From: an uncultured Gammaproteobacteria bacterium
Lineage (GTDB): Bacteria > Patescibacteriota > Microgenomatia > Levybacterales > GWA1-39-11
Length of the DNA stretch: 64,000 nt
Direction of reading: 5' to 3'
Assembly: GCA_964425075.1 (NCBI GenBank)
Contig: CAYRKM010000001.1
Span: forward strand, 266,484-330,483
Each line of letters opens with the position of its first letter. Positions within the stretch are counted from its first letter, which is position 1. This document shows, piece after piece, positions 1-64,000 of the stretch. Under the pieces are notes generated by a model. It was not told the origin of the DNA. It made no database searches and was given only the letters and a program-made list of their open reading frames with translations. The position numbers and the translations under genes are program-made.

Positions 1-1577
1 TGTCTTAAGGAGGTTGTAATATTTACATTCCCATCGCGCTCTGAGTCAAAATAATCTCTACTTCCTACCATTGCCAAAATATCTCCATTTTTTGGATTTG
101 TAATTACTGACGCTCCATTTCCAATCCCCAAGTAACTACCATTTTGCACCTCTTTCTGAACTATATTTTCTGCCATCGTCTGCAAATTCATATCAAGGCT
201 TGTTGTTACCTGTAACCCTCCACGTTCAACCTCATTTAAACCATACCTTTTTATGAGTTCCTCTTTTACATACATGACAAAATGTGGTGCTCTAATTGGA
301 ACCTTTGAAGATAAAAACTTAAGTTCTTCTTTATACGCCCTATCTGCTTCCTTTTGCGTAATATAGCCATCTCTAACCATAGCTTTTAATACTTCTTCTT
401 GCCTCTTTTTCCCTTGTGTTCCATCCGTTAAAAAAGGAGAGTAAAGACTAGGAGCACGAGGAAGACCAGCAAGATATGAAGATTCTGCAAGGCTCAATTT
501 ATCTACATCTTTGCCAAAATATACTTGACTTGCGGCCTCTACGCCCCACGCTGTTCCACCATATGGCACATAATTAAAATACAGCTCTAGTATTTCATTC
601 TTCGTGTATTGCCTTTCAGCCCAAAAGGCGAGAATAATTTCTTTTGTTTTTCTTATAATAGTAGGCTCAGGAGTTAAAAGTGCAGATTTTATTAACTGTT
701 GTGTAATAGTTGAGCCGCCCTGTAATTGTCTATGTTGAGAATTTACATACGCTGCTCTTAAAATACCTCGAATATCAAATCCAGGATGGTGATAAAAATC
801 CTTATCTTCGATTGCAATTGTTGCCTGTTTTAGCTCTTCGGGAATTCTTGAAAGGGGAACAACTGTTCTGTTTTGGGATGAATAAATCTCAAATAAAAGA
901 TTACCATTCCTGTCAAATAACTTTGTTGTCTTAGGGATGTAATTAACTGAAAGGTTTGATAATTTGGGCAAATCGGATATAAAAACATAAAAAGTAAGGG
1001 GTATAAAAAATAAAACTGAAGCAAATAGTCCTCCAAAGAAAAAGTACCTTGCTTTGTAAAATAAAGAGGCTGGCTCAGCAACTTCCGGAAGTTTTTTGCT
1101 TTCTTTTGGCTTTTTATGTCTAAAAATACGTAACGGATAAAAAATAATTGATAATACAAAAATAATAAAACCAATAATTTCCCTTATGCTTTTTTTAATA
1201 AAGATAAAAATGTAGATAAGCGAAGATACTAATAATTTAAATAATCCTATAAATAAATGGCTTATAGTAGAAGCGTTGCTTTTTGCATTCCGGGGACTTA
1301 TTGTTTTTTTAAAAATTGAAAAAGAGAGCGCAACTTTCTTAAATGGCCATAATAAAAAACTGAGAATTAAAGATAGAAGTGCACCTATTAGTTTGGTAAC
1401 AGCATAAATAAAATCCCCAATCTTGATGAGTAAAAAAAGTATGACGTAAAACAGAAATTTAAAAACCGCCATAAAAAACACGCTACTTCTTCTCTTAAAT
1501 AATAACGGGCAGTTGGGAATTAGTAATAATGGTATTATAGTAATTGACCTGAATATTCGCAAGAGAGCAAACCACAT
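1..1577 (-). CDS. Class A penicillin-binding protein (N-terminal TM anchor, GT51 transglycosylase and start of transpeptidase domain); C-terminus runs off the window start
   Basis: Minus-strand translation gives ...ATIAIEDKDFYHHPGFDIRGILRAA...GGSTITQQLIKS... (GT51 EDxxFxxHxG and downstream motifs). Hydrophobic N-terminus. ATG at 1575-1577. Not in the ORF track because it is truncated by the window edge. Confidence 0.8.
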   Translation of the reverse strand, partial: MWFALLRIFRSITIIPLLLIPNCPLLFKRRSSVFFMAVFKFLFYVILFLLIKIGDFIYAVTKLIGALLSLILSFLLWPFKKVALSFSIFKKTISPRNAKSNASTISHLFIGLFKLLVSSLIYIFIFIKKSIREIIGFIIFVLSIIFYPLRIFRHKKPKESKKLPEVAEPASLFYKARYFFFGGLFASVLFFIPLTFYVFISDLPKLSNLSVNYIPKTTKLFDRNGNLLFEIYSSQNRTVVPLSRIPEELKQATIAIEDKDFYHHPGFDIRGILRAAYVNSQHRQLQGGSTITQQLIKSALLTPEPTIIRKTKEIILAFWAERQYTKNEILELYFNYVPYGGTAWGVEAASQVYFGKDVDKLSLAESSYLAGLPRAPSLYSPFLTDGTQGKKRQEEVLKAMVRDGYITQKEADRAYKEELKFLSSKVPIRAPHFVMYVKEELIKRYGLNEVERGGLQVTTSLDMNLQTMAENIVQKEVQNGSYLGIGNGASVITNPKNGDILAMVGSRDYFDSERDGNVNITTSLR

Positions 1578-1589
1578 CTTTCTTGTCCT

Positions 1590-2594
1590 TTGTTGGTGTT
1601 TTGTACTACAATGAAATTGATGAATGCTCTTGTTGTAGGCTCTTCTTTAATTGACCTCTTTATTTCGCTTCAAAAAAATGAAGATTTAAAAATTAAAGAT
1701 AATGCTATCTCCTTTACCTTGGGAGATAAAATTCCAATTGATATACAAACTCTTACTCTTGGCGGAAATGGTGTAAATGTCACCTCAGCACTACAAAAAT
1801 TACAAATTAATACCTCTTTTTACACGTATTTAGGAACGGATGTGCTATCAAACCATATAAAAACCCTCTTGCAAAAAGAGGACATAACACTTCATATTGA
1901 GGGAGAGGAAACAATCACAGGATCTTTATCCATTATTCTTAACCTAAATTACGACAGGATAATTTTCTCCCACCACAATGAATTTACTCATTCCTTTGAT
2001 TCCTCAAAAATAGATGTAAGACCTGATGTAATTTTTCTTACTTCAATTGGTAAAGATTGGACAGATGCGTACAGTAAGGTTTTGTCTTATGCAAAAGACA
2101 ATTCAATTCCCATCGCCTTCTCTCCTGGAAGCCAACAAATGAGTGATATGAATGAAGTTTTTATCAAAACAGTTCATCAATCGAAAATGCTTTTTTGCAA
2201 TATGCAGGAAGCTCAAGAAATAAATAAAGCGCTTACGGGAAACGCAATTGATAATGCACGTGAATTACTATTAAATATAAAAAATAACGGCTTTGATCTT
2301 CTTTCAATTACAGATGGAAAAAATGGCGCGTATGCAGTGGGAAGTGGCGAGGTAGTATATAAAATAGAGTCAACTGAACCTGATGGTAAAGAAAAAACAG
2401 GAGCCGGAGACTCTTATGCAGGCGGTTTTTTAGCCGGATACATGCACAAAAAACCCATTGAAACATGCATGAAGTGGGGAGTGCTAAATGCAGTTGGAGA
2501 AATGAGACAAATTGGCTCAAGAACTGGTCAATTAACCCTTTCTGAAATGGAAGAAAAGGTAGAAAAAACAACTTTTCAAATACAAACATTATGA
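1590..2594 (+). CDS. PfkB-family carbohydrate kinase (ribokinase-like)
   Basis: C-terminal GAGDSYAGGFLAGY motif (PfkB signature 2). Co-localised with rpiB/rpe. Confidence 0.7.
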   Translation: MLVFCTTMKLMNALVVGSSLIDLFISLQKNEDLKIKDNAISFTLGDKIPIDIQTLTLGGNGVNVTSALQKLQINTSFYTYLGTDVLSNHIKTLLQKEDITLHIEGEETITGSLSIILNLNYDRIIFSHHNEFTHSFDSSKIDVRPDVIFLTSIGKDWTDAYSKVLSYAKDNSIPIAFSPGSQQMSDMNEVFIKTVHQSKMLFCNMQEAQEINKALTGNAIDNARELLLNIKNNGFDLLSITDGKNGAYAVGSGEVVYKIESTEPDGKEKTGAGDSYAGGFLAGYMHKKPIETCMKWGVLNAVGEMRQIGSRTGQLTLSEMEEKVEKTTFQIQTL

Positions 2595-3037
2595 ACATAT
2601 ATATAGCGTCAGATCATGCAGGTTTTGAATTTAAAGAGCATATAAAAACATTGCTTGAAAAATGGGGACATAAAGTAACTGACTCCGGAGCTTTTGAATT
2701 AAATTTAGAGGATGACTACCCAGATTTTATTAAAGACGCGGCAAGAAAAGTTACCAGTGACCCTCAATCTAGAGGGATTGTTTTGGGAAGATCTGGTGCG
2801 GGAGAGTGTATGGTCGCAAATAAAATAAAGGGGGCAAGAGCTTTTCTTGCTGTTAACGAGCATAACGTCAGACTAGCAAGAGAACATAATGATGCAAACA
2901 TAATGTCTCTTGGCTCAGAAATTATTCAAGAAAACGAAATCGAAAATCTCGTTAAGCTTTTCTTGGAGACTCCCTTTTCAAATGCAACGCGCCACATCAG
3001 AAGAATTGAAAAAATCAAACAAATAGAAAATGAGTGA
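2591..3037 (+). CDS. rpiB: Ribose-5-phosphate isomerase B (RpiB/LacAB family)
   Basis: MNIYIASDHAGFEFKE...GRSGAGECMVANK pattern typical of RpiB. 4-bp overlap with the upstream kinase. Confidence 0.8.
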   Translation: MNIYIASDHAGFEFKEHIKTLLEKWGHKVTDSGAFELNLEDDYPDFIKDAARKVTSDPQSRGIVLGRSGAGECMVANKIKGARAFLAVNEHNVRLAREHNDANIMSLGSEIIQENEIENLVKLFLETPFSNATRHIRRIEKIKQIENE

Positions 3038-3662
3038 AATAATTCCGGGAATTTTAGAGGCAGAATGGGATGAGATTGAGAAAAAACTTGAACTCATAAA
3101 ACCGTTTACCAATACTGTTCATATTGACATTATCGACGGAAAATTTACTGACAATCTAACCCTTCTTGACCCCTCACCTTTTCAAAAATATTCTAAAGAC
3201 TTTTTCTTTGAACTTCATATGATGGTTAAGGAACCAGTTAATTATTTAGAGTCTTGGGCAAATGCTGGTTTTAAAAGATTTATTGGACATATTGAAAAAA
3301 TGTCTGATATTAATGCTTTTATAACGGGGGGAAGAAGATATGGAGAGATAGGTCTTGCAATTGATGGACCAACTGATATTGGTATTTTAGATGGAATTAA
3401 CCTGAACGATCTGGATTGTTTGTTGGTAATGACAATAAAAGCAGGAGCATCAGGACAAAAATTTCAACCTGAATTACTTGAAAAAGTAAGAGTTTTAAGG
3501 GGGAAAACTGCTATTCCGATTGAGGTTGATGGGGGAATAAATGACATGACGGTTATTAATGCAAAAGAAAGTGGAGCTACCAGATTTGTTGCAAATAGCT
3601 TTCTTTTTAAAGCCAATGCGCAAGAACAGTACGAAAAATTAGAATCCCTCCTTGAAGAATAG
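3030..3662 (+). CDS. rpe: Ribulose-phosphate 3-epimerase
   Basis: HIDIIDGKF (HxDxMDGxF-like) and MV.EP motifs; size 210 aa. Confidence 0.8.
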   Translation: MSEIIPGILEAEWDEIEKKLELIKPFTNTVHIDIIDGKFTDNLTLLDPSPFQKYSKDFFFELHMMVKEPVNYLESWANAGFKRFIGHIEKMSDINAFITGGRRYGEIGLAIDGPTDIGILDGINLNDLDCLLVMTIKAGASGQKFQPELLEKVRVLRGKTAIPIEVDGGINDMTVINAKESGATRFVANSFLFKANAQEQYEKLESLLEE

Positions 3663-3719
3663 TAGGATGGGACGCCCGCCGAGCTTGGCTCGACGGGACG
3701 TCCCGAGATGGATGCCTCC

Positions 3720-4538
3720 TTACTGGAACGGGAGAGGGACGGACTTGTTAGTCCCTGGAAACCCCCCACAGTGGTTGGCTGCCACGTCCAACCCAACGTC
3801 GCCGTTCTTCAAGCAGAGTACCGCAAGGTACTGCTCGCCTGAATCGAGAGTTGGACTGACGAAGGTGAATCGCCACACACCATCAGAGGTGGTCCCAGAG
3901 AACAGACTTCCCGTCACCTCCTGGGCGTCGAGACCTACGTAGATCTCGGCACCGGCACTTACCATCGCCGTCGGCGAGGAAGTTATCCGAACATCCAGGG
4001 TAACAGTGTTACCCTGGCAGGGCCTCACCGAGCTGAGGCTGACGCTGTTGTCCCCGACGACACGAGGCAAAGTACTCACGGGAGAACTGACGTCATACGT
4101 TTCAGCGGGTCCCGCCACACATGGCGTCGGGGTCGCCGTGGCTGTTGCCGTCGCGGTCGCTGTGACTGTCGCCGTAGCCGTCGCGGTCGCTGTGGCCGTA
4201 GCAGTAGCTGTCGCCGTAGCCGTGGCGGTTGCCGTGGCAGTAGCCGTAGCGGTCGGGGTGGATGTAGCTGTCACGGTGACAGTTGGCGCGCTCTCGCACG
4301 CCTTAACCCACGCCAACCAGCCTCTGTAGAACGGCAACGCCTGCTTGTACCGAGGGTTTGACTCGGCAAAGCGTATCATGCCCTCCACGAATGACTTCTG
4401 TTGTCGGAGAACGTAGGAGGACGGACATCCTCCCTTTGCCTCCGCTTGCGGCGGGTTTGACACCCGCCAGACTGTGGCAAGGCTTGCCACGAGCACCACC
4501 ACCAGGACAAGTCCTGGCACAAAGGCCTTTTTCATCAA
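3720..4538 (-). CDS. Secreted hypothetical protein with long (Thr-Ala)n repeat linker, encoded in a high-GC island
   Basis: 272-aa ORF with signal-peptide-like N-terminus (MMKKAFVPGLVLVVVLVASLA). GGAGG SD 8 nt upstream. ~25x TA dipeptide repeat encoded by a GCN-GTN tandem repeat. Local GC about 60-65% versus about 35% in the flanks. Confidence 0.6.
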   Translation of the reverse strand: MMKKAFVPGLVLVVVLVASLATVWRVSNPPQAEAKGGCPSSYVLRQQKSFVEGMIRFAESNPRYKQALPFYRGWLAWVKACESAPTVTVTATSTPTATATATATATATATATATATATATATATVTATATATATATPTPCVAGPAETYDVSSPVSTLPRVVGDNSVSLSSVRPCQGNTVTLDVRITSSPTAMVSAGAEIYVGLDAQEVTGSLFSGTTSDGVWRFTFVSPTLDSGEQYLAVLCLKNGDVGLDVAANHCGGFPGTNKSVPLPFQ

Positions 4539-4678
4539 CCTCCTCCAATCCTATTAGCATCCAAATTCTCAAAGAACAACTCGCACCCTCAATCGGGCAT
4601 GAAGTCGCCCTAAGAGAATACTTGTTAATGCAATTATACTAAAAATTCCGAAACATTAACAACTACAGGATGAAACTA

Positions 4679-5542
4679 TTACTTTGCTTTAGGGAAGCGG
4701 AGTGAATAAATAAGCTGAGCTACCTGACCAATTGTTTCTTTTCCTTTTCCTTCATCTTTTAGATTATGAGCCATAACCACAAGAATAAAGGGGTCCTCAC
4801 TATTGTCAACTATTGCCCCATCATGAACCAAAGTTACGGCATCCCCAATTTTGTGATATACGGTTACATCTTTTGATAATAATCTTGGAATTCTGTCTTC
4901 AAATTCCGTGTCTTTCATAAAATCCATCATTTCTTGGCTTAAAGCAGGAGAGGTTATTTTGTGAGAATATAATAATTCCAAAAATCTTCCTACATCACGC
5001 GCTGAGGTTTCGTTTTCTACCATATTAGTAGCACTCATCCCAAGTTGGCGGGCATATTCTTGAATATTGTCCTCACCAAGTCTTATGGTTAATACATGAG
5101 CGGCCGTATTGTCAGACTGTTTGAATGCAAGTTGGGCTAAATATTTTAGAGTGTAGGGTTCTCCAGCTTTTTTATAACGCAGACTTCCTGTTCCATAATC
5201 TTGAATATCTTCTTCTTGAATTACTATTTTATCCTCTAAATTTATTTCCTTTTTTGAGGCTAAATTGTATAAATATCCAACAATTACGAGCTTATTAAGG
5301 GAAGCTGCTGTAAGAACAGTATTCTCCTGTATCCCAAACCCCTCCCCACTATTTATATCTTTATAATAAATACTGAACTGCCCCTCTTTTTCCTTCAAAA
5401 ATTTGGTTAATTCTTCTCGAATCTCTTCTGTATCCTTTGCCTTTTCTGCTTTTGAAAAATTAAGAGTTGGAATAAAGGTAAGATGCCGACCCAAAAGGAT
5501 TAGGAAAAAAGAATAAAAAAGAAAAATTGCTACATTTCTCAT
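4679..5542 (-). CDS. Serine hydrolase of the class A beta-lactamase / PBP-like family
   Basis: SxxK (TAASLNK), SDN (KQSDNTAAH) and K[TI]G (HKIGD) motifs in canonical order; N-terminal hydrophobic segment. Confidence 0.6.
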   Translation of the reverse strand: MRNVAIFLFYSFFLILLGRHLTFIPTLNFSKAEKAKDTEEIREELTKFLKEKEGQFSIYYKDINSGEGFGIQENTVLTAASLNKLVIVGYLYNLASKKEINLEDKIVIQEEDIQDYGTGSLRYKKAGEPYTLKYLAQLAFKQSDNTAAHVLTIRLGEDNIQEYARQLGMSATNMVENETSARDVGRFLELLYSHKITSPALSQEMMDFMKDTEFEDRIPRLLSKDVTVYHKIGDAVTLVHDGAIVDNSEDPFILVVMAHNLKDEGKGKETIGQVAQLIYSLRFPKAK

Positions 5543-5547
5543 AAAAA

Positions 5548-7068
5548 TTACTCAATGCTTCTTGGTCTATATTGTAAAGCCTCTAAGATATGCTGAGATA
5601 AAATTTCTTTTGAATTCTCAAGATCCGCAATGGTTCTTGAGACCTTAAGCACTTTATTAAAAGAACGAGCTGATAAATTAAGGCTTGCCATAGCCTGTTT
5701 CATGATAGTTTTTGCCTCATCTGTTATGTTGAGAAGTTCTTTTAATTCTTTTTGGTTCATTTCTGAGTTCATGATGGTTTTTTTACCCTTAAAACGTTTT
5801 TCTTGATTGCTTAATGCTTTTATTACTCTTTTCCTAATCTCCTCGGATGTTTCCGACCTTTCATTATCTGCCAACAACTTTTCTACTTTTACTGCCGGCA
5901 CGTCAATATGAATATCTATTCTATCAAGAAGTGGTCCCGAAAGCCTTTTTTGATATCGTAATATTTGGCTTGTAGAGCAAGTGCAAGTTCTTGTAGTGTC
6001 TCCATAAAATCCGCATGGACAAGGATTGGCTGCTGCAACAAGCATAAAACGTGAAGGAAAACTTACCCTCTCACGAGCCCTTGAGATACTTACTATCCCG
6101 TCCTCCAATGGTTGACGAAGCGCCTCTAGAACATACCTTGAGAATTCTGGAAATTCATCCAAAAACAATACGCCACGATGCGCAAGAGAAATTTCCCCGG
6201 GGCGAGGATTTGCACTTCCACCCACTAACCCGACATGGGAAGTTGTGTGATGAGGACTTCTAAAAGGTCTTGTTGTAATTATAGATTTTCCATTCAAAAG
6301 ACCAGAAATGCTATAAATTTTTGTAACCTCTAAAGCCTCTGCAAAAGAGAGTGGTGGAAGAATAGAGGGAATTGTTTTGGCTATTAAAGTTTTTCCTGCT
6401 CCTGGCGGACCTTTAAGTAAAATATTGTGTCCCCCTGCAACCGCCACCTCAACCGCGCGCTTTACATATGCTTGGCCTTTGATATCTGACATATCATGCT
6501 CGTATTCCTCATCTCTTAACGCATCTTTAAATTCAATTGGGGTAAGTGGCTCTATCAAGCTTTGTCCTGAAAAATGAAGGAATAGCTGTTTTAAGTTTTC
6601 TACAGGATAAAGAGTTACTCCCGCAACAACTGAAGCCTCATGTTCATTTTCTTTCGGTATAAAAACATTTTTTATTTTTTTCTCGCGGGCAAGCAAGACC
6701 ACAGGCAAGACTCCTTTTGTTTTTCTTAATTTTCCATTTAAAGATAACTCTCCCACAAAAAGACACTCGTCCGTATTAAAAACAAGTTGGCCTGATGATA
6801 AAAGAATGGAAACAGCAATTGGCACATCAAATGAGGGCCCTTCTTTAGGAAGATCCCCAGGTGCAAGATTTACAGTTACTCGTTTTGTGGGAAAGTCAGC
6901 GCCGGAATTTTTAATTGCAGAGCGTACTCTTTCTTTTGATTCCTCAACTGCCTTATCGGGAAGACCAACTATAGTAAAAGAGGGGAGACCATTTAGTATA
7001 TCTGTTTCAACCTCAACCAATACACCATCTAGACCAACGACGGTGGACGAGAGAACTCTTGAAACCAT
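5548..7068 (-). CDS. comM: YifB/ComM-family Mg-chelatase-like AAA+ ATPase
   Basis: N-terminal Lon-like domain, Walker A GPPGAGKT, Walker B LFLDE, C-terminal CxxC cluster; 506 aa. Confidence 0.8.
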   Translation of the reverse strand: MVSRVLSSTVVGLDGVLVEVETDILNGLPSFTIVGLPDKAVEESKERVRSAIKNSGADFPTKRVTVNLAPGDLPKEGPSFDVPIAVSILLSSGQLVFNTDECLFVGELSLNGKLRKTKGVLPVVLLAREKKIKNVFIPKENEHEASVVAGVTLYPVENLKQLFLHFSGQSLIEPLTPIEFKDALRDEEYEHDMSDIKGQAYVKRAVEVAVAGGHNILLKGPPGAGKTLIAKTIPSILPPLSFAEALEVTKIYSISGLLNGKSIITTRPFRSPHHTTSHVGLVGGSANPRPGEISLAHRGVLFLDEFPEFSRYVLEALRQPLEDGIVSISRARERVSFPSRFMLVAAANPCPCGFYGDTTRTCTCSTSQILRYQKRLSGPLLDRIDIHIDVPAVKVEKLLADNERSETSEEIRKRVIKALSNQEKRFKGKKTIMNSEMNQKELKELLNITDEAKTIMKQAMASLNLSARSFNKVLKVSRTIADLENSKEILSQHILEALQYRPRSIE

Positions 7069-7142
7069 ACAAATAGTATTGCCACGTTAGCGTTTTAATT
7101 GCAAATGGGTTATTTTTACCCTATGTTACAATACACTTGGCT

Positions 7143-7181
7143 ATGGACGATGTAGAAAAGAAAGCGACTTTTCGTTTTTAA
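7143..7181 (+). repeat. Upstream copy 1 of dnaG start (ATGGACGATGTAGAAAAG) forming 12-codon mini-ORF MDDVEKKATFRF*
   Basis: Exact 18-nt identity with copy 2 and 17/18 with the true dnaG start at 7227. Spacing 41 and 43 bp. Confidence 0.7.
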
Positions 7182-7183
7182 GT

Positions 7184-7222
7184 ATGGACGATGTAGAAAA
7201 GAACTCTACTTTTCTACAATAG
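7184..7222 (+). repeat. Upstream copy 2 of dnaG start forming mini-ORF MDDVEKNSTFLQ*
   Basis: See copy 1. The downstream tail is similar but diverged (ACTTTTC shared). Confidence 0.7.
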
Positions 7223-7226
7223 AAGT

Positions 7227-8990
7227 ATGGATGATGTAGAAAAGGTAAAAGCAAAACTCAATTTAGTTGATGTAATTGAAGGCTATATCCCTCTGAAGCG
7301 AGCTGGAAGAAATTTTAAAACCCCTTGTCCCTTTCACAATGAAAAAAGCCCTTCATTTGTGGTTTCTCCTGAAAGGCAAATTTGGCATTGTTTTGGATGC
7401 GCAAAAGGTGGAGACATGTTTACATTTGTTGAAGAATACGAAAGAGTGGACTTCTCTGAAGCTCTTAAAATTTTAGCGGATAAAGCTGGAATAACGCTTA
7501 CCAAAACTGTTTTTAAAACCAAGAGAGATGAGAAAAAGAATAGGATTTATGAAATAAATCACCTTACAGCTCAATTCTATCACTACCTTTTAACAGAGCA
7601 TAAATCCGGAAAAGAAGCACTTTCTTATGTAATTGAAAAGAGAGGATTAACAAAAGCTCTCCTTTCAACTTATATGCTGGGATTTGCTCCTCTTCAAAGA
7701 GACGCGCTATCTCAATATCTTATAAAGAAAAAGCACTATTCAAAAGAAGAACTTGTTGAGGCAGGTGTTTCTTTTTTTAGAAACGGGAGGGTGTTTGATT
7801 TCTTCATAAACCGGCTTATTTTCCCAATTCTTGATAGTAGGGGCAATATCATCGCCTTTTCAGGACGCGCCTTAACTGACAATGTAATGCCTAAATACAT
7901 AAACACAAAAGAAACCCCGGTATACGTAAAGGGAGACACTGTATTTGGAATATATCAGGCAAAAGAAGAGATCAAAAAGGAGGGTAAAGTAATTGTTGTT
8001 GAAGGTGAATTTGATGTTATTACTAGCTTTAAGGAAGGAATTGTAAATGTTGTTGCAGTCAAAGGAACAGCTTTAACTGAAAATCAAATTCGACTTTTGA
8101 AGCGCTTTTCCCAAAAAATAGTTTTTTGTTTTGACACAGACCCTGCAGGAACTGAAGCGCAGCGTAGATCAATTGCATTAATTGCAAAAGAGGGAATTTC
8201 TGCCTCAGTTGTACTTCCTCCACAGGGAAAAGATCCTGACGAATTATTAAGAGACAATCCTGGCCTTTTTAAAAAAGCTTTAAAAGAGGAGATAAATATC
8301 TATGATTTTATCCTGGAGTCATCCATTCAAAAAATTGATCCAAAGTCAGTAGACGGTAAAAAAGCTATCCTCTTAAGAACTTTGCCGTATTTATATGATA
8401 TTGAGAATGAAATTGTAAAAGAGCATTACCTAAAGAAACTTGCCTCACTTTTAGATTCATCCCTTGAGTCGGTTGTAAAGGAAGCTGAGAAACTCAAATC
8501 CCCTCCACCGGCACCCCAGCCAGAAAAACTAAAGATTGAGAAAAAACCACGACAATATATGATTGAAGAATATTTGTTAACACTTATTGTACAAAGCGCT
8601 AATCCAAAAGAAGCAACTATTCTTACAGCAGGAATTATTAATGGCGTAAAACTACAAACTCCTATTTTTAACCAACTATTTGAATTTTTGCGTGAATATT
8701 TCAAAACCCAGGACAAGCTAGTTTTGGAAGAGGTCAGTCAAGTGCTTCCAAAAGATCTTACGAGTGTTTTTGACCTATGTTTACTTACCCCAATTCCACA
8801 ATTTGCAACAGAAGAATTATTTACTCACCAACTTGGAAAAACGGCAAATGAGGTAAAACACATATCTATTAAGGCAAAATTGTCAGCAATCTCAAATTCC
8901 ATAAAAACTGCTGAAAAAGAAGGAAATGAGGAAAGCATAGAAGAGCTTCAAAAGGAATTTGATATGCTTGCCTCTCACTATAAGAGCTAA
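7227..8990 (+). CDS. dnaG: DNA primase
   Basis: CHC2 zinc finger CPFHNEKSPSFVVSPERQIWHCFGCAKGGD, TOPRIM region (VVEGEFDV), followed by rpoD as in the classical operon. Confidence 0.9.
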   Translation: MDDVEKVKAKLNLVDVIEGYIPLKRAGRNFKTPCPFHNEKSPSFVVSPERQIWHCFGCAKGGDMFTFVEEYERVDFSEALKILADKAGITLTKTVFKTKRDEKKNRIYEINHLTAQFYHYLLTEHKSGKEALSYVIEKRGLTKALLSTYMLGFAPLQRDALSQYLIKKKHYSKEELVEAGVSFFRNGRVFDFFINRLIFPILDSRGNIIAFSGRALTDNVMPKYINTKETPVYVKGDTVFGIYQAKEEIKKEGKVIVVEGEFDVITSFKEGIVNVVAVKGTALTENQIRLLKRFSQKIVFCFDTDPAGTEAQRRSIALIAKEGISASVVLPPQGKDPDELLRDNPGLFKKALKEEINIYDFILESSIQKIDPKSVDGKKAILLRTLPYLYDIENEIVKEHYLKKLASLLDSSLESVVKEAEKLKSPPPAPQPEKLKIEKKPRQYMIEEYLLTLIVQSANPKEATILTAGIINGVKLQTPIFNQLFEFLREYFKTQDKLVLEEVSQVLPKDLTSVFDLCLLTPIPQFATEELFTHQLGKTANEVKHISIKAKLSAISNSIKTAEKEGNEESIEELQKEFDMLASHYKS

Positions 8991-9058
8991 GTCTTTCCTC
9001 GCTTTGCTCGCACAAAACATAGAGTCACACCTTGATAAATTGACCCAAATGAGGTAAA

Positions 9059-10201
9059 ATGATTAAACGTGCGACCAATGCGGTATTTTCTGTGTGGTTT
9101 GCACCCATTATTATGCGTGCAGGTAGTGTAAAAAACGAACAAGTAGAAGAGCTTTTAAAGGAAGCGAAGAAAAAGGGCTACATCACTCAGGAAGAAATCC
9201 TACAAAAATTCCCCAAACCCGAACATTTTCTTGAAGAACTTGATTATCTTTATGATCAACTTATCAAAAAAGATATTGATATCTTTGAGACTGTCGAGCA
9301 AGAAAAAGAAACCCACAAGTCAATTGAAGACCTTGAAAAAGAATTAGAGGCACTAAATCTTATCTCTGGTGGAGCAGTATCTGATCCCGTCAGAATGTAT
9401 CTTAAAGAAATTGGAAGAATTCCTCTTTTAACCTTTGAGCAAGAAGTTGACCTTGCAAAGAGACTTGAAGCAGGGGACGAGAGCGCTCGAAAGAAATTGG
9501 TTGAAAGTAATCTTCGTCTTGTTGTGTCAATTGCTAAAAAATACGTAGGCCGTGGTATGACTCTTCTTGATCTTATCCAAGAAGGAAATCAGGGTCTTAT
9601 TCGTGCAGTTGAAAAATATGACTGGAAAAAAGGATTTAAATTCTCAACTTATGCAACTTGGTGGATAAGGCAAGCCATCACTCGTGCAATTGCTGATCAG
9701 GCAAGAACTATAAGAATTCCTGTTCATATGGTTGAAAATATCAATAGAACAATGCGTGTGCAAAGACGTCTCATGCAAGAAATTGGAAGACAACCCACCC
9801 CTGAGGAAATTGCAAAAGAACTTGAAACCGATCCTGAAAAGGTACGTGAAATTCTAAAAATCTCACAGCAACCAGCCTCACTTGATACTCCAGTAGGGGA
9901 TGAGGAAGATAGTTATCTTGGAGATTTTATTTATGACACAACCGCACCAACTCTTTTTGACACAGCTTCTCGCGGGCTTTTGAAAGAACAATTAAATACA
10001 GTTCTCTCAACCCTATCTGATAGAGAAAGAAGAGTTCTTGAGGAAAGATTTGGACTTAAAGATGGTAAACCAAAGACGCTTGAGGAAGTGGGACGTATGT
10101 TTGCAGTAACCCGTGAACGTATCCGCCAAATTGAAGCAAAGGCTTTAAGAAAATTGAGACATCCATCCCGTGGAAATAAACTCCGCGACTACTTAGAATA
10201 G
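9059..10201 (+). CDS. rpoD: RNA polymerase primary sigma factor (sigma-70 family). True start may be an internal Met (e.g. MRAGS)
   Basis: Region 2 [29 protein letters not shown] and region 4 [29 protein letters not shown]. Confidence 0.9.
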
Positions 10202-10323
10202 ACCCTCTGTATATCGCATTCTAGCAAGCACTTTTCAAGATCAAGATTTTTTTAAACTATTAACAAACAAAGAGCCATAATTTATATATTGCAATTTTCG
10301 TAGTTCGTACACTATACTTAATT

Positions 10324-11064
10324 ATGGGTTATTTCGGGAAAATTGAACTTAAAAATGAAGCTATCGCACTCCACCAAAAAGGCCTTTCCTATAACGAAAT
10401 TCTGAAAACAATTCCTGTTTCCAAAGACACATTAAGTCGGTGGTGCAGAGAAATTGAACTAACAAATGATCAAAAAGCAAGATTAATGACAAATAAAGAG
10501 AACGGCCAGAGAAAGGGCTCGCTTGTAGCAGCTGGTAATAAAAGGAGACAAAGAATAGAAAAAATTAAGAACATAAATATCTTGGCTAGAAAGGACATAG
10601 GTAAAATTTCAAAGAGAGATAATTTCATTTTTGGCCTAGCTCTTTATGCCGGAGAGGGAGGCAAAACCGATGGAAAAGGTACCTTCACCAACTCGAATCC
10701 CTTTTTTATTAAATTTATGTGTAAATGGTTAATGGAATATTGTGATTTAAATGCTAATAATCTAAAGGGGGCACTATGGATTCATGAAGAAAACGATGAA
10801 AAAGAAGCAAAAATATTTTGGTCAAATTTAACTGAAATTCCTATTATAAATTTCCATAAATCATACGTCGTTAAAAACAAAAATGGAGTTTATTATCGGA
10901 AAAATGTTCATCCATTTGGAGTTTTTTCTATACGATTTTACAATAGTGATTTACAAAGGAAAATAATGGGCTGGATTTCAGCTTTCTTAGATGATAAAAT
11001 AACTTCCACTCAAGAAATTGAGTCGATCCGCGATAGCTCAATGGTAGAGCAGGAAACTGTATAA
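10324..11064 (+). CDS. Hypothetical protein with N-terminal HTH and a single degenerate LAGLIDADG-like motif (possible free-standing homing-endonuclease relative)
   Basis: HTH-like LSYNEILKTIPVSKDTLSRWCRE. Motif FIFGLALYAGEGG resembles LAGLIDADG with a terminal acidic residue. Family assignment by eye only. Confidence 0.3.
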   Translation: MGYFGKIELKNEAIALHQKGLSYNEILKTIPVSKDTLSRWCREIELTNDQKARLMTNKENGQRKGSLVAAGNKRRQRIEKIKNINILARKDIGKISKRDNFIFGLALYAGEGGKTDGKGTFTNSNPFFIKFMCKWLMEYCDLNANNLKGALWIHEENDEKEAKIFWSNLTEIPIINFHKSYVVKNKNGVYYRKNVHPFGVFSIRFYNSDLQRKIMGWISAFLDDKITSTQEIESIRDSSMVEQETV

Positions 11065-11204
11065 CAATGCAGCCTCCGAGGGAAACATCGGAGTGAATAA
11101 CTGGGCTAATTCGGGGAAACCCTGAGACAATTGAAGGGCAATCCCGAGCTAAATTCCGCCAAATGGCGAGATAAATGTGTAGAGACTATATACCCAGGAC
11201 CTAA

Positions 11205-11305
11205 TTCGCCAAGATGGTGAAATGGTCATAAGATAGTCCAAGCCTTTTAGTAATAAAAGGGTCCTTGTAATTTCAAGGTTCTAGGTTCGAATCCTAGTCG
11301 CGGAG
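11205..11305 (+). tRNA. tRNA-like element with canonical T-arm and 3' acceptor strand. Full cloverleaf not resolved (possible intron-containing, aberrant or remnant tRNA)
   Basis: CTAGG-TTCGAAT-CCTAG T-arm at 11281-11297, followed by 7-nt acceptor strand TCGCGGA plus discriminator G. Upstream TTCGCCA pairs 6/7. A D-arm-like ATGG-TGAAATGG-TCAT with a GG pair is present. Total length about 101 nt is too long for a standard tRNA and the anticodon arm is non-canonical. Confidence 0.35.
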
Positions 11306-11345
11306 CAAATTGACACCAAGGTCTAAAAAGACTATAAATTAGTTA

Positions 11346-12092
11346 ATGAAAAAGCTGATTCCCGTTATAGTAATTTTGCTGATTATTCTTGTAGCAGGCT
11401 TTCTTTTCGTAAGTAACTCCTTTTCACCCCTAACTCCTGAGTCGAAACAAGTGAATAGAGACATAGTTAATGCCTCTTTTTCAAATCCTACTAAAAGTGC
11501 TCATTATGAAAGCAATACCCCCGAACACGGCTCAACCCTAGCGGGTGTACCAATAAATGTAGTTATAAATTTTAATTTTGACCTGGCCGCACCATCTGAA
11601 ATCAAAATTGAAAAAGACGGAGAAGAATATGGAAGTGGCAATACAGAAATTGATGAGAATAAATTGTCTATGAGAAGAGGGATGAGAAGTGATTCCCCTA
11701 ATGGAATTTATACTGTGAATTACAAGGCGTGCTGGCCAGACGGCAGTTGCCATGACGGAAGTTTTCAGTTTGCAATAGACAGAACACGAGAATCTTCATA
11801 CGAAGATCTGACTGGACAAAAGGAAATTACAATCGAAATGAGTGAAATACAGTTTAAATCTATGAATTTGAAAATCAGCAAAGGTACTAAAGTAACTTGG
11901 ACCAATAATGATGATGTTGAACATTATGTTAATACGGATTCTCACCCAGCACACACATACTTCCCTGTACAAAACTCTAAAGCACTAAAGACTGGGGACA
12001 CTTATTCTGCTATATTCACCGATGTGGGAATTTACCCCTATCACTGCTCGGCTCATGCGGACTCCATGATTGGCTCAATACTAGTACAGTAA
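11346..12092 (+). CDS. Membrane-anchored copper-binding protein: CopC-like domain fused to a cupredoxin (type 1 Cu) domain
   Basis: N-terminal TM. Middle region has CopC-like beta pattern. C-terminal ...YHCSAHADSMIG (Cys-x2-His-x3-Met) with upstream His typical of the cupredoxin ligand set. Confidence 0.5.
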   Translation: MKKLIPVIVILLIILVAGFLFVSNSFSPLTPESKQVNRDIVNASFSNPTKSAHYESNTPEHGSTLAGVPINVVINFNFDLAAPSEIKIEKDGEEYGSGNTEIDENKLSMRRGMRSDSPNGIYTVNYKACWPDGSCHDGSFQFAIDRTRESSYEDLTGQKEITIEMSEIQFKSMNLKISKGTKVTWTNNDDVEHYVNTDSHPAHTYFPVQNSKALKTGDTYSAIFTDVGIYPYHCSAHADSMIGSILVQ

Positions 12093-12304
12093 AAGTTCCG
12101 AAATTCGTCCATTAGGCGGAGTACTTGTAGGTTTGACAATAAAATTTCACTACACTAGATTGGATTATAAGGATAGAGTATATTTAAAATCACTGCTAAT
12201 CAAGTGTGGATAAAATAAGTTCTCGAATTTTTGTATTCGACGTAGCAAATAAAATTAACCCCACTTGATGCAAACCCGGTTAGTGGTTTGACATTACGCT
12301 TTAT

Positions 12305-13579
12305 TTGTATACTATATATCTAATGAGAAAAAAGAGTAAGTCTTCTAAAAATTGGTTGTGGGGTGTAGTTTTACTTTTTTCCCTCTCCCTTACCCTTATA
12401 GTCTTCTATTCCACAAGCATAGATGGTGATCTCAGATCTGAAGCAAGTACAGTTCAGCCTGTGGGTCAGACAGGAAATTGGAATCTCATCTTTAATGACG
12501 AATTTAATGGGTCAGCGCTTGATACGACCAAATGGGTTACTTGCTATTCATATAGTCTAAGTGATAATGGATGCGGGCACAGCAATGGAGAACTACAATA
12601 TTATCTACCAAGAAATGTTACCGTTAGTTATGGCACAGTCAAATTGAGAGGAAAAAAGGAAACCTACGTTGCTCCTGATGGCAAAACCTACAACTATACA
12701 TCAGGAATGATCTCAACAGGCAGAAATAAATTGGATACGTCAATGCCCGCCAAATTCAAATATCAATACGGGTATGCCGAAATGCGGGCAAAAGTACCAA
12801 AGGGGAAGGGGTATTGGCCGGCATTCTGGATGTTACCATTTAGTGATACAGATCCCAACAAATGGCCGCCAGAGATTGATGCTATGGAAATTCTAGGAGA
12901 CAAGATTTCTACAGTATATATGTCGCACCATCACAAAGACTTGTCAGGAAATCTTGTCACGGATACAAAAAGCTGGGTTGGTTCGGATTTTTCTACAGGT
13001 TTTCATGTCTACGCAGTTGATTGGGAACCAAATGCTATCAGGTGGTATGTTGACGGGGTAGAGAGGCGAGTAGCATATACAGATACTACATGGATTCCGG
13101 CAGAGCCAATGCATCTTTTAGCAAATTTGGCAATCGGCGGAGATTGGCCGGGATCACCGGATAGTACAACATCTTTCCCCAGAAATTTTGAAATTGACTA
13201 TGTTCGTGTTTGGCAAAAAGCGCCTGACGCAACAAGTCCTACTCCAACACCCACTTCCGCTGTCACCCCAACACCCACCCCAACACCTACCCCCTCAGAC
13301 ACAACGCCTCCTAGTGTTGCAATTACGTCTCCTCTTAATAATGCTACTGTGCGGCGTTGGTGGACTACGAATATTACCGCTTCCGCCTCAGACAATGTCA
13401 GCGTAAAAAAGGTGGAGTTTTATGTAGGCAATATTCTCAAGTGCACAGACACCACATCTCCTTATTCTTGCGCTTGGTCAGTTCCTTATACCACCTCTTC
13501 TTATTATTTAAAAGCCAAAGCCTATGACGCAGCAGGCAATAATGCTGAATCTACTCAAATAACTGTCTTTGCTAAATAA
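12305..13579 (+). CDS. Secreted glycoside hydrolase family 16 (beta-glucanase/laminarinase-like) with Pro/Thr linker and C-terminal Ig-like domain
   Basis: GH16 catalytic motif EIDAMEILG (ExDxxE). N-terminal TM/signal. PTPTPT linker. Confidence 0.7.
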   Translation: MYTIYLMRKKSKSSKNWLWGVVLLFSLSLTLIVFYSTSIDGDLRSEASTVQPVGQTGNWNLIFNDEFNGSALDTTKWVTCYSYSLSDNGCGHSNGELQYYLPRNVTVSYGTVKLRGKKETYVAPDGKTYNYTSGMISTGRNKLDTSMPAKFKYQYGYAEMRAKVPKGKGYWPAFWMLPFSDTDPNKWPPEIDAMEILGDKISTVYMSHHHKDLSGNLVTDTKSWVGSDFSTGFHVYAVDWEPNAIRWYVDGVERRVAYTDTTWIPAEPMHLLANLAIGGDWPGSPDSTTSFPRNFEIDYVRVWQKAPDATSPTPTPTSAVTPTPTPTPTPSDTTPPSVAITSPLNNATVRRWWTTNITASASDNVSVKKVEFYVGNILKCTDTTSPYSCAWSVPYTTSSYYLKAKAYDAAGNNAESTQITVFAK

Positions 13580-13662
13580 TATCTACTTAGCGCGTTCCAT
13601 GAGGGTAGACCTTCGTTAACTTCTATAAATCGCCGCTCAAGCAAATTTGATATAATTAATTC

Positions 13663-13968
13663 GTGTCAAAGAACCCCATAATTAATGCCCTGAGCGCTGC
13701 AGGCTATATAACCCTCGTTGTATCTCTCATTAATTTCATATCTATAACTCACAGCAACAAACCAGATACAGCTTTTGCACCAGTTGTGTTCTTATCACTA
13801 CTAACACTCTCTGTTACGGTAATGGCCTATTTGTTTTTTTACCAGCCACTTCAGCTTTTTATTGAAGGGCACAAAAAAGAAGCTGTAAATTTATTTGTTA
13901 AAACTGTTGGTGTCTTCGCAGCTTTTACTGCAATAGCTTTACTCCTGCTTTTTTCAAACGTTATTTAG
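13663..13968 (+). CDS. Small hypothetical membrane protein (3 predicted TM)
   Basis: ORF with hydrophobic helices only; no recognisable motif. Confidence 0.4.
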   Translation: MSKNPIINALSAAGYITLVVSLINFISITHSNKPDTAFAPVVFLSLLTLSVTVMAYLFFYQPLQLFIEGHKKEAVNLFVKTVGVFAAFTAIALLLLFSNVI

Positions 13969-14090
13969 TGGTTTTAGATTCATCCATCAGGGGAAACCAA
14001 GTTTTAAACCTCAACCCGATTGAATAGGGTCCAATTTTTAAAACTCACGAGTTAAGTCTTTAAATATTTGGCATTTGATACAATTAAATC

Positions 14091-14459
14091 ATGGGTATTA
14101 CAATTTTTTTGGCAAGATTTTGGGGAAGCCTATTTATTATTCTTGGGTTATCAACTGTTTTGAAAGGATTTTTGGGTAAAGTAATTACTTATACGGAGGA
14201 TAAAACCATAACCGTCTCTACCGGGTATATTACTTTCTTGCTAGGACTTGCCACTGTTGTAGCCCACAACGTATGGGCGCTAGACTGGAGGGTATCAATT
14301 ACTATTTTGGGGTGGGCAACATTATTTAAAGGTATCGAGAAAATTGTATTCCCCAATCGCATAAATAAAGTAGCACAAAAGTTTAAGGCTGATCAGTCAC
14401 TTTGGGGTCTTGTTATTCTTCTAATCGGTGCTTGGTTCTTCTGGATGAGTTTTCAATAA
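14091..14459 (+). CDS. Small hypothetical membrane protein
   Basis: 4 hydrophobic segments; no motif. Confidence 0.4.
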   Translation: MGITIFLARFWGSLFIILGLSTVLKGFLGKVITYTEDKTITVSTGYITFLLGLATVVAHNVWALDWRVSITILGWATLFKGIEKIVFPNRINKVAQKFKADQSLWGLVILLIGAWFFWMSFQ

Positions 14460-14574
14460 TCTTCTCGGTGTTTCCCATGAGGAAAAATATTAACTAGCAC
14501 TTGTTATATTATATTTTAGTATGTAGGTTTTCCTTACTTAAATTGCATACCTAACCCAATGCTATAATCTACCT

Positions 14575-15051
14575 ATGAATAGTTTAAATATTAGAAAAGC
14601 AAGGAGATCTGATTTGAAAAAAATTCAGGAGTTAAATTATCAGCTATTCGTTCACGATAAGGTTTATGACTTAACTCTTAACATAAATTGGCCATACGAA
14701 AAAGTTGGGGAAGAATACTTTAAAGACAGAATAGGTGGCAAGAATGGAGTCTGTTTTGTAGCAGAAATTAAGGACGAAATCGTCGGATATTTGGCGGGTG
14801 CACTGACTAAGCCCTACTCGTATAGAAATGTAGGAAATTTGTCAGAACTAGAGAATACTTTAGTTAAAGAAGAATTTCGTGGTAAAAAAATTGGAGAGGA
14901 ATTATTTAAGGAATTTTTGAAGTGGAGCAAAGAAGAGGGAGCAGTAAGAATAAAAGTTAGCGCTTCTGCCGATAATTCTAGGGCTATCAAATTTTATAAG
15001 AGAATTGGATTTGTCCCCTACGTTGCAGAGATGGAATACGAAATAAAATAA
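14575..15051 (+). CDS. GNAT-family N-acetyltransferase
   Basis: Acetyl-CoA binding motif region RGKKIGEELFKEF...AVRIKVSASADNSRAIKFYKRIGF. Confidence 0.7.
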   Translation: MNSLNIRKARRSDLKKIQELNYQLFVHDKVYDLTLNINWPYEKVGEEYFKDRIGGKNGVCFVAEIKDEIVGYLAGALTKPYSYRNVGNLSELENTLVKEEFRGKKIGEELFKEFLKWSKEEGAVRIKVSASADNSRAIKFYKRIGFVPYVAEMEYEIK

Positions 15052-15079
15052 TCTTAATAATTAAATTGGTTAAAATAAC

Positions 15080-16477
15080 TTACTTTTTCCTCTCGAATAT
15101 ATACTGATCATTGGTCTTGTAGATAATTTTGTAATTCGGGTCTTTTAATAACCTTGAAAAAATTTCTTCTACGTTTTTGGTTTCCAGAAAGTTATTTGGA
15201 CTTTGACCGGAACGCAAATCCATCAAAATATAATCAGGTTTTACTTTATAGTAGTCAAGTCTTAGTAATTGCACTGGTTGATGAGAAAATCTTGCTGCCA
15301 AGTTGTTATGTGTTGCCACAGATTTGTCTTTTGGTATTTTTCTAATCATAGTATTCAAAAACTCAAAGTCCTTAGTGTGTTGGTAAAAAACAGGATTTAG
15401 AGCAAGCATAAATGGCCCATTTAATATAAATCTGAAGAGAACAAAAGAGTTTATTATCATAAAAATCCCAAAAAGAGTACTGTATTTTTTTATAAGTTTT
15501 ATCTTTAATAAATGTTTTAACCCAAAAACAGATGCGACAGAAAGTAGCACTGCTGACTGGGCGTTATAATGCATTGCCAAATCCCAACGTATCATAAAAT
15601 TTAGAGGCAGAAAACGACTCGCATAATCCTGAAGAATTGCAAGATAAAATTGGGGCGAGAGAAGTGGAAGGAATGAAAAACTTAAAAAACTATAAAATAA
15701 TGTTCTTTGCTTTAGTGGATGGTCAACTAACGCTAGAGCGTTGTTGATAATCCCATCCGGAAAAGCTGTTGCGTATAAATATCCGCCTGAAGAAAAATAA
15801 GGAAGGATAACCCTAAAGGCAACAATTCCCCATAAAAGAGAAAGTAAAATAGTAAAAATGCCATACATTCTCCATTCTTTTTTAAGAAAAAACAGTGCTA
15901 TGCCTATGCCCACACCTAGCGCAAATGTTGTTTCCTTAAAACCAAGAGCAATAATGAGCGCAACAAAGTAAATGATTGGCTTTTTTTTGACAACTGAGAA
16001 AAACGCAACCATGAGGGGAAGAGTCATAATCGTAAGTTCGTGAAATTCTGTAATGACTGCATTTTGAAGTCCTACAAATAGAAAATAACTGGAAAGAATA
16101 GATAATGATAAAAATTTATTTTTTAAAACGCTTTTTGAGAGTTCATAAAGGAAAAGCCCACTTAACCCAACTACCAGTGCTTGAAAGATAAGCAACATCT
16201 CACTTTTGTCAGTTAACCAATAAAGAGGAGATATAAGAAAAACACTAGGCGTTACATGGTCTCCCAAAACATTAATTTTTCCGTGTACAAAATGGTAAAC
16301 AATTGGCTCCTGAAATCTTGAAACTTGCCAAATCGCCTGGTCATATTGCCCAAAATCAACATATGTTACCTCGTATTGCCAATAACGATGCAAAGACACA
16401 ATACTGCCAACAAAAATAAAAAGGGCACAGAGAAAATATGCTATAAAATCAACGTTAGGCTTTTTCCAAAACCTCAT
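15080..16477 (-). CDS. Polytopic membrane protein (DUF2079-like / putative glycosyl- or arabinosyl-transferase family)
   Basis: 465 aa with more than 10 hydrophobic helices. The type is common in CPR envelope biogenesis loci. No catalytic motif verified. Confidence 0.4.
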   Translation of the reverse strand: MRFWKKPNVDFIAYFLCALFIFVGSIVSLHRYWQYEVTYVDFGQYDQAIWQVSRFQEPIVYHFVHGKINVLGDHVTPSVFLISPLYWLTDKSEMLLIFQALVVGLSGLFLYELSKSVLKNKFLSLSILSSYFLFVGLQNAVITEFHELTIMTLPLMVAFFSVVKKKPIIYFVALIIALGFKETTFALGVGIGIALFFLKKEWRMYGIFTILLSLLWGIVAFRVILPYFSSGGYLYATAFPDGIINNALALVDHPLKQRTLFYSFLSFSFLPLLSPQFYLAILQDYASRFLPLNFMIRWDLAMHYNAQSAVLLSVASVFGLKHLLKIKLIKKYSTLFGIFMIINSFVLFRFILNGPFMLALNPVFYQHTKDFEFLNTMIRKIPKDKSVATHNNLAARFSHQPVQLLRLDYYKVKPDYILMDLRSGQSPNNFLETKNVEEIFSRLLKDPNYKIIYKTNDQYIFERKK

Positions 16478-16534
16478 ACATTTATTATGACGGGAAGCGC
16501 TATTTCTGCAAGAACCTTTTGATATAATTACTAT

Positions 16535-16810
16535 ATGAAAATTGAGCCCATTGCGATATTGAAAACAGACGATAGAGGAGTTATTTACAGAATTGAATCT
16601 ATTAATTACATCGTACGGAAAAAGGGGACAATTTCAGCTGACCATACTCATCCAGAGGAAGAAACTTTATATCTTATTGAGGGAGAAGTTAAATTAACAA
16701 TTGGTGAAGAAACAAAAAATATTGTGTCACCTATAAAAGTTAGTATCCCTTCAGGAATTTATCACAAACTTCTTGCTTTAACTGACATTAAACTGCTTGA
16801 ATTCAAATAA
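16535..16810 (+). CDS. Small cupin-fold protein
   Basis: HTHPEEETLYLIEGEV...IPSGIYHKL resembles cupin motifs 1 and 2. Confidence 0.4.
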   Translation: MKIEPIAILKTDDRGVIYRIESINYIVRKKGTISADHTHPEEETLYLIEGEVKLTIGEETKNIVSPIKVSIPSGIYHKLLALTDIKLLEFK

Positions 16811-16862
16811 TTCATCCTTCAAAGCGTGAGTTTTTTACCTCTTTTTGCTATAATTCACCCCT

Positions 16863-17489
16863 ATGACTCAAGAAAGACAAGAAGGGCAACCAGAGCGTAT
16901 CCCATCAGATGGATTAACTCTTGAACAAGACATTGCTCTCGAGGGTTTATTAAAACTATGGGAGGGAGGAAGACTCTCTGCGGAAGTATTCACTGAAATT
17001 GCAAGACTTATCCCACAACCCATTATCGAAGTGGTTGTTTTAAGAAATAATTGCGGCATTATTGAAACACTTCTTCTTCCAAGACCCAAGGATGAGAAAG
17101 TAAAGCAGTGGGAAGATAAATACCATACACCAGGAAGTGCTTTAAGAAATAGTGATGTTAAAAAAGAGACAAATAATGACCTCAGTGGGCCCTTTGAAAG
17201 AGTTGAAAGGGGTGAGCTAGGGACTAAGTTTGCTTATCCTCCAAAATTTGGTTGGTTTACTGTGAGAAAAGGAGATAGAAGCGTAGAGATGGTACAAGCA
17301 TACTACACGGAACTTGAAAAAGGCGCAGATATAAAACCAGGACACATTTGGTATCCTGTGGATATGCTTGCTGGAAATGAACTTTTCCTACAACATCAAC
17401 TAGAGCATGTTGTAATGACCGCTGAAGCTTTTAGGGAAAGTGTGCTTGAAAGAGAAATGCGCAACCAAAAAGAATTATTTTTACAGTAA
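16863..17489 (+). CDS. Hypothetical protein
   Basis: 208-aa ORF with good coding potential; no recognisable motif. Confidence 0.4.
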   Translation: MTQERQEGQPERIPSDGLTLEQDIALEGLLKLWEGGRLSAEVFTEIARLIPQPIIEVVVLRNNCGIIETLLLPRPKDEKVKQWEDKYHTPGSALRNSDVKKETNNDLSGPFERVERGELGTKFAYPPKFGWFTVRKGDRSVEMVQAYYTELEKGADIKPGHIWYPVDMLAGNELFLQHQLEHVVMTAEAFRESVLEREMRNQKELFLQ

Positions 17490-17497
17490 AGCGATAA

Positions 17498-18493
17498 TTA
17501 TGGAGTGGCGGAGCAATATATTTTTCCTCCTCGAAGTTCAGGACTAAATTCCATCAATGCAAGTATTGCAACAACGGTGTGATGAATTCTTACACCATCT
17601 GGCTCGCTTTTATCCCCCCAACTTCCATCCGAATTCTGAAGCGAAATTAGTCTTTCGTGAAGCTTTTTCATTTTCTGATCTGAGTTAATACCGAGCAACT
17701 TTTTACTTAATAGAATCTCTGACAATATATCTGCTCTAAATGGAGATATTTCTTCCTCTTTCATAAAAACATCAATCGCTTTATCAAGACCTTCCAATTC
17801 TTTTTTATATTTATTTCTATCTAAATATTTTCCGTAATAATCAGACTCTGTAAAAATTATGTGAGTTAAAGCATAAAGATAAGGGTTATAATCCTTCCCG
17901 GTAGGGTCACTTAAGAGACTGTCTTTTGATCTAATTTCAGAAATTACCGATTGATATAAATTATTCGTATCTATTCCCAACTCTTTTATTAAATAGAAAA
18001 ATACAATTTTTTGACTAAGGTCAATTTCTCTTGAAAACATTTCATCTCTATTAATGTCAATAAATTTTTTAACAATTTGTGCATCAGCCCTGTATTCTTT
18101 ATCTAAACATTTCCTTCTCAACAAATCCTGCACAACTGGTCTTAAGATCCTTAAATCAAGATGTTTCTTATCATTAATATCAATATTTGTGTCACCTTGG
18201 GGAATCCCTTTGCCCTTTTCATTAATGATTGTAGATAGTTTTAATGCAAGAGTCTTGTCGTTTGTGGTTTTGTAAATCTGCATAAGATAAGCAACATACG
18301 TCCTTGTTGACACTCTGCCTTCTTGGGCAATTAACCAACCGACGCCATTCTTTACTGATTCATCTTTTTGGTTTTGAGAAATAGGTGTTTTTAAAAAATT
18401 CTTTAATTCACTAAAATTTTTTTGTAACAAAAAAAGTCCAAAAAAGAAGAGTAGAGCCGCCACAACTATCAAAATTTTCCTACGTCTTTTCAT
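17498..18493 (-). CDS. Membrane-anchored protein with prenyltransferase/squalene-oxidase-type (alpha-alpha toroid) repeats
   Basis: N-terminal TM. Repeats with QxxDGSW-like pattern (LQNSDGSWGDKSEPDG, GVGWLIAQEG). Confidence 0.4.
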   Translation of the reverse strand: MKRRRKILIVVAALLFFFGLFLLQKNFSELKNFLKTPISQNQKDESVKNGVGWLIAQEGRVSTRTYVAYLMQIYKTTNDKTLALKLSTIINEKGKGIPQGDTNIDINDKKHLDLRILRPVVQDLLRRKCLDKEYRADAQIVKKFIDINRDEMFSREIDLSQKIVFFYLIKELGIDTNNLYQSVISEIRSKDSLLSDPTGKDYNPYLYALTHIIFTESDYYGKYLDRNKYKKELEGLDKAIDVFMKEEEISPFRADILSEILLSKKLLGINSDQKMKKLHERLISLQNSDGSWGDKSEPDGVRIHHTVVAILALMEFSPELRGGKIYCSATP

Positions 18494-18561
18494 TCACTTA
18501 CAATCATAACAGCAATTTAGCCCTTACTTATAGATGCCTTCCTATTATGCTATATTGAAAT

Positions 18562-20004
18562 ATGCCCCACATGAACCTTGCAAGATTTAAGATTTTACTC
18601 TTACTAATTTTTGTAGCACTTCTAATTGGATTTGCATTCAAAGACACTCAAACCGTAAAGAAAGAATTTAAGGAACCAAAGCACATAGTTCTTATCACCA
18701 TAGATTCCCTAAGAGCAGATCATATGGGGACTTATGGATATGATAAAAAAACAACCCCTTTTCTTGATTCACTTTTTAAAAAAGGTGTTACTTTTGATAA
18801 GGCAATTACCCCGGGTTTTCTAACATTTCAAACCGATTCAGCAATCTTCTCGAGTCTTTATCCTTCTCAAAATAACGTTATGACTTTTTCAACCCCAATT
18901 AACAAAAACCTTCCTATTTTGCCACAAATTCTTAATATTTATGGATACAAAACCGCAGCATTTGTTTCTCCTAGCGCAGGGCCTCAGTTTGGATGGAGCG
19001 ATAAATTTCAAACATACAAGTGGAATCAAAATCTTAAAAACATAAAGTCCGCAAAGCTTGACGTTGCTTCTTGGTTAAATTCTAACAACGAGCCTTCCTT
19101 TCTTTTTTGGCACATATATGATGTTCATATTCCTTTTGTAAAACCCTCTAAGGAATTTTATAAAAACACATACTCTGGCCCCTTTTCCAATCAAGACATG
19201 TGGAAGCAAAGCTGGCAAACAAAAAACACCTTTTTTACAAAAAAAGATTCTGATGATCCCAATAAATTTACCCCGATTGCAATGAGTCAAACGGACGTCG
19301 AATATATTAAATCATCGTACGACACTGGGGTTTCCTATGTAGATGAAGAGCTTCGTTTGTTTTTTAATTCTATAAAAGACAAACCATTTTTTAACGATAC
19401 GCTTTTTATTATCACATCAGAACATGGAGAAGACCTAAAAGAGCATGGGTATATCTTCCATGGAGATATTTATAATGTAAATATTCATGCGCCACTTACC
19501 TTTATCTATCCTTCTTTAAAACCACAGCGCATACAAGAAACCGTTTCCTCTCTTGATATCTTACCAACGCTACTTGAACTACTAGGCATCCCGCAACTTG
19601 AAAGAGCTGAGGGAATAAGCCTAGTCCCGTATTTTTCAGGCAAATCCGTTAACCCAAACAGAAGTGTTTTTACAGAAAGACCTCCATTTGATGAATATGC
19701 ACTTCATAAAGGAAAATGGAAATATATTCTAAGAAATTCAAATAAGCTAAAGACAATTATTCCTGAAAATAAAGCAGATCTTCTTTTTTCAAATATTCTA
19801 AAAAGTGACAACACATTTACCGACGAACTTTATAATATCGATAAAGATCCATACGAACAACACAATCTTATTGGAATGGGAATAGAAGAAGAACAAATAC
19901 TAAGAGAGGAAATAATTTCTTTTCGGGAAAAAATGAGAAATGAAAGAAGGGCAGACGAAGATATCCCTTCGGTAGATCCTGAAAAACTGATACCATATCC
20001 ATAG
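18562..20004 (+). CDS. Sulfatase-like hydrolase/transferase (alkaline-phosphatase superfamily), membrane-anchored
   Basis: N-terminal TM then VLITIDSLRADHMGTYGY (metal-binding Dxx[RH]xD region). Nucleophile is Ser/Thr rather than the Cys/FGly of true sulfatases. Confidence 0.6.
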   Translation: MPHMNLARFKILLLLIFVALLIGFAFKDTQTVKKEFKEPKHIVLITIDSLRADHMGTYGYDKKTTPFLDSLFKKGVTFDKAITPGFLTFQTDSAIFSSLYPSQNNVMTFSTPINKNLPILPQILNIYGYKTAAFVSPSAGPQFGWSDKFQTYKWNQNLKNIKSAKLDVASWLNSNNEPSFLFWHIYDVHIPFVKPSKEFYKNTYSGPFSNQDMWKQSWQTKNTFFTKKDSDDPNKFTPIAMSQTDVEYIKSSYDTGVSYVDEELRLFFNSIKDKPFFNDTLFIITSEHGEDLKEHGYIFHGDIYNVNIHAPLTFIYPSLKPQRIQETVSSLDILPTLLELLGIPQLERAEGISLVPYFSGKSVNPNRSVFTERPPFDEYALHKGKWKYILRNSNKLKTIIPENKADLLFSNILKSDNTFTDELYNIDKDPYEQHNLIGMGIEEEQILREEIISFREKMRNERRADEDIPSVDPEKLIPYP

Positions 20005-20006
20005 CT

Positions 20007-21395
20007 ATGAAAACTAAAATACTTATACTTCTTGCGTTTATTGCTATAAGCGGAGTTGCTATTTATTTTAATAAAATAAAAAAAACTACCACCCTAAAAC
20101 CTCAAAACGTAATACTAATTTCTATAGACGGCTTGCAGGCAAACCATCTTGCAAAATACGGATATTATCTTAAAACTACTCCAAATTTAGATAAATTTCT
20201 GGATGACTCCTACCTTTTTACTAATGCCGTAAGTACATCGTCCTGGACAGTTCCTTCACATATGTCAATTTTTACATCAATGTATCCAAGTGAACACAAG
20301 GTAGTAAATAAATTTATTGACTTTAATTCCACAACCCAAAAAGGAACAGTTGCTAACTTAAAAAAACTAACCCCCCAAGCCCTAACCATTGCAGAAATTC
20401 TTAAAAACAATGGTTATGTGACTGGAGGATTCACAGGAGACGCTGGAGTAGGAAGACAATTTGGTTTCTCTCAAGGTTTTGATGAGTATTACGACTCAGA
20501 AACTTTTGGAGGACTTGAGGGAAGCATCCCAAAAGCCATAAATTGGCTTTATAAAAATAAAGGTAAGAAATTTTTTCTATTCCTTCATGGGTATGACGTG
20601 CATGGCCAACACTCCCCAAAAGGGGGGTTTGACTATAGATATGTTTCAAAACCATATAAAGGCTCGTATACAGGAAGTCCTGCCGAGCAAGGAAAACTTC
20701 GCGAAGAAGGCTTGAGGAATGGAACATTAAGTCTAAATGATGAAGATGTTTCCTTCTGGCGAGCAGTTTATGATGAGAAAATTAATCGCGCGGACTCAGA
20801 ATTTAAGAATTTTATGAAAAAAGTAGAGGAGATGGGTCTTATGGACAATACTCTTATTGTTATTATTAGCGACCATGGCACTGAGTTTTATGAACACAAA
20901 AGATTTGATCATGGACACACCCTCTACGGAGAGCTTGTTGATGTTTTGTTTGCGATTCATCTTCCTGGTCAAAAAAACGGAAAAGAAATTAAAAACTTAG
21001 TATCAACAATGGACATTTTACCAACGATCTTAAAACTTCTTGACATCGAAAAACCACAAGGAAATCAAATTAAAGGAATTGATTTAACTTCTAGCTTTAA
21101 TGGTAATGATATTTCGCGAAATATATTTACCGAAACCGATTACAGGCTCTATACACATAAAAGGGCTGTTCAAACACCAGAAGGATGGAAATTTATTCTT
21201 ACGATAAATGGTCTTGAAAAGGAATTATATAATTTGAAAACTGACCCTGGCGAAAATTTGAATTTAATAGACAAAGAAACGAAAAGAGCATATGAGATGG
21301 AGCAAATACTATACAAGCACTTAAAGGAGATGGGTTCGTTAGATGGCCCGTGGATAATTGGATGCTCTCCGGTATATGCCGACCAATGTAAATAA
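20007..21395 (+). CDS. Sulfatase-like hydrolase/transferase, paralog of the upstream gene
   Basis: VILISIDGLQANHLAKYGY and TSSWTVPSHMSIFTSMYP (sulfatase-signature-like with Thr/Ser nucleophile). In tandem with 18562..20004. Confidence 0.6.
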   Translation: MKTKILILLAFIAISGVAIYFNKIKKTTTLKPQNVILISIDGLQANHLAKYGYYLKTTPNLDKFLDDSYLFTNAVSTSSWTVPSHMSIFTSMYPSEHKVVNKFIDFNSTTQKGTVANLKKLTPQALTIAEILKNNGYVTGGFTGDAGVGRQFGFSQGFDEYYDSETFGGLEGSIPKAINWLYKNKGKKFFLFLHGYDVHGQHSPKGGFDYRYVSKPYKGSYTGSPAEQGKLREEGLRNGTLSLNDEDVSFWRAVYDEKINRADSEFKNFMKKVEEMGLMDNTLIVIISDHGTEFYEHKRFDHGHTLYGELVDVLFAIHLPGQKNGKEIKNLVSTMDILPTILKLLDIEKPQGNQIKGIDLTSSFNGNDISRNIFTETDYRLYTHKRAVQTPEGWKFILTINGLEKELYNLKTDPGENLNLIDKETKRAYEMEQILYKHLKEMGSLDGPWIIGCSPVYADQCK

Positions 21396-21398
21396 AAT

Positions 21399-21635
21399 CT
21401 ATCTAAACCTAGACAGAAATAAATAGGCTGTAATTCCCAATAGGAGAGGGTAAATTATAAAAAGAAAAAGTTTTGAAAGAATAGAATTCTCAGAAATTGC
21501 TTTAAGAAAACCCACTTTTCCTGCGTTATTCAAAAAAGGATACCAAGTATCAATTCCAAGTCTTGTAGCAACAACATTCAGAAGGATTGCAACCAAAAGA
21601 ATCACCCATCCAAGAATAAATATTTTTACCACCAT
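21399..21635 (-). CDS. Small hypothetical membrane protein (2 TM)
   Basis: 78-aa hydrophobic ORF. Confidence 0.3.
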   Translation of the reverse strand: MVVKIFILGWVILLVAILLNVVATRLGIDTWYPFLNNAGKVGFLKAISENSILSKLFLFIIYPLLLGITAYLFLSRFR

Positions 21636-21791
21636 ACAAATACTATACTAAATACAAATATCTTTTAACATTACCTTTAAAAAAACTGGGGCTAATTTGC
21701 TTCAAATTCGATAAATCTTGATTAGCACTGTATAATGTAAATTAGGAAAGGAGGAGCAGTAGATTTAAATCATAAATCTACGAAAAATAAT

Positions 21792-22097
21792 ATGACAGGT
21801 ACAGTTAAGAAAAAGACAGACAGAGGGTTTGGATTTATTTCCATCCCAGGACAGGACAAAGATCTTTTCTTTCATTCTTCAGCACTAGTCGGAGTTTCTT
21901 TTGATCAACTTCAAGAGGGAGCAACCGTTAGTTTTGATGTTGAGAATGGAGAGAATGGTCGCCAAAGTGCAAAAAATGTACAACTTGCAGAAGGAAACGC
22001 ACAAGCACCAGCTGAAGAAGCTAGCGAAAGCGAACCTAATGAAGTAAGCGATCAAGCCGAATCAAGCGAGTCCACCGATCAAGGTGAGCAAGCTTAA
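21792..22097 (+). CDS. cspA: Cold-shock domain protein with acidic C-terminal tail
   Basis: GTVKKKTDRGFGFISIPG...DLFFHSSAL (RNP1/RNP2 motifs of CSD). Upstream 5'UTR hairpin AGATTTAAATCATAAATCT. Confidence 0.8.
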   Translation: MTGTVKKKTDRGFGFISIPGQDKDLFFHSSALVGVSFDQLQEGATVSFDVENGENGRQSAKNVQLAEGNAQAPAEEASESEPNEVSDQAESSESTDQGEQA

Positions 22098-22278
22098 TTG
22101 GTAATACAAAAAAGCCTTGTTTTATTCGCCCTTCAAGAAAACCCTGAGCTTGTCGAAGGGATGAATTGAAGTAAGAAAACATCTTCTTTAGAGAATACTT
22201 CAAGCTAAAACTTGGGGAAGATGTTATTACAGGGTTTTTTTGTGCCTATTTAATTAAATTTGTGTTATAATTCCCCAT

Positions 22279-22425
22279 ATGGCAAAAAGACCAACGGGAG
22301 TGGGCAAAAGAGGAAGAGTCCATTCACCAAAAACAAAAAAGAGGCTTTCTATAAAAGCAGCAATGCTTAATGCGCTTACTTTAAAACGTGGCTACAAGGG
22401 CAAAAGAAAACCAAAGAGTCAATAA
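22279..22425 (+). CDS. Unannotated 48-aa highly basic small ORF (MAKRPTGVGKRGRVHSPKTKKRLSIKAAMLNALTLKRGYKGKRKPKSQ)
   Basis: ATG-to-TAA ORF not in the supplied track (under 60 aa). Lys/Arg rich like small ribosomal or nucleic-acid-binding proteins. No family recognised. Confidence 0.25.
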   Translation: MAKRPTGVGKRGRVHSPKTKKRLSIKAAMLNALTLKRGYKGKRKPKSQ

Positions 22426-22630
22426 TTCTGTAAATATTTCTTCAGGGGTTTCCAATAATAATCTTCCCATCCTTTTTCAATTTCTTTTTCAAATTCTTCT
22501 GGTACGTTTTCATGTGTAAATTCAAGTTCCGTTCCGTCTTTAACAGAATTTTCTGTGGTAAAATCACTATATGACACAGAAAATAAGAACCACTTCTGAA
22601 CCTTGTTTTTTGTTTTGACGGTAAATCAAT

Positions 22631-23083
22631 ATGACACAAAAAATTACACCATTTTTGTGGTTTGACAAAGGAAAGGCGAGTGAAGCCGCAAAGTTTTATG
22701 CCGCGGTTTTTAAAGATTCAAAAATTCTGACTCCAGAGAAATATGAAGGGACTCCTTCCGGAGAAATTGAAATAATCACGATTGAACTATTCGGCCAACA
22801 ATTTACCCTTATGGGAGCAGGCCCCGAATTTAAATTCAATGAAGCAGTATCTTTTATCATTGACTGCGATGGACAGGAAGAGGTTGACTATTATTGGGAC
22901 GCTCTTATTGCAGATGGCGGGGAAGAGTCTCAATGTGGCTGGCTTAAGGATAAGTTTGGACTATCGTGGCAAGTGCTCCCAAAACAACTAAACGAAGCGT
23001 TGGCAGACCCCAAAAGGTCAAAATTTACATTGGAAGCAATGCTTAGGATGAAAAAAATTATAATTGCAGATCTTGAAAAATAA
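22631..23083 (+). CDS. VOC-family protein, PhnB-like (3-demethylubiquinone-9 3-methyltransferase-like fold)
   Basis: N-terminal ITPFLWFDKGKASEAAKFYAAVF typical of the PhnB/COG2764 family. Confidence 0.55.
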   Translation: MTQKITPFLWFDKGKASEAAKFYAAVFKDSKILTPEKYEGTPSGEIEIITIELFGQQFTLMGAGPEFKFNEAVSFIIDCDGQEEVDYYWDALIADGGEESQCGWLKDKFGLSWQVLPKQLNEALADPKRSKFTLEAMLRMKKIIIADLEK

Positions 23084-23091
23084 ACGTATTC

Positions 23092-23448
23092 ATGAAGTCT
23101 TATAAAAACATCGATGAATATATTGAGGACTCTGATCAGAAAGTAAAAATCTTGCTCCAAAAATTGAGGCATACTATTAAAAAATCTGCGCCAAAAGCTA
23201 CAGAAACAATAAACTACGGTATTCCTACATTTAAGCTAAATGGTAAAAATTTGGTACATTTTGGTGGATTTAAAAACCATATAGGCTTTTACCCAACACC
23301 AGGTGGAATAAAAGAATTCGAACAAGAACTAAAAACGTATTCCAAGAGCAAGGGTGCTGTGCAGTTCCCTCTAGACAAACCCCTTCCAACCGGACTAATT
23401 GAAAAAATTGTAAAATTTCGTGCCCAAGAAATCAAAAGAAAAGGGTAG
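23092..23448 (+). CDS. DUF1801 (YdhG-like) domain protein
   Basis: YIEDSD...LRHTIKKSAPKATETINYGIPTFKLNGKNLVHFGGFKNHIGFYP pattern. Confidence 0.5.
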   Translation: MKSYKNIDEYIEDSDQKVKILLQKLRHTIKKSAPKATETINYGIPTFKLNGKNLVHFGGFKNHIGFYPTPGGIKEFEQELKTYSKSKGAVQFPLDKPLPTGLIEKIVKFRAQEIKRKG

Positions 23449-23513
23449 GGAAAAAAGCCTGGGACTTCCTTTTGTAAACTCTTCAGTTTGATACCGCATG
23501 GTATAATTAATGT

Positions 23514-23759
23514 ATGCCAACAACAAAGAAAACCGAAACATTTAAAATAAATGGAGATGAGCTTTTAAAAAAAGTTAAAGAGCTTATTAAGGAGGGTAAT
23601 GTGAGAAGAATAATTATTAAGGACAAAAAAGGAAAAAGTCTAATTGAACTTCCCCTAACTCTTGGCGTGATTGGTGCAGTTATTGCCCCAATGCTTGCTG
23701 CCGTTGGTGCGGTTGCTGCCCTTGTTACCGAATGCACAATTACCGTTGAGAGAGATTAG
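23514..23759 (+). CDS. Small DUF4342-like protein
   Basis: 81 aa with a KINGDELLKKVKELIKEGNVRRIIIKD N-part and a GVIGAVIAPMLAAVGAVAAL Gly/Ala hydrophobic C-part. Confidence 0.4.
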   Translation: MPTTKKTETFKINGDELLKKVKELIKEGNVRRIIIKDKKGKSLIELPLTLGVIGAVIAPMLAAVGAVAALVTECTITVERD

Positions 23760-23808
23760 TCCTTCTTCTAATTATTCTATCCGCCTCTTTTAGTATTATA
23801 ATTTATAG

Positions 23809-25311
23809 ATGAAGTTGTTCTTGTATCTATTTCTAGGCATCCTTTTTTTCTATCTTGTCTATCTTTGCTCCTTTTCAGCTCTAAATGGCGAATTAGTTTT
23901 TTCAAATGACGTTGCACGCAATTTTTTACTTCTTCAAGAACTTGACCAGAAAAAAATAGTTCTAATTGGACCACGCTCAAGCACTCAGGGACTTTTCTAT
24001 AGCTCATTTTTAACATACATGAATTACCCGGCTTATCTAATTGGAGGAGGGAATCCGGTAATAGTCGCCTGGTTTTGGGTTCTTGTGGGACTATTTATGT
24101 TTGTAACAAGCTTTTTTATGGCAAGGAAATTATTTGGCGTATTTCCTGCGATTGTATATGTTTCGATTATTGCTGCAAAACTTGTTCCAAAATCAAGTGA
24201 AATCTTTGAACCAATGGCAATCTATTTTGTAATGCCATTTTTTTTATACATGATTATTCAATATGTCAAAACAAAAAAACTATCCTTTTTGGTAGGGCAT
24301 TTAATTGCTCTTTCTATCTTTATCCATTTAAGCATTGGCATAGGATTGCAGTTCTTAATACTATCAACAGCTATTATTTCTTTCGTGATTATAAGGAGTA
24401 GAAAATGGAAACATTTATTGTCCTTTATTGTCCTTCCAGTCAGTCTTATTAATCTTATTGTGTTTGACATAAAATACGGATTTGGCATGACAAAAGCGCT
24501 TTTTTCAACAGGGGGAGCAACTAAGTTTTTTGTAACAATTCCAGAGTGGATAGACGACAGAATGCGACACATGGTATCCCTTGAGCTTTTAAACAACACT
24601 ACATTCTTGTGGCTTCCGATATTTGTTCTTGTCATGTTTTTTACTTTTCTTTCAATAAAAAATGACAAAAAACAACGCCCAATATATATATTGTTTTTGA
24701 TCTATTATTTTGGCTATCTTGCTCTTTCTTTCTTTAATAAGGGACTACTTTTAACTCACTACATGTTTCTTCTTATTCCCCTTACCTCCCTTTGGGTCGT
24801 TTCATTTCTTAAAGGAAAATATAAAGTTATTTTTATTCCAATTCTTGCAACCATCTTTCTTCTCAATCTTCAATATGCGATTGGTTTTACCAATTCCCTA
24901 AAGACCTCTTACATTGGGCGCGCTCAGGACTCATGGGTTGGACTTTTAAATGTTGCAAAAAACATTTCTTCCTCCCAAGAGGGAAAAGAATTTGGATATT
25001 ATGTTTTTGCACCTGATTCATATGCTTATCAACCAAGATACGCGATGATTTATGGTTTTAAAAAATATGGAGCAAAATCTTTTGAATATGAAAAATTGGA
25101 TACAACTCTAGTAATTGCTCAAGCTCCACCAAAAAATGATAAGTACAAAGACTATAAATGGTGGGTAAAAGTTCCTGTGGGAATAGTAAAGGACCCTGTG
25201 GGAAAAACCTCTTTCCCGAATGGCTATACTGTCCTTAAATATAACCTAACTGAAAATGAGAAGAGGGTCGAGCATGATAAAGCAATAGAACTTGGAATAC
25301 ATTTTAGATGA
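23809..25311 (+). CDS. Polytopic membrane protein (about 12 TM) with C-terminal soluble domain; possible envelope glycosyltransferase-type protein
   Basis: 500 aa, many hydrophobic helices; no motif verified. Confidence 0.4.
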   Translation: MKLFLYLFLGILFFYLVYLCSFSALNGELVFSNDVARNFLLLQELDQKKIVLIGPRSSTQGLFYSSFLTYMNYPAYLIGGGNPVIVAWFWVLVGLFMFVTSFFMARKLFGVFPAIVYVSIIAAKLVPKSSEIFEPMAIYFVMPFFLYMIIQYVKTKKLSFLVGHLIALSIFIHLSIGIGLQFLILSTAIISFVIIRSRKWKHLLSFIVLPVSLINLIVFDIKYGFGMTKALFSTGGATKFFVTIPEWIDDRMRHMVSLELLNNTTFLWLPIFVLVMFFTFLSIKNDKKQRPIYILFLIYYFGYLALSFFNKGLLLTHYMFLLIPLTSLWVVSFLKGKYKVIFIPILATIFLLNLQYAIGFTNSLKTSYIGRAQDSWVGLLNVAKNISSSQEGKEFGYYVFAPDSYAYQPRYAMIYGFKKYGAKSFEYEKLDTTLVIAQAPPKNDKYKDYKWWVKVPVGIVKDPVGKTSFPNGYTVLKYNLTENEKRVEHDKAIELGIHFR

Positions 25312-25327
25312 ATTTAGTTTGAAAAAA

Positions 25328-25699
25328 CTAATTCCTATCTCCTAAATGAAGTAGTTTCCAAAAGGCGGTCAATAGGTAGCTTATTCCTATTGCAAACATT
25401 ATACTTCTTCCCCAAAAGGAATTAATCAAAACATCAACAAGTTGCGAAAGGCTTGAAAATCCCAGAAAAGTAGCAGTGAAAGCAGAGATGCTTAGAGAAA
25501 CCCCGAAAACAATTTTTATAATATTGTCTATCCTTTCAGCAAAAAGATAAGCAGGGCGGACCACCACAAGAGCCCCATTTATAACTGCAGTTTTCTTTTT
25601 GGGGGAGTGTGTTGGCTTTTTTTTAAATAAATGCTCAGCATAATCCTCAAAAAAATCCCCTATCTCGTCCGTTAGTTCTTCCCAAAATTCTTTTAACAT
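25328..25699 (-). CDS. Small hypothetical membrane protein
   Basis: 123-aa ORF with acidic N-terminus and 3 hydrophobic segments. Confidence 0.35.
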   Translation of the reverse strand: MLKEFWEELTDEIGDFFEDYAEHLFKKKPTHSPKKKTAVINGALVVVRPAYLFAERIDNIIKIVFGVSLSISAFTATFLGFSSLSQLVDVLINSFWGRSIMFAIGISYLLTAFWKLLHLGDRN

Positions 25700-25744
25700 A
25701 CTGCAATTATATCAATTTCTGCTTGTTATATTTATAATAATCAC

Positions 25745-26164
25745 ATGAATATGTTTAAACCATTACATGCCAAAACACCTGAGGAATATATTGAAAAACT
25801 TGATGAGCCACGACGTTCTGAAATTTTAAAACTGCACCAATTAATTATAAAAACTGTTCCAAAACTAACGCCCTATATTGAGACAGGAATGTTGGGGTAT
25901 GGAAAATTTCACTACAAATCAAAATCCGGCAGAGAAGGGGATTGGGCAATAATTGGGCTTGCCTCTCAAAAAAACTATATCTCCCTTTATATTTGCGCTA
26001 TTGAAGACAATGAATATTTAGCTGAGAAAAATAAAAAGCTTTTCCCAAAAGCTTCAATTGGTAAAAGCTGTATCAGATTTAAGAGAACTGATGATATTGA
26101 TTTTAATAGCCTTACTACAATTATTAAGAAGGCTGAAAAGGCTGGCGGATTCCCAAGTAATTAA
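25745..26164 (+). CDS. DUF1801 (YdhG-like) domain protein, second copy
   Basis: EYIEKLDEPRRSEILKLHQLI...YGKFHYKSKSGREGDWAIIGLASQKNYISLY. Confidence 0.45.
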   Translation: MNMFKPLHAKTPEEYIEKLDEPRRSEILKLHQLIIKTVPKLTPYIETGMLGYGKFHYKSKSGREGDWAIIGLASQKNYISLYICAIEDNEYLAEKNKKLFPKASIGKSCIRFKRTDDIDFNSLTTIIKKAEKAGGFPSN

Positions 26165-26709
26165 TTTTTGTATTCTTCCTTTATATCTTTCCCGTACTCC
26201 TTTAAGAGCTTCTGAATCTTCGGCGCAATAGTGTAAGAACAGTACCCCTGAGACTTATTATTCTCGTAATAATTTTGGTGATATTCCTCAGCTGTATAAA
26301 ATTTTTCAAACGGCACAATTTCTGTCACAATCGGGTCAGAATACTCTCCGCTATCAGCAACTTCGTCTCTTACTTCTAATGCTTCTTCTCTTTGAGAATC
26401 GTTATGATAAAAAATTACAGAACGATATTGCTCTCCAACATCATTTCCTTGCCTATCAACTGTTGTTGGATCGTGAAGGTGAAAAAATATTTCTAATAGT
26501 TTCCTGTAGGAAATAACCTCCGGGTCAAACTCTACCTGAACAACCTCAGCATGCCCAGTTACGCCCATTGACACCTCCTCGTATGAGGGGTTTTCACGTC
26601 TTCCCCCAGCATATCCCGAAACCACATCCTCAACACCCTTCAATCTCTTGAAAATAGCCTCAGTGCACCAAAAACATCCTCCTCCAAATGTAGCTGTTTC
26701 TAATTTCAT
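26161..26709 (-). CDS. msrA: Peptide methionine-S-sulfoxide reductase
   Basis: GGGCFWCTEAIF active-site motif; 182 aa. Confidence 0.9.
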   Translation of the reverse strand: MKLETATFGGGCFWCTEAIFKRLKGVEDVVSGYAGGRRENPSYEEVSMGVTGHAEVVQVEFDPEVISYRKLLEIFFHLHDPTTVDRQGNDVGEQYRSVIFYHNDSQREEALEVRDEVADSGEYSDPIVTEIVPFEKFYTAEEYHQNYYENNKSQGYCSYTIAPKIQKLLKEYGKDIKEEYKN

Positions 26710-26714
26710 TTGTC

Positions 26715-27107
26715 TTAATAGTTCTCCATTCCAATCTCGCTTAGTTCCTCCCTTGGCACAAAACGGATGGACAAAGAATTTACGCAGTGTCTTGTATCTT
26801 TTTCTGTCATACCTTCCCCCTCAAACACATGTCCTAGGTGACCACCGCAACTGGAGCATTGTATCTCTGTTCTCATCCCATCTTCATCAGCAATCCTCTT
26901 TACTGCATTTGGGAAATTCTCATCAAAAGCTGGCCAACCACAACCTGCATCAAATTTTGCTTTTGAGGAAAAGAGTGGAGAGTTGCACTGCCTGCAAATA
27001 AAGACACCATCTTTGTAAAAATCGTCATATTCGCCAGTAAAAGCCCTCTCTGTTCCTTTTTTTAAAATTACTTCTGCTTCTTCCTCAGTTAATTTATTTA
27101 GTCTCAT
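26715..27107 (-). CDS. msrB: Peptide methionine-R-sulfoxide reductase (SelR). Start placed at internal Met (MRLNK...), because the longer track ORF would overlap truB
   Basis: Two CxxC zinc motifs (CRQCNSPLF... CSSCGGHLGHVF) and a catalytic Cys region; about 131 aa from the internal Met. Confidence 0.8.
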   Translation of the reverse strand: MRLNKLTEEEAEVILKKGTERAFTGEYDDFYKDGVFICRQCNSPLFSSKAKFDAGCGWPAFDENFPNAVKRIADEDGMRTEIQCSSCGGHLGHVFEGEGMTEKDTRHCVNSLSIRFVPREELSEIGMENY

Positions 27108-27136
27108 ATATATAGTATGACACACAGTGTAAAGCA

Positions 27137-27895
27137 TTAAACATAAATACAATCCTCTATGCTTATTTTTCCAACTTTCAGCCTTTTTATGTGAAGTGCT
27201 AAAGCAGGAATTGCAAGCCTTTGTCCCATACTTTCCGCCAGAGAGCGCATGTAGGTACCCGAAGAGCATTCCACGATAACATCAGCGACAACATATTCAT
27301 CCTTTGACTTTCCCAATACTTCAAACCATTTTTTTATAATTTCCTCTTGCCTAAAATCCCCATTTATTTTTTTAATTTCCCCACTGACCCTTTCCAAAAT
27401 AACTTTGGCTGAAATTTTTTTGAATTTACTAACCTTAACCTCGTATATCTCAACTTCTCTTGTAGGAATTTCTATTTCTTTCAACTTATTTTTTCGTGCC
27501 CAATAATACATTGGTTTTCCGTTTACAGTTTTTGAAGAGTAGGGTGGATATTTTTGGCTCATTTTCCCCTGAAATGATAATGCCACTTTTTCTATGTCAT
27601 GTCTCAAAAGCTTCTTTGCGTTAGAGAAATCAGTAATTATTCCTAGAGCATCATAAGTGTCTGTTGAGATACCAAATAGAATTTCTACTTCATATGTTTT
27701 TCTTTCATTTTCAAATTTTCGCCTTTCCTTGTTTAAGTCTCCCACTAAAAGCGAGAGAACCCCTTCTGCCATTGGGTCAAGCCTGCCAGCATAACTTATT
27801 TTTTCGTTTCTGTATTCGTCCTTTAATTTTAGCCTAGAAATTACTTCAAGGGGTGTTAGTCCTTGAGGCTTATAAACATATATAATTTTGTTCAT
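27137..27895 (-). CDS. truB: tRNA pseudouridine(55) synthase
   Basis: ISYAGRLDPMAEGVL catalytic Asp motif; 252 aa. Confidence 0.85.
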   Translation of the reverse strand: MNKIIYVYKPQGLTPLEVISRLKLKDEYRNEKISYAGRLDPMAEGVLSLLVGDLNKERRKFENERKTYEVEILFGISTDTYDALGIITDFSNAKKLLRHDIEKVALSFQGKMSQKYPPYSSKTVNGKPMYYWARKNKLKEIEIPTREVEIYEVKVSKFKKISAKVILERVSGEIKKINGDFRQEEIIKKWFEVLGKSKDEYVVADVIVECSSGTYMRSLAESMGQRLAIPALALHIKRLKVGKISIEDCIYV

Positions 27896-29034
27896 TTCTT
27901 GTTTGCGGGAAATTTTATTGCAGCATATGAGGCAATAAATGTTGAAATGGGCACAGCAAGAGTCAAGCCCATGCTTCCTGCAATTGTTCTTATGACCTCC
28001 TCAGAAACCATTTCATAGTTCAAAAGCACCCATGCTGGTTGGTTTGATGGATTAAGGACAAATAAAATAAAAAGCGCCAATGATACTCCCGCATATACTA
28101 AAACCAGCGTGTTCACGAGAGAGGCGACGTGCTCGCGTCCAACACGAAAACCCCTTTTAAAAAGCTCTATAAGAGATAGCTTTTTGTTTGCCCTACGAAG
28201 CTCATAAACAACCGCCGACTGTGAGGTAGTAATGTCATCAAGAATACCTAATGTCCCGATGATAATTCCACCCAGCAGAAGCCCTTCGAGATTTATTGGC
28301 GCATTGCCAAACTGTAGGTTGTAACTATCTTCATTACCAAGTCCCGTAAGGTGAACAAGTTTTACAAAGAAAAACGCCAACAATCCTGTGATCGTAAGAG
28401 AAATGAAGGTGGAGACAACTGCTGCGGTTGTTTGTCGCGAAATACCATGTGCGAGATAAATTGCAACTACAAGAATAATAAGAGAACCTGCGATACTAAC
28501 AAGAACAGGATCGTATCCCTGGATAATTAGGGGGACAATAAATTTTAGAATTACAAACAAACCAAATAGCATTCCAAAAACCGAGCCTATTCCCTTTTTT
28601 CCAGCAACAACAAAAACAAGAAGAAAAAAGAGAATAAGGATGTAGGAAATGTTTGTAAGCCTATATCTGTCTACAATAAAATATCCCTCCTTGCCGTTAG
28701 CGTCTTTTGTTTTAGCAATTATTACCTCTTCTCCCTTCGAAAGTCTTTGGTTGGGGGTAATGTTTACAACCCCACCATATTCAATTAGAATATCTTTTCC
28801 TTTTTCATAGCCATCTTGAATAGTGAGACCAACTACTTGCTGAAAATTTTTATAACCTGCAACCTCTTTTTCTCCCTGAGACACAATCTCAACAACTTTT
28901 GCACGCATGTATTCCTCTTTTGGTGGACTAAATTGAGGCCGACTTAAATCTTGCCCAAATACACCAACAAACTGTGGAATTGTGAAAAAAAAGAATAGCA
29001 GAAAAATAATAATTTTCTTCATGATGCGCTTCAT
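27892..29034 (-). CDS. YibE/F-family membrane protein
   Basis: Signal/TM, extracellular N-domain, then about 6 TM with characteristic Gly-rich helices; overlaps truB start by 4 bp. Confidence 0.55.
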   Translation of the reverse strand: MKRIMKKIIIFLLFFFFTIPQFVGVFGQDLSRPQFSPPKEEYMRAKVVEIVSQGEKEVAGYKNFQQVVGLTIQDGYEKGKDILIEYGGVVNITPNQRLSKGEEVIIAKTKDANGKEGYFIVDRYRLTNISYILILFFLLVFVVAGKKGIGSVFGMLFGLFVILKFIVPLIIQGYDPVLVSIAGSLIILVVAIYLAHGISRQTTAAVVSTFISLTITGLLAFFFVKLVHLTGLGNEDSYNLQFGNAPINLEGLLLGGIIIGTLGILDDITTSQSAVVYELRRANKKLSLIELFKRGFRVGREHVASLVNTLVLVYAGVSLALFILFVLNPSNQPAWVLLNYEMVSEEVIRTIAGSMGLTLAVPISTFIASYAAIKFPANKK

Positions 29035-29093
29035 ATTGTAACTTATTTAGTTTTTTTTGCATACTGAACTTCCCTTGATATAATGGATGTAGG

Positions 29094-30083
29094 ATGCTTA
29101 ATACATTTTTCAAGTTTTTGTTGAAAAATCAATTTATTGCGGGGCTTCTTTTTATTGCAATTCTTTGGATTCTTTTTACTCTTCGGGGTATTCTTCTTGC
29201 TTTTTTTATATCCTACATTATTATGGCAGCCCTTTCCCCAATGGTAGATTGGCTAAGGCACCAAAAAATTCCTAAAACGATTGCAGTTGTCATTACTTTT
29301 TTTACAGTTGTTGCGCTAGTAGTTCTTCTTATCCTACCTTTAGTTCCATTTTTTATAACCCAAATTCAGCAACTACTTAAAAGTTTCCCTCTATACCTTG
29401 ACCAAGCAGCAAGCGTAGTTGGGGTTAATCTTGACATACGAGGCGTTTCTCAAATCATCTCGCCTCAAACATTAGGAAATAATGCTTTTGCACTTGCGGG
29501 GGGCGTATTTGGAGGCGTTTTCTCTGTTATCACTATCCTTGCTGTAAGTTTTTATCTTCTTATGGACTACGACCATCTCAAGTCATCAATTGCCTCAATT
29601 TTTCCCAAAAAATACCAAGATGAAGTGACTTCTTTGGTTACTCAAATTAATGAAAAGCTCGGAGCATGGTTGAGAGGGCAAATCGTCCTTTCTCTTGTTA
29701 TTGGTAGTTTCACTTGGATTCTCTTAATGTTTCTGCATCTTCCCTTTGCCCTTCCCCTGGCAGTTCTTGCAGGACTTCTTGAAATTGTTCCAACGATTGG
29801 ACCTATCTTGGCCGCAATTCCAGCAGTAATAGTCGCCCTAACCATTTCCCCAAACATGGCTTTGGTTGTAATTATTGCTTACATAATTGTTCAAATGCTT
29901 GAAAATAATCTTTTAGTGCCCCGTATTATGCAAAGAGCAGTGGGGCTTAATCCGATTGCAGTAATTATAGGAATAATTGTTGGAGGACAACTTTTGGGAG
30001 TTATGGGAGCCCTTTTGTCTGTTCCATTTATTTCCCTGCTTGTTGTTATTTTTAAAAACGTGAGAGAACAATTTGAGGCCTAA
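29094..30083 (+). CDS. AI-2E family transporter (PerM/UPF0118 permease)
   Basis: 8-TM profile and the conserved C-terminal region LENNLLVPRIMQRAVGLNPIAVIIG. Confidence 0.6.
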   Translation: MLNTFFKFLLKNQFIAGLLFIAILWILFTLRGILLAFFISYIIMAALSPMVDWLRHQKIPKTIAVVITFFTVVALVVLLILPLVPFFITQIQQLLKSFPLYLDQAASVVGVNLDIRGVSQIISPQTLGNNAFALAGGVFGGVFSVITILAVSFYLLMDYDHLKSSIASIFPKKYQDEVTSLVTQINEKLGAWLRGQIVLSLVIGSFTWILLMFLHLPFALPLAVLAGLLEIVPTIGPILAAIPAVIVALTISPNMALVVIIAYIIVQMLENNLLVPRIMQRAVGLNPIAVIIGIIVGGQLLGVMGALLSVPFISLLVVIFKNVREQFEA

Positions 30084-30245
30084 ATATTTTTAAATAAGGC
30101 TTATATTAAAACCTCCTCTTGACAAGAAGTTATCCACATTTTTATACTGTACTACTGTTTCTGTCTTGCAACCTACCCAAAAGCTGCCTTCACGCGAACT
30201 TACTTCCCATATGGTTTGCGTTAAGACAAAACATAAAAACCTACT
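30084..30245. promoter_or_regulatory. Candidate oriC segment upstream of dnaA, with perfect DnaA box TTATCCACA at 30130-30138
   Basis: Consensus 9-mer seen directly. A second near-consensus box TTATCCACT at 31633-31641 plus an AT-rich run lies between dnaA and dnaN. Confidence 0.5.
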
Positions 30246-31583
30246 ATGGAAGACCTTTGGAAACAAGTCCTTGCTGAAATACAACTAGAAGTGTCCCCGC
30301 CAAGATTTACAACCTTTTTTAAAAAAACAACGCTTTTGTCCCTTGATGGAGACGTTGCCACAATAGCGGCTCCCAACTTTATGGTAGCAGAGCTATTGGA
30401 GAGGAATTATTATTCGCTTCTTAAGAGAGTTATTGATAAAAAAACTGAAAAAAATGTTTCCCTCATTTTTGAAACCCGGCAAGCAATTTCTCCTCAGAGA
30501 GACTCAGGACCATTATTCACGCAGGTTTCGTCTCAAAAGACTACAAAGAAAAGACCAATGAGAATAAAACCTGACTATAATTTTGACACCTTTGCAGTCT
30601 CCGACAGTAACCAGCTCGCATACACCGCTGCAAGCACTGTAGCAAATGACCCTGGCGGAAAATACAATCCTCTTTTTCTATACGGCTCTGTTGGGGTAGG
30701 AAAAACCCACCTGATGCATGCAATTGCAAATGAGGTTGTTGATAAGAATAGTAGCGCTTCTATTGTTTACCTTACTACTGAAGAATTCACAAACGAGCTC
30801 GTTGAGGCTATACAGTTCAAAACCACAACCCAAATGAGAAAAAAATTCAGGAACACAGACCTTTTACTTTTGGACGACATTCAATTTCTGAGCGGCAAGG
30901 AGAGGGTTCAAGAGGAGCTCTTCCATACTTTTAACACACTAATTGATAAGCATTGCCAAGTTATTTTTTCCTCAGACAGGCCCCCACATGAAATAAAAAA
31001 AATTGAAGCTCGGCTGGCATCTAGATTTGAGGGTGGACTTACAGTTGATATTGCCCCCCCGGACTTTGAGTTAAGAACTGCAATTCTCCTTATCAAAAGC
31101 GAAAAACTTGGTCTCTCTTTATCAGCTGAGCTTGCAAAGAGGGCGGCTGAAAAAATAACTGACTCAAGAGCCCTCGAAGGATTTCTGCTTAGGCTTATGT
31201 CGTATGTTGCAGCAAAACAAATAACCGAAATTAACGAAGAGCATATAGATGTCTGTCTTGGAAAACTGAAAGAAGAAAAGCAGGCCATTCATCCTGACGA
31301 CGTTGTAAAGGCGGTTTGTGACCATTTTAATATTAAAAACACACAGCTAAAAGGCACTAGAAGAGATGCTTTTCTGGTTAAGCCTCGACATATTTGCATG
31401 TTTTTACTAAAAGAGGAGCTTGGACTCACCTTTGTTGAAATTGGCAATCTTTTGGGTGGGAGAGATCACACAACAGTAATGCATGGTGTGGATAAGATAA
31501 GGGAACAGCTTCAGGGTTCTTCACATATCAATGAGGAAATCTTGTTCATTAAAAAAAAGGTTGAGGAGGGATATCTACAATAG
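30246..31583 (+). CDS. dnaA: Chromosomal replication initiator protein DnaA
   Basis: Walker A GSVGVGKTHLMHAIAN, sensor motifs, C-terminal DNA-binding HTH (LGGRDHTTVMHGVDKI). Confidence 0.95.
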   Translation: MEDLWKQVLAEIQLEVSPPRFTTFFKKTTLLSLDGDVATIAAPNFMVAELLERNYYSLLKRVIDKKTEKNVSLIFETRQAISPQRDSGPLFTQVSSQKTTKKRPMRIKPDYNFDTFAVSDSNQLAYTAASTVANDPGGKYNPLFLYGSVGVGKTHLMHAIANEVVDKNSSASIVYLTTEEFTNELVEAIQFKTTTQMRKKFRNTDLLLLDDIQFLSGKERVQEELFHTFNTLIDKHCQVIFSSDRPPHEIKKIEARLASRFEGGLTVDIAPPDFELRTAILLIKSEKLGLSLSAELAKRAAEKITDSRALEGFLLRLMSYVAAKQITEINEEHIDVCLGKLKEEKQAIHPDDVVKAVCDHFNIKNTQLKGTRRDAFLVKPRHICMFLLKEELGLTFVEIGNLLGGRDHTTVMHGVDKIREQLQGSSHINEEILFIKKKVEEGYLQ

Positions 31584-31713
31584 AAAAATGGAACACTTTT
31601 GTAAACACTTTTTCCCCCGAGTTTTCCACTACTTATCCACTTTTTTTGAGCCTCAGCCGTTTGCTTTTATACACTTATCAACCTATACTACTACTAATAC
31701 TAATTAATATTAT

Positions 31714-32817
31714 ATGAAGGTAACTATACTAACAGAAATCATTGATATATATATTCCACTTATAAACAAAACCCTTCCAACACATTCCCAAGTACCCATA
31801 CTTTCAAACATACTTCTTGTTGCAAAAAAAGACGGATTAACTCTTAAAGCAACAGATTTAGAATTAGGAATAGAAATAAAAATACCCGCAAAAATAGAAG
31901 CAGAAGGCTCAGTTACCGTTCCAGGTAAAGAATTTTTGGAAGTAATTGCTTCTTTACCCAAAGATAAAATAACCCTCGAGCTTATTAAAGACACTTTGAC
32001 ACTTCAATGTAGAGCAAGCAAAGTGAGTTTTAATACTATTCCAATGGAGGAATTTCCGGAGCTTTACAAAAGTAGGGGGGAAGAGGTCGCTCGATTTGGA
32101 AAGGGTGAATTTATGGACATCTTTTCCTACCTAGTATTTGCGGTTTCCGCAGAAGAAACAAGGCCTCAGTTGACGGGTGTTTTTATAAACAAGAAAGACG
32201 ATAAAATAGACTTTGTTGCAACTGATGGATATAGGATGTCTGTTAAGACAATAAGTGGGGGAGAGAGGAAAAACATATCTCAAGGATTGATTATTTCAGT
32301 TAAGTTAATAAATGAGGTTATGGGACTAAAGAATGATAAGGGGGACGTAGTTTTAAGAGTTAATCAGCAAGAGAATCAGGTTTTTTTTGAACTTGGGGAT
32401 GTGTTGTTTGTGGGGAGAATGATAGAGGGCGGATTTCCTGATTATTCAGGAGTGCTTCCTAAAGAAAGCAAAACAATAATTACCGTTGATAGGGAAGAGT
32501 TGCTACAAAGTGTTAAATTAGCATCTGTTTTTGCAAAAGATCAAAGCAACGTTTTGACGATGGAAGCAAGAGGCCAAGCGCTGCATTTGACAACAAAAGC
32601 TTCTGGTGTAGGCGAGGGGGAGATGGTGGTTGATTGTGAAAAGAAAGGCGAAGATGTAAAAATTGCATTTAACGCCCGATTTCTTCAGGATTTACTAAGG
32701 ACAGTTGATGCAAAAACAATTACTTTGAAGTTGAATAGTGGACTTGAATCAGCCCTGTTTGAAATAAAAGAAAGCAATTTTAAGCATGTAATAATGCCTG
32801 TTCAGGTGGACAATTAA
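31714..32817 (+). CDS. dnaN: DNA polymerase III beta sliding clamp
   Basis: 367 aa, three-domain pattern, position directly after dnaA. Confidence 0.85.
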   Translation: MKVTILTEIIDIYIPLINKTLPTHSQVPILSNILLVAKKDGLTLKATDLELGIEIKIPAKIEAEGSVTVPGKEFLEVIASLPKDKITLELIKDTLTLQCRASKVSFNTIPMEEFPELYKSRGEEVARFGKGEFMDIFSYLVFAVSAEETRPQLTGVFINKKDDKIDFVATDGYRMSVKTISGGERKNISQGLIISVKLINEVMGLKNDKGDVVLRVNQQENQVFFELGDVLFVGRMIEGGFPDYSGVLPKESKTIITVDREELLQSVKLASVFAKDQSNVLTMEARGQALHLTTKASGVGEGEMVVDCEKKGEDVKIAFNARFLQDLLRTVDAKTITLKLNSGLESALFEIKESNFKHVIMPVQVDN

Positions 32818-33833
32818 AAGGCCGGTAGGTAAAGAAGAATGTTTTTTTCTCCGCTCGAGGTTTTTGCTTTCCCACTTAGTATAAAGATGGGAGAAAGTAT
32901 ATTTTTTATTTTGTCATCAAAATAGCCAAGGGAAACAAGAGTAATATTAATTGCCTCAACGGTTAAGGAAGGGTCTTCAAATTCCCCCAGCTTTACAACG
33001 GTTGCTTCTCCTCTTTGGGTTAGTGTTTTTACTTCTTCAAGTGTATGAATTGTCGTTAGTCCAATTGTGTCTAGAGTAACGTTGAAATATTCAATTTTTT
33101 GAACCTTCCCAGCATTAGTTATCCAAACCGCAAATTTTGCAGGTGTTCCAAGCTGGTAATAAAGAGGGATGTCTTGTGCCGTTTGGGTATAGAGAAGTTC
33201 ATAAATAATAGCGTTGTCAAGAGAGAGTGCTGGTAAAAGCTCGCCGGTTTCGCTTTCATATCCATTTATCTCAACAGAATTTAAGGAGACATTTTTAATT
33301 TTAAGTTTTTCAATCTCTTCCCTGGCAATTTTTTCAATTTGCTCAACCGGAAGCTTGTTGGGCGAGGAGGGAGAGGGCTCAGTATTCATATACTGAACAA
33401 ATCCAGAGGTAGGATTTAGGAGGAGTGTTTGGTTTTGACCTTTTGTCCACAAGAGGCTATTTCCAAGCTTAATTGGACTTTCTAAAAAAGAAAGGTTCTC
33501 GGCAAATTCAGCGCCAGAATTCGAGAGGGAGTGGGAAACTTTAATAGCAGGAATCTGTTGGGGGAAGGATAGGCCTTCTTGAAGATCAAAGGTGACAGGT
33601 GTAGTAGTAGATATACTCACTCCGTCAGCCTTGTTAAACGTGGGTTTGGGAGGATTGATGGCACCTGTTGGGTTGAGTGGCACCCTTGTTGGAACAGGAA
33701 ATGACACATTATTCCCAATTCCGTTATTTTGTCGCAAAAATATTAAAACTCCGGCGACGACAAGAAATGTTATCAAAAAAGCGAGAACTACAAGAATTCT
33801 TAATTTAAATGAAGTTAAAAAATTATTTTCCAT
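32814..33833 (-). CDS. Membrane-anchored extracytoplasmic hypothetical protein. First gene position of the T4SS-like cluster on the minus strand is 40057; this is the last
   Basis: N-terminal TM then 300-aa soluble region. 4-bp overlaps chain it to the M23 peptidase gene. Confidence 0.4.
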   Translation of the reverse strand: MENNFLTSFKLRILVVLAFLITFLVVAGVLIFLRQNNGIGNNVSFPVPTRVPLNPTGAINPPKPTFNKADGVSISTTTPVTFDLQEGLSFPQQIPAIKVSHSLSNSGAEFAENLSFLESPIKLGNSLLWTKGQNQTLLLNPTSGFVQYMNTEPSPSSPNKLPVEQIEKIAREEIEKLKIKNVSLNSVEINGYESETGELLPALSLDNAIIYELLYTQTAQDIPLYYQLGTPAKFAVWITNAGKVQKIEYFNVTLDTIGLTTIHTLEEVKTLTQRGEATVVKLGEFEDPSLTVEAINITLVSLGYFDDKIKNILSPIFILSGKAKTSSGEKNILLYLPAF

Positions 33834-33836
33834 ATT

Positions 33837-34436
33837 TTAGCAAGACTCTGATGAAACACTAGCTGGAGCACAACCAGCTCCATTGCAAGTAGCTGGAATA
33901 ATTGATTGCGGAACATTTGGTGGGGCAAGTCTTAATCCACGCAGCTCAAAGTGAAGATGGGGTCCAGAAACTCTTCCAGTGGCCCCCATGTAGCCAATAA
34001 GTTGCCCCTTTTTAACTTTTGCACCTTCACCAACAAGAATTGCTGACAAGTGGGCATAGTAAGCAAGTGTTGCTCCTACGCTTGTAGGCGAAACTTTTAT
34101 TAAGTTTCCATATCCCCCATCGCATACTCCTTTTCCGTCGCAATCAAACACTTTAGCTGTTCCATCAAGAGTGGAGTAGACTGGGGTTCCTGTGTTGTTT
34201 GCGATATCAACTGATTCTCCCCCTCCCTTTAATTGAATTTCTGCATGGCTGGATGATCCCAGTGGCCCTTGGCTTATGATGCCTGTTGTTGGCCAACAAC
34301 CAGCTGTGCCCGCTGGGGGATTGCCAATTTTTACGTGAATGGTATTGCTGTCTGTTTGATATTTTTGTTGTCCAAAAACAAGACTTACTGAAAAAAACAA
34401 AAACAAAATACCTATGACAATGCTGTATTTTTTCAT
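33837..34436 (-). CDS. M23-family (lysostaphin-like) metallopeptidase, secreted
   Basis: HxxxD and HLHFEL (HxH) zinc-ligand motifs; signal peptide. Confidence 0.75.
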   Translation of the reverse strand: MKKYSIVIGILFLFFSVSLVFGQQKYQTDSNTIHVKIGNPPAGTAGCWPTTGIISQGPLGSSSHAEIQLKGGGESVDIANNTGTPVYSTLDGTAKVFDCDGKGVCDGGYGNLIKVSPTSVGATLAYYAHLSAILVGEGAKVKKGQLIGYMGATGRVSGPHLHFELRGLRLAPPNVPQSIIPATCNGAGCAPASVSSESC

Positions 34437-34915
34437 CTATTACAAAAGCTAAGCTTAAATATTTGACCTGCCTCGTTTGGATTGATACTTGCAGTGGTTG
34501 AGATTTCAACGGGTAGATTGCAAGCCTCATTTTCGCTTATTTCAAGCCTTTCTAAAAATGCTCTTTCGGCCTTTTGCCTGTTCTCTTCAAAAGGCGAGGA
34601 CTTAATGCTAATTAGGAATTTATTAAAAGGCTTAAGGTAAATAAGTCTAAACTCAGAAGCTTCCTCCATCAGTGAGTCTCCTTGTGCGGTTAGCTGAACC
34701 GCAGAAGCGTAGGGGTTTTTGACACTTACCCCTGATACGTCAATTCTCTCACCTGTTGGAATGTTTCTTAGAAAAATTGGTACGAGGGTGGGTGTTGGAA
34801 AAGTTGTTACCTGGGGAGTTTGTCTTGAAAAGCGTGCAAGCATAAGAGACAAAAGAGCAAGTCCAGCAAGGATAGTTAGAATAATAAATAATATTAGTTT
34901 AAGATTTAATTTCAT
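34433..34915 (-). CDS. Membrane-anchored hypothetical protein
   Basis: N-terminal TM; translationally coupled (overlaps) with both neighbours. Confidence 0.4.
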   Translation of the reverse strand: MKLNLKLILFIILTILAGLALLSLMLARFSRQTPQVTTFPTPTLVPIFLRNIPTGERIDVSGVSVKNPYASAVQLTAQGDSLMEEASEFRLIYLKPFNKFLISIKSSPFEENRQKAERAFLERLEISENEACNLPVEISTTASINPNEAGQIFKLSFCNR

Positions 34916-36156
34916 AAAGTATTACTGCACGAAGAAATTATTCTGTTTGCCTCCGACCATGCTCCCCACAATGTCCAATTGGTGCCGTTTTGTGAGAGAG
35001 AAACTGCTTTTTGAATGTTTTGCGTAGTGTCTTTCATTTGTTGAGAGCAGACAAGTCTTTTATTTTCATCAAGCGGATTATCGCATGATTGCGCCCCCCA
35101 TTTCCCTTCGCCATATGCGCCTTCGCAATGCGCCACTAAGTTAATTTGAAAAAGACCGACGCTGTAGTCATTTGTATCACAGTTTGTGTTCATAGCAAAA
35201 GGGTCTCCGCCGCTTTCAAGCTTGCAAATTAAAGACGCTGTTGTCGCCTTAGCCTCATCTCCTCCAAAATATGGAAGCAAGTTATTAACTGAGCAATATC
35301 CCCCAGCTTCGTGTGGTTGCGTGCAAACATTGGAAGAAACCCCATTGCTGCTTAAAAGGGGGCCGGTTGTTCTTGCGCTTACTACATAGTCAAACTCCAC
35401 AGATGGAACAGTTGGGGTGAGGGTAAACTTTATTGTTGGATAATTTTCGCTTGAAGAAAGAGACCACTCAATAACACTTCCCGTCTGAGTGTAGTTGCCG
35501 CTTATTTGCTCAGGTTTTGTGTCCGGTGGAATTATCGCAAAAATTGTAATAGTGTTTCTTGGAATATTCCCAACGCTTTCATCATGAGAGATGGAAACAG
35601 TTATATTAACAGATGAGCCCTCTGGTAGGTTTGGTGGCGGTTCTGAAATTGTAAGCTTTAGTCCGGGAATATCAGGATCGGTTTTTTGGGCACCATTTGC
35701 TGGAGGGTTAGTGGTTGAGTCTTTGTCACTAAATGGGTTAGGAATTGAGGAGCCTCCTCCAAAAAAAAGCATATAAATAATAATAAAAATAAAAACCCCG
35801 AAAAGCGTCCACATCACTCCGGGGTTTACTATATATCTTGCGACATTAATAGCGGTCCGAATATTTTTAATGGTATTGCGAGCCGTTTGAAAATTGTCAA
35901 AAGCAGAGCGTTTTTTCTTTCTATTCTCTTCATTCCCTTCGCCTGAACCGTTTTGAGACGAGTCGGGGTGGCCGCCATGTCTTCCCTCCGGCGCATGACT
36001 CCCTCCAAATCTACCACGGAATTTGTTGATAGATTCCATTGGGTGTCGCGCTGCTTTGCCCAATCTGTATGCGCTATTCGCTCTATCAACTAGGCTACTT
36101 TTGGATTTTTGTTCCTGCTGTGCCTCAGCTTCGTCGTAGTCAACATCGTTTGCCAT
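34912..36156 (-). CDS. Membrane-anchored lytic transglycosylase (SLT/lysozyme-like domain; VirB1-like role inferred)
   Basis: C-terminal KLESGGDPFAMN...YSVGLFQIN matches the SLT ES...GLMQI motif. TM at about residues 95-120. Confidence 0.6.
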   Translation of the reverse strand: MANDVDYDEAEAQQEQKSKSSLVDRANSAYRLGKAARHPMESINKFRGRFGGSHAPEGRHGGHPDSSQNGSGEGNEENRKKKRSAFDNFQTARNTIKNIRTAINVARYIVNPGVMWTLFGVFIFIIIYMLFFGGGSSIPNPFSDKDSTTNPPANGAQKTDPDIPGLKLTISEPPPNLPEGSSVNITVSISHDESVGNIPRNTITIFAIIPPDTKPEQISGNYTQTGSVIEWSLSSSENYPTIKFTLTPTVPSVEFDYVVSARTTGPLLSSNGVSSNVCTQPHEAGGYCSVNNLLPYFGGDEAKATTASLICKLESGGDPFAMNTNCDTNDYSVGLFQINLVAHCEGAYGEGKWGAQSCDNPLDENKRLVCSQQMKDTTQNIQKAVSLSQNGTNWTLWGAWSEANRIISSCSNTL

Positions 36157-36162
36157 AGTCTA

Positions 36163-38283
36163 TTATTTTGATGGTAATGGGTTATTTGGGGCAGGAGCCG
36201 GATTTTTGGGCTTGAAATCAGTCATTTGTGGTTCGGGTGTTGGCTGATCTGTTGGCATAATTGGCTCAGACGGCGCTGGATTTTGTTGGGGCGTAGGCTC
36301 TAGAGCAGCAGGTTGTGGTGCCACCGGAGGCATTTGTGGCGCACTGGGAGATGGGGATGTCATTTGGGGTGCGGGTTGTTCAGGAATTGGGGGAGGGGGT
36401 GGTGGAGCGGAAGCAGTTCTTGCATCGAGTATGTCCTGGGGTTTTGATGTAATTAAGTCATATTCAAATTGAGATGAAACGAATTGTGCGGTTACATGAT
36501 TTTGCCCGGCAAAGAGTAGGCCTTCTCCAACCTGGGCAGTAAGAAGGTATTGCTTTTCTCCTTCTGATAGGTTTAGGGTTTTGGCCAGGGTTTCAACTTC
36601 TGAGGAGCCCTGTTTTAAAAGGATTTGGACTGACGAATTTGAAAGAATTGCTTTTCCGTAATCACTTGACAGAAAATCTTCAATGTCCTGAGTTAGTGTG
36701 GTAACACCAAGATAGTATTTTCGCGCTCTCTTTGCTATTCCCTGAAGGAACGCTGCTGAGTCAGGATAGCGCATCATATACCAGGCCTCATCAACTATTA
36801 AAAGTCTTTTTTTAAGTTTTGTTCTCACTCTATTCCACACAAAATCTAGGATAACGTGCATAGCAATGGGTCGAAGAACGTCCTCGAGTTGTTTTAGGGA
36901 AAAAACTGTAAGCTGGTTTTTAACATCATAATTAGTTTGGTGGTTAAATAGCCCCGAAAATCCTCCTTTTACATATTTTTCAAGTCGGAAAGCTAACTCT
37001 TTTGCTTCTGGCTCCTCCATGTTAAGCAAAGTTTTGTAAAGGTCTTCAAGAATTGGGGGCTCATTTTTATAGGTTGCAGGATCGGGTGTTATGCCTTTTT
37101 GCTTATAGGAAAGCACGATTGCTCTATCAAGCATTGCCTCTTGCGTTGCACTCATTTCTCCAAGCATGGTTTTTAAAAGTCCATGAATTGAAAGTATTTT
37201 GATACCAAGCTGGGCCTCGGTTGCCTCATCAGCAAGAAGGGCAAAGGGATTAATCTTAACTGCAGAATCTTTTGAAAAAGAAATGTATTCTCCGCCTAAG
37301 GATTTGCAAAGTGCGCTATATTCGTCTTCAGGATCAATTATCAAAACCTCAGTGTCAAACATCATTTGGCGCAACACCTCAAGTTTTACCAAAAAAGATT
37401 TTCCAGAACCAGACTTTCCAAACACTACAGAATTCGCATTCTCAAAGGAAAACCTATCAACAATAACAAGGGAATTATTCAAAGTATTGACCCCATATAG
37501 AATTCCTCCCGGCTGCGAAAGCTCATATGAGGTAAATGGAAAAGTTGAGGCAACAGAGGTCGTGTCCATATTTCGAGTTGAAAATAGTTTGTCTGTTCCC
37601 ATTGGAAGAGTGGTTTTAAATCCATCTTCCATCTGAAGAGTGGCGGGTTTTATAACGAGCAAGTTAGAAGCCAAGAGAGACATTAGTTCCTTTGAGCGTA
37701 AATTTAGATCATTAATTTCGTTTGAGGCAAGGGTAATGTATAGTCCAAATTGGAAAAATCTTTCAAGTCCACGCGCGAGCTCCTCTCTTAAGGCTATTGC
37801 GTCCTCTAGTGATGCACGAATTTTAGGATCTGCCTCAATTCCTTGTTTTTCATCAGATTCAATTGTTGCCTCCATCTCGGCAATTTTACGTCTAAGATTG
37901 GATAAAATATCTTTTGACTCAACTGGGTATAAAAACATTGAGATATTCATTGTTTCTTTATAGTCGATGAGAATAGAGAGCCAATTTGGAGAAACCTGGC
38001 GAGGATAGTCCACAACAAAAAAAGTGCGGTAGTATGTGTCTCCAACGCGAATATGTTTAAAATCAACTTCAACAGAGGAAGGGGCAATGATATCAACAAT
38101 TGAGACGGAGCCCTTTTTTAAAGTTTCAAGAGAAGAATTCATGTCAGGTTTTTTTGAAGAAGGTTTTGCCTGTGGTGCTTGGGGTGTTTGGGTGGGCGCA
38201 GTTGCGCTGTCAGGAGGTTGCGTTGGGACAGCTCCAGACCGTGTTGGATTTGGTTGTTCTACCTTTTTTTTCTTTCCAAACAT
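36163..38283 (-). CDS. virB4: VirB4/TrbE/CagE-family type IV secretion ATPase with Pro-rich C-terminal extension
   Basis: Walker A FGKSGSGKSF, Walker B LLIVDEAWYMM, TTLTQDIEDF, family-typical N-domain (VGDTYYRTFFVVDYP). Confidence 0.8.
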   Translation of the reverse strand: MFGKKKKVEQPNPTRSGAVPTQPPDSATAPTQTPQAPQAKPSSKKPDMNSSLETLKKGSVSIVDIIAPSSVEVDFKHIRVGDTYYRTFFVVDYPRQVSPNWLSILIDYKETMNISMFLYPVESKDILSNLRRKIAEMEATIESDEKQGIEADPKIRASLEDAIALREELARGLERFFQFGLYITLASNEINDLNLRSKELMSLLASNLLVIKPATLQMEDGFKTTLPMGTDKLFSTRNMDTTSVASTFPFTSYELSQPGGILYGVNTLNNSLVIVDRFSFENANSVVFGKSGSGKSFLVKLEVLRQMMFDTEVLIIDPEDEYSALCKSLGGEYISFSKDSAVKINPFALLADEATEAQLGIKILSIHGLLKTMLGEMSATQEAMLDRAIVLSYKQKGITPDPATYKNEPPILEDLYKTLLNMEEPEAKELAFRLEKYVKGGFSGLFNHQTNYDVKNQLTVFSLKQLEDVLRPIAMHVILDFVWNRVRTKLKKRLLIVDEAWYMMRYPDSAAFLQGIAKRARKYYLGVTTLTQDIEDFLSSDYGKAILSNSSVQILLKQGSSEVETLAKTLNLSEGEKQYLLTAQVGEGLLFAGQNHVTAQFVSSQFEYDLITSKPQDILDARTASAPPPPPPIPEQPAPQMTSPSPSAPQMPPVAPQPAALEPTPQQNPAPSEPIMPTDQPTPEPQMTDFKPKNPAPAPNNPLPSK

Positions 38284-38289
38284 ATTAAA

Positions 38290-38982
38290 TTAGACAATCA
38301 CATTTTTTATATCTTTTGAATCAAAGTCTATGTTGATGGTGTCATTATTTAATGTTTCGTAATAAAGCTTTATTAATTCTTCATGAGCAAGTGGTCTGGC
38401 GGAAAGGCCCATTCTTTCAATTTGCGTCATTATCATTGCCCTTTTTGTATTTATTCCTTCTTTTGCCTGTTGGGAGAAATAGCTCGTTGAAACATTGGGC
38501 TTTTTCTGATTTTTCGAAGCGTTAATGGCTCCTCCTTCAAGATATGAATAAGGAATTACAACATAGATTTTTTTATCCAACAGGCCTTCATTCTTCACAA
38601 GCTCTTCTATGAATTGACGATACATCCCTAGATGTTCTCTTAATTTTGTGCTTTGCATTGTTGTAAGGCGTTGGTCAAGCGTCTTAAGGTATGACTGCAT
38701 GTCAACGCGTTTTGAGATGATTACAATTTGAATTGAGAAGGAAAGAGAGTTAATCAGAGACATGTATCCATATATTCTTGCGTTTTGCTCTTCGGCCGAA
38801 AGAAGGAAGAAATTAACAGATGAGACTTCTAAGACAGCACAGGCAGTTTTGTTTTTGAAAAAAACTATATCATCCTCAATGTCGAGAATTTCCGTAAAGT
38901 CTTGGGTTGTAGAATGAACTTGTTGTTTTTTTGACATAATATTAGGCTGTAGCTTGTGGTTGAGTGTTTCCAAACAATTCAC
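38290..38982 (-). CDS. Hypothetical protein resembling the N-terminal (non-ATPase) region of VirB4-family proteins
   Basis: IEDDIVFFKNKTACAVLEVSSVNFFLLSAEEQ pattern, like VirB4/TrbE N-termini. Precedes virB4. Confidence 0.35.
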   Translation of the reverse strand: MNCLETLNHKLQPNIMSKKQQVHSTTQDFTEILDIEDDIVFFKNKTACAVLEVSSVNFFLLSAEEQNARIYGYMSLINSLSFSIQIVIISKRVDMQSYLKTLDQRLTTMQSTKLREHLGMYRQFIEELVKNEGLLDKKIYVVIPYSYLEGGAINASKNQKKPNVSTSYFSQQAKEGINTKRAMIMTQIERMGLSARPLAHEELIKLYYETLNNDTINIDFDSKDIKNVIV

Positions 38983-40057
38983 GTCTCAATTTTTCTCGTT
39001 GGTCAGTTGAGAATATTTCGAGTGGCTGGAAAATGCTCCCATCAAGCGTGATGTCAATATTTTCAAACTCATTTTGCTTGCGCTGGTCCTCAAGAACAAC
39101 AGTATAGTCTCCATTTGACAGGGTGGTAGCAGCTCTGAATTGACCTAGGGCGTTAGTTTTAAATGCTCTTACTGGAACGCCTTGCTTATCCATAATTTCA
39201 ACTAAAATATTTGGCAAAACTTTTCCCCTAGGGTCCTTAACTATTCCAAGCACCACATTGGGAGAGTCGGGGAGTTGTGGAAAGCCAGCCTTAAGCTGTG
39301 CTTCTGGTGCAACAGTAGTTGCGTTTTGGGTTTGGTTAGGAGCAGTTGGGGGCGCGGGTTGGGGGATAGGTGGAGGAGTGGGAATAGAAATTGGAGCAGG
39401 TGCGCTCTGTGGTGCTGGGACTACTTCTGGTTGTGCAATTACTGGTGCAGGCTTTGTGATAGTTTCCTCAACCGGTGGGGCTACAGGAGGGCGTACCACC
39501 TGTAAGTTTTCTTGTATGGGTTGCTCGATGGGAGCTGTGGGAGCACTGTCAACCATTTGTCTTGGTGGTGAAGCAGGTTGGGGAGTATCAAAATAAGTAT
39601 TGATGTTGCTTAAGGCAGTTCTCTCCTTCTCGTCAGGAGCATAGCTTCCAGCGCGAAGAGTTTTGTAAAGAAGCGCACGTTTTGACTCTAGGTTCGAGCT
39701 TGACTGAACTGGCTGTGCCACTTGTACGGCTTTTGAGGGAGTAAAGAGTGCTGAAATCAAAAACTCTGCACCCTTTTTTCTATAAATGTATTGATTTTCT
39801 GAAGGAAGGGCTTTTAGAAAATTTTTTATCATTATATCCATTGGTCTTCCCTCAATTGGAATGAAGGCAAGGGAAGCGCCAATTGCCCCGAAAAAAAGAG
39901 CTAAGGGAATTCTAAGTAAACCGTTAAAGGGTAACACATATGTTATAGCTGCAAGAATTCCGCCACCCAATAAATATAAAAATTGCTTTACGGTGACACT
40001 TCCGATAAGTTTGAACTTAAATCCGGTAACATCTTGGGGAATTGGGTGGTTTTCCAT
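38942..40057 (-). CDS. Membrane protein with 2 N-terminal TM helices (VirB3/PrgI-like topology), Pro-rich linker and C-terminal beta domain
   Basis: TM hairpin at residues 25-70. PAPxxP repeats. C-terminal region resembles carboxypeptidase-regulatory/Ig-like folds. Position immediately upstream of VirB4 N-domain ORF. Confidence 0.35.
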   Translation of the reverse strand: MENHPIPQDVTGFKFKLIGSVTVKQFLYLLGGGILAAITYVLPFNGLLRIPLALFFGAIGASLAFIPIEGRPMDIMIKNFLKALPSENQYIYRKKGAEFLISALFTPSKAVQVAQPVQSSSNLESKRALLYKTLRAGSYAPDEKERTALSNINTYFDTPQPASPPRQMVDSAPTAPIEQPIQENLQVVRPPVAPPVEETITKPAPVIAQPEVVPAPQSAPAPISIPTPPPIPQPAPPTAPNQTQNATTVAPEAQLKAGFPQLPDSPNVVLGIVKDPRGKVLPNILVEIMDKQGVPVRAFKTNALGQFRAATTLSNGDYTVVLEDQRKQNEFENIDITLDGSIFQPLEIFSTDQREKLRRELFGNTQPQATA

Positions 40058-40268
40058 AATTCAAACCACGCTACTTAAGCCTTAGCGAAATATATAAATA
40101 TAACGCTATACAAACGTATAGCTGTGGTGCTTTCTAGCGTATAACGTGAAAATTTATGATGCAACAGTTACAAAGTGGGTCAAAGTAGACATTCTTTTGA
40201 GGCTGGTGTGAAAAGCTTCAAAATGAACCTTGTTGACTTGGGTGGAAAAATAGTATTACTATGATTAT

Positions 40269-40601
40269 ATGGAGCCGTTAAAAGACGTGGTATTAAATGA
40301 TGTTGTGGACGCACTTATTTTGGCGTTAGAAAATGGTGTAATAAAAGAAGGAGACATCACTCCTATAGCTGACTATGTTTTGGGAAGAATGGATGATATT
40401 AAGAGTGAAATAGAGATGGATCAATTTCTATCTGAATTATCGACAAAATGGCCAATATTTTCTCATATCACTTCTGGTTTTCAAGCAGAAAATAAGGAGA
40501 AGGCAGACAGTGAGGTTGCCGAGGGTGTTCTAACTCTTGCCCAGCACGGAAAAATTGATGAAGCAATTTCGCTCGCAAAGACAGCAACGCAGACCCAATA
40601 A
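40269..40601 (+). CDS. Small acidic hypothetical protein
   Basis: 110-aa ORF, divergently transcribed from the T4SS-like operon. Confidence 0.35.
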   Translation: MEPLKDVVLNDVVDALILALENGVIKEGDITPIADYVLGRMDDIKSEIEMDQFLSELSTKWPIFSHITSGFQAENKEKADSEVAEGVLTLAQHGKIDEAISLAKTATQTQ

Positions 40602-40604
40602 ATT

Positions 40605-42428
40605 ATGACTGAATTAACTCTTGAAAAAGCACAGATAGAACGTAAGGGAATTCTTGCCCAGGCTGCACTTAAAGAAACTGGCGGAGACGCGGGTGCTGTG
40701 AAAATGCGGGCATTAAAAAGAGAACGGGGACCTGCGGGGGCACTGGACGCATATAGGTCCAATAAGCCAATAGATGAGGTTAGTGGGGCTGAGGCTATTG
40801 AAAAAATGGGATATGAACGCAGGCCTGATGGGACAAAAAATAGAACCGGCGAAGAAAGAGTCAGGTATCAGGAGGCAGCTCAAGCGGCTGGTATTATTGA
40901 GCAGTATTTAAGGGGCGGGATAGAGTCTTTAGGAGATCCCGGAGACAGAGCCGCTATCATGGATGCATTAGATAGGGCGACTCAGCTTTGGCCTGAGACG
41001 TCTGGAATGAATGCTGTGGAGAGAAAGAGATATATAGAAAAAAGAGTGAGAAATAATCAGTTCATGGGGAGGGTAAAAGAGACATACGCGAAGGCTCTGG
41101 AGGCATCTGATAGTTTGGGTGAGGGTGTTGTTGAAGCAGAGAGGGAATTAGTAGCCGCTCAAACAGCAGAAGAAGCTGCGAGAAAAAGATATGATGCCAA
41201 CATCACACAGCAAGGAAAAATAAATGCACAACTTGCATTGTTTGATGTTGACGCATCAGGCACTCCGCGGGCCAAGTTAAAAGAGCTGAACGATTTAATT
41301 ACTGGAAAACCAACAATAGAAAAAAACATATTAGATTGGCGCGGGGAGCTTGATGATTTGGAGTCGGACCTAGAATATTCAAGGAGCGTGCTTAGAGCAG
41401 TATTATCTGGAAGATCAGCTTCTACTACTTCAGGAGCAGACACGGCAGATAAAATACAGCTTGAAATAACAAGTAAAAGGAGAGATATTGCTAAGAAGAA
41501 AGGGGATATCTCAACCGAGGAGGCAAAGTTGGTTAAAATCCAGCAATTAGAGGGAGAAAAGCAAGCCCTTGAGCAGAAAAAGATAGAAGTAGAAGTTGAA
41601 GAGGCCGAGCTTAAATCGGCGCTTGATGCTGCTGTCTATGAACTTACAAGCAAGAGGGCTATATTTGAAGATGCAAAAAATTCCCGCGCAACGCACGAGG
41701 ATCATTTAGTTACCGCACTTAAGAATGTCTGGGTTAATGCTGCATTAGACGATGTTGAGGCAACAATTAGTGAGTGGGAGGGGTTGCGTAGCGATAGGCT
41801 AACTGAATTAAAAGAAAAAATCGGAGATATGGCGGCAAAGAAAATCTTGGACTGCGACAAGAGATGGACTGAGCAAAAACCAGGCTCAACAAAGCCTAAA
41901 GACATAAGAATTAATAAAGCTAAAATTGAGGAAGACTACACAATGTTGTTAAATGAAGGTCCGGAGGCACTAATGAGAAAGATATTAAAATTCTCGGGCG
42001 ATGAGAATGGGATAAGATTATTTACAGACGCGGAGATAGAAAACAAATTGGCCGATCCGGAATTTATTGCGGAGGTGCAAAATGAGCTCATTTCCCAATT
42101 GTTGTTTAGGCGTTTGAATATAGGCAAGAAGCCTACAGAAGCAGAAGTAAGTATTATTGCAACCAGTAAGTGGGGGGAGGGCATGTTCCAAGCAGCAGCA
42201 GCGAAAGACCAGAGAGTAGCTGATGCTATGGCTATAGTTGATAGAAAATATGGTGCAACAACAGGAGAGAAAATAAGAAATCTTGCAAAGGATCCTAAAG
42301 CATATGGCATGCTTGTTGGAATTTTGGCTTTACTACTTGGATCGCCATTCTTACTTGCAGCCGGTGGAGTTGCGGGAAGTGCTTATATGGCACTAGGTGA
42401 AGCGGCAAACGCTCCCTTTATTGGTTAA
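40605..42428 (+). CDS. Large coiled-coil hypothetical protein with C-terminal hydrophobic anchor
   Basis: 607 aa, charged heptad-like stretches, C-terminal GILALLLGSPFLLAAGGVAGSAYMALG. Confidence 0.4.
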   Translation: MTELTLEKAQIERKGILAQAALKETGGDAGAVKMRALKRERGPAGALDAYRSNKPIDEVSGAEAIEKMGYERRPDGTKNRTGEERVRYQEAAQAAGIIEQYLRGGIESLGDPGDRAAIMDALDRATQLWPETSGMNAVERKRYIEKRVRNNQFMGRVKETYAKALEASDSLGEGVVEAERELVAAQTAEEAARKRYDANITQQGKINAQLALFDVDASGTPRAKLKELNDLITGKPTIEKNILDWRGELDDLESDLEYSRSVLRAVLSGRSASTTSGADTADKIQLEITSKRRDIAKKKGDISTEEAKLVKIQQLEGEKQALEQKKIEVEVEEAELKSALDAAVYELTSKRAIFEDAKNSRATHEDHLVTALKNVWVNAALDDVEATISEWEGLRSDRLTELKEKIGDMAAKKILDCDKRWTEQKPGSTKPKDIRINKAKIEEDYTMLLNEGPEALMRKILKFSGDENGIRLFTDAEIENKLADPEFIAEVQNELISQLLFRRLNIGKKPTEAEVSIIATSKWGEGMFQAAAAKDQRVADAMAIVDRKYGATTGEKIRNLAKDPKAYGMLVGILALLLGSPFLLAAGGVAGSAYMALGEAANAPFIG

Positions 42429-42435
42429 CAAAAAG

Positions 42436-42735
42436 CTATAAACTCGGATTGGAAATTTGTTCAACTCCAGTAATTTGTCCAATTACTCTTACAACAAAGA
42501 AAGAGAGGAATATAACGATAAGCCCAATGATAGCGTAGGTTAATGTTTTTTTGGCGCTGTCAATTTCGTTTTGATCCCCTTTTGACGAGATAAATTTAAT
42601 TCCAGAAAAAATAATTAAAATGAGGGCTACAATTCCCGAGAATACGAGTGCTGCGTTAATGATGTTGTTGAGAACTACTGGAATGCAGGCAAGTGTTGCA
42701 ACGCCATTCTTGTCAAGACAGTTACCCCACTGCAT
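42436..42735 (-). CDS. VirB2/TrbC-like pilin paralog 1
   Basis: Signal-like N-terminus with Cys pair, then FISSKGDQNEIDSAKKTLTYAIIGLIVIFLSFF, the conserved (S/T)GGD-x6-A(R/K)...I.G.I..F block shared with the three genes upstream. Confidence 0.5.
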   Translation of the reverse strand: MQWGNCLDKNGVATLACIPVVLNNIINAALVFSGIVALILIIFSGIKFISSKGDQNEIDSAKKTLTYAIIGLIVIFLSFFVVRVIGQITGVEQISNPSL

Positions 42736-42748
42736 ATATTAAATTGAA

Positions 42749-43159
42749 TTAGGCTCCAGGGAATTTGGGAAGAGTTAGGTCAAACAAGTTTAGTCCAAAT
42801 AGACCAAGGATGAGGTTAAGAATAAAGAAGGCAAGGAAGACGATAATAAGCCCAATTATAGCTGCAATGATTTGGTTGCGAGCTGTTTCAACGTTAGCTT
42901 TGTCTCCTCCTGATGTAATCCATTTAATGCCTCCCCAGATAAGGTAGACAAGGGCAACAAGAATCGCAATTATAAAAGCGATAGTGACAATAAATCCAAT
43001 AACAGCACCAAGATCTCGGGTCTTACAAAGGACACTAAGAATTTGAGATGAGTTGTTGCAGGGATTAAGGCTTTCTCCGGGGGTTTGCGCAAAAGATTGA
43101 GCTGCATTCATTAAGAACAAAGGAGTAGAAATAGAAAGAGAGCTTAATAATTTCTTCAT
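42749..43159 (-). CDS. VirB2/TrbC-like pilin paralog 2
   Basis: ITSGGDKANVETARNQIIAAIIGLIIVFLAFF block; N-terminal signal peptide. Confidence 0.5.
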   Translation of the reverse strand: MKKLLSSLSISTPLFLMNAAQSFAQTPGESLNPCNNSSQILSVLCKTRDLGAVIGFIVTIAFIIAILVALVYLIWGGIKWITSGGDKANVETARNQIIAAIIGLIIVFLAFFILNLILGLFGLNLFDLTLPKFPGA

Positions 43160-43210
43160 GTGTTACTAATTGTTATCAATTTTAATAGTGTTTGTCAATA
43201 CCCGTGTGCT

Positions 43211-43555
43211 TTATAAAGAAATGTTTAACAGGTCAATGCCTAAGACTGAGCTAAACAATCCAATTACAAAGAATGAAAGAAAAGCAATGATAAGGCCAAG
43301 AACAGAGAAGATTATGGTTTTTCTAGCACTTTCTACTTTTGTTTTATCCCCTCCTGAAGTAACCCACATAAATCCTCCATACACTATAAAGCCTAAGGCA
43401 ATAAAAACCACTGCTACAAGCAAAAGCATAATAATCCACTCAATAAGTTGTCCTCCGCTGGTTGATAATCCTCCTGTTGGAACACCTTCTGGTGCTTGGA
43501 TTTCTATTGAGCCATTATTTCCGGGAACTGTGAGTTGAGATAATAGTTTTGTCAT
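43211..43555 (-). CDS. VirB2/TrbC-like pilin paralog 3
   Basis: VTSGGDKTKVESARKTIIFSVLGLIIAFLSFF block. Confidence 0.5.
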   Translation of the reverse strand: MTKLLSQLTVPGNNGSIEIQAPEGVPTGGLSTSGGQLIEWIIMLLLVAVVFIALGFIVYGGFMWVTSGGDKTKVESARKTIIFSVLGLIIAFLSFFVIGLFSSVLGIDLLNISL

Positions 43556-45030
43556 TTAGTATTTGTTTGATTGCTCTTTTGTCCGGGTAGCGGATTGTCG
43601 TTAAATCCAGGGATCTTTAGGACGTCTCCTGCTATAACTGATAGTAGCACAAGTGAGAAAATAATAAAAAGCAGTCCAACAATTGCTGAGGTAATTCTTT
43701 CTCTTTGTGCCTGAATTACTTCTTTGTCTCCCCGAGAGAGCAGTAGCCTATATCCTGCATAGAGGATAAGAAGCATTGCCCCAATTGCTGCAAAGCTTAA
43801 TACTATCTGAAAAAGCTTTGTTATAAAGCCGACAGGGTTTAGGGGAATTTTTCCAATCGCAGTGTCAAGCTCATTGCATTTGAGTACACCGGGGTTTGGC
43901 TTACCTTCTTCGCAGGGGATTATGCTTCCTTTTGCCGCTCCTATTTCATCAAGTAAATTCTGTAACTTCTTTGTGTCGCTTCCACCAGGGTCAATTATTT
44001 CTTTACATTCAGGAGTAGCTTTTTTGTCAAAAACGGAACATTCATATTTGAGAAAAGTGTACCCACCACTACAATCGTCTCCAACTGGTTTGTCTTCATT
44101 TACTTGCTCGTTAACTTTTATAACATATCTTCCTGCAATAACGCCTTTCCCATCATCCTCACTATCTTTATATGGAAATTCAACAACGTATTGGTCGGAG
44201 GGCGATGTGAGTCGGAAGTTCTTGTTTTTACTATCGTCTTGGGGCAAGCATCTTTCCTGCATGTATCCGCCTGTTCCCTGCATGACAATTTGAAAGTTAT
44301 TTGCCTTTTGCTTTCCATCTTTAGAAAGACGGTCCTGGTGTAGTTCTACCCTGAATTTTTCAGGAGACTTATTATTGAGTGGGGTGATTTTAACTATGGG
44401 TTCATGATGATTTACAAAAAAGCCTGCTTGACTACGAACAACCCAATTTTCTCCTTGCCTTTCATAAGCAGTTATGTAATAATTTTTCCCTGCCCAAAAC
44501 CAAACCTTGTCTTCAGGGGTGCACTCTTGTTTAAGGTTACTTTCTCCTGCACCACAGACCGTAATAGAGCCGTCAGCATCAAGCTTTGTTAGTTTGCTTC
44601 CAACCACATTATCAGCGGGTAGGTCAATAAACTTTTGAGCTAAGTATCCACCAATTGGGTTGAATCCTCCACCCACTAAAGTTCCAACAGCAAATAGTCC
44701 AACATTTTCAATAATCGAATCTTTTAGGCAATAGTCCCCTCTTAAGCAGACTTGAACCTTGCTTGCATCAACTCCAGGGAAAACAATCTTGACCTTTTTG
44801 ACTGCGTCATCAATACTCTCCAAGCGGTCTGGGTCTTTATAGTCGGGAGGGGAGATAATAGTTGTTGTAAAGCTACTGTCTTCGGAATATTCAGTTGAGA
44901 CATCTCCGAGGTTTTTATCTAGGGGATCGGGTCCAAGTTGTATTTCCTGAGCGAATATAGAGCCAGAATAAACTGAAAGGAATAGTGTGACTATGACAAC
45001 AAAACCAAAAAATCCAAATAATTTTTTCAT
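43552..45030 (-). CDS. Large secreted protein with about 400-aa Cys-rich extracellular domain fused to a C-terminal pilin-like module (candidate pilus tip or adhesin subunit)
   Basis: Signal peptide. Many Cys. C-terminal LSRGDKEVIQAQRERITSAIVGLLFIIFSLV pilin block identical in pattern to the three small paralogs. Confidence 0.45.
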   Translation of the reverse strand: MKKLFGFFGFVVIVTLFLSVYSGSIFAQEIQLGPDPLDKNLGDVSTEYSEDSSFTTTIISPPDYKDPDRLESIDDAVKKVKIVFPGVDASKVQVCLRGDYCLKDSIIENVGLFAVGTLVGGGFNPIGGYLAQKFIDLPADNVVGSKLTKLDADGSITVCGAGESNLKQECTPEDKVWFWAGKNYYITAYERQGENWVVRSQAGFFVNHHEPIVKITPLNNKSPEKFRVELHQDRLSKDGKQKANNFQIVMQGTGGYMQERCLPQDDSKNKNFRLTSPSDQYVVEFPYKDSEDDGKGVIAGRYVIKVNEQVNEDKPVGDDCSGGYTFLKYECSVFDKKATPECKEIIDPGGSDTKKLQNLLDEIGAAKGSIIPCEEGKPNPGVLKCNELDTAIGKIPLNPVGFITKLFQIVLSFAAIGAMLLILYAGYRLLLSRGDKEVIQAQRERITSAIVGLLFIIFSLVLLSVIAGDVLKIPGFNDNPLPGQKSNQTNTK

Positions 45031-45106
45031 ACTATCTTAATCATAACTTAAATTGAGGAAATTGTTAAATTGTCACTTTTTTAGTAATTAGAACTTAGTC
45101 ACTAAG

Positions 45107-45173
45107 CTTACTTTTCGTCAGGAAAGCAAGGGGAGATATTAATCACTCAACTTACTTTTCGTCAGGAAAGCAA
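45107..45173. repeat. Two 23-bp perfect direct repeats CTTACTTTTCGTCAGGAAAGCAA (45107-45129, 45151-45173; about 32 bp with flanking similarity) in the promoter region of the pilin operon
   Basis: Seen directly. 44-bp spacing. Lies between the pilin-fusion gene start (45030) and the winged-helix regulator gene. Confidence 0.7.
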
Positions 45174-45182
45174 AATGAGCGA

Positions 45183-46571
45183 TTAGTCGCTTAATTTATA
45201 TCCTTTTCCTTTTATCGTGTGAATAAAGTGAGGATTGGTAGGGTCTTGTTCTATTTTCTTTCTTAGTCTATAAAAAATCTGATCAAGAGCTTGATCTGTG
45301 ACTCCTTCTTGGGTTTTGTTATCACTCCAAATAGCATTAATTATCTCGTCTTTTGAACAAAGTTTTTCTTTATTTGCAATTAAAAACTTAAGCAGTTTGA
45401 ATTCTGAGGGTGAAAGCTTGTCCGATATTGAGGCATCTCCAACTCGTATATCATTTTTCTCACTGTCATAAGTAAGTTTATCTTTACTTGAAACCGATGT
45501 TGTCTTGATAAATTCTGAAAGTAGGGGAATGGATGGGGCATTATTTTTTATAAGTTCACTATTTGTTAAAAAGGAAGAAGCATTTGTTATCGGTGAATTT
45601 TTTAGTTCAATTTGCTCTGAAGGGAGAAGGGCATTCCAAATTTCAGATAATGCCCCCTGAATGGTTGGTCTTTTCAATAAAAAGTCACGAAGGCTTGAGG
45701 GTGTTTCGTCTTCGCTAATAAGCGCCTCATAAGAGAGCTTGGTGAGTTTTGCATGTCCTCCGGTAAGATTAAGAATTTCCTTTTTTGTATTTTCAGGAAT
45801 TGTTTTATGAGCCGCCTTTTCAATATATGAAAGCCTAAAGTCCATCCCAATAGGGTCAAAAAGAGAGACAAATACGTTGTTCCCCGCGACTATATCATGA
45901 AAGTCGGAAAGCAATTCTGGCTCACATACATCCTCAAGTGGTCGAGTAAGCGCAAATACGCTCCCAAATCTATATTTGGCATGATTTCGAAGGACTCTGA
46001 GGTTAGTAAAAAATTGAGAGTCAATAGTTGGAAGTAAAGAGTCGAATCTATCAAATAGCAAATGGACTGTAAGTTTCTTTTCTATTGATAGGTAATCAAG
46101 GGCTTGTTTTAATGATTGAAATAAAACTAACTCATCCTGCATGCTCACCCCATTTTTCAGAAATTCGTTTACTTTTTTTGATTCATCAATCAGGCGTCTT
46201 TCTCCAAGAGAGAAGGCAAGAGACAGTAGGATAAATTTAGTTATGTCAAAAAGTGGGCGATTTTTAACCTCGGTTGAGTCAATATATACAAAATGCATTA
46301 TTTTTTCGTATTCTCCAAAATGTTTTGCTCTCACATTTAGGTTGTAGGCTAGTAGACGCAGGATATTGCTTTTTCCAACCCCTGGAAGTCCAACGACCTG
46401 AGAAGAAAGACCCTTTCCTATAAAAGGAGCAAGAGCACTAAGCTCCTTTTCGCGCGTTCCTTCAGGATACAAGCTTTCAAAATATTTAAGGGGTTCAAAT
46501 TGCATGGTATCTCCAATATACCACAGTAAAAGGGAGCTGTGAGGTGGTTGTAAGCTAAATATCAAGTTCAA
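45183..46571 (-). CDS. Putative transcriptional regulator: N-terminal P-loop NTPase domain plus C-terminal OmpR/PhoB-type winged-helix DNA-binding domain
   Basis: Walker A GLPGVGKSNILRLL. C-terminal ...KLLKFLIANKEKLCSKDEIINAIWSDNK...ALDQIFYRLRKKIE...IHTIKGKGYKL typical trans_reg_C. Confidence 0.6.
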   Translation of the reverse strand: MNLIFSLQPPHSSLLLWYIGDTMQFEPLKYFESLYPEGTREKELSALAPFIGKGLSSQVVGLPGVGKSNILRLLAYNLNVRAKHFGEYEKIMHFVYIDSTEVKNRPLFDITKFILLSLAFSLGERRLIDESKKVNEFLKNGVSMQDELVLFQSLKQALDYLSIEKKLTVHLLFDRFDSLLPTIDSQFFTNLRVLRNHAKYRFGSVFALTRPLEDVCEPELLSDFHDIVAGNNVFVSLFDPIGMDFRLSYIEKAAHKTIPENTKKEILNLTGGHAKLTKLSYEALISEDETPSSLRDFLLKRPTIQGALSEIWNALLPSEQIELKNSPITNASSFLTNSELIKNNAPSIPLLSEFIKTTSVSSKDKLTYDSEKNDIRVGDASISDKLSPSEFKLLKFLIANKEKLCSKDEIINAIWSDNKTQEGVTDQALDQIFYRLRKKIEQDPTNPHFIHTIKGKGYKLSD

Positions 46572-46598
46572 ATAAAGGCATCAAATTACAATAACGGC

Positions 46599-49500
46599 AT
46601 GGTAAATGAATTGACAGGCAACATTCAAATGCCCTATCCTGGAGGTAGGACCATAGCAGGTTCTCAAAACCAACCACACGAATCCTACAGGCTAAATGAG
46701 CCCAAAGGACGAGCTGTAGAAAAGAGAAATATGGATGATATTGTCGAGAAAGATAAAAAAACCCCAACTGTAAACCCAGAAGAAGAGAAAAAGAAAACGG
46801 ATGAGATCCTCGATAAGGAAAGAAGAGAGAGGCTAAAAGCAAAATCTAGCAAATTCACAAGAGAAGAGGAGGAGGAAATCCGCAGAGCACTTGAGGATGA
46901 GAGAGAGAAGGGAAGAAATAATTTAACCGAGAAACAGAAAAGCCTTTTGGAGATGGCAAGGGCAATAAGTACTGGTGGAGGAGCAAGTGATGACTATTTT
47001 GAACATTTTCCAGCTGAAAAATTTAAGAACCCTTCTCTTAAAGCTCTTGCAGATAATTTAAAATCTCTCGGCCAAAATAGCCAGATAACCGAGGAAAAAC
47101 TACAAGAAGCCGTAAAGCTTGTGCACGATATGGTTAGAGCGAGCGTTATTCAGGATGATGAAGGGGCGGAGTTCATAGAGGAGGTCTCAAGAGCAAGAAC
47201 TGCTCAGGCTACTGGTCAACCTTACGAGCCCTCTATGGAAACCGGAGGTGCTGGTGGGCAAGAGCCTCCGAGAACAGGTCGTACCGCAGCAGGCGGTCAG
47301 GAAAATCGAGGAAGAAATAGTCAGGAGGGAGATGGGCATTGGTCAACAATAAACGTAGATAAATTTCAAGAAGACACTCCAATACGAAGAATTGCAGAAC
47401 AGATAAGACAAGCAGGTTTTAACCGCGCAAGCGTAAACCAAGAAACTATTAGGTCGTGGGCAAATGAAGCATCAGCCGCAGTTCAGAGGGGAGAAGATAC
47501 AGAGGAGCAGGAAAGAATACTTAGGGATGAAATACAGGGAATTATGCAAGAACTGCAAAATAAAGAGAGTCTTGTAAATACGCCCAAATCAATTCAAGCG
47601 CTATGTAGATGGATTATTGAAAAGGAGGGGGCGCAGTGGGGACCGGGAGGGGTAAATGAGCTTATTGATGGGGAAAACAACTTTAAGCAAGAGAATTTTC
47701 TCAAGTGGGTACGTGAGAGAATGCTTTTCTTCCATGGTTTTAGTCCGGATGATGAGCTTAATTTATTGGGTCAAATTGGTGTAGAAACAGAATTTAGGAC
47801 AATTGGTCTTGGAACGATGATCTCAAATAAAAATCAATACTTTAGAGACGAGAATAGAATAGACCCTGCTACTGGACGACCATATATTTATGATGAATTT
47901 ATTGAAGAGGTAGTAAATGAAGTATTTTTGTTTAACCAATCAAGAAATTATGACGCAAATTACCGCTTTACAATGTGGAGCGACAAAGATTTACCTGGGC
48001 TTTTAAGTAAAATTCACCAGCGCAGTGTTTTTACCACTTCTGATCAAATGAAAAAAATCTTCAAGCTTTCTGCTGACTATACGGAAGATGAAGCAGCAAG
48101 AGATACAAAGGTTGGAGATTCGATTAGAATGGCTTATGAGGTCTACTATAGTATGTCAGACCTTGAAGAATTAAAAGAGGTGTTGGGTGAAGATTCGCTA
48201 TTCTTTACCAGAAAAGGATTTGAGGATGCATACCGCCTTTCTCAAAACAAATCTGCTGACGAACCTATCCCCCAAAATTATAGTGATTTATTTGATTCAC
48301 TTTTCGATGCCTCCGGCAAGCCAATTCCGCATGACAGAAAAGATGAGAATGGAAATAACATAGAGGGCTTTATGAGTTTTATTAATTTATTTAATGAAAC
48401 GGGAAAATTGCAATCAACAGTTTCTCTCGTTAGAGAGGCTGTGCGCCTTGCAATATCTGAGAGATACGGGCTTGAGAATGGGCTTAATGATTCGGGGGAG
48501 GCACGCAGTGTTAGGAGGAAAAACCTTGAATATGCAGAATTGTGGGCATATTCTATGGCTCGTTGGACAGGTGCTGGAGCACGAAATGATACTGGTGCTA
48601 TTGGATATGATGCTCAAACCAAATTCCAGCGCTTTCAGGAATACAGGCTTCGTCAGGCAAGAGCTGTGAGAGGTGGGGCTTTTGGTAATGAGTATGACCT
48701 ACCTGTTATAAAAGATTTGACACTCGATTTCTTTAATGGAATTTTTGTTGAAAAAGAGGTGGGTGAAGCTCGTGATTTTACGCCTTTTGAAATCTTTAAA
48801 CAACTTGATGGTATTGATAAGCAAATTGCTGCTGTCCGTCGAAATAGAGGTGATAATGATTTAAATGAAGCAGAAAAGGGTCAAATTCTCCAGCTTCTTC
48901 AAACAAAAGAAGAGGCATATAATCGTTTTAAATTCAAGCAATTTACCCAACTTGATTATGCCTCAAATCACATAAATCGTGCATATCAGGTATTCGAGTG
49001 GCTTACTGGGGCAAATGAAATACAAATTGATCAAATCGTTAAGCACGAGCCTTTTAGAGGACTTGTGTTTGACAGGGCAAAGTTTGAAGAGCAAGTAAAG
49101 GAAAACTTTATAAAACCCATTCGATATGCATTCAATACATATTCAAACATAGATTACTCTAAAAAAATGAGAGTTCAGGATAGAAAGGCATCTCGAGAGC
49201 AAAAAAGACCAGTATATAAAGAGGTCACGATGGCAGAGGCTATGTTTGGTCCTGCAGTTTTGGAGGATTTTTACAAAAAAGATGAGAATGGGAAAAGGGT
49301 AATTGATGAAGAAAAATTGAGAAAAGATAGAGGGCTTTTATATAAAAGAGTAATTCGTTCGATCCTTGCAGCACACATAAAGTCTCACAGAGAGCGTTTT
49401 AGTGGATATTCAAAAATGGATTGGGCGCAGATGGAAAAATTTTATGAGGCGTTAGAAAGCATCAGAGAGATTGAGATAGCAGATGATGAAGAGGGACTAA

Positions 49501-49673
49501 CTGCCAAGGAGGGGTTCTTTACGGAGGAGGATATCAAATGGATGAGAAAAGCAAGTGGAACAGGAAAACTTAGAATGCTTCTAACAGATGTTACCCCAAG
49601 TGTTGGTGTAGGTATAGCGGGAGGATTCTTTAAGGGCCTAAAGGACTTTACAGAGGAGATATTTGACGATTAG
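46599..49673 (+). CDS. Large (about 1000 aa) soluble hypothetical protein, highly charged. True start probably an internal Met near 46733
   Basis: Long uninterrupted ORF with strong coding character; no Walker or other motif recognised. Confidence 0.4.
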   Translation: MVNELTGNIQMPYPGGRTIAGSQNQPHESYRLNEPKGRAVEKRNMDDIVEKDKKTPTVNPEEEKKKTDEILDKERRERLKAKSSKFTREEEEEIRRALEDEREKGRNNLTEKQKSLLEMARAISTGGGASDDYFEHFPAEKFKNPSLKALADNLKSLGQNSQITEEKLQEAVKLVHDMVRASVIQDDEGAEFIEEVSRARTAQATGQPYEPSMETGGAGGQEPPRTGRTAAGGQENRGRNSQEGDGHWSTINVDKFQEDTPIRRIAEQIRQAGFNRASVNQETIRSWANEASAAVQRGEDTEEQERILRDEIQGIMQELQNKESLVNTPKSIQALCRWIIEKEGAQWGPGGVNELIDGENNFKQENFLKWVRERMLFFHGFSPDDELNLLGQIGVETEFRTIGLGTMISNKNQYFRDENRIDPATGRPYIYDEFIEEVVNEVFLFNQSRNYDANYRFTMWSDKDLPGLLSKIHQRSVFTTSDQMKKIFKLSADYTEDEAARDTKVGDSIRMAYEVYYSMSDLEELKEVLGEDSLFFTRKGFEDAYRLSQNKSADEPIPQNYSDLFDSLFDASGKPIPHDRKDENGNNIEGFMSFINLFNETGKLQSTVSLVREAVRLAISERYGLENGLNDSGEARSVRRKNLEYAELWAYSMARWTGAGARNDTGAIGYDAQTKFQRFQEYRLRQARAVRGGAFGNEYDLPVIKDLTLDFFNGIFVEKEVGEARDFTPFEIFKQLDGIDKQIAAVRRNRGDNDLNEAEKGQILQLLQTKEEAYNRFKFKQFTQLDYASNHINRAYQVFEWLTGANEIQIDQIVKHEPFRGLVFDRAKFEEQVKENFIKPIRYAFNTYSNIDYSKKMRVQDRKASREQKRPVYKEVTMAEAMFGPAVLEDFYKKDENGKRVIDEEKLRKDRGLLYKRVIRSILAAHIKSHRERFSGYSKMDWAQMEKFYEALESIREIEIADDEEGLTAKEGFFTEEDIKWMRKASGTGKLRMLLTDVTPSVGVGIAGGFFKGLKDFTEEIFDD

Positions 49674-49696
49674 AGTTAGAAACTTGCTAAGAATTT

Positions 49697-51727
49697 CTAA
49701 CTACTATTATTTCCATCTCTCAAATCCTCAACTGCATCTTGAGCTCCAAGAGCTGCATCTCTTGCCTCATTAGCTGCTACTTCTGTTCGTTGCGCTGCTC
49801 TTCCTGCTTCTGGATTTGCATTGTCTGCGTCATCCGATGGCCCCGTTGCAACCTCTGAACCAGTTGCACCTCCTCCTGAGGGTGCTGGTTCTCTTCCTGC
49901 GGGTGCTGCGCCTGCAGGGTTATTTCCACTGTCTTTTCCCTTATTTCTTCTCAACGGATTTTTTATCCAGGGAATGTGTTCATATCCACCTTTTCCATCG
50001 TTCTTTTCAGGATCCCAACGTTTTGACTTAAAGCTGCCCCCAAATACAGCAGCTGTAAGTCTGCCGCCCCTTTCCTCAGCAATTCTTGTTAACAACTTTG
50101 GATTACCCATTGCGTCCTCACCCCAAACCTTGTTCCAACCACCTTTGATAGGTGAAGTTATGAGTTTTTGACCTGAGCCCAATGCTCTTCCGGCAGCTCC
50201 TGCAATCTTAAGGTCAGGAGCTTTTAGAGCTTGTTTTGTTATATTTACAGCCTCAGGCATGATAAGTATCATTCCAAGTCCAAGTATTGATGCAATAGCC
50301 CCAACTCCATTGTCTCCAGGATCTCCTACAAGAGGGGGGATAAATGTGGCCTGGCCTGGAACCACGTTGTCCTGAACTGCTTTTCCAATTAGGAATAAAA
50401 CAATAACAACAGGAAAGGCTGCAAGATTTGCTGTAACGCTTCTAAGCCAGGGACCAACGCCTCCACCGGCTCCAGGAATAACTCCTTTCAATATCCAAAA
50501 TGGGGCAAAAATAACATCAAGAATGATAAACACATAGGCTTTAATAAGCATGAACCAAACCCGAAGAAGAGCAGAAAGAATTGCGATTGCTATTATAAGG
50601 TAGGCAATAATTAGAGCAATAAGGCCGAAGACTTTGGTCCCAAAAGCATAACCAGCCGCCCCCATTATTGGTCCGAGAATCCAATTTGTGCTAAAACCAG
50701 CTATTTCAGGCGCCATATTTGCAGCAGTCATTCCAGCGATAATACCAGTTACGATTCTTGCTAGCTGTTCTCCAATTCCACCTTCAAAGAGTGATCCTAA
50801 AACGTTTGCTATTCCTTTTGCGGCCGGAGTCGCAATATTATTTATCCCGCCCAATCCCCCGACGGCATTAACTGGATTGGTGTCAATATTTGTAATAGTT
50901 GTAAGACCCTGACTATGGAAGAGTTGGATAACAAGATAAATTGAAACATACATCATGTCAATCAAAAATCCGACGATAGCATAGGAAAACGTGATAAGAA
51001 TGAGGGCAATAACAATTTTTGGAATTTGGTTTTGGATACTCATAACAGTTCTAGCGTCAATATTTATACGAAACATTATTCCCAAACCAAGCAGGATAAA
51101 AACTAAAACAAACAATAAATAAACGAGATTTCTAAAAGTTTCCCAAATTTTAAGAACCGGAGTAAGGCCTTTAAATCCTATTCCTTGCCCAAATCCTGTT
51201 TGTGAAGCTTTTGCAGCATCAAGACATGCTCCCATCGATTCAGGAGGAGTGCCTAGGCATTGCTCGGTTGGGGTTGCGGCATATGAATTACGTGTTATCC
51301 CAAAATTTGATGCGACGTATTTTCCATATTCAACTGAGGAAACAGGTATATTATAGGTAGACCCAATAAGATTTCCGGAAAGAGTTAATAGTCCTCCCGT
51401 GCCATTTTCTACATATCCTACCTTTCTTGTTGTTGGGTCAATTCCAAGACATTTACCATTGGTTGAAAGAGGATCGTATCCTGTTAAAAAGCAAGATGCT
51501 GTTGCTAGGATGTTTATAAATGTAGTTTGAGTATAGGTATTAATATTTTGAGGAACATTTGGATTTGTGTTTAGAGGCAATGACTGAGGGGAGGCAATGT
51601 TTGAAGTTTGAGCTGAAACATTTCCGGTAAAAATAAAAACACCTAAAAAGAAAAAGACAGATAGAAGTGCGATCTTTGCTTTTTGAGAGAATACTTTAGT
51701 TTTCCATTTAGAGCAGTTCATTTTCAT
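49697..51727 (-). CDS. VirB6/TrbL-like polytopic membrane protein with Gly/Ala/Pro-rich C-terminal tail
   Basis: Signal peptide, about 250-aa periplasmic region, then more than 8 TM helices, then GGSFKSKRWD...GAAPAGREPAPSGGGATG tail, an architecture typical of TrbL/VirB6. Assignment by architecture only. Confidence 0.45.
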   Translation of the reverse strand: MKMNCSKWKTKVFSQKAKIALLSVFFFLGVFIFTGNVSAQTSNIASPQSLPLNTNPNVPQNINTYTQTTFINILATASCFLTGYDPLSTNGKCLGIDPTTRKVGYVENGTGGLLTLSGNLIGSTYNIPVSSVEYGKYVASNFGITRNSYAATPTEQCLGTPPESMGACLDAAKASQTGFGQGIGFKGLTPVLKIWETFRNLVYLLFVLVFILLGLGIMFRINIDARTVMSIQNQIPKIVIALILITFSYAIVGFLIDMMYVSIYLVIQLFHSQGLTTITNIDTNPVNAVGGLGGINNIATPAAKGIANVLGSLFEGGIGEQLARIVTGIIAGMTAANMAPEIAGFSTNWILGPIMGAAGYAFGTKVFGLIALIIAYLIIAIAILSALLRVWFMLIKAYVFIILDVIFAPFWILKGVIPGAGGGVGPWLRSVTANLAAFPVVIVLFLIGKAVQDNVVPGQATFIPPLVGDPGDNGVGAIASILGLGMILIMPEAVNITKQALKAPDLKIAGAAGRALGSGQKLITSPIKGGWNKVWGEDAMGNPKLLTRIAEERGGRLTAAVFGGSFKSKRWDPEKNDGKGGYEHIPWIKNPLRRNKGKDSGNNPAGAAPAGREPAPSGGGATGSEVATGPSDDADNANPEAGRAAQRTEVAANEARDAALGAQDAVEDLRDGNNSS

Positions 51728-51796
51728 AACAAGACAACCCTTTGAGAAAGAAGGGTAGGCATTTTCAGTATGAAGAACGGGGTATTAAAAATCAAG

Positions 51797-51835
51797 CCTT
51801 CGCTGAGCTCAGTCCGGGTCCTTCGCTGAGCTCAG
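51797..51835. repeat. Two copies of CCTTCGCTGAGCTCAG (each containing the 10-bp palindrome CTGAGCTCAG) with 23-bp period
   Basis: Seen directly in the divergent region between the VirB6-like gene and 51923 gene. GC-rich relative to surroundings. Confidence 0.6.
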
Positions 51836-51884
51836 GGCAGGACTTTTATTCAATTTAGTCTAATGTCACTTGAGGCAAAAAATA

Positions 51885-51913
51885 TTGACAAGCCCTTATT
51901 TAGGGGTTAGTAT
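51885..51913 (+). promoter_or_regulatory. Sigma-70-like promoter (TTGACA-17 bp-TAGTAT) driving a near-leaderless transcript of the 51923 gene
   Basis: -35 at 51885-51890, -10 at 51908-51913, ATG at 51923. Confidence 0.4.
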
Positions 51914-51922
51914 GACATCAGA

Positions 51923-52519
51923 ATGATAAGAGTATATAAAGTTGTTTTGGGGGTTCTTCTTTTTGTTGTTTTCATAACAAATACTGCTTTTGCAAAAAGC
52001 GCAGAGCCGGTAGAGAGCACTACCCCAGAACGCATAGACGCAACAGTGAGCGCCAAACCCGGAAAGATTGAGTACGAGTTGCCATATCCTGGGATGCTGC
52101 CTGACAACCCTTTGTATTTTTTAAAAACAATAAGGGACGCGATAGTAAAAGCATTAATAAACGACCCATTTAAAAGAGCAGAATTCAATCTTTTAACTAC
52201 ACAAAAAAGAATGTATGCGGCAAAGTTTTTATCGGAAAAGGGGAAAGATAAGTTAACATACGAAACTGTTGCAAAGAGCAATAATTATTATCATGAGGCA
52301 ATAGATTCCATTCAAGTTGTGCAAAAGAATAATCCCAAGAGCCCTGTTGTGAAGCCGTTTCTTGATCAGGCATTGAAGGTAAACATAAAGCATAAAGAAA
52401 TTTTGGGGGTAATAAAAAAAGAAATAGACAAGAAATACCAGAAAGATGTTTTAAATGAAGAAAAAAGACTTGAAAGGATGAAAACTACAATTGACCAAAT
52501 GCTAAAACTTTACCTCTAG
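51923..52519 (+). CDS. Secreted hypothetical protein (DUF5667-like N-terminal motif common in Patescibacteria)
   Basis: Signal peptide then YPGMLPDNPLYFLK motif. Confidence 0.4.
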   Translation: MIRVYKVVLGVLLFVVFITNTAFAKSAEPVESTTPERIDATVSAKPGKIEYELPYPGMLPDNPLYFLKTIRDAIVKALINDPFKRAEFNLLTTQKRMYAAKFLSEKGKDKLTYETVAKSNNYYHEAIDSIQVVQKNNPKSPVVKPFLDQALKVNIKHKEILGVIKKEIDKKYQKDVLNEEKRLERMKTTIDQMLKLYL

Positions 52520-52778
52520 AAAAGTTATTTAGGGTAAGCATAATTTTCTTTCCCCACATATTCAATATTACAGTATTGAAGTAGTTTGTTATACGCTTTT
52601 TAGCAGTTCTTTTCCAAATTATAGTCTGTGTTTATTTTTGAGGCTAGGGAAAAAGTTGCGATGATTTGATACATTTATTTATAGTTGACACTGCAGATAT
52701 AGTGGTTTACATTAGTTCATGACACTAGATATTGTGTTTTTTGAGGTTCTTTAACAATACGCTTGAAATATAAAATTT

Positions 52779-53228
52779 ATGCATTGTCCATATTGTAAAC
52801 ACAACAATACTGAAGTAGTTGAAACCCGCGTTAGTGAGGATGGGAATAATATTCGAAGGAGAAGGCTTTGTGGTAATTGTTCAAAGAGATTTACTACTTA
52901 CGAAAGGGTTGAAAACCTTACCCTCTTGGTAATGAAGAAAGATGGAAGAAGCGAGAGATTCAGTAGAGAAAAACTTAAGGGTGGAATTCTAAAGGCAGTT
53001 GAGAAAACCACCGTAACCCTCGAGCAGATTGAGAGAATAGTTGATGATATAGAGCGCGAATTATTGGGTTCTGATAGCGTAGAGGTGGAAAGCAAAAAAA
53101 TTGGGAGACTTGTTGCTTCCAATTTAAAAAGACTTGATAAGATAGCATATATTAGATTTGCAAGCGTATTTAAAAACTTCGTAGACATAGAAGAGTTTGA
53201 AAAGGAAGTGAAAAAGTTAATAAGATAA
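52779..53228 (+). CDS. nrdR: Transcriptional repressor NrdR
   Basis: MHCPYCKHNNTEVVETR...CGNC zinc ribbon plus ATP-cone; 149 aa. Confidence 0.9.
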   Translation: MHCPYCKHNNTEVVETRVSEDGNNIRRRRLCGNCSKRFTTYERVENLTLLVMKKDGRSERFSREKLKGGILKAVEKTTVTLEQIERIVDDIERELLGSDSVEVESKKIGRLVASNLKRLDKIAYIRFASVFKNFVDIEEFEKEVKKLIR

Positions 53229-53239
53229 AAAAACATTTT

Positions 53240-53287
53240 ATGGCACTAACTGGAATTAGAGAAAAAGTTTTCATTTCCGAAAATTAA
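53240..53287 (+). repeat. Upstream copy 1 of nrdJ start (ATGGCACTAACTGGAATTAGAGAAAAAGTTTT) forming mini-ORF MALTGIREKVFISEN*
   Basis: 31/33 nt identical to the true nrdJ start at 53440. Followed by a diverged tail and stop. Confidence 0.7.
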
Positions 53288-53345
53288 TTTGAGGAAACAA
53301 AAAGGAAGTATAGAAAGTTATTAATGGAGGTTAAATTTTAAAAAT

Positions 53346-53393
53346 ATGACATTAACTGGAATTAGAGAAAAAGTTTTTATTTTCGAGAAGTAA
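53346..53393 (+). repeat. Upstream copy 2 of nrdJ start forming mini-ORF MTLTGIREKVFIFEK*
   Basis: 33-nt perfect identity with nrdJ start. GGAGG located 18 nt upstream. Confidence 0.7.
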
Positions 53394-53439
53394 CTCGAGA
53401 AAACAAAATTTTTATTCGAAGAAAAAAACAAACTACTTT

Positions 53440-55851
53440 ATGACATTAACTGGAATTAGAGAAAAAGTTTTTATAGACCGTTATTCATTGAAAGATGCGG
53501 ATGGTACTCCTCTTGAAACAGAACCCCAACAGATGTGGAGAAGGGTAGCTAAGGGAATAGCTGGACAAGAAGTAAAAGCCAAACGTGAAGAATGGGAGGA
53601 AAAATTTTATAAAGTTTTAGAAGACTTCAAATTTGTTCCTGGGGGAAGAATTCTCTCAGGGGCCGGAACAGGATATCAAGTAACTTACTTTAATTGCTTT
53701 GTAATCCCATCGCCCAAGGATTCTAGAGAGGGAATTCTCGATAGTCTTAAACAACTCGTCGAGATTCAAAGTCGCTCTGGGGGTGTGGGACTAAATCTGT
53801 CCTCCCTTCGCCCCCGCGGGGCACGTGTTAAAAAAGTAAATGGTACTTCTTCAGGTCCCGTAACCTGGGCAGGGCTTTTTTCATACGCAACCCATGACGT
53901 TGTACAGCAGGGTGGAACCAGAAGAGGGGCAACAATGCTTATGCTTTGGGATTGGCATCCTGATATAGAGGAGTTCATTACTGTAAAAGAGGACCTTTCC
54001 AAAATAAATGGCGCAAATCTATCAGTAAATGTTTCAGATGCTTTTATGAGCGCTGTTAAAAATGATTCTGATTGGGAATTGGTTTATCCAGATCTTGACG
54101 ATCCTAAATATGATGAATTTTGGGATGGAGATATTGTGGGCTGGAAGGCAATGGGGGGAGCCGTAAAAGTATACAAAACAGTAAAGGCTCGTTATCTTTG
54201 GGATCTTATTTGTACAGCTGCTTGGAAAAGTGCTGAGCCAGGACTTCACTTTTTGGAGAGAAGCAACAAACAATCAAACACTTGGTATTTCGAAAAGCTT
54301 ATTGCAACCAACCCCTGTGGAGAGCAGCCTCTTGGTGGATGGGCAGTATGTAATCTTGGAGCAATGAATTTGTCTCAATATGTTAAGGATGAGAAATTTG
54401 ATTATGATAGCTTTTCAGATGACGTAAAAGTTGCAATGAGACTTTTAGATAACGTCATTGATGATACGTATTATTTCTTTAAAGAAAACGAAAAGTGCGC
54501 AAAAGAAATACGAAGAACTGGACTTGGAATAATGGGTTTGGCAGATGCGCTTATAAAAATGAAACTCCGTTACGGATCTGAGGAAGCAATGCCAACGATT
54601 GAGAAAATCTTTCAAGTATTAAGAGATAGTGCGTATGATGCGTCTTCTGATATTGCAAAAGAAAAAGGTTCATTTCCTAAATTTGATAAAGAAAAATATC
54701 TTCAGGGACATCATATAAAAGCGCTTCCCAAAAAACTTCGAGATAAAATAGCTGCGCAGGGCATTAGAAATGCAGTACTTCTTACAATTGCTCCAACCGG
54801 AACAACATCATTATTGTCAGGTGTTTCTTCAGGAGTAGAGCCAGTTTATGAATTTACTTTTGTGAGACGAGATAGAACAGGAGAGCACATAATGTACCAT
54901 CCCCTATATGAGGAGTGGAAAGAGCAGAATCCAGATGCGGAAAAACCTAATTATTTTGTAAGTGCAAATGACTTGACCCCGCTAGAGCACGTAAGCGTTC
55001 AGGCTGTAGCTCAGAGATATATTGATTCATCTATTTCAAAAACAGTTAATGCTCCAAATGCGCATACTATTGATGATGTGAAAACCCTCTATATGTTAGC
55101 TTACGAAATGGGGCTGAAGGGAATAACCTACATGAGAGATGGCTCTCGTGAAGGAGTTTTATCAAGGATTGAGGATAAGAAAAAAGAAGAAGAGGTAGAG
55201 AGGGCAGCTCGAGAAATGCCAATAAGAAAACGCCCAGTCGTGCTTCACGGGGTAACTCACAAGACTGTAACACCTTTGGGGCACACATTTATAACGATTA
55301 ATAACGATGAAGAAGAAAAACCATTTGAGATATTTATAAATGCTGGAAAATCGGGTAGTGATGTTATGGCAATGGCTGAGGCATTAGGAAGGATTATGTC
55401 TATGGTTTTGCGTATCCAGTCACCAGTTGAGCCGCGAGAAAGAGTGCGGGATATGATAGATCAACTTTCAGGAATTGGTGGAGGTCGCTCGGTTGGATTT
55501 GGACCAAATAGGGTGCGCTCACTTCCTGATGCTGTTGCAAAGGTTTTGGCAGAGCATTTTGCTTTTAGAGTAAATGGACATGTTGCGGATAAAAAAATTG
55601 AGGCAACTCTTGCAGATGGAGGGAAAAAGGAATCTTTGGAAGTCGTAGCGCAGGAAGCAAAGCCAGTTGAAGCAGCTAAAGAGGTATTTGTAGCAGAGGA
55701 ACCAAGCGAGCCATCTCTTCCGATGGTAGCGGTTTTGCAAGCTCCAAAAAGTGCAGCTAATGCTGATCTTTGTCCCGAATGTGGATCTGCTTCATTCGTT
55801 CACGAAGAAGGATGTGCTAAGTGCTATGCTTGCGGACATGCCGAATGTTAA
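53440..55851 (+). CDS. nrdJ: Class II (adenosylcobalamin-dependent) ribonucleoside-triphosphate/diphosphate reductase
   Basis: Active-site NPCGEQPL, TGTTS, C-terminal zinc ribbon CPECGS...CAKCYACGH; 803 aa; downstream of nrdR. Confidence 0.85.
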   Translation: MTLTGIREKVFIDRYSLKDADGTPLETEPQQMWRRVAKGIAGQEVKAKREEWEEKFYKVLEDFKFVPGGRILSGAGTGYQVTYFNCFVIPSPKDSREGILDSLKQLVEIQSRSGGVGLNLSSLRPRGARVKKVNGTSSGPVTWAGLFSYATHDVVQQGGTRRGATMLMLWDWHPDIEEFITVKEDLSKINGANLSVNVSDAFMSAVKNDSDWELVYPDLDDPKYDEFWDGDIVGWKAMGGAVKVYKTVKARYLWDLICTAAWKSAEPGLHFLERSNKQSNTWYFEKLIATNPCGEQPLGGWAVCNLGAMNLSQYVKDEKFDYDSFSDDVKVAMRLLDNVIDDTYYFFKENEKCAKEIRRTGLGIMGLADALIKMKLRYGSEEAMPTIEKIFQVLRDSAYDASSDIAKEKGSFPKFDKEKYLQGHHIKALPKKLRDKIAAQGIRNAVLLTIAPTGTTSLLSGVSSGVEPVYEFTFVRRDRTGEHIMYHPLYEEWKEQNPDAEKPNYFVSANDLTPLEHVSVQAVAQRYIDSSISKTVNAPNAHTIDDVKTLYMLAYEMGLKGITYMRDGSREGVLSRIEDKKKEEEVERAAREMPIRKRPVVLHGVTHKTVTPLGHTFITINNDEEEKPFEIFINAGKSGSDVMAMAEALGRIMSMVLRIQSPVEPRERVRDMIDQLSGIGGGRSVGFGPNRVRSLPDAVAKVLAEHFAFRVNGHVADKKIEATLADGGKKESLEVVAQEAKPVEAAKEVFVAEEPSEPSLPMVAVLQAPKSAANADLCPECGSASFVHEEGCAKCYACGHAEC

Positions 55852-55874
55852 CTGCAAGCTGCTTTTAAATTAAA

Positions 55875-56017
55875 AATTAATTGGAAATCATGGTGAAAGT
55901 CCATGGCTGTGCCGCAACTGTAAACTCACCCTTTCGGGTGTAAAGCCAGAAAACAAGTAATTCCCGAGCAGGAAAAAAGATTGCCCATTTTGACCTCCTC
56001 GGAAAAGGAGGTTTTTT
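55875..56017 (+). promoter_or_regulatory. Cobalamin riboswitch 1 with SD-sequestering terminator-like hairpin, upstream of pduO-type adenosyltransferase
   Basis: GGTGAAAGTCC...GCTGTGCCGCAACTGTAA core; AAGCCAG B12-box remnant. Expression platform CTCCTcggaaAAGGAGGTTTTTTT immediately before ATG 56019. Confidence 0.7.
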
Positions 56018-56018
56018 T

Positions 56019-56573
56019 ATGGCAATATATACAAAAAAAGGAGATAAGGGAAAAACCGCATTGGGAAGCGGGGTCAGGGTGTATAAAGATACCCCGAGAG
56101 TGGATACATATGGCACAATTGATGAGCTAAACGCGTCTTTGGGGATAATCAATGCTCAGCTTTCTTTAGTTCATAAAAAATACGCGCCTTATCTTTCCAG
56201 AATTACACTTCTTATTCAAGACGATTTATTTTCAATTGGTGCATATCTTTCAAATCCTGCAAACCGTGAATTAGTAAAAAACCTATCATCAAGAACAGTT
56301 GAGTTTGAGAAGTATATCGACGAGATGACTGAGAAAATGCCTGAAATTACCAATTTTACTGTTCCCGGTGGGACAATTGTTGCTTCGCACCTTCATTTGT
56401 CCCGTACTATTTGTAGAAGAGCTGAGCGCAAACTCGTAACATTGATGAAAAAAGAGAAAGTAAATGAGGATGTGGTGAAGTATATAAATAGACTATCTGA
56501 CCTTTTATTTACCATGAATAGATTTTCAAACTTTAGTGAAAAAGTAAAAGAAGTTATTTGGAAAAGACGATAG
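56019..56573 (+). CDS. pduO: ATP:cob(I)alamin adenosyltransferase, PduO/MMAB type
   Basis: MAIYTKKGDKGKTALGSGVRV...DTYGTIDELNASLG N-terminal signature; 184 aa. Confidence 0.8.
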   Translation: MAIYTKKGDKGKTALGSGVRVYKDTPRVDTYGTIDELNASLGIINAQLSLVHKKYAPYLSRITLLIQDDLFSIGAYLSNPANRELVKNLSSRTVEFEKYIDEMTEKMPEITNFTVPGGTIVASHLHLSRTICRRAERKLVTLMKKEKVNEDVVKYINRLSDLLFTMNRFSNFSEKVKEVIWKRR

Positions 56574-56577
56574 ATAG

Positions 56578-56716
56578 ATTTACGGGTGAAGTCGGGTGGA
56601 ATTCCCGCGCTGTGCCGCAACTGTGAATCCGCCGATGAGGCGGAAAGCCAGGCCCCCAAGAGACTTTTCGAGCCCCGCACCGTTGTGGTACAGGGTCATG
56701 CATCATATGGTGCATG
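56578..56716 (+). promoter_or_regulatory. Cobalamin riboswitch 2, upstream of the 457-aa unknown protein. Start codon embedded in CATGCA/TGCATG hairpin
   Basis: GGGTGAAGTCGGGTGGAATTCCCGCGCTGTGCCGCAACTGTGAA core and GAAAGCCAGGCCCCC B12 box; GC-rich structured region. Confidence 0.75.
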
Positions 56717-58087
56717 GCAAGAAGCATTTTCTATGACCTTCTCGAAAAGCGAGAAGGTTTTTTTTGGACCAAAAAGTATATGGAAAGATTTCAAAGATCA
56801 GCATTAGTAGAGCAGGTGCCTCCAGCAGTGGATTGTGCGTATATTCAGGGTGAAATTTCTCAGGCGCGGGACAGATTGTTGTCTCAATGGCAAAATAATG
56901 GACGACAAGTGCGTTCATTTGAACCAGAATTTGATAGGGTTTGCTATGTTACATTAGGACGATTTAAGGATAGTAATCCAGAGGCCTATTTTGAGGCAAA
57001 AAAACAGCTTGATAGCATTACCGAAACCAATCTTAAAACAACAGTTGGAGAAAGGCTAAACGCTTCACTAAGTCAGTGGGAATATGACATTAAAGAGGAT
57101 GGGATATATGCACAGGGGACAACGGAGAAAGCTATAGAAATGTATAGGAGAGGCAGAAATTTTAGGCGTATTCATGGAAAAGGGGTTGATTTTGCGCGTG
57201 AAGAGGCAGAGCTTGATGGTTTTTCATCAATTGATGATGAATTTATAGATGGGACACAAGTACCCGAGGGGACTATGTGGATTTCTTTCTCTCCCCGAGG
57301 AGACGTTCAGGGTGGGTCAATTTACTCACATAATTTCTATGATATATTGACGGTTAAAAAAAGAGACGGGAAACATTATATTGAGTCAAGAAGGTATGCA
57401 AGTGCGCTTACTCCAGAGGAAAGTATAAAAAAAATTACTCAATTAGATCCTGAGCAATTTGAGGATGCTCAGCCTACAGCTGAATACCTCTTAGCTAACC
57501 CCATCAAATTAAGTGCTCAAAACGGTATGTTTGAAAATGCAGACGAGTTGCATTCATATCTTCATAAAAATATTGATAAAGTCATCACAGCGGATCAATT
57601 TGAATTTGTGCTTCAAAGGATAAAGCCCGCAATTAGCGAGTATTTAAAGGGATTGAATGATAATCCCAATGATTCATTGGGGCAGCTTGAGAAACTTCGT
57701 GGTGTACTAAACTCAGCTGATGCAACAGTTGATATGTTGGCAGGTAAAAGTGGGGGAGGTATGGTTGTTGAGGAGATGAGGCCACTTACTGCTTATGAAC
57801 TTGTAGCATATCGACAGTCAGAGGTAAAACCGGTTCAGGCTGGATGTGGATTTTCTGGGGATTATGGAGGGGGCATACTTGATTCATCTCAAAGCGTCTT
57901 TAGTGTTGCAGAATTTGGAGCAGACCAAAAAAAAGCAGAAGATGATCCTAATTTATGTAAATGTGGTGGAGAAAGGCCTCATTTTCATTGTCCGGGAAAA
58001 ATAGAGGACGAGGAATGCAATCGGAAGATAATTGTAGGTCAAGGAATAAAATCCTGTCCTAGCTGTGGAGAAGGAAAACGTTGTTAA
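56714..58087 (+). CDS. Hypothetical cytoplasmic protein with C-terminal Cys-rich zinc-ribbon-like tail, under cobalamin riboswitch control
   Basis: 457-aa ORF; C-terminal CKCGGERPHFHCPG...CPSCGEGKRC; no corrinoid-binding DxHxxG motif seen. Confidence 0.5.
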   Translation: MARSIFYDLLEKREGFFWTKKYMERFQRSALVEQVPPAVDCAYIQGEISQARDRLLSQWQNNGRQVRSFEPEFDRVCYVTLGRFKDSNPEAYFEAKKQLDSITETNLKTTVGERLNASLSQWEYDIKEDGIYAQGTTEKAIEMYRRGRNFRRIHGKGVDFAREEAELDGFSSIDDEFIDGTQVPEGTMWISFSPRGDVQGGSIYSHNFYDILTVKKRDGKHYIESRRYASALTPEESIKKITQLDPEQFEDAQPTAEYLLANPIKLSAQNGMFENADELHSYLHKNIDKVITADQFEFVLQRIKPAISEYLKGLNDNPNDSLGQLEKLRGVLNSADATVDMLAGKSGGGMVVEEMRPLTAYELVAYRQSEVKPVQAGCGFSGDYGGGILDSSQSVFSVAEFGADQKKAEDDPNLCKCGGERPHFHCPGKIEDEECNRKIIVGQGIKSCPSCGEGKRC

Positions 58088-58224
58088 TTGAGGCTAAAAA
58101 GAGGTACTACCTTATAGTAATAATTGGGAAATGTGGATAACTCGGGATAACTTTACAGATATAGCCCTATAACATATTTAGATCTTAGCATAGGCTAATT
58201 ATGTTTTGAAAAGGATTTATATCT

Positions 58225-58944
58225 TTGATTTCTAGATATAATATATTAGTGTTTGATTTCATAGCCTCTATTTTCTATCCAAAATCATGCGTGGGATGTA
58301 GGAAGCCTGGAAGCTATATTTGCCCTGACTGTTTTGCTAAAATTTCCTTTTTAGAATATCAATATTGTGCTGTTTGTCAAAAAGGTACCATCAACGGCTT
58401 AACTCATCCTCGATGCCTTACTCCTTATTCAATTGATGGAATAATTGCGAGTATCTCTTATAAAGGAATCGTTAAAAAACTTCTTTATCAGTTCAAATAC
58501 CGTCCATATCTATATGACCTGAAATCTCCCTTGGGGAGACTTATGTATGAAGGTCTTATTCAAAACGAAACATTTATGAATTTTGCACGTAAAAAAGATG
58601 TATTTATAACTCCAATTCCGCTTCATGCTAGACGAGAAAAGAAGAGAGGCTATAACCAGTCTAAATTATTGGCTCAGGAGTTATCAAAAAGAACAGGGAT
58701 TTTACATATTGATGAGATTTTGAGTAGAAAGATTTATACAAAACCTCAATTCCAACTTACAAAGGAGGAGAGAAAAAATAATTTAAAAAATGCCTTCAAG
58801 GTAAATAAAGATGTGAAGGGAAAAAATATATTACTAGTTGATGATATTACAACAAGTGGAGCCACCATGCGTGAATGTGGCAAAATTTTAAAGAGAAGTG
58901 GGGCAAAAAAAGTGCTTGGAATTGCCCTCGCGCACGAAGGATAA
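58225..58944 (+). CDS. comFC: ComF-family protein (double zinc ribbon plus phosphoribosyltransferase domain), TTG start
   Basis: N-terminal CVGCRKPGSYICPDC...CAVC. PRTase motif ILLVDDITTSGATMRE. Confidence 0.75.
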   Translation: MISRYNILVFDFIASIFYPKSCVGCRKPGSYICPDCFAKISFLEYQYCAVCQKGTINGLTHPRCLTPYSIDGIIASISYKGIVKKLLYQFKYRPYLYDLKSPLGRLMYEGLIQNETFMNFARKKDVFITPIPLHARREKKRGYNQSKLLAQELSKRTGILHIDEILSRKIYTKPQFQLTKEERKNNLKNAFKVNKDVKGKNILLVDDITTSGATMRECGKILKRSGAKKVLGIALAHEG

Positions 58945-58950
58945 AATTTG

Positions 58951-59309
58951 TGGAGATGGGGGGTTTTGAGCCCCCGTCCAAAAATCATCCATAAAAACAT
59001 CTACAAGCGTAGTTCCCTCTAATTCTTGCCATATCTAACCGTTGGAACAAAGAAAATATGACAAAGGCCTAATACGAAACGGGCTGGCCAGCTCCGTTAA
59101 GTTTTTCTAGCAGGTTAATGCCTGTATCTTTGTGCTAGAAGCAAGTTGATACAAACAGGTCTTAGGTATTAAGCAAACGCAAAGTTTGGTTTAAAACCAA
59201 GTCCGCTAAATTGTGATTTAGCATGTATTTTTGAACCTCTTTTACGACTTTGGTTCATTGTCGGCTTGCAGTTTTTAAGGTACAATTCTTGTCGATGCAG
59301 TGCATCCCC
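58951..59309 (-). ncRNA. ssrA: tmRNA (SsrA), standard one-piece form
   Basis: Minus-strand 5' GGGGATGCACTGCATCGACAAG... 3' ...GGACGGGGGCTCAAAACCCCCCATCTCCA. Acceptor stem carries the G3:U70 wobble (AlaRS identity) and discriminator A. T-arm GGGGG/CCCCC. Putative tag ORF GCT AAA TCA ... GCG TTT GCT TAA (AKSQFSGLGFKPNFAFA). Adjacent to smpB. Confidence 0.75.
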
Positions 59310-59349
59310 AAGACAAGTATTATAGCAAATAGGCCTATAGAAATCAAGT

Positions 59350-59790
59350 TTAGATAAGGTTTTTTAGCTCTTTTTCTCGGTCGCGTTCAATCGCCTGCTG
59401 TTTTAAATCCTTACGTCTTTCGAATTCTCTTTTACCGCGGGCAAGCCCAATTTCAAGCTTAAAATGTCCGTTTTTAAGGTATAAGGAGAGTGGAGCGAGA
59501 GTAAATTTTCCGGTATCAAGCTTGTTTTTGAGAGTTAATAGCTCTTTTTTATGAAGTAAAAGCTTGCGGGTTCTGTCTTCCTGATAGCCTTCCTTGCGGG
59601 AATATTGGTAGGGAAATATTTTGGAATTTATCAAATAAGCTTCACCACTCATTAATTTTACATACGAGCCCGAAAGATCAACATGGCCAAGCCGGATGGC
59701 TTTAACCTCAGAGCCCAAAAGCTGAATGCCGGCTTCATATTTCTCATCAATTTTAAATCTATTTGGCGCAGTTTTGTTATAAATTTTCAT
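59350..59790 (-). CDS. smpB: SsrA-binding protein
   Basis: 146 aa; conserved GxEVKAIRLG region and basic C-terminal tail. Confidence 0.85.
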   Translation of the reverse strand: MKIYNKTAPNRFKIDEKYEAGIQLLGSEVKAIRLGHVDLSGSYVKLMSGEAYLINSKIFPYQYSRKEGYQEDRTRKLLLHKKELLTLKNKLDTGKFTLAPLSLYLKNGHFKLEIGLARGKREFERRKDLKQQAIERDREKELKNLI

Positions 59791-60075
59791 ATTCTCTGGA
59801 TGTAGTAATTATACTTGTATTATATATGTTTGAGACCCACCTTCGCCAAGGCTTCGGCGGGCGAGGGGAGTGAGCTCAAATTATAGAGAAATGATACAGT
59901 CTGATATAGTTGTCAGTGAAAAGTGGTGTGGATAACTTTTCACACCAACCCAATTTTATTGGCAAATCTATAGGATGTGTGCTAAGGGGTTTTGAGGCTA
60001 AATCAAGGGTAAGAATGGAGGAATACGAAAAAAAACCGAAAAGGCTTTCTTGAGATGCAATATTAGATAGGTTTC

Positions 60076-61977
60076 TTACAAATCAAAAGAATTTAATGCA
60101 TCATTAACTACAACATATCCCTTTTTATTTTTTTCATCTATTGCAAATGAAGTAGCGTTTTCAAATTCATTCCATTCGTATTGATTTTGATATTCACCTT
60201 TTTTAGAAAGGGCCACTACTCTCTGATTTTTCACGTCTAGAATATATAGATTTGAATAATCAACATCAGTGTAAATTTGAGAATTTGTGCTAAAAGGGGC
60301 AAGAAGCCCTTTAATTTCATATGCTTCCCTCTTCCCTTTTGTGAACTTCACAATTTCTCCATTGTCCTCTAAGATCCATACCGAACCGTCAATTGAGAAA
60401 GAGATTGGGTTTGCCTCAAAAGTGGGTTTTTCAGCAAAATATGAAGTAGAATTTTCTGAGGGCGCACGGTATTTTTCAATATCGTCTCCATTCAGAACAT
60501 AAAAATTGCTTCCAAAAAGTTCAATTGCGCTCCCTTTTACTTTCTCAAGAACGGTTTCTTTACTCCCATTGCCTTTATCTATCCGCTCAACCCCATCTCC
60601 TAGAATGTATATAAATTTCTCATCGGCGGTTATTAGCGATCCAGAAGTTTCGGTTTCAAACGATTCATCTATGCCGCCAGTTGGCCTTAAGGTTGCTATC
60701 TTTTTGCCTTTTTCACTAACTACTGCAAGTTGTCCTCCTTTTATTGTTACAGCATCAATTGATGGAAGTTCGTCTGAAGATTTTGTTATAACCTTTTGGT
60801 TTTTAATTTGCCCTCCCCCACCAATACTTTCAATTTTAGACTGAATGTCTTTTAAAAGTGCTGCAAGGTCTTTATATTCTTGTGAACTTTCGGGGAATTT
60901 TGAAATTGATCCCTCAATAAGCTTTTGGGAATCCAGCAATTTTTCAAGAGCAAGCGATTTATTAAGACTTTCAAGCTCAACGCCCTCATCGAACGTAGAC
61001 TTAGCTGGCGTATACACCTTTGCAAATTCTTCTTGACGCGCAGCGGAATTGCGTCTATTGGTTTCAAAAACAATGCTACCTATTAGTAAAATGATAAGAA
61101 ATATAGCTACGACAACTATAATCCCCTTTTTGTTTTTAGGGGAGAAAAATGAAGTGATAGATCTAAGGGACTTAAGCGATGGAAAAGAAGGGATAAAAGA
61201 GTTCTTGGGGTGAGTAGATTCTTCTAATTCCTCAATTGGACCATCATTTTCAAAGTTTTCCTTAGGTGGTTTGGTCCATAGATTCGAAGTGACCTCATCT
61301 TCTTTTACATTTTCTTCGTGGTCTACTTCTGGTTCTTCGACTTCTTCTTGTTGCACAAATTCTTCACCTTCCTCAGAGGGAATTACTGATTTATCGATGT
61401 CTTTATATTGAAGAATGATTGCAGCTTCATTACCCTTTGACTCACCATGGACAAGGGGCGTAATATTTTCAGAAATTTGAGAAACATCATTTACGCTTAA
61501 ATATTCTTGCATTGTTGAAAGGGGAATTTTTTCATTGAATCCTCCAGTTTCGAAAGAAACAATATCATCGTGTTCAAGTCTTCCCGAAAATCCAACCAAC
61601 TCATCCTTCTTTCCTTGCGCAATTACTCCTACCCTATCTCCCCTTTTTAAAATTACAATTCCTTGGGATGCGATAACAATATAAAGAATATCCTTAACAA
61701 TAGCTCCAACTAGAATAGAATATTCATATTCAGGTTCTATTGTTTTTGCAACATTTTCGACTGCTTCTTTGATATTTTCAAGGTCTTTTTGATCGAGAGC
61801 GAAGAATTCTCGTTGGAGTTTTTCAAGAACATCTTTTCCAATAGATGCTACGGTATTCGTTGTCTTTGCGCTCTCGATGCTTAAGGCTATATAAACATTT
61901 AGAGTGGTATATGCCTGAGACCACGTGGTCTCAGTCGCATTGGGGACTATTTTTGAAAGTAAAATGTCTTGGTTCAT
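60076..61977 (-). CDS. Hypothetical membrane protein: cytoplasmic N-domain (possible PPM/SpoIIE-like fold), acidic linker, TM helix, extracytoplasmic beta-rich C-domain
   Basis: 633-aa ORF; single central TM IIVVVAIFLIILLIGSIVF. Motif assignment weak. Confidence 0.35.
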   Translation of the reverse strand: MNQDILLSKIVPNATETTWSQAYTTLNVYIALSIESAKTTNTVASIGKDVLEKLQREFFALDQKDLENIKEAVENVAKTIEPEYEYSILVGAIVKDILYIVIASQGIVILKRGDRVGVIAQGKKDELVGFSGRLEHDDIVSFETGGFNEKIPLSTMQEYLSVNDVSQISENITPLVHGESKGNEAAIILQYKDIDKSVIPSEEGEEFVQQEEVEEPEVDHEENVKEDEVTSNLWTKPPKENFENDGPIEELEESTHPKNSFIPSFPSLKSLRSITSFFSPKNKKGIIVVVAIFLIILLIGSIVFETNRRNSAARQEEFAKVYTPAKSTFDEGVELESLNKSLALEKLLDSQKLIEGSISKFPESSQEYKDLAALLKDIQSKIESIGGGGQIKNQKVITKSSDELPSIDAVTIKGGQLAVVSEKGKKIATLRPTGGIDESFETETSGSLITADEKFIYILGDGVERIDKGNGSKETVLEKVKGSAIELFGSNFYVLNGDDIEKYRAPSENSTSYFAEKPTFEANPISFSIDGSVWILEDNGEIVKFTKGKREAYEIKGLLAPFSTNSQIYTDVDYSNLYILDVKNQRVVALSKKGEYQNQYEWNEFENATSFAIDEKNKKGYVVVNDALNSFDL

Positions 61978-62210
61978 AGGCTTAATACAACTATTAATAA
62001 TAGTATAAACGAAAACGCAACATGAAGAATGGCAACTGCCCTAAAAACAGGCGCGAACGAAGAAATGGTCATAAGTCTATTATAAGTAAATATTTGGAAA
62101 GCAAGGGCAAGTGCGTAGAAATTATACATAGTTAAAGTTATAAGAATAAAAACTCTTACAAAATTGTCAGCGTCTCTAAAATAATCAATAATAGCTAGAA
62201 AATCCATCAT
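61974..62210 (-). CDS. Small hypothetical membrane protein (2 TM)
   Basis: 78 aa, translationally coupled to neighbours. Confidence 0.3.
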   Translation of the reverse strand: MMDFLAIIDYFRDADNFVRVFILITLTMYNFYALALAFQIFTYNRLMTISSFAPVFRAVAILHVAFSFILLLIVVLSL

Positions 62211-62854
62211 TTTGCCCCCAATAGGTCTCCAATAATTCTTGCAATAGTTGCGGGTCTTGGTGCTTTATCAAATTCAATGTTTTGCATGCTTCCGGCAGTC
62301 TGTACAAATACTTCCCCATAATTAAAGAGTGAGCGGACAAATCCAATTTGTGAGTAAGACACGTCTTGAATGAACTCATTTTTTGCTTCGGAAATATCTT
62401 TATATAAAATTCCATGAATATCTATATCTATTACTCTTTTACTTGTGATTATTCCTACATGAAAGTACCATAGGGTGAATTTAAGTAATACATAGCCCAA
62501 GATAATAAGATAATAGAAGAGAAGTACAAATGACTCTGTTTCAGTGCTAAGCGTGGGGAAGGGTGAGAAGCGCATCAAAAATGGAAAAAGGGCTATAGGA
62601 AGAAGAGCTAAAACAAAAGAGCCGAAAACCCAAGGAAAATTCGTTATAAAATGCCGTCTTGTAAAAAGAATAATTTCCTCGTCCTCCTCTTGATCCACAA
62701 AGCTAATATTTTTGGGGTAATCTACATACGAAGAATAAAAATGAAGCGAATTTTTATGAATTTTATTTGACCCGGTTTTTTTCTCAGATGCTAGCTCGGG
62801 AGTATTTTTATCAGTATCATTTAAAATAAATTCACCTTTGAGTGGTTCGGCCAT
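62207..62854 (-). CDS. YdbS/YdbT-like membrane protein with bacterial PH (bPH_2) domain
   Basis: Two TM helices followed by ...GILYKDISEAKNEFIQDVSY...GEVFVQTAGSMQNIEF pattern. Confidence 0.45.
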   Translation of the reverse strand: MAEPLKGEFILNDTDKNTPELASEKKTGSNKIHKNSLHFYSSYVDYPKNISFVDQEEDEEIILFTRRHFITNFPWVFGSFVLALLPIALFPFLMRFSPFPTLSTETESFVLLFYYLIILGYVLLKFTLWYFHVGIITSKRVIDIDIHGILYKDISEAKNEFIQDVSYSQIGFVRSLFNYGEVFVQTAGSMQNIEFDKAPRPATIARIIGDLLGAK

Positions 62855-62996
62855 AAAAACAAATATATATCTTCTTATTTATGTAGTGTAATAAGTTTAG
62901 TACACACCCATAAAACCATTTCATTATTGCACTGGCAACATGAGTATAACGATTATAGCGTAATTAGGATTAAAACGCACATTTCAGGCTCAAAAA

Positions 62997-64000
62997 TCAG
63001 TTTTTTTCTATATTAAAGAATGCAAAGCCCGATTGAGGAATTGAAATATATCCTGGAGCTCTAAGGTTAAATGTTTCTTTAAATTCACTACCTGGAATAT
63101 TAATGGTACCTCTATTTGTATTAAACGCGACATTTGTTGTTTGTCCGCTATTGTTATTGGTTGTAACGACTGATGAAATTGAGGTTACAGCGCCCCCAGA
63201 ACCATTTGCTTTATCTCTTAATTCAGACATTGAATAAGGGCTTCCCGAAACTCCATTAATTCCACATTCATTAATAGTTACAGGTATTATTCTTCCAACA
63301 TCTGCTCCATTAGGATTTTTTCTTACAATCCAGGCATTGATGATATCTGACATTTCCTCACCACTTAGCCATGGGTGAGATCTCCCACAGCTATTGCCAG
63401 AATTGCTATACCCTTGACGGTACCATCCTCTGTAAAACCAGGGAGAACCAGCCATGCTTTCGTATGCTCGAGATGTCCAATCTCCATTATTTGTCCTGTC
63501 AGTTGTATCCCAACCTGAGGTATTTGTGTAGCCACCCGTTGTTGAAGAATATTGCGCAGAAACATCACCATCAATAATTTCCTTATTGGTGTCATCAACT
63601 GCTTGTTTCCAGGCTGCGGGTGGATTATCGGATTTACTTTTTACAAATACTTGACATGCTTCGGTTGTGCAAATAGGTTTTCCGGCACGATTAGCATAAG
63701 TTCTTGCTGCAACCGCCTGAGCCCTTAGTGCTTCAATTGGCCAGTCGGAAGGCATTTCGCCAAGACCATAAAGATATGTTTGAAAATCCATTGTGCCATA
63801 CCCTTGGACATCTATTGTTGAGGCCATTCCATCATCTTTTTTAACTCCATGACCATAGTACCACTGGATAATATCCTTATACCCCTTACTTTCAGCCTGT
63901 TTTTTTGCCCCGTACTGACTCATTCCATTTCTGTGGGTATATGCTCCAAACGAAAATGCTGCAAATGAACCTGCGGGAGCCGATGATTTGTATCCAATTG
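62997..64000 (-). CDS. SpoIID/LytB-domain protein (amidase-enhancer/lytic transglycosylase-like). N-terminus extends beyond the window end
   Basis: ...YTHRNGMSQYGAKKQAESKGYKDIIQWYYGHGV matches the SpoIID core motif. Reading frame stays open upstream of the track Met to position 64000. Confidence 0.6.
   Translation of the reverse strand, partial: IGYKSSAPAGSFAAFSFGAYTHRNGMSQYGAKKQAESKGYKDIIQWYYGHGVKKDDGMASTIDVQGYGTMDFQTYLYGLGEMPSDWPIEALRAQAVAARTYANRAGKPICTTEACQVFVKSKSDNPPAAWKQAVDDTNKEIIDGDVSAQYSSTTGGYTNTSGWDTTDRTNNGDWTSRAYESMAGSPWFYRGWYRQGYSNSGNSCGRSHPWLSGEEMSDIINAWIVRKNPNGADVGRIIPVTINECGINGVSGSPYSMSELRDKANGSGGAVTSISSVVTTNNNSGQTTNVAFNTNRGTINIPGSEFKETFNLRAPGYISIPQSGFAFFNIEKN

Follow-up and report, generated by a model that had tools for sequence, protein, structure and literature searches.

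The T4SS/pilus gene cluster described here occupies positions 32814-51727 of the 64-kb stretch of DNA that was analyzed (the window), within the ~835-kb genome of a member of the Levybacteria (CPR; class Microgenomatia), and adjoins dnaN-dnaA and the minimum of the cumulative GC skew, at ~31-32 kb of the window (Table 1). Perfect DnaA boxes are found at 30130 and 31487. A tmRNA at 58950-59309 is the sole such RNA gene of the window, in which no tRNA genes are present. All ORFs named in an earlier sequence-only reading of this DNA are found where it placed them, and its suggestion of a CPR-type organism agrees with the nearest relatives, which are Levybacteria/Microgenomatia MAGs. That reading counted eight consecutive minus-strand genes from 40057 to 32814 and set the locus about 0.1 kb from dnaN; we count seven genes, and the stop codons of dnaN and g339, the last gene of the core operon, overlap by 4 nt. 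Unless stated otherwise, families were assigned by Pfam and NCBIfam profile searches with curated cut-offs.

Table 1. Genes of the T4SS cluster and of the adjoining origin region, in window coordinates
Feature	Position	Strand	Evidence and features
dnaA	30246..31583	+	Bac_DnaA, E=5e-65; context gene marking the replication origin region
dnaN	31714..32817	+	DNA_pol3_beta domains 1-3; context gene, convergent with the T4SS core operon
g339, bitopic	32814..33833	-	One TM (residues 13-31), Pro-rich linker, ~270-aa ectodomain
M23 peptidase (peptidoglycan endopeptidase)	33837..34436	-	Peptidase_M23, E=1.5e-22
g160, small bitopic protein	34433..34915	-	TM at residues 7-25
VirB1-like bitopic lytic transglycosylase	34912..36156	-	SLT_3, E=2.5e-9, residues 301-397
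VirB4-family ATPase	36163..38283	-	P-loop_TraG, E=4e-35; AAA_10; lacks the usual N-terminal domain
TrsD/TraC-like protein (detached VirB4 N-terminal domain)	38290..38982	-	NF045975, NF041427
PrgI/VirB3-like 2-TM protein	38942..40057	-	PrgI, E=3.9e-6, 27.7 bits (cut-off 27)
g110, small protein, first gene of divergent pair	40269..40601	+	Homologues at the equivalent position in 22 loci
g607	40605..42428	+	Charged; lone C-terminal TM, residues 568-586 (tail-anchored)
VirB2-like pilin paralog 1	42436..42735	-	PF18895 T4SS_pilin, E=7.5e-11, above cut-off; two TM helices
VirB2-like pilin paralog 2	42749..43159	-	PF18895, E=5.5e-11, above cut-off; signal peptide, two TM helices
VirB2-like pilin paralog 3	43211..43555	-	PF18895, E=8.6e-4, under cut-off; aligns over full pilin domain
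pil492	43552..45030	-	PF18895, E=1.8e-5, residues 401-466 (C terminus), under cut-off
P-loop NTPase + OmpR/PhoB-type winged-helix regulator	45183..46571	-	Trans_reg_C, E=6e-20; weak AAA_22
g1024	46599..49673	+	No signal peptide or TM; unannotated T4SS-linked family
g676, VirB6-like polytopic	49697..51727	-	Signal peptide, ~170-aa ectodomain, 6 TM, disordered C-tail

Profile matches uphold the earlier assignment of a VirB4 ATPase, a VirB4 N-domain ORF, a VirB3-like protein, an SLT protein, and an M23 peptidase within the core operon. The ATPase scores 423 bits against NF045971 (conju_CD1110; cut-off, 325), over profile positions 172-732 only, and its translation shows the Walker A motif GKSGSGKS and the Walker B motif LLIVDEAW. 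VirB4 is split, with the ATPase ORF covering positions 287-890 of NF045975 (VirB4_plasma) and the TrsD-like ORF covering positions 84-283 (E=1.3e-10). The latter also aligns with positions 9-200 of the 201 positions of TrsD NF041427 (E=3e-7, under the curated cut-off), its homologues in other genomes have PF26593 TraC-like, and its gene lies directly upstream of virB4 in 74 of 80 related loci; its true start is likely the ATG at 38937. The closest plasmid homologues of the ATPase are monoderm CD1110-family VirB4s (31-37% identity), and the match to CedB is weak (E=1e-10). The PrgI/VirB3-like protein combines a TM hairpin (residues 26-44 and 50-68), a Pro-rich linker, and a C-terminal CarboxypepD_reg-like beta-sandwich (E=1.6e-6, under cut-off), a fusion also present in two loci of relatives (L083 and L086). 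The SLT protein consists of a cytoplasmic N-region, a TM at residues 114-132, and the C-terminal SLT_3 domain, and the M23 peptidase, which has an N-terminal hydrophobic segment (residues 4-22), is predicted to be membrane-anchored or secreted.

Several large components had been described as belonging to no recognizable family, which holds for g339, g160, and g607 but not for the ORF at 38942..40057, which is PrgI. Neither g160 nor g339 matches Pfam, NCBIfam, or PHROG. The former also has no PDB relative, and its homologues occupy the equivalent position in 23 loci. Iterative HMM searches recovered homologues of g339 in 24 loci (20 full-length), nearly always as the final gene before dnaN in Levybacteria and other Microgenomatia; its one match among PDB profiles is a weak one to DotF, over the TM/Pro-rich part. 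No VirB8-like component was identified in the cluster, and g339 is a candidate for such a role. In the divergent pair, g110 has no family match in Pfam, NCBIfam, or PHROG and g607 has none in profile searches; g607, with homologues in 17 loci (a 610-aa equivalent in L081), is probably a coiled-coil cytoplasmic protein.

The proposal of four VirB2/TrbC-like pilins is borne out by PF18895 matches in all four and by a loop motif, TSGGDK, common to the four aligned domains, although two of the matches fall under the cut-off. Paralog 2 is 33% identical to paralog 1. In pil492, a signal peptide and a ~380-aa Cys-rich ectodomain with six invariant cysteines (C159, C170, C261, C320, C373, and C385) precede the C-terminal VirB2-like domain. 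PF18895 is matched by 17 of the 18 members of this family, the ectodomain matches no Pfam domain in any of the 18, and TrbC PF04956 is matched by one pil492 homologue and also by one pilin of L083. It is conceivable that pil492 is a pilus-borne adhesin or tip subunit, for which it is a candidate.

The first gene of the pilin operon encodes the NTPase/winged-helix regulator that had been recognized earlier, here with a Walker A P-loop (GLPGVGKS) and a Trans_reg_C domain but no receiver domain; NCBIfam response-regulator DNA-binding domains cover only its C terminus, and its start is likely the ATG at 46505. The pil492 homologue follows it after 5-60 bp in relatives, and its position is maintained in L081-L083 and L086. 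This protein would be cotranscribed with the pilin genes and is probably a regulator of expression.

Of the two proteins beyond the regulator, g1024 had been called an orphan, yet its family comprises at least 298 representative clusters at E≤1e-3 (161 at E≤1e-30). Its start is likely M45 (46731). The conserved core (~residues 300-1022) has no Pfam match in any of 51 members, and g1024 has no NCBIfam or PHROG match. In five distant contexts, the VirB6-like gene is always convergent downstream of the g1024 homologue, and the regulator lies upstream of it in four and is its immediate neighbor in three. Structure prediction, which the earlier reading had recommended for unassigned proteins, gave a confident AF2 model of g1024 (pLDDT, 85.4; pTM, 0.72) with no credible PDB match by fold or by profile, and for g676 a model whose best fold matches are TrwI/VirB6 and DotA. 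The g676 model has a pLDDT of 71 with low TM-scores, and the sequence identity of g676 to TrwI is 9-15%; HMM searches gave no match, and it is comparison of folds that suggests, in line with the earlier VirB6/TrbL-like assignment, that g676 is VirB6-like. According to the available sections of a recent survey (PMC12102498), VirB6 is scarce in Microgenomatia and VirB3 is poorly linked there to VirB4. The present locus and related ones have both of them, adjacent, in forms too divergent for published HMMs. The likely presence of a sequence-divergent VirB6 homologue, against its reported scarcity in Microgenomatia, is one small addition made here; the others are the ~380-aa Cys-rich ectodomain carried by one pilin and the linkage to the T4SS of the g1024 family, with its confident predicted fold that has no PDB counterpart.

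The earlier reading had favored a chromosomally fixed, T4SS-derived apparatus over a conjugative element and had proposed a check of synteny in relatives. Its view is supported by that comparison, and the same conclusions appear in PMC10633639 and PMC12102498. The order PrgI-TrsD-VirB4 is kept in 73-74 of 80 related loci (Levybacteria and other Microgenomatia), and dnaN/dnaA lie downstream of the cluster in 64-66 of the 80, with dnaN coming after virB4 in 66. Because gene order and the convergent junction with dnaN-dnaA are constant among relatives whose VirB4 identity spans 53-90%, vertical inheritance is indicated and not a mobile island. VirB4 identity is 71-90% in loci titled Levybacteria and 53-64% in those titled as other Microgenomatia groups, a graded divergence that is consistent with vertical descent, the comparison being one of locus titles and not of a host tree. 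That the cluster is instead an ordinary or decaying integrative conjugative element, with relaxase, VirD4, and integrase outside the window, is therefore very improbable, even though its VirB4 family is typical of Firmicutes ICEs and plasmids and relaxases occur in a few Patescibacteria genomes (PMC12102498, in its available part). Against it also stand the placement between dnaN and nrdR/RNR, with order and junctions shared by dozens of Levybacteria and other Microgenomatia, a GC content just 2-4 points above the flanks, and the lack of flanking tRNA genes. As the earlier reading had noted, the window holds no VirD4, VirB11, relaxase, or integrase, profile searches having found none of these domains in any ORF of ≥90 aa. 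A VirD4 homologue may lie elsewhere in the genome; distal T4CP genes are described as common in Patescibacteria in the accessible text of PMC12102498.

We therefore regard the locus, with considerable confidence, as a chromosomal, vertically inherited, MPF-FATA-derived T4SS of the Patescibacteria type, which would be nonconjugative and most likely serve host-contact-dependent macromolecule traffic. The affinity to MPF-FATA follows from CD1110 being the best NCBIfam family, above its cut-off, and from the nearest plasmid VirB4s all being monoderm; the apparatus would accordingly have originated from monoderm MPF-FATA conjugation machinery. The split VirB4, a TrsD-like N-domain protein and an ATPase, could dock on the membrane via the PrgI/VirB3-like hairpin and the VirB6-like protein, with the SLT and M23 hydrolases opening the cell wall locally. 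The three small VirB2-like pilins and the one with a Cys-rich ectodomain may then be polymerized to form a tube or pilus on the cell surface, in contact with the host and most likely for macromolecule traffic dependent on this contact. Gene content, membrane topologies, the fold assignment, and conserved gene order come directly from the analysis; the existence of a pilus and the direction of transport are argued by analogy. We lean slightly, and tentatively, toward import of host material, e.g., nucleic acids, by analogy with the Ced/Ted importers of archaea, which reportedly lack a relaxase; import would also suit a phylum auxotrophic for nucleotides. The T4SS is essential in Southlakia (PMC10633639), whereas competence by way of ComEC is dispensable there, so that classical ComEC DNA uptake is not the essential role.

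Export of effectors is a nearly equal alternative to import. It could be speculated that the machine is a translocator delivering proteins to the interior or the surface of the host bacterium, like the VirB/Dot systems of pathogens, with g1024 and g607 as substrates. Both lack Sec signals and lie within the locus on the opposite strand, in L053 the regulator/VirB6-like slot is occupied by a nonhomologous 1448-aa protein, as expected for fast-turnover effector cargo, and effector delivery is a speculation cited in PMC11665869 and PMC10633639. This role is nonetheless somewhat unlikely, as the T4CP, the usual substrate receptor, is absent from the window, and the g1024 core is strongly conserved and enzyme-like across at least 298 clusters and both g1024 and g607 end in hydrophobic tails, which would suit membrane-associated machine parts as well as cargo. 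An adhesive pilus, in which the T4SS core is reduced to an assembly motor for host attachment without substrate transfer, seems improbable: adhesion and motility in Patescibacteria are, according to the literature, already provided by type IV pili, and VirB6 and VirB3 channel parts with two wall hydrolases exceed the needs of an adhesin fiber. Pilus biogenesis in VirB systems does, however, need VirB6, VirB3, and hydrolases, and the multi-pilin array with its candidate adhesin and the lack of both T4CP and relaxase in the window would fit an organelle of attachment.

Comparison with known systems places this T4SS among those of Patescibacteria. With the MPF-T systems R388 Trw and Agrobacterium VirB and with Legionella Dot/Icm it shares VirB2-type pilins and a fold-level match of g676 (to TrwI/VirB6 and DotA), but an outer-membrane core of VirB7, VirB9, and VirB10 is lacking, as are VirB5 and, in the window, VirB11 and VirD4. 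The archaeal Ced/Ted systems, likewise chromosomal machines powered by a VirB4-family ATPase, reportedly have VirB2-like pili, a polytopic VirB6-like partner, and no relaxase, and import rather than export DNA. Ced differs in being archaeal and UV-induced and in its distantly similar ATPase; the VirB4 of the locus is much more similar to the CD1110 family of bacteria. The Ced/Ted DNA importer and conjugation machinery are homologous (Beltran et al. 2023, PMC9905601, available in part), and import by a patescibacterial T4SS would be a function proposed by analogy. Like monoderm MPF-FATA systems (pCF10 Prg/Pcf, pGO1 Trs, and the CD1110 family of C. difficile CTn2), the locus encodes a CD1110-family VirB4 that passes the curated cut-off, together with PrgI, a TrsD-like protein, and bifunctional wall hydrolases, and it lacks an outer-membrane core. 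The monoderm systems are plasmid- or ICE-borne, with relaxase, T4CP, and surface adhesins and without a VirB2 pilin, whereas the Levybacteria locus is a fixed chromosomal feature that has pilins and, within the window, neither relaxase nor T4CP.

The finding is correct and is not new, the same system and its unusual features having been published in 2023 and 2025. The available part of the phylum-wide survey of Quinonero-Coronel et al. 2025 (PMC12102498) describes MPF-FATA ancestry, with MPF-FATA-like VirB4, a TrsD homologue, PrgI, no relaxase, VirB2-like pilin arrays of 2-11 genes (~25% identity), and dnaA/dnaN proximity in Microgenomatia, all as seen here; that part contains no mention that we found of the regulator or the g1024 family. 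In Candidatus Southlakia epibionticum ML1, the T4SS (SEML1_0006-0019) lies next to dnaA and is essential (Wang et al. 2023, PMC10633639), essentiality being demonstrated in Southlakia only. Southlakia belongs to the class Saccharimonadia, and the accessible sections of that paper describe six pilins encoded by the opposite strand, two ~1000-aa polytopic proteins, a VirB8-like protein of the NTF2-like type, and, adjoining VirB4, a hypothetical protein of 1113 aa, all differing from the locus described here. The P-loop/wHTH regulator and the g110/g607 pair are not seen in the available annotation, in which SEML1_0007 is missing and several other entries are truncated. The same sections describe, as shared with our locus, a coupling protein and relaxase not recognized in the cluster, the dnaA-dnaN location, where the core operon runs toward the origin genes in convergent orientation, the order of wall hydrolases, VirB4, TrsD-like protein, and PrgI, a VirB6-like polytopic protein, and an array of divergent PF18895 pilins.

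[quoted passage not shown] That reading also let the locus start about 0.1 kb downstream of dnaN, which has to be corrected, as the stop codons of dnaN and of g339, the last T4SS gene, overlap by 4 nt. An origin of replication at dnaA-dnaN is plausible, mainly because of these two genes and the GC skew, whose cumulative minimum falls at about 31-32 kb in the window. There are perfect DnaA boxes at positions 30130 and 31487, and across the whole window such boxes are not significantly enriched (26 found vs 18 expected). With the origin placed there, the core operon (32814-40057) would be transcribed head-on to rightward replication, on the lagging strand and directly beside the inferred origin; of 80 related loci, 66 have it convergent with dnaN as here, and so does the Southlakia gene table. 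Promoter and terminator scans gave no more sites than in shuffled sequence. The longest-ORF rule has probably mis-set three start codons: g1024 probably starts at M45 (46731), the first conserved Met of its family (longest ORF from 46599), the regulator probably at the ATG at 46505 (longest ORF to 46571), and the TrsD-like gene probably at the ATG at 38937, 4 nt past the stop of the PrgI gene (longest ORF 38982).

Features of the T4SS locus and its flanks, in window coordinates
Feature	Position	Strand	Description or match
dnaA	30246-31583		immediately left of locus
dnaN	31714-32817		immediately left of locus
g339	32814-33833	-	last T4SS gene
M23 peptidase	33837-34436	-	Peptidase_M23 E=1.5e-22
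g160	34433-34915	-	
Bitopic lytic transglycosylase	34912-36156	-	SLT_3 E=2.5e-9
VirB4-family ATPase	36163-38283	-	P-loop_TraG E=4e-35; NCBIfam CD1110 NF045971
TrsD-like ORF, 230 aa	38290-38982	-	NF045975 positions 84-283, E=1.3e-10; TrsD E=3e-7
PrgI/VirB3-like protein	38942-40057	-	PrgI PF12666, 27.7 bits vs cut-off 27, residues 5-83
Divergent gene pair (g110, g607)	40269-40601 and 40605-42428	+	ORF listing
Second (pilin) operon	46571 down to 42436	-	ORF listing
Pilin genes: three small (99, 136, 114 aa) and C-terminus of pil492			PF18895 T4SS_pilin
Regulator	45183-46571	-	Walker-A P-loop and OmpR/PhoB-type winged helix, without receiver domain
g1024, 1024 aa	46599-49673	+	ORF listing
g676, 676 aa	49697-51727	-	convergent with g1024; ORF listing
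ComF-like phosphoribosyltransferase	58225-58944		double zinc ribbon
tmRNA	58950-59309		tag AKSQFSGLGFKPNFAFA
smpB	59350-59790		

The sequence-only reading had named, in the core operon, a VirB3-like 2-TM protein, a VirB4 N-domain-like ORF, a VirB4 ATPase with Walker A and B motifs, a VirB1-like SLT lytic transglycosylase and an M23 peptidase, and all five assignments hold. The ATPase appears closest to the monoderm MPF-FATA VirB4s and to cluster with those of other Patescibacteria. Among the NCBIfam models CD1110 ranks best at 423 bits (cut-off 325), ahead of TraC-F (211) and VirB4_CagE (138), and the nearest plasmid matches are all from Bacillota or Actinomycetota, at 31-37% identity; both Walker A (GKSGSGKS) and Walker B (LLIVDEAW) are intact in the translation. 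The alignment to the CD1110 profile begins at position 172 of 752, and in the mycoplasma VirB4 model NF045975 the TrsD-like ORF spans 84-283 and the ATPase 287-890. By this complementary coverage of one profile, VirB4 is demonstrably split between two predicted genes. The TrsD match of the small ORF lies under the curated cut-off, and its homologues are recorded with PF26593 TraC-like. The PrgI/VirB3-like protein, just over the Pfam cut-off, has a 2-TM hairpin that a Pro-rich linker joins to a CarboxypepD_reg-like C-domain. Both wall hydrolases share the operon with VirB4, and their domain matches point to the VirB1-like cell-wall hydrolase of a T4SS. The topology of g339 and g160, an N-terminal TM segment followed by an ectodomain, would suit a VirB8-like role; neither matched VirB8, TraM or TcpC among PDB sequences. 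A match of the g339 profile to DotF (E=0.004) was taken as compositional because it is limited to the TM/Pro-rich segment, and a domain common to both proteins was set aside after hhalign aligned a 24-residue helix only.

The pilin operon starts with a dedicated P-loop/winged-helix regulator, so that the locus carries its own, and the earlier calls of an NTPase/winged-helix regulator and of four VirB2/TrbC-like pilin paralogs were both sound. Of the four PF18895 domains, two exceed the Pfam cut-off and two fall short of it. Identity to the first is 25-33%, and all have two hydrophobic helices and a common TSGGDK loop motif; 116 pilin-domain ORFs occur across 34 related loci. The largest paralog, pil492 (492 aa), has a signal peptide and an ectodomain of about 380 aa with six invariant cysteines; 17 of the 18 members of its family match PF18895, and no known family was found in their ectodomain. 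With its large Cys-rich ectodomain, this pilin paralog is a candidate for an adhesin carried on the pilus; the 2025 survey reports no PrgB-like adhesins (PMC12102498). In VirB2-type pili it is the N-terminus of the pilin that points outward, and an ectodomain placed there would therefore decorate or cap the pilus; to our knowledge, pilus-borne adhesin pilins are a T4SS subunit class not described in other systems.

Two sets of repeats were observed. The 152-bp spacer from the regulator stop to the pil492 start contains two 40-nt direct repeats in tandem (45090-45173, 88% identical, period 44). In relatives, the regulator and the pil492 homologue are only 5-60 bp apart without such a repeat, which is therefore specific to the window genome and, not being conserved, is not claimed as the regulator's operator. 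At 51797-51842 a 23-nt repeat stands twice in tandem, with the palindrome CTGAGCTCAG in both copies. This is the divergent promoter region that separates the VirB6-like gene from a DUF5667 gene, and the repeats could be an operator.

The VirB6-like gene, g676, had been read as encoding a VirB6/TrbL-like polytopic protein. The polytopic part stands, with six TM segments that follow a signal peptide and an ectodomain and precede a disordered tail, while no VirB6 match was obtained in Pfam, NCBIfam, PHROGs or a PDB profile search, and its 432 database homologues contain no Pfam domains. With 59 sequences as input, AlphaFold gave a model (pLDDT 71) that retrieved R388 T4SS stalk/IMC chains (TrwJ/VirB5-TrwI/VirB6) among its top five Foldseek matches, with probabilities of 0.84-0.93 for the top three, E of about 0.05-0.5 and low TM-scores. 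On this predicted fold, and at that level, we accept g676 as VirB6-like.

When a genome collection was scanned with the VirB4, 359 relatives were found and 80 loci (53-90% identity) were kept. Relatives at 71-90% with informative titles are labelled Candidatus Levybacteria/Levyibacteriota, and those at 53-64% include MAGs labelled Beckwith-, Woese-, Curtiss-, Shapiro- and Gottesmanbacteria, of the class Microgenomatia. About half of the 80 titles are generic or evidently wrong, many of them 'uncultured Gammaproteobacteria', an evident placeholder, and the informative titles are almost all those of Patescibacteria MAGs. Synteny in other Patescibacteria, which the sequence-only reading had proposed as a check, is readily seen in tblastn and iterative HMM comparisons of the window proteins with the 80 loci: the order PrgI-TrsD-VirB4 is kept in 73-74, and dnaN-dnaA lies convergent and downstream of virB4 in 64-66. 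The Levybacteria order is regulator, pil492, three pilins (then g607 and g110), PrgI, TrsD, VirB4, a variable hydrolase/bitopic set and dnaN, with g339 homologues almost always last before dnaN, outside Levybacteria as well. The tail-anchored, probably coiled-coil protein g607 and its small partner g110 also travel with the locus. Throughout the class, gene order is kept in the locus and on its flanks, and synteny of this depth, with housekeeping genes on either side, favours vertical descent over a mobile island.

The neighbouring genes include several further points. Directly downstream (51923-56573) lie the DUF5667 gene, nrdR, a class II (B12-type) ribonucleotide reductase carrying a TSCPD domain, and a cobalamin adenosyltransferase, so that the T4SS adjoins nucleotide-reduction genes; the DUF5667-nrdR-RNR block is syntenic in one related contig (L081). 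A CopC/cupredoxin protein, a secreted GH16 glucanase with Big_7 and two tandem sulfatases (11346-13579 and 18562-21395) form an extracytoplasmic enzyme set notable for a reduced CPR genome. The ORFs of MsrB (26715-27269) and truB (27137-27895) overlap by 133 nt, and MsrB probably starts at a later codon, as its SelR domain begins only at residue 60. For three ORFs, 56714-58087 (457 aa), 60076-61977 (633 aa) and 62207-62854 (215 aa), Pfam gave nothing significant, the sole match being a weak bPH_2 on the 215-aa protein.

The 1024-aa product of g1024 had been regarded as an orphan, and a word-indexed search indeed returned 7 homologues only. An exhaustive HMMER search overturns this, with 298 representative clusters at E<=1e-3 and 161 at E<=1e-30, a family of at least 298 clusters at 50% identity. 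Its members are mostly 620-1650 aa long, with conservation concentrated in residues ~300-1022, and in the core many R, D, N, K, Y and H positions are almost invariant, including those in the block yAe..A..m.RW.GA.ArND..a.g.DA..K. No Pfam family matches the conserved core in 51 members. A confident AlphaFold model from 51 sequences (pLDDT 85.4, pTM 0.72, 724 residues at 90 or above) found no credible global Foldseek match in the PDB, the best full-length-alignment probability being 0.08, and a PDB profile search gave low-complexity matches only. Among five distant members whose contexts were looked up, a convergent polytopic, VirB6-like gene of 508-652 aa follows the homologue in all five, directly or after one small ORF. 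A Trans_reg_C regulator and pilin genes are near four, with the regulator directly adjacent and divergent in three; on the fifth contig (L085) only the convergent partner is seen. PrgI is seen in three of the five contexts, two of which also hold TraC-like and VirB4 genes. The family is not universal among related loci: no homologue was detected in three (L015, L066, L069), in which the VirB6-like gene is close upstream of the regulator. On a contig labelled Saccharimonadales (L053), a 1448-aa protein (4330-8676) occupies the g1024 slot: it is encoded close to the regulator, on the other strand, and converges with the VirB6-like gene. It has no detectable homology to g1024 (hhalign probability 0.8%), and the position is conserved where the sequence is not.

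From established knowledge of the VirB/Trw and Prg/Pcf systems, it can be proposed that VirB4, with its detached N-domain, would energise assembly at a VirB3/VirB6 platform, that the SLT and M23 enzymes would breach the cell wall, and that VirB2-like subunits would be drawn out of the membrane to polymerise as a tube, decorated or capped by the pil492 ectodomain. Within such a scheme g1024 may be a machine part, a substitute for the coupling protein and relaxase, or cargo. It could be speculated that g1024 is an unrecognised dedicated partner of the Microgenomatia T4SS and that pil492-type pilins are pilus-borne adhesins, although we consider it rather improbable that both hold together. As a dedicated partner, g1024 could be a new cytoplasmic substrate-processing or coupling enzyme replacing the missing T4CP/relaxase pair, or it could be the principal translocated effector.

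As for what the apparatus does, we lean slightly, by analogy, towards import of host material, because the archaeal Ced/Ted importer, reportedly relaxase-less and with VirB2-like pili, would provide a precedent and because Patescibacteria cannot make nucleotides. Export of effectors, for which g1024 would be a possible cargo, is nearly as likely. Adhesion alone is less likely, and so is conjugation. Pfam scans of essentially every ORF of at least 90 aa in the window detected no VirD4/TcpA, VirB11, relaxase or integrase, as the sequence-only reading had stated, and no second VirB4/FtsK-like ATPase is present in the 64 kb. ARAGORN found no tRNA in the window, only the tmRNA, and the other genes of the window that the Pfam scans identified are housekeeping or miscellaneous chromosomal ones, among them dnaG, rpoD, msrAB, truB, nrdR, the class II RNR, smpB and the comF-like gene. 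The relaxase, T4CP, integrase and tRNA of an ICE or plasmid T4SS are all missing from the window, and we reject the ICE reading because synteny is kept and boundaries are absent; the earlier view of a chromosomally fixed system is thereby strengthened. Import of host material is retained as the slightly favoured function.

Patescibacteria account for a large share of bacterial diversity. Their T4SS is conserved across the phylum and essential in the only species tested, and its cargo and direction bear on how ultrasmall epibionts feed on hosts. In Wang et al. 2023, the Southlakia epibionticum T4SS (SEML1_0006-0019) lies a few genes after dnaA, dnaN and recF and comprises lysozyme-like hydrolases, VirB4, TrsD-like, PrgI, VirB6-like polytopic proteins, an NTF2-like protein and six PF18895 pilins, with no coupling protein or relaxase recognised and nearly all genes essential in co-culture (PMC10633639). 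Quinonero-Coronel et al. 2025 surveyed 2,474 patescibacterial virB4 genes and place them in a monophyletic clade akin to MPF-FATA. TrsD and PrgI are widespread there, relaxases nearly absent, and VirB2 arrays, of 2-11 genes at ~25% identity, are plentiful in Microgenomatia; dnaA and dnaN are enriched near virB4 in Microgenomatia and Paceibacteria, which is read as a gene-dosage effect (PMC12102498). A 2025 T4SS review (PMC12857230) and a PNAS perspective (PMC11665869) both treat the system as an established newcomer to the superfamily, of unknown function. Since the system is described in PMC10633639 and PMC12102498, every headline element of the sequence-only reading, namely the T4SS, the missing relaxase and the origin proximity, was already published, and the window adds nothing to it.

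What is added here is the split VirB4, the pilin-operon regulator, the ectodomain pilin, the g1024 family and g607/g110. The residual interest lies in the uncharacterised accessory proteins, of which the g1024 family and the ectodomain-bearing pilin offer tangible starting points for structural and genetic studies, with the window as a clean Levybacteria example. In comparison with known systems, the locus is a Patescibacteria-clade, MPF-FATA-derived T4SS on all four points: an MPF-FATA-like VirB4, a TrsD-like protein, a divergent PF18895 pilin array, and a fixed site near dnaA/dnaN with no relaxase in the window. It differs in one respect from the survey, which reports VirB6 as scarce and VirB3 as poorly linked to VirB4 in Microgenomatia (PMC12102498), whereas both are present and adjacent here, indicating that a VirB4-adjacent VirB3 and, judged by predicted fold, a VirB6 are present in Microgenomatia but divergent.

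Follow-up and report, generated by a model that had tools for sequence, protein, structure and literature searches.

What does a row of small pilin-like genes contribute to the T4SS of a Patescibacterium, and are its members variants of one subunit or distinct parts of one structure? In the sole genetically tested Patescibacterium, both the T4SS and the pilin series belonging to it are essential, and their function has been called completely unknown (PMC11665869, PMC12857230). T4SS pilin arrays near virB4 and dnaA have been described (PMC12102498) and are essential in S. epibionticum (PMC10633639, PMC12857230); they have been treated as 2–11 variable pilins, with discussion of their variation (PMC10633639, PMC12102498), and the Microgenomatia have been named as a class rich in them (PMC12102498). 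VirB2-like pilin arrays in Patescibacteria are already published (Wang 2023; Quinonero-Coronel 2025), and the kind of locus analysed here is known. New are four ancient, fixed classes of pilin-like protein and a large, fast-changing surface domain on the product of the first gene. We consider it probable that the locus is an operon, a-b-c-d, of four anciently diverged, non-redundant Patescibacterial members of PF18895 (T4SS_pilin), which belong to the chromosomal, origin-proximal T4SS of a Levybacteria-type (Microgenomatia) bacterium.

In the window, by which we mean the whole 64-kb stretch of DNA analysed, the ORF listing confirmed four minus-strand ORFs of 492, 114, 136 and 99 amino acids at exactly the positions given by the initial annotation: class a at 43552–45030, class b at 43211–43555, class c at 42749–43159 and class d at 42436–42735. 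They are separated by −4, 51 and 13 nt (a/b, b/c and c/d), and these overlapping or short spacings, together with a promoter-like site right before class a, are signs of an operon. Since the class b start overlaps the class a stop (ATGA), translational coupling of the two is suggested. The promoter-like site (TTAACA, 17 nt, TATGAT; 45040–45068, minus strand), a consensus match only, ends 9 nt upstream of the start codon of class a, and a −10-like hexamer ending 6 nt before that start is found in 17 of 60 related loci. Between the upstream regulator gene and this promoter lies a tandem direct repeat of 2 × 44 nt (45090–45177) with two exact 23-nt cores, where 0 are expected by chance. A conserved operator upstream of class a was considered and rejected, as the repeat is unique to this genome and absent from relatives, and so was the ACAATTTAACA motif, of which the window has a single, non-conserved copy.

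The array sits in a chromosomal T4SS cluster (PrgI/VirB3-like, TraC-like and VirB4 proteins, SLT and M23 hydrolases) that adjoins dnaA and dnaN, at window positions 30246 and 31714. All assigned members of the cluster lie on the minus strand. PrgI, a VirB3-like membrane protein with a Pro-rich linker and a CarboxypepD_reg-like domain (38942–40057; PF12666 27.7 bits, PF13620), is syntenic. A 230-aa protein (38290–38982) has no significant Pfam match itself, while its orthologues at 62–72% identity carry PF26593 (TraC-like). The VirB4-like T4SS ATPase (36163–38283; P-loop_TraG E 4.2e-35, AAA_10, DUF87) is 80–85% identical to its relatives, and the cell-wall hydrolase stretch (33837–36156), for which TM segments and Cys content were also computed, comprises an SLT_3 lysozyme-like protein (34912–36156), a 160-aa membrane protein and an M23 peptidase (33837–34436). 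Directly upstream of the array, an AAA+-like NTPase is fused to an OmpR-type winged-helix DNA-binding domain (45183–46571, minus strand; Trans_reg_C E 5.9e-20); this regulator gene is syntenic in L002, L004, L005 and L006 at 56–65% identity. A 676-aa polytopic membrane protein (49697–51727, minus strand) with a leader, a Cys-containing ectodomain and ~6 TM segments is syntenic with the cluster and, by topology only, a VirB6 candidate; neither it nor the other neighbours without assignment had a Pfam match at E up to 1. The two-gene block that separates the array from prgI, encoding 110 and 607 aa (40269–42428, plus strand), is inverted relative to four related genomes. Its 110-aa protein matches the gene after class d, on the same strand as class d, in L002, L004 and L006, and a search for inverted repeats around the block found nothing convincing. 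The Pfam scan showed no relaxase or coupling protein among ~45 long ORFs of the 64-kb window, and no NCBI names are on record for the four proteins. With four consecutive genes and VirB4, PrgI and SLT_3/M23 nearby, the locus fits the definition of an array in PMC12102498 as far as pilin genes and neighbours go: two or more pilin genes, tandem or with one non-pilin gene between them, no more than 20 genes from virB4 and other components of MPF_FATA type.

The conserved block on which the initial annotation was founded was recovered in all four ORFs as S-x-G-D-x6-[A/Q]-[R/K] and, five residues further on, [A/S][I/V]xGL[I/L][I/V/F], between two hydrophobic helices. By hydropathy, on which our heuristic signal-peptide and topology calls are based, all products are membrane hairpins of two helices, joined by a short loop rich in K/R; the K/R content of this loop exceeds that of the tails, and Cys pairs lie in the N-terminal segments. 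The AF2 model of class a likewise predicts a helical hairpin (399–431 / 436–470). When all six-frame ORFs of the window from 40 aa upwards were searched with a module HMM, it found these four only, with E-values of 5e-33 to 8e-45, and matched none of the other membrane proteins; hence, neither chance nor a generic membrane feature explains the block.

All four proteins match Pfam PF18895, whose gathering threshold is 26.6 bits. The 136-aa and 99-aa proteins lie above it with 42.8 and 42.4 bits, and the 492-aa (25.1 bits, E 1.8e-5, residues 401–466) and 114-aa proteins (19.8 bits, E 8.6e-4) just under it. PF18895 matches, some of them weak, are recorded for the positional orthologues of the latter two, the long first-gene pilins of other arrays exceed the cut-off (28–38 bits), and the family matches 19/19 members tested, with a best E of 9e-12. 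This, together with the setting in a T4SS gene cluster, bears out the proposed assignment to a T4SS-associated pilin family. A second family, NCBIfam NF045849 (Mycoplasma ICE pilin-like conjugal transfer protein; Mbov_0395 / MMCAP2_0565), is also matched by all four at 24.7–32.4 bits (E 5e-8 to 1e-5; 2.4e-6 for class b, 5.3e-8 for class d) and by 19/19 members (best E 4.4e-11), the next family reaching only 4/19 at 2.6e-4. As none of the four attains its curated equivalog cut-off of 40 bits, their profile scores mark them as related to this family, not as members. The match covers nearly the full length of the 80-residue profile in all four proteins and in 19/19 orthologues, in a comparison made one way and by HMM only, and both groups belong to monoderm T4SSs; the Mycoplasma proteins, unlike those described here, are encoded on mobile conjugative elements.

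Resemblance to better-known pilins, which the initial annotation expected, could not be detected in sequence. PF04956 (TrbC/VirB2) stays at background level: its highest score in the window is 16.2 bits, with the cut-off at 27.9, and it matches 5/19 family members with a best E of 0.0016, no better than unrelated two-helix families. hhalign of the 19 modules against 5 VirB2/TrbC sequences from plasmids, both shallow profiles, gave no match, and when all PDB sequences were searched by profile with E allowed up to 10, only spurious rhodopsin matches appeared. On the Gram-positive side, pCF10 PrgD–PrgM gave no meaningful score; PrgF, a 75-aa two-helix hairpin, reached ~1–5 bits with the module and class HMMs. 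The type IV prepilin class III leader, G|[FM]-[ST]-[LT]-[LIVP]-E, and the LPxTG sorting signal of sortase-assembled pilins are absent from all four proteins. Because profiles detect no similarity to VirB2/TrbC or PDB entries, kinship to real conjugative pilins rests on topology, context and the structure-based annotation of others. VirB2/TrbC/TraA of diderm T4SSs (PF04956 and relatives) are likewise small, with two hydrophobic helices and a short basic loop, some with a cleavable leader, and are encoded beside VirB3/VirB4 homologues. As a family they are characterised by polymerisation, together with phospholipid, to an extracellular pilus and by processed or cyclised termini. They differ from the present proteins, which show no significant sequence or profile similarity to them, come from a monoderm, are accompanied by no VirB5 and in two of four cases have no leader. 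To our knowledge, no VirB2 carries a 370-residue N-terminal ectodomain.

The four genes had been described as paralogs, which holds in the sense of a shared family but not of recent duplication: they form four old classes with 1:1 orthologues and a fixed order across related genomes. In five genomes, mean identity is 58% within a class versus 31% between classes, and the four of the window are 24–33% identical to one another. The order a-b-c(+)-d is found in 47 of 80 related loci, most of the others showing only part of it, as would be the case if a short contig broke off inside the array, and each class has motifs of its own. A signal peptide and a Cys pair, at first ascribed to every member, are present in the 492-aa and 136-aa proteins, the latter with C34 and C45. 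The 114-aa protein has neither a hydrophobic leader nor Cys, and has instead the conserved N-terminus ...IQAPxGVPTGG; the 99-aa protein does have a Cys pair (C6, C17), within a conserved N-terminal W..C..GVATLxC motif, but TM1 follows directly, leaving no leader. Since orthologues conserve the same absences, these are class features and not mis-called starts. Only class c is amplified, being present 2–4 times in 9 of the 47 canonical loci, with copies at 76–77% nucleotide identity in L011/L012. Published Patescibacterial PF18895 arrays (PMC10633639, PMC12102498) also consist of tandem small hairpins beside prgI/virB4 and near chromosomal dnaA/dnaN, with low identity between paralogs and no relaxase or coupling protein seen nearby (here, by Pfam in the 64-kb window). 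The present locus differs from them in its four fixed orthologous classes in conserved order and in its first member, a fusion with a 400–500-aa ectodomain; the searchable text of the published array descriptions yielded no mention of such a first pilin.

This class a protein begins with a signal-peptide-like leader (residues 1–27; 44950–45030, minus strand) of MKK, a hydrophobic core (residues 4–22 by KD hydropathy) and SIFA|Q. The pattern M-K-K, h-region, A-Q is kept in 25 homologues and suggests the putative cleavage site. The ectodomain (residues 28–372; 43915–44949, minus strand) comprises a predicted disordered linker and then predicted beta-rich FN3-like sandwiches, with conserved C95, C101, C159, C170, C261 and C320. 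The pilin module (residues 373–477; 43600–43914, minus strand) consists of a Cys loop (C373–C385), TM1, the SRGDKEVIQAQR loop, TM2 and a conserved tail, LKIPGF. The architecture is thus as first described, although the exported part in front of the module amounts to ~345 residues after the leader instead of the ~400 proposed. The ten Cys make up 2.0% of the protein and 2.7% of the ectodomain, compared with 0.5% across 20 further long ORFs in the window; seven are invariant among the 25 homologues and one more is kept in at least 90%. These homologues are full-length, colinear and about 31–55% identical, and in a search of 1.84 billion representative proteins 67 of 68 ectodomain relatives bear the module at the C-terminus, which excludes a frameshift fusion of two genes. 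Class a is therefore a true, conserved fusion in which a signal peptide and an FN3-like ectodomain rich in disulfides precede the hairpin.

As anticipated, divergence is concentrated N-terminal to the module: mean pairwise identity within class a is 66% in the TM hairpin versus 32.5% in the ectodomain. The closest class a homologue is only about 55–57% identical in protein, and synonymous sites are consequently saturated. In proteins with unalignable ectodomains the module is kept at 40–47% identity, and in hhalign comparisons with the long first-gene pilins of L011/L012 only the last 96–135 residues align. Sixty-six ectodomains fall into at least 29 blastp clusters, a lower bound, with no BLAST similarity detectable between clusters, all on the conserved class-a module. 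As judged from these alignments, the ectodomain has been swapped or has diverged past recognition many times while the hairpin was conserved. A diversity-generating retroelement (DGR), an idea raised by Avd-like PF05635 genes beside the arrays in L005, L011 and L012, was rejected, as neither a template/variable repeat pair nor a reverse transcriptase was found in these loci, and the repeats that were found are class-c duplicates. The fold was taken from an MSA-based AF2 model (pLDDT 72), a single-sequence model (pLDDT 39.7) being unusable, and the predicted structure gave tandem FN3-like beta-sandwich matches. This fold is generic and not in itself a sign of adhesion.

How might such proteins act together? 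The hairpins would sit in the membrane with the loop facing the cytoplasm and the two termini facing outwards, as suggested by the basic loop, the Cys pairs of the N-terminal segments and the PG_binding_1 domain that relatives carry after TM2, and the adjacent VirB4/PrgI machinery could then pull them out of the membrane into a short heteromeric pilus or a conduit across the wall. Class c, as the only amplified class, or class d would be the bulk subunit, and classes a and b low-copy subunits; a domain of ~370 residues would be hard to fit on a helical-filament subunit if that subunit were abundant. The variable class-a ectodomain, displayed on the surface or at the tip, would contact the host cell, may serve host recognition, and would fill the role of VirB5 or of separate adhesins in other T4SSs. 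We infer both pilus formation and the adhesin role; a tip or minor pilin carrying an adhesin, as initially suggested, fits the FN3-like fold and also the exchange of ectodomains while the module is conserved. No PF18895 filament has been observed in any organism, and reviews treat a pilus as a possibility only (PMC12857230). We tentatively propose, as a possibility worth stating, that Levybacteria, and perhaps Microgenomatia generally, assemble a VirB2-like pilus that is heteromeric and made of four dedicated classes, in which the translationally coupled a-b pair primes or caps the structure and the exchangeable class-a ectodomain sets host docking. GspH-I-J-K of the T2SS, T4P minor pilins with PilY1-type adhesins and VirB5 at T-pilus tips offer a functional analogy only: they too comprise fixed, differentiated, low-copy subunits, one with a large extra domain at the distal end, but their folds and assembly machines are unrelated, and none of the four proteins has the type IV prepilin motif. 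The Pam pili (bioRxiv 10.64898/2026.03.03.709456), a surface filament system confined to CPR, are comparable to our locus in their Ig/FN3-like domains, their paired cysteines and PamR, a membrane-anchored two-FN3 protein. As described, however, they use donor-strand exchange with chaperone-like proteins, are encoded beside ATP synthase genes and have neither a PF18895 hairpin nor a T4SS context; a relation to them was set aside on grounds of this other operon and other assembly principle.

Four 1:1 classes that form a fixed set in unchanging order would also be expected of the parts of one complex, as if the hairpins were fixed-stoichiometry membrane parts of a monoderm T4SS channel, comparable to VirB3 or to small essential membrane proteins of Gram-positive systems, with the class-a ectodomain as a wall-spanning strut or wall anchor and not an adhesin. 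The monoderm T4SSs known so far have no pili (PMC12102498, PMC12857230), some relatives carry a peptidoglycan-binding domain (PG_binding_1) C-terminal to TM2, and similarity to the polymerising VirB2 pilins is undetectable. We nevertheless regard this explanation as rather unlikely: a strut should be conserved, yet the ectodomain forms 29 BLAST clusters without detectable mutual similarity on a conserved anchor, and the amplification of class c in some genomes is more readily expected of a bulk or variable subunit than of a fixed part.

The same class c duplications, lineage-specific and at 76–77% nucleotide identity, might instead recall an array of interchangeable major-pilin variants for antigenic or host-range variation, as proposed for Bartonella Trw and Anaplasma VirB2 and suggested for Patescibacteria (PMC12102498), and the identity among the four (24–33%) is near the 25% mean reported for such arrays. 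Those systems likewise have several VirB2-type genes in a row in the T4SS locus of a host-dependent bacterium. Their paralogs, however, are lineage-specific amplifications thought to vary the surface, whereas here the classes are old and amplification is confined to one of them. Moreover, a separate orthologue of every gene occurs in distant genomes, and leaders, Cys patterns and tails are specific to the class. This makes the four differentiated and not interchangeable, and we regard the variant explanation as very improbable. Finally, weak matches of single members to unrelated two-TM families (DUF350, PsiE, TrbC and others, E 1e-2 to 1e-4) could hint at a generic hairpin unrelated to secretion, and the 492-aa ORF at an assembly or frameshift artefact, but both are effectively ruled out by two independently curated T4SS-associated families that match all members far above noise, the selectivity of the module HMM, the conserved VirB4/PrgI synteny, the recurring fusion and an identical 492-aa protein on an independent Logan contig.

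In summary, in a second major class, the Microgenomatia, an “array” consists of four differentiated subunits in fixed order, one of them with a rapidly replaced surface domain. The vague picture of variable pilins thereby becomes a testable parts list, with a putative bulk subunit, a putative capping subunit and an ectodomain as candidate host-specificity determinant. The conserved class-a module ending in LKIPGF is a marker with which candidate host-recognition domains can be harvested from uncultivated CPR genomes, and the significant match to the Mycoplasma ICE family bears on the origin of the pilin component. If the heteromeric pilus of four classes exists, it would be the first T4SS pilus in a monoderm, and class a would be a pilin-fused adhesin in place of VirB5 or PrgB-type adhesins, whose disulfide-stabilised FN3-like ectodomain would pick the host cell for docking of the epibiont. 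Given the similarity to the Mycoplasma ICE proteins, pilin-like subunits would then have been present already in the monoderm (MPF_FATA) lineage and not been borrowed from diderm systems.

The locus belongs to a kind already known, since published pilin arrays of Patescibacteria match its arrangement: Quinonero-Coronel et al. (2025) described 441 arrays with 2-11 VirB2-like pilins each, which abound in Microgenomatia and Saccharimonadia and lie near virB4 and dnaA (PMC12102498). Such a pilin series is essential in S. epibionticum (Wang et al. 2023, PMC10633639), and a FEMS review of 2025 regards the presence of a pilus in such monoderms as an 'intriguing possibility'. In the window, four consecutive minus-strand ORFs of 492, 114, 136 and 99 aa, here termed classes a, b, c and d, exactly fill the span given by the initial annotation (42436-45030), at 43552-45030, 43211-43555, 42749-43159 and 42436-42735, respectively. 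The stop of class a and the start of class b overlap (ATGA), and the next intergenic gaps measure 51 and 13 nt. The surrounding DNA is chromosomal, with ~38% GC, from a bacterium with a small genome, and its genes include dnaA, dnaN, dnaG, rpoD, nrdR, class II RNR and tmRNA. The 492-aa protein has an identical record on an 835-kb NCBI contig and on an independent Logan contig, and its homologues are named 'pilin [Candidatus Levybacteria bacterium]' in the databases. Nearly all hits in a scan of species-representative genomes were Levybacteria/Levyibacteriota, the rest being a few other Microgenomatia. Among the related loci L013-L091, many MAGs whose T4SS/pilin loci are clearly of Levybacteria type carry 'uncultured Gammaproteobacteria' or 'Pseudomonadales' in their titles, one record is labelled Limisphaerales and one Spirochaetia; these titles are probably placeholder or mis-assigned taxonomy.

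Downstream of the array, on the same strand, follow a PrgI (VirB3-like) protein (38942-40057), a 230-aa protein whose orthologues carry a TraC-like domain, a VirB4-type ATPase, an SLT_3 lysozyme-like protein and an M23 peptidase, with dnaN and dnaA beyond the hydrolase genes; a conserved AAA+-like/OmpR-type winged-helix regulator lies upstream. The PrgI/VirB3-like protein carries, as an extension, a long linker rich in Pro, Ala and Gln plus a CarboxypepD_reg-like beta-sandwich domain, an architecture kept in relatives. Two further proteins, one of 676 aa (49697-51727, minus strand) with a leader, a 4-Cys ectodomain and ~6 TM helices, the other soluble and of 1024 aa (46599-49673, plus strand), keep their synteny with the T4SS cluster in every relative examined, at 46-58% and 27-46% identity, respectively, and have no significant Pfam match; the polytopic 676-aa protein is a candidate for the 'missing' VirB6 of Microgenomatia. 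Between the array and prgI, genes for 110 and 607 aa (40269-42428) are on the plus strand, opposite to the array, and the stop of the latter lies 7 nt from that of class d. Because their equivalents in the related loci L002, L004, L005 and L006 come after class d on the same strand, this order suggests a ~2.2-kb inversion in the window; inverted repeats flanking the block were looked for and none found. Genes of PF05635 (23S rRNA-intervening-sequence/Avd-like four-helix bundle) occur in or beside the arrays of three related loci (L011, 9737-10096; L012, 5496-5858; L005, 16399-16773), where neither DGR template/variable repeats nor a reverse transcriptase were found.

All four proteins match the Pfam T4SS pilin family PF18895, as do all 19 orthologues tested; two of the four pass the gathering threshold, at 42.4 and 42.8 bits, and the other two narrowly miss it, at 25.1 and 19.8 bits. 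They also match NF045849, the Mbov_0395 family of 'pilin-like conjugal transfer proteins' from Mycoplasma ICEs, with E values of 5e-8 to 1e-5, below the curated cut-off; 19/19 orthologues from L002-L006 match it too (best E 4.4e-11), the next family reaching 4/19 at 2.6e-4. A profile-HMM comparison with VirB2/TrbC, which the initial annotation had proposed, did not demonstrate sequence similarity: matches to PF04956 are weak (16.2 bits at best in the window; five of 19 orthologues, E >=0.0016) and score no better than those to unrelated two-helix families. Neither did hhalign match the 19 modules to five plasmid VirB2/TrbC proteins, both profiles being shallow; a profile search of all PDB sequences with E up to 10 returned rhodopsin noise only, and pCF10 PrgF, a two-helix protein of a Gram-positive T4SS, gave no score with the module profiles. 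Type IV pilins and sortase pilins were rejected, as the defining motif of either is absent. The label 'pilin' thus derives from two curated T4SS-associated families, the topology, the gene context and the structure-based annotation of others, and we are highly confident of the identity and gene context of the array.

The conserved block noticed initially is indeed common to all four proteins, as S-x-G-D-x6-[A/Q]-[R/K] between two strongly hydrophobic helices, the second beginning with [A/S][I/V]xGL[I/L][I/V/F]. Run against every six-frame window ORF of at least 40 aa, the module HMM matched the four array proteins (E 5e-33 to 8e-45) and no other ORF, those of several further membrane proteins included, so that within the window the block is specific to the array. 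That every one of them bears both a signal peptide and a Cys pair does not hold for two of the four: both features are missing from the 114-aa protein, and the 99-aa protein is without a leader and carries C6 and C17 directly before TM1. Since orthologues share this pattern, the absences are class properties and not mis-called starts.

Four other Levybacteria genomes carry the same four genes in the same order, with a mean identity of 58% within a position versus 31% between positions. On these identities, the array consists of four old classes and not, as the term 'paralogs' might imply, of recent duplicates. Class HMMs found the order a-b-c(+)-d in 47 of 80 non-redundant loci, and most others showed part of this pattern, which is what contigs too short to span the array would give. 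Duplication is limited to class c (9 of the 47 canonical loci; copies at 76-77% nucleotide identity). Each class has its own signature: a leader, an ectodomain, a Cys loop and a module ending in IL.IPGF for class a; no leader, usually no Cys and an N-terminal ...I..P.GIP.GG for class b; a leader, C.P.G.....C and a very conserved GGIKWITSGGDK loop for class c; and W..C...GVATL.CIP at the extreme N-terminus for class d. The conserved C-terminal tail of class a (..ILKIPGF; 43552-43600) resembles the likewise conserved N-terminus of class b (..LLS-L-K/T-IPG..; 43520-43555), whose gene overlaps that of class a by ATGA. The likeness may have arisen by chance, reflect a processing or recognition motif common to both, or be the trace of an old read-through.

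The 492-aa protein has the expected leader and ~345 exported residues with 2.7% Cys, versus 0.5% in other long window ORFs, ahead of the module (residues 373-477). It is no frameshift fusion: 25 full-length homologues are colinear, with seven Cys invariant and an eighth in >=90%, and an exhaustive phmmer search of 1.84 billion representatives with the ectodomain alone returned just 68 relatives, 67 of which end in the module (the exception is 293 aa long). As judged from these homologues, the fusion is obligate. As anticipated, divergence is concentrated N-terminal of the module, mean identity in the class a family being 66% in the hairpin versus 32.5% in the ectodomain. Other Levybacteria likewise start the array with a gene for a 400-aa pilin, which over its final 100-135 residues shares 40-47% identity with class a, LKIPGF included, and whose remainder does not align to class a even with hhalign; 66 such ectodomains fell into 29 blastp clusters. 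By these alignments, conservation extends to the anchor but not to the ectodomain. AF2, run on the 25-sequence alignment, gave a usable model (mean pLDDT 72), which predicts a leader, a disordered linker (residues 21-55), a mixed domain, beta-sandwich modules (~180-346), a helix with a short Cys-bracketed hairpin, and a long C-terminal helical hairpin (399-431 and 436-470).

A promoter-like site (45040-45068) ends 9 nt upstream of the class a start, and 17 of 60 related loci have a -10-like hexamer at a fixed 6 nt before it. Such spacing (6 nt in those loci, 9 nt in the window) suggests that the mRNA of the first operon gene has no leader or a very short one. A tandem 2 x 44-nt direct repeat (45090-45177; 82% identical, two exact 23-nt cores CTTACTTTTCGTCAGGAAAGCAA) lies between this site and the gene of the wHTH regulator and could be a binding site; the window has no other copy of it, nor is it conserved among relatives.

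Taking as established the family, context, class structure, fusion, fold prediction and pattern of variation, we tentatively propose a pilus-plus-adhesin mechanism, which we rate just short of probable. Transcription would start at the promoter-like site ending 9 nt before class a, and both hairpin termini would face outward. In favour of this topology are the K/R-rich loop, the export of the Cys pairs and the PG-binding domain that relatives carry after TM2. The VirB4 machine would extract the hairpins from the membrane into a short heteromeric pilus or conduit, with class c or d as the bulk subunit, a translationally coupled, low-copy a-b pair, and an exposed class a ectodomain contacting the host. 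A non-filamentous membrane complex of fixed stoichiometry would agree with the invariant four-class set but is at odds with the turnover of the ectodomain, and we consider it unlikely. That the array is a set of interchangeable antigenic variants is highly improbable, being contradicted by 1:1 orthology, class c perhaps excepted, and an artefact or generic hairpin is scarcely credible. The pilus-plus-adhesin mechanism, combined with the identity and context of the array, forms an explanation that we judge on balance probable.

Elsewhere in the window, a full-length Rfam group I intron match (11050-11260, plus strand; 63.3 bits) sits between two ~247-aa ORFs (10324-11064 and 11346-12092). A secreted GH16 glycosidase with a Big_7 domain and two adjacent sulfatase-family genes (12305-13579 and 18562-21395) are predicted polysaccharide-processing functions in a reduced genome. 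A 64-nt repeat occurs three times at 53239-53502 (two copies match the reference copy at 86% and 70% identity); since the start of the ribonucleotide reductase gene (53440) falls within the third copy, the 5' end of this gene appears to be duplicated twice upstream of it, downstream of nrdR.

Compared with the literature found, three points are new, namely the division into four classes, an obligate and hypervariable ectodomain fusion in the first gene, and the significant link to the Mycoplasma ICE family NF045849; they refine a known array type and do not overturn expectation. This link, made by the array proteins and 19 orthologues, sits uneasily with the 2025 survey's statement that MPF_FATA systems are without VirB2-like pilin genes (PMC12102498). 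Given that all 19 orthologues match NF045849, the pilin-like component may be native to the monoderm lineage.

Follow-up and report, generated by a model that had tools for sequence, protein, structure and literature searches.

Two identical sequence blocks beside the gene of a DNA-binding protein raise the question of whether they are the sites to which that protein binds or whether they arose, and may act, in another way. Such a pair lies between a regulator gene and a pilin operon in the stretch of DNA analysed here, hereafter the window, which spans 64 kb and represents 7.7% of the 835-kb source genome. The 23-mer CTTACTTTTCGTCAGGAAAGCAA (+ strand) is present in exactly two copies in the 64-kb window, at positions 45107-45129 and 45151-45173, with a start-to-start distance of 44 nt. 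A preliminary description of the locus had reported these two perfect 23-bp direct repeats, and they are confirmed at these positions. It had also named further, scattered copies as the mark of a generic repeat family; across the part of the genome that the window covers, no further copy is found with up to three mismatches allowed, and none was seen in 100 shuffles.

The regulator gene, the pilin-fusion gene and the small pilin genes are all located on the - strand. The regulator gene (45183-46505) encodes 440 amino acids (aa) plus the stop codon, most likely starting from the ATG at 46505 and thus with the same 440 aa as its database twin P0001, and the TTG at 46571 is an unlikely start. Its product is predicted to carry an AAA+/STAND-like P-loop domain and a C-terminal winged helix of the OmpR/PhoB type (residues ~364-439). 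The pilin-fusion gene (43552-45030) encodes a 492-aa signal-peptide protein with a C-terminal VirB2-like T4SS_pilin domain that scores just below the cutoff (25.1 bits, cutoff 26.6). Three small VirB2-like pilin genes are found at 43211-43555, 42749-43159 and 42436-42735, together spanning 42436-43555. Two of their products are above the Pfam T4SS_pilin cutoff (42.8 and 42.4 bits), and the product of 43211-43555 is below it (19.8 bits). In addition, the window encodes a VirB4/TraG-type ATPase, PrgI, a lysozyme-like protein and an M23 peptidase besides the VirB2-like pilin array, and the locus is a type IV secretion cluster of Patescibacteria, of the kind described in PMC12102498.

The regulator and pilin-fusion genes are separated by a spacer of 152 nt, in which the repeats lie downstream of the regulator stop codon (45183-45185) and upstream of the pilin-fusion start (45030). 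The earlier placement of the repeats upstream of the pilin-fusion gene therefore stands, but it is incomplete, as they also follow the regulator stop codon and belong to an array that reaches into the regulator gene. A sigma-70-type promoter of the pilin-fusion gene is predicted at 45040-45068 on the - strand (TTAACA-17-TATGAT) and aligns with the promoters of related loci. Its -10 box is 9 nt from the ATG, suggesting that the transcript has a very short leader or none. Relative to the predicted transcription start, the 23-nt core copy 2 (45107-45129), which is nearest the pilin promoter, is centred ~85 nt upstream, and the regulator-proximal core copy 1 (45151-45173; - strand reading TTGCTTTCCTGACGAAAAGTAAG) is centred ~129 nt upstream.

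Repeat finding extends the 23-mer pair into two head-to-tail 44-nt units with 82% identity, and the complete array comprises 2.4 units of 44 nt with the 23-mers as unit cores. In the direction of the - strand, the first unit already starts within the regulator's four final codons, and each unit opens with a copy of these four codons and the stop codon. Unit S1 (45154-45197, - strand) consists of the real gene end AAATTAAGCGACTAA, followed by TCGCTCATT and the first 20 nt of core copy 1, and unit S2 (45110-45153, - strand) of a pseudo gene end AAGTTGAGTGATTAA, followed by TATCTCCCC and the first 20 nt of core copy 2. The partial third unit E3 (45095-45109, - strand; AAGCTTAGTGACTAA) follows in register, 44 nt after the gene-end copy E2, with which it shares 12 of 15 positions. 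S1 and S2 are identical at 35 of 44 positions in an ungapped alignment (shuffle p<0.0005), and the head-to-tail order and constant register that characterize a tandem duplication are seen in S1 and S2 as well as in E3. The array is not the artefact of one assembler, as window positions 42529-52078 (9550 nt), array included, recur with 100% identity in an independently made Logan assembly (L089, run SRR14271365).

The differences between the units are not evenly spread. All three gene-end copies read K-L-S-D-stop and differ at synonymous positions only, and the probability that this reading would survive four random changes is 0.0008-0.004. The nine mismatches between S1 and S2 all fall within the first 24 nt and leave the core intact, a clustering outside the core with p ~0.03-0.05 (~0.03 in the phase used in the preliminary description). 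Between the two 23-nt cores, loop and stem are both identical, and the flanks differ at ~40% of positions. Each core is an imperfect dyad that can be drawn as CTTTTC-GTCA-GGAAAG or as an 8-bp stem with an 8-nt loop.

The window contains a second intergenic tandem repeat at 7142-7244 (41 nt x 2.5, 82% matches), which duplicates the first six codons of an ORF at 7227 and thus also involves a gene terminus; terminal duplications hence recur in this genome. A family link between this repeat and the 44-nt array was rejected, with only the 9-mer ACTTTTCGT and arms of the GAAAAG/CTTTTC type common to both.

The regulator family counts more than 1100 matches of ~440 aa from Levybacteria/Microgenomates, and 88 related Levybacteria loci were examined. 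The order of the regulator gene followed by a signal-peptide/pilin gene is kept in most related loci with a readable downstream gene, and in most readable loci this next gene encodes a signal-peptide protein of ~300-650 aa. Among the 53 related loci with a callable promoter, the median stop-to-start distance is 42 nt, and only seven spacers exceed 100 nt. In these 53 loci, the -35 box (TTGCAA or TTGACT) follows the regulator stop codon by a median of 6 nt, and the -10 box (TAYGAT or TATCAT) precedes the start codon by 6 nt in 27, implying leaderless or near-leaderless mRNAs. Comparing the intergenic regions themselves, as had been proposed for this locus, went against the repeats being a shared site: the 23-mer is found in none of the 88 loci, the closest ones (76-79% protein identity) included, and the spacers of the five closest relatives, at ~40-61 nt, contain only a promoter and no repeat. 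Gene end and proximal promoter are both conserved in a multiple alignment, and the window differs by an insertion of ~90-110 nt that separates them.

Spacers that are long in other lineages hold unrelated inserts, as exemplified by locus L029, where an unrelated long palindromic insert occupies the same position (z -5.7). Convergent hairpins as a general pattern were dismissed, as L029 is the only long-spacer relative that folds strongly. The sequence TCGCT..TTTTGC after the stop codon is common to relatives L086 and L087 and therefore represents ancestral spacer and not insert. Beyond these loci, the 20-mer core was absent from the public genome-contig and viral-contig collections searched, and its sole match in metagenomes (L084) is due to chance and lies inside a GC-rich coding region. 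Together with the lack of other copies in the window at up to three mismatches, these results speak against a dispersed repeat family within the 64 kb and the collections covered.

Folding of the array differs between the two strands. On the sense RNA (- strand), the stem-loop SL1 (45140-45185) begins at the UAA stop codon; its stem of 18 bp contains a single U.U mismatch and is capped by an 8-nt loop, and core 1 occupies the apex. These 46 nt have a predicted energy of -19.1 kcal/mol (z -6.0), a stability reached by 0 of 200 shuffles. The antisense fold reaches only -15.2 kcal/mol, as A.C mismatches take the place of two G.U pairs on the complementary strand. The remainder of the array (45094-45130, - strand) folds into SL2, an 8-bp stem-loop containing core 2 (45130-45107), and SL3, a perfect 5-bp hairpin formed by the third gene-end copy (CUUAG-UGA-CUAAG, 45106-45094), which are weak and together reach -7.9 kcal/mol (z -1.7). 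The whole insert has a z of -3.3 on the sense strand compared to -1.3 on the antisense strand. Several unit-specific substitutions create base pairs: the changes in E2 pair with the 10 nt after the stop codon, and three changes specific to E3 give SL3 its perfect 5-bp hairpin. Pair formation thus offers an alternative explanation for the apparently synonymous differences among the gene-end copies.

Neither SL1 nor SL2 appears to be a canonical intrinsic terminator, since no U-tract follows either of them and SL1 is followed by AUAUCUCCCC; a U-rich tail is found only behind an alternative 5-bp stem, AGCGA/UCGCU. Terminator-like sites are not enriched in this genome. A known RNA family was ruled out, as Rfam returned zero matches at E<=1 across 44900-45300, and so was a small RNA transcribed from the plus strand across the spacer, with promoter-like and terminator-like matches at chance level and weaker folding of that strand.

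The domain composition given for the regulator in the preliminary description, a P-loop domain combined with an OmpR/PhoB winged helix, was borne out by its motifs, profile scores and fold matches. The C-terminus matches Pfam PF00486 Trans_reg_C with 71.7 bits (cutoff 26.2) and the PhoB DNA-binding domain with an E of 9e-9, and in the AlphaFold model (pLDDT 88.7) the winged helix resembles the DNA-binding domains of KdpE, PhoB and RstA (TM 0.72-0.76). The N-terminal domain carries a Walker A motif (GLPGVGKS) and a Walker B-like motif (LLFDRFD) and adopts an ORC/Cdc6/PABY2304-like AAA+ fold in the model, with a Foldseek probability of 1.0 to PABY2304, Orc4 and Cdc6. It also matches CED-4, which has an AAA+/STAND fold, and its Pfam AAA_22 score of 18.5 bits is below the cutoff of 27. 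Judged from sequence and model, the regulator is thus a predicted NTPase that combines an AAA+/STAND-like P-loop domain with a winged helix of the PhoB type. Its Walker A motif is canonical, whereas 12 of 28 aligned family members have an exchange at the lysine (K to R) or at the serine (S to N or G). Among 28 members with overall identities down to 51%, 11 of the 15 positions of the predicted recognition helix (residues 405-419) are at least 90% conserved, and this near invariance implies a conserved DNA target.

A candidate for such a target is found beyond the opposite end of the regulator gene. A conserved 29-nt block at 46538-46566 (- strand; CTTGATATTTAGCTTACAACCACCTCACA) contains three T-N-A-Y-A pentamers at 11-nt spacing, has the family form CTTGATATttaccTtACAa.aaccT.ACA and is the sole conserved non-coding element found among the related loci. 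The block is the top position weight matrix (PWM) match in 83 of 88 loci. In the window, the PWM finds one site with 37-38 bits, followed by a next best score of 11.5 bits, and the intergenic region with the 23-mers scores -6.6 to -8.1. The block overlaps the promoter of the regulator itself, and its edge is 33 nt from the ATG of a divergent 1024-aa gene; in related loci the same distance separates it from the ATG of the divergent ~1000-aa gene wherever the N-termini align. It occupies the position expected for the -35 box of this divergent gene, and its orientation relative to the ~1000-aa gene is constant in all 43 loci in which both were located, three with altered gene order included. The more likely place for the operator of the regulator family is therefore this upstream block with its direct repeats at 11-nt spacing, and a putative pairing of the regulator with the block is better founded than its pairing with the 23-mers.

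The array is accordingly not a conserved operator of the regulator family. That the 23-mers might still serve in this lineage as operators or upstream activating sites, through which the adjacent AAA+/winged-helix regulator controls the pilin operon, appears rather improbable. The boxes do adjoin the gene of a genuine DNA-binding regulator, their cores are centred at distances from the predicted sigma-70-type start (~85 and ~129 nt) that would suit such sites, and they are identical at 23 of 23 nt despite diverged flanks. Moreover, the 44-nt spacing equals ~4.2 helical turns, and each core ends in GTAAG, resembling the TGTAAG half-site of the conserved block. Yet the boxes are missing from all 88 related loci even though the recognition helix is nearly invariant, the spacers of most relatives are too short for an upstream site, and the 29-nt block PWM scores the spacer negatively, so that the cis site proposed in the preliminary description is not supported. 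The boxes also lack a direct sub-repeat of 10-11 nt, their internal symmetry being a dyad, and the presence of the gene's 3' end in the repeat unit argues for a duplication and not for the acquisition of a site. An even less probable variant is that the 23-bp dyad boxes form a lineage-specific landing pad on which the regulator would oligomerise in a nucleotide-dependent manner, spanning ~90 bp upstream of the promoter of the VirB2 array. If true, direct pilin control would have been added to an ancestral circuit acting only at the divergent promoter block. Several identities that do not involve the regulator were rejected. Duplicated promoters were considered because TTGCTT at the start of each core resembles a -35 box and lines up with that of L086 and L087, but no -10 hexamer is present at 16-19 nt (TTGAGT, CTTAGT) and the promoter scan is negative there; E2 matches the -10 region of the true promoter only weakly (p 0.03) and with a shifted register. 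A CRISPR mini-array was dismissed on the grounds that there are two repeats only, the apparent spacer is homologous to the flanks and no cas gene is found among the neighbours scanned, and iterons and attC sites on the grounds that neither rep nor integrase genes are found among those neighbours and the spacer is homologous to the flanks.

The other explanations concern how the array came about. A neutral duplication by slippage or unequal crossover, without any function and with the core identity stemming from recent partial gene conversion between units, is considered unlikely, though several observations favour it: the array is lineage-specific and has two copies only, the spacer position accepts unrelated insertions in other lineages, and the terminal tandem duplication at 7142-7244 shows a similar divergence (82% matches). 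Nevertheless, the mismatches are significantly clustered outside the core (p ~0.03-0.05), the stability of the 18-bp hairpin far exceeds that of shuffled sequences (z -6), and the substitutions between units form pairs and all keep K-L-S-D-stop (P 0.0008-0.004), neither of which is expected from free drift. Two insertions of a small palindromic element of the REP or MITE type into a TAA target immediately behind the stop codon would account for the TAA boundaries of each 41-nt unit, for the 10-nt terminal inverted repeats of unit 1 (TAATCGCTCA and TGAGTGATTA) and for a palindromic insert at the same position in L029 (z -5.7), although that insert is unrelated. This origin is nonetheless very unlikely, considering that unit 2 lacks terminal inverted repeats, that no further copy exists in the 64 kb at three mismatches or in the public collections searched, and that TCGCT..TTTTGC after the stop codon, being common to L086 and L087, is ancestral spacer. 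In addition, the first 15 nt of each unit are an in-register copy of the gene end, as a tandem duplication gives. Highly improbable, finally, is that the units are recombination scars, that is, relic 3' ends of different regulator alleles stacked by exchange of pilin cassettes, with the 23-mer as the crossover core. The synonymous differences between the three end copies would fit such alleles, and the proteins of the downstream pilin arrays of Patescibacteria are highly variable (PMC12102498). Against this stand units that carry no cargo, the lack of any relative with the 23-mer in single copy, and neighbouring products among which a scan against Pfam found no recombinase or integrase, several of these neighbours having no family match; the pair-forming changes in the hairpins explain the substitutions equally well.

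The preferred explanation, to which a probability of about 0.5 is assigned, is that the array is a private tandem duplication that has become a stem-loop array and, if functional, acts as a 3'-end or insulator element on the transcript. The duplicated segment would have reached from the regulator's four final codons into the 5' portion of the former spacer between regulator and pilin gene, and the resulting array would have pushed the pilin-fusion promoter ~90-110 nt away from the regulator stop codon. Transcribed in the sense direction, it may fold into a series of stem-loops, the first of which would be the stable 18-bp hairpin at the stop codon. Any function would then probably be exerted on RNA, and it could be speculated that the array serves as a 3'-end or terminator-like insulator, uncoupling read-through from the regulator gene from the pilin operon's own promoter. 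Alternatively, it may protect the 3' end of the regulator mRNA. A protein that recognises the sequence would explain the identity of the whole core, loop included, no less well than an RNA helix would.

With the array read as a private stem-loop duplication, its most likely effect is a local change in the coupling of two neighbouring transcription units. The repeat is thus an ordinary type of feature in a new place, and the regulator family and the conserved block are the more useful lead. To our knowledge, hardly anything is known of how these uncultured, host-dependent bacteria regulate their genes, and the regulator and the 29-nt block provide a concrete candidate protein-DNA pair for in-vitro testing. 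In most Levybacteria loci examined, the AAA+/PhoB-type winged-helix family adjoins a VirB2-like pilin array, and the family is not described in PMC12102498. The text of that paper contains zero occurrences of "winged", "promoter" and "Trans_reg_C", and it thus describes neither a winged-helix regulator nor a promoter architecture for pilin arrays.

Compared with known systems, the locus resembles the VirB2-like pilin arrays of Patescibacteria type IV secretion loci (PMC12102498) in having the same ATPase, PrgI, lysozyme-like and M23 genes together with a pilin array, whereas the winged-helix regulator and the promoter architecture appear here and not in that paper. The regulator shares its domain order, an AAA+ base, a helical lid and a C-terminal DNA-binding winged helix, with ORC/Cdc6-type and STAND-type AAA+ proteins (2qen PABY2304, Orc4, Cdc6, CED-4). 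It differs from them in that its winged helix is of the OmpR/PhoB (Trans_reg_C) type, that Walker A K or S is replaced in 12 of 28 family members, and that there is no evidence of an origin function. Like short intergenic tandem duplications (VNTR-like) at gene termini, the array is head-to-tail, in register, 2.4 units long and includes the last codons of the gene, but it keeps a 23-nt sub-block identical and its other substitutions are non-random. With 3'-UTR stem-loops, intrinsic terminators and REP-type extragenic palindromes it has in common a stable hairpin directly after the stop codon, a preference for the sense strand and the location of SL1 between two genes of the same orientation, with a separate promoter for the second; unlike these, the array has no U-tract and no dispersed family in the 64 kb and the collections searched, and a long stem is formed in one of its two units only. 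OmpR/PhoB-family operators are called to mind by the true PhoB-type winged helix alongside and by repeats that are direct and upstream of a promoter. Such operators consist of at least two direct half-sites of 6-10 bp with a period of 10-11 bp and are conserved along with their regulator, whereas the 23-mers have a period of 44 nt, are each internally a dyad, are located at about -85 and -129 and not directly at the -35 box, and do not accompany the regulator in related loci. In the pho box, 7-bp direct repeats containing TGTCA recur with an 11-bp period and replace the -35 box. The 29-nt block upstream of the regulator displays a similar arrangement, with TGTGA, TGTAA and TATCA at 11-nt spacing abutting a weak -35 box.

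The -10 boxes of the pilin-fusion gene and of the divergent 1024-aa gene lie within 45028-45068 and 46587-46601 of the window, respectively, and in both cases only 6-9 nt separate the box from the start codon. A similarly short gap is found in most relatives, being 6 nt in 27 of 53, and such short gaps imply that leaderless or near-leaderless mRNAs would be the rule at the regulator/pilin locus. In the pilin-fusion promoter, the -35 region is overlapped by short direct repeats, (T)TAACAAT / GACAATTT, at 45058-45078 in the window and at 5369-5400 and 5969-6003 in the related Levybacteria loci L004 and L087. These repeats occur in the window as well as in the 65-68% identical relatives with longer spacers, and are a second candidate, better conserved, for an element of proximal control.

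Insertions are tolerated at the site adjoining the regulator. In several relatives (L028, L046, L053, L066, L074, L076 and others), the regulator has a small neighbouring gene (about 120-140 aa), either downstream or upstream, which is flanked by AAATTT-type low-complexity repeats. The N-terminus of its product, like ..NKYDLEERT.., is presumably similar to that of the four-helix-bundle / 23S rRNA intervening-sequence protein family. In the relative L029 (49% identity), the regulator-pilin spacer is taken up by an unrelated palindromic insert of about 150 nt (positions 5320-5470; fold z -5.7).

Elsewhere in the window, a second intergenic tandem repeat (7142-7244; 41 nt × 2.5, 82% matches) duplicates the beginning of ORF 7227..8990, namely its start codon and initial six codons (M-D-D-V-E-K), and the duplication has created two 12-codon mini-ORFs upstream of this ORF. 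Each copy carries a GAAAAG-N7-CUUUUC hairpin; the arms of these hairpins are conserved and their loops have diverged. A GC-rich 24-nt tandem repeat with a 6-nt sub-period, located at 4131-4268 inside ORF 3720..4538 (-), is probably a repetitive coding region. A full-length Rfam group I intron match (11050-11260, plus strand, 63 bits) lies between or overlaps ORFs 10324-11064 and 11346-12092. A tmRNA gene (58948-59309, minus strand) has the tag peptide AKSQFSGLGFKPNFAFA.

Within the regulator family, 12 of 28 aligned members show either replacement of the Walker A lysine by arginine or of the next serine by asparagine or glycine (residues 40-48 of the alignment), and nucleotide hydrolysis may thus not be universal in the family. 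The likelier candidate operator of the winged-helix regulator is a conserved 29-nt block at 46538-46566 on the minus strand, with the consensus CTTGATAT..cTtACA..cT.ACA and three pentamers spaced exactly 11 nt apart. Among the related loci (numbered within L001-L089), the block was the top position-weight-matrix hit in 83 of 88. Its edge and the ATG with which the divergent ~1000-aa gene starts are 33 nt apart, and the block is antisense to that gene in every case, including loci with a different gene order. The 29-nt block looks like an activator site akin to the pho box.
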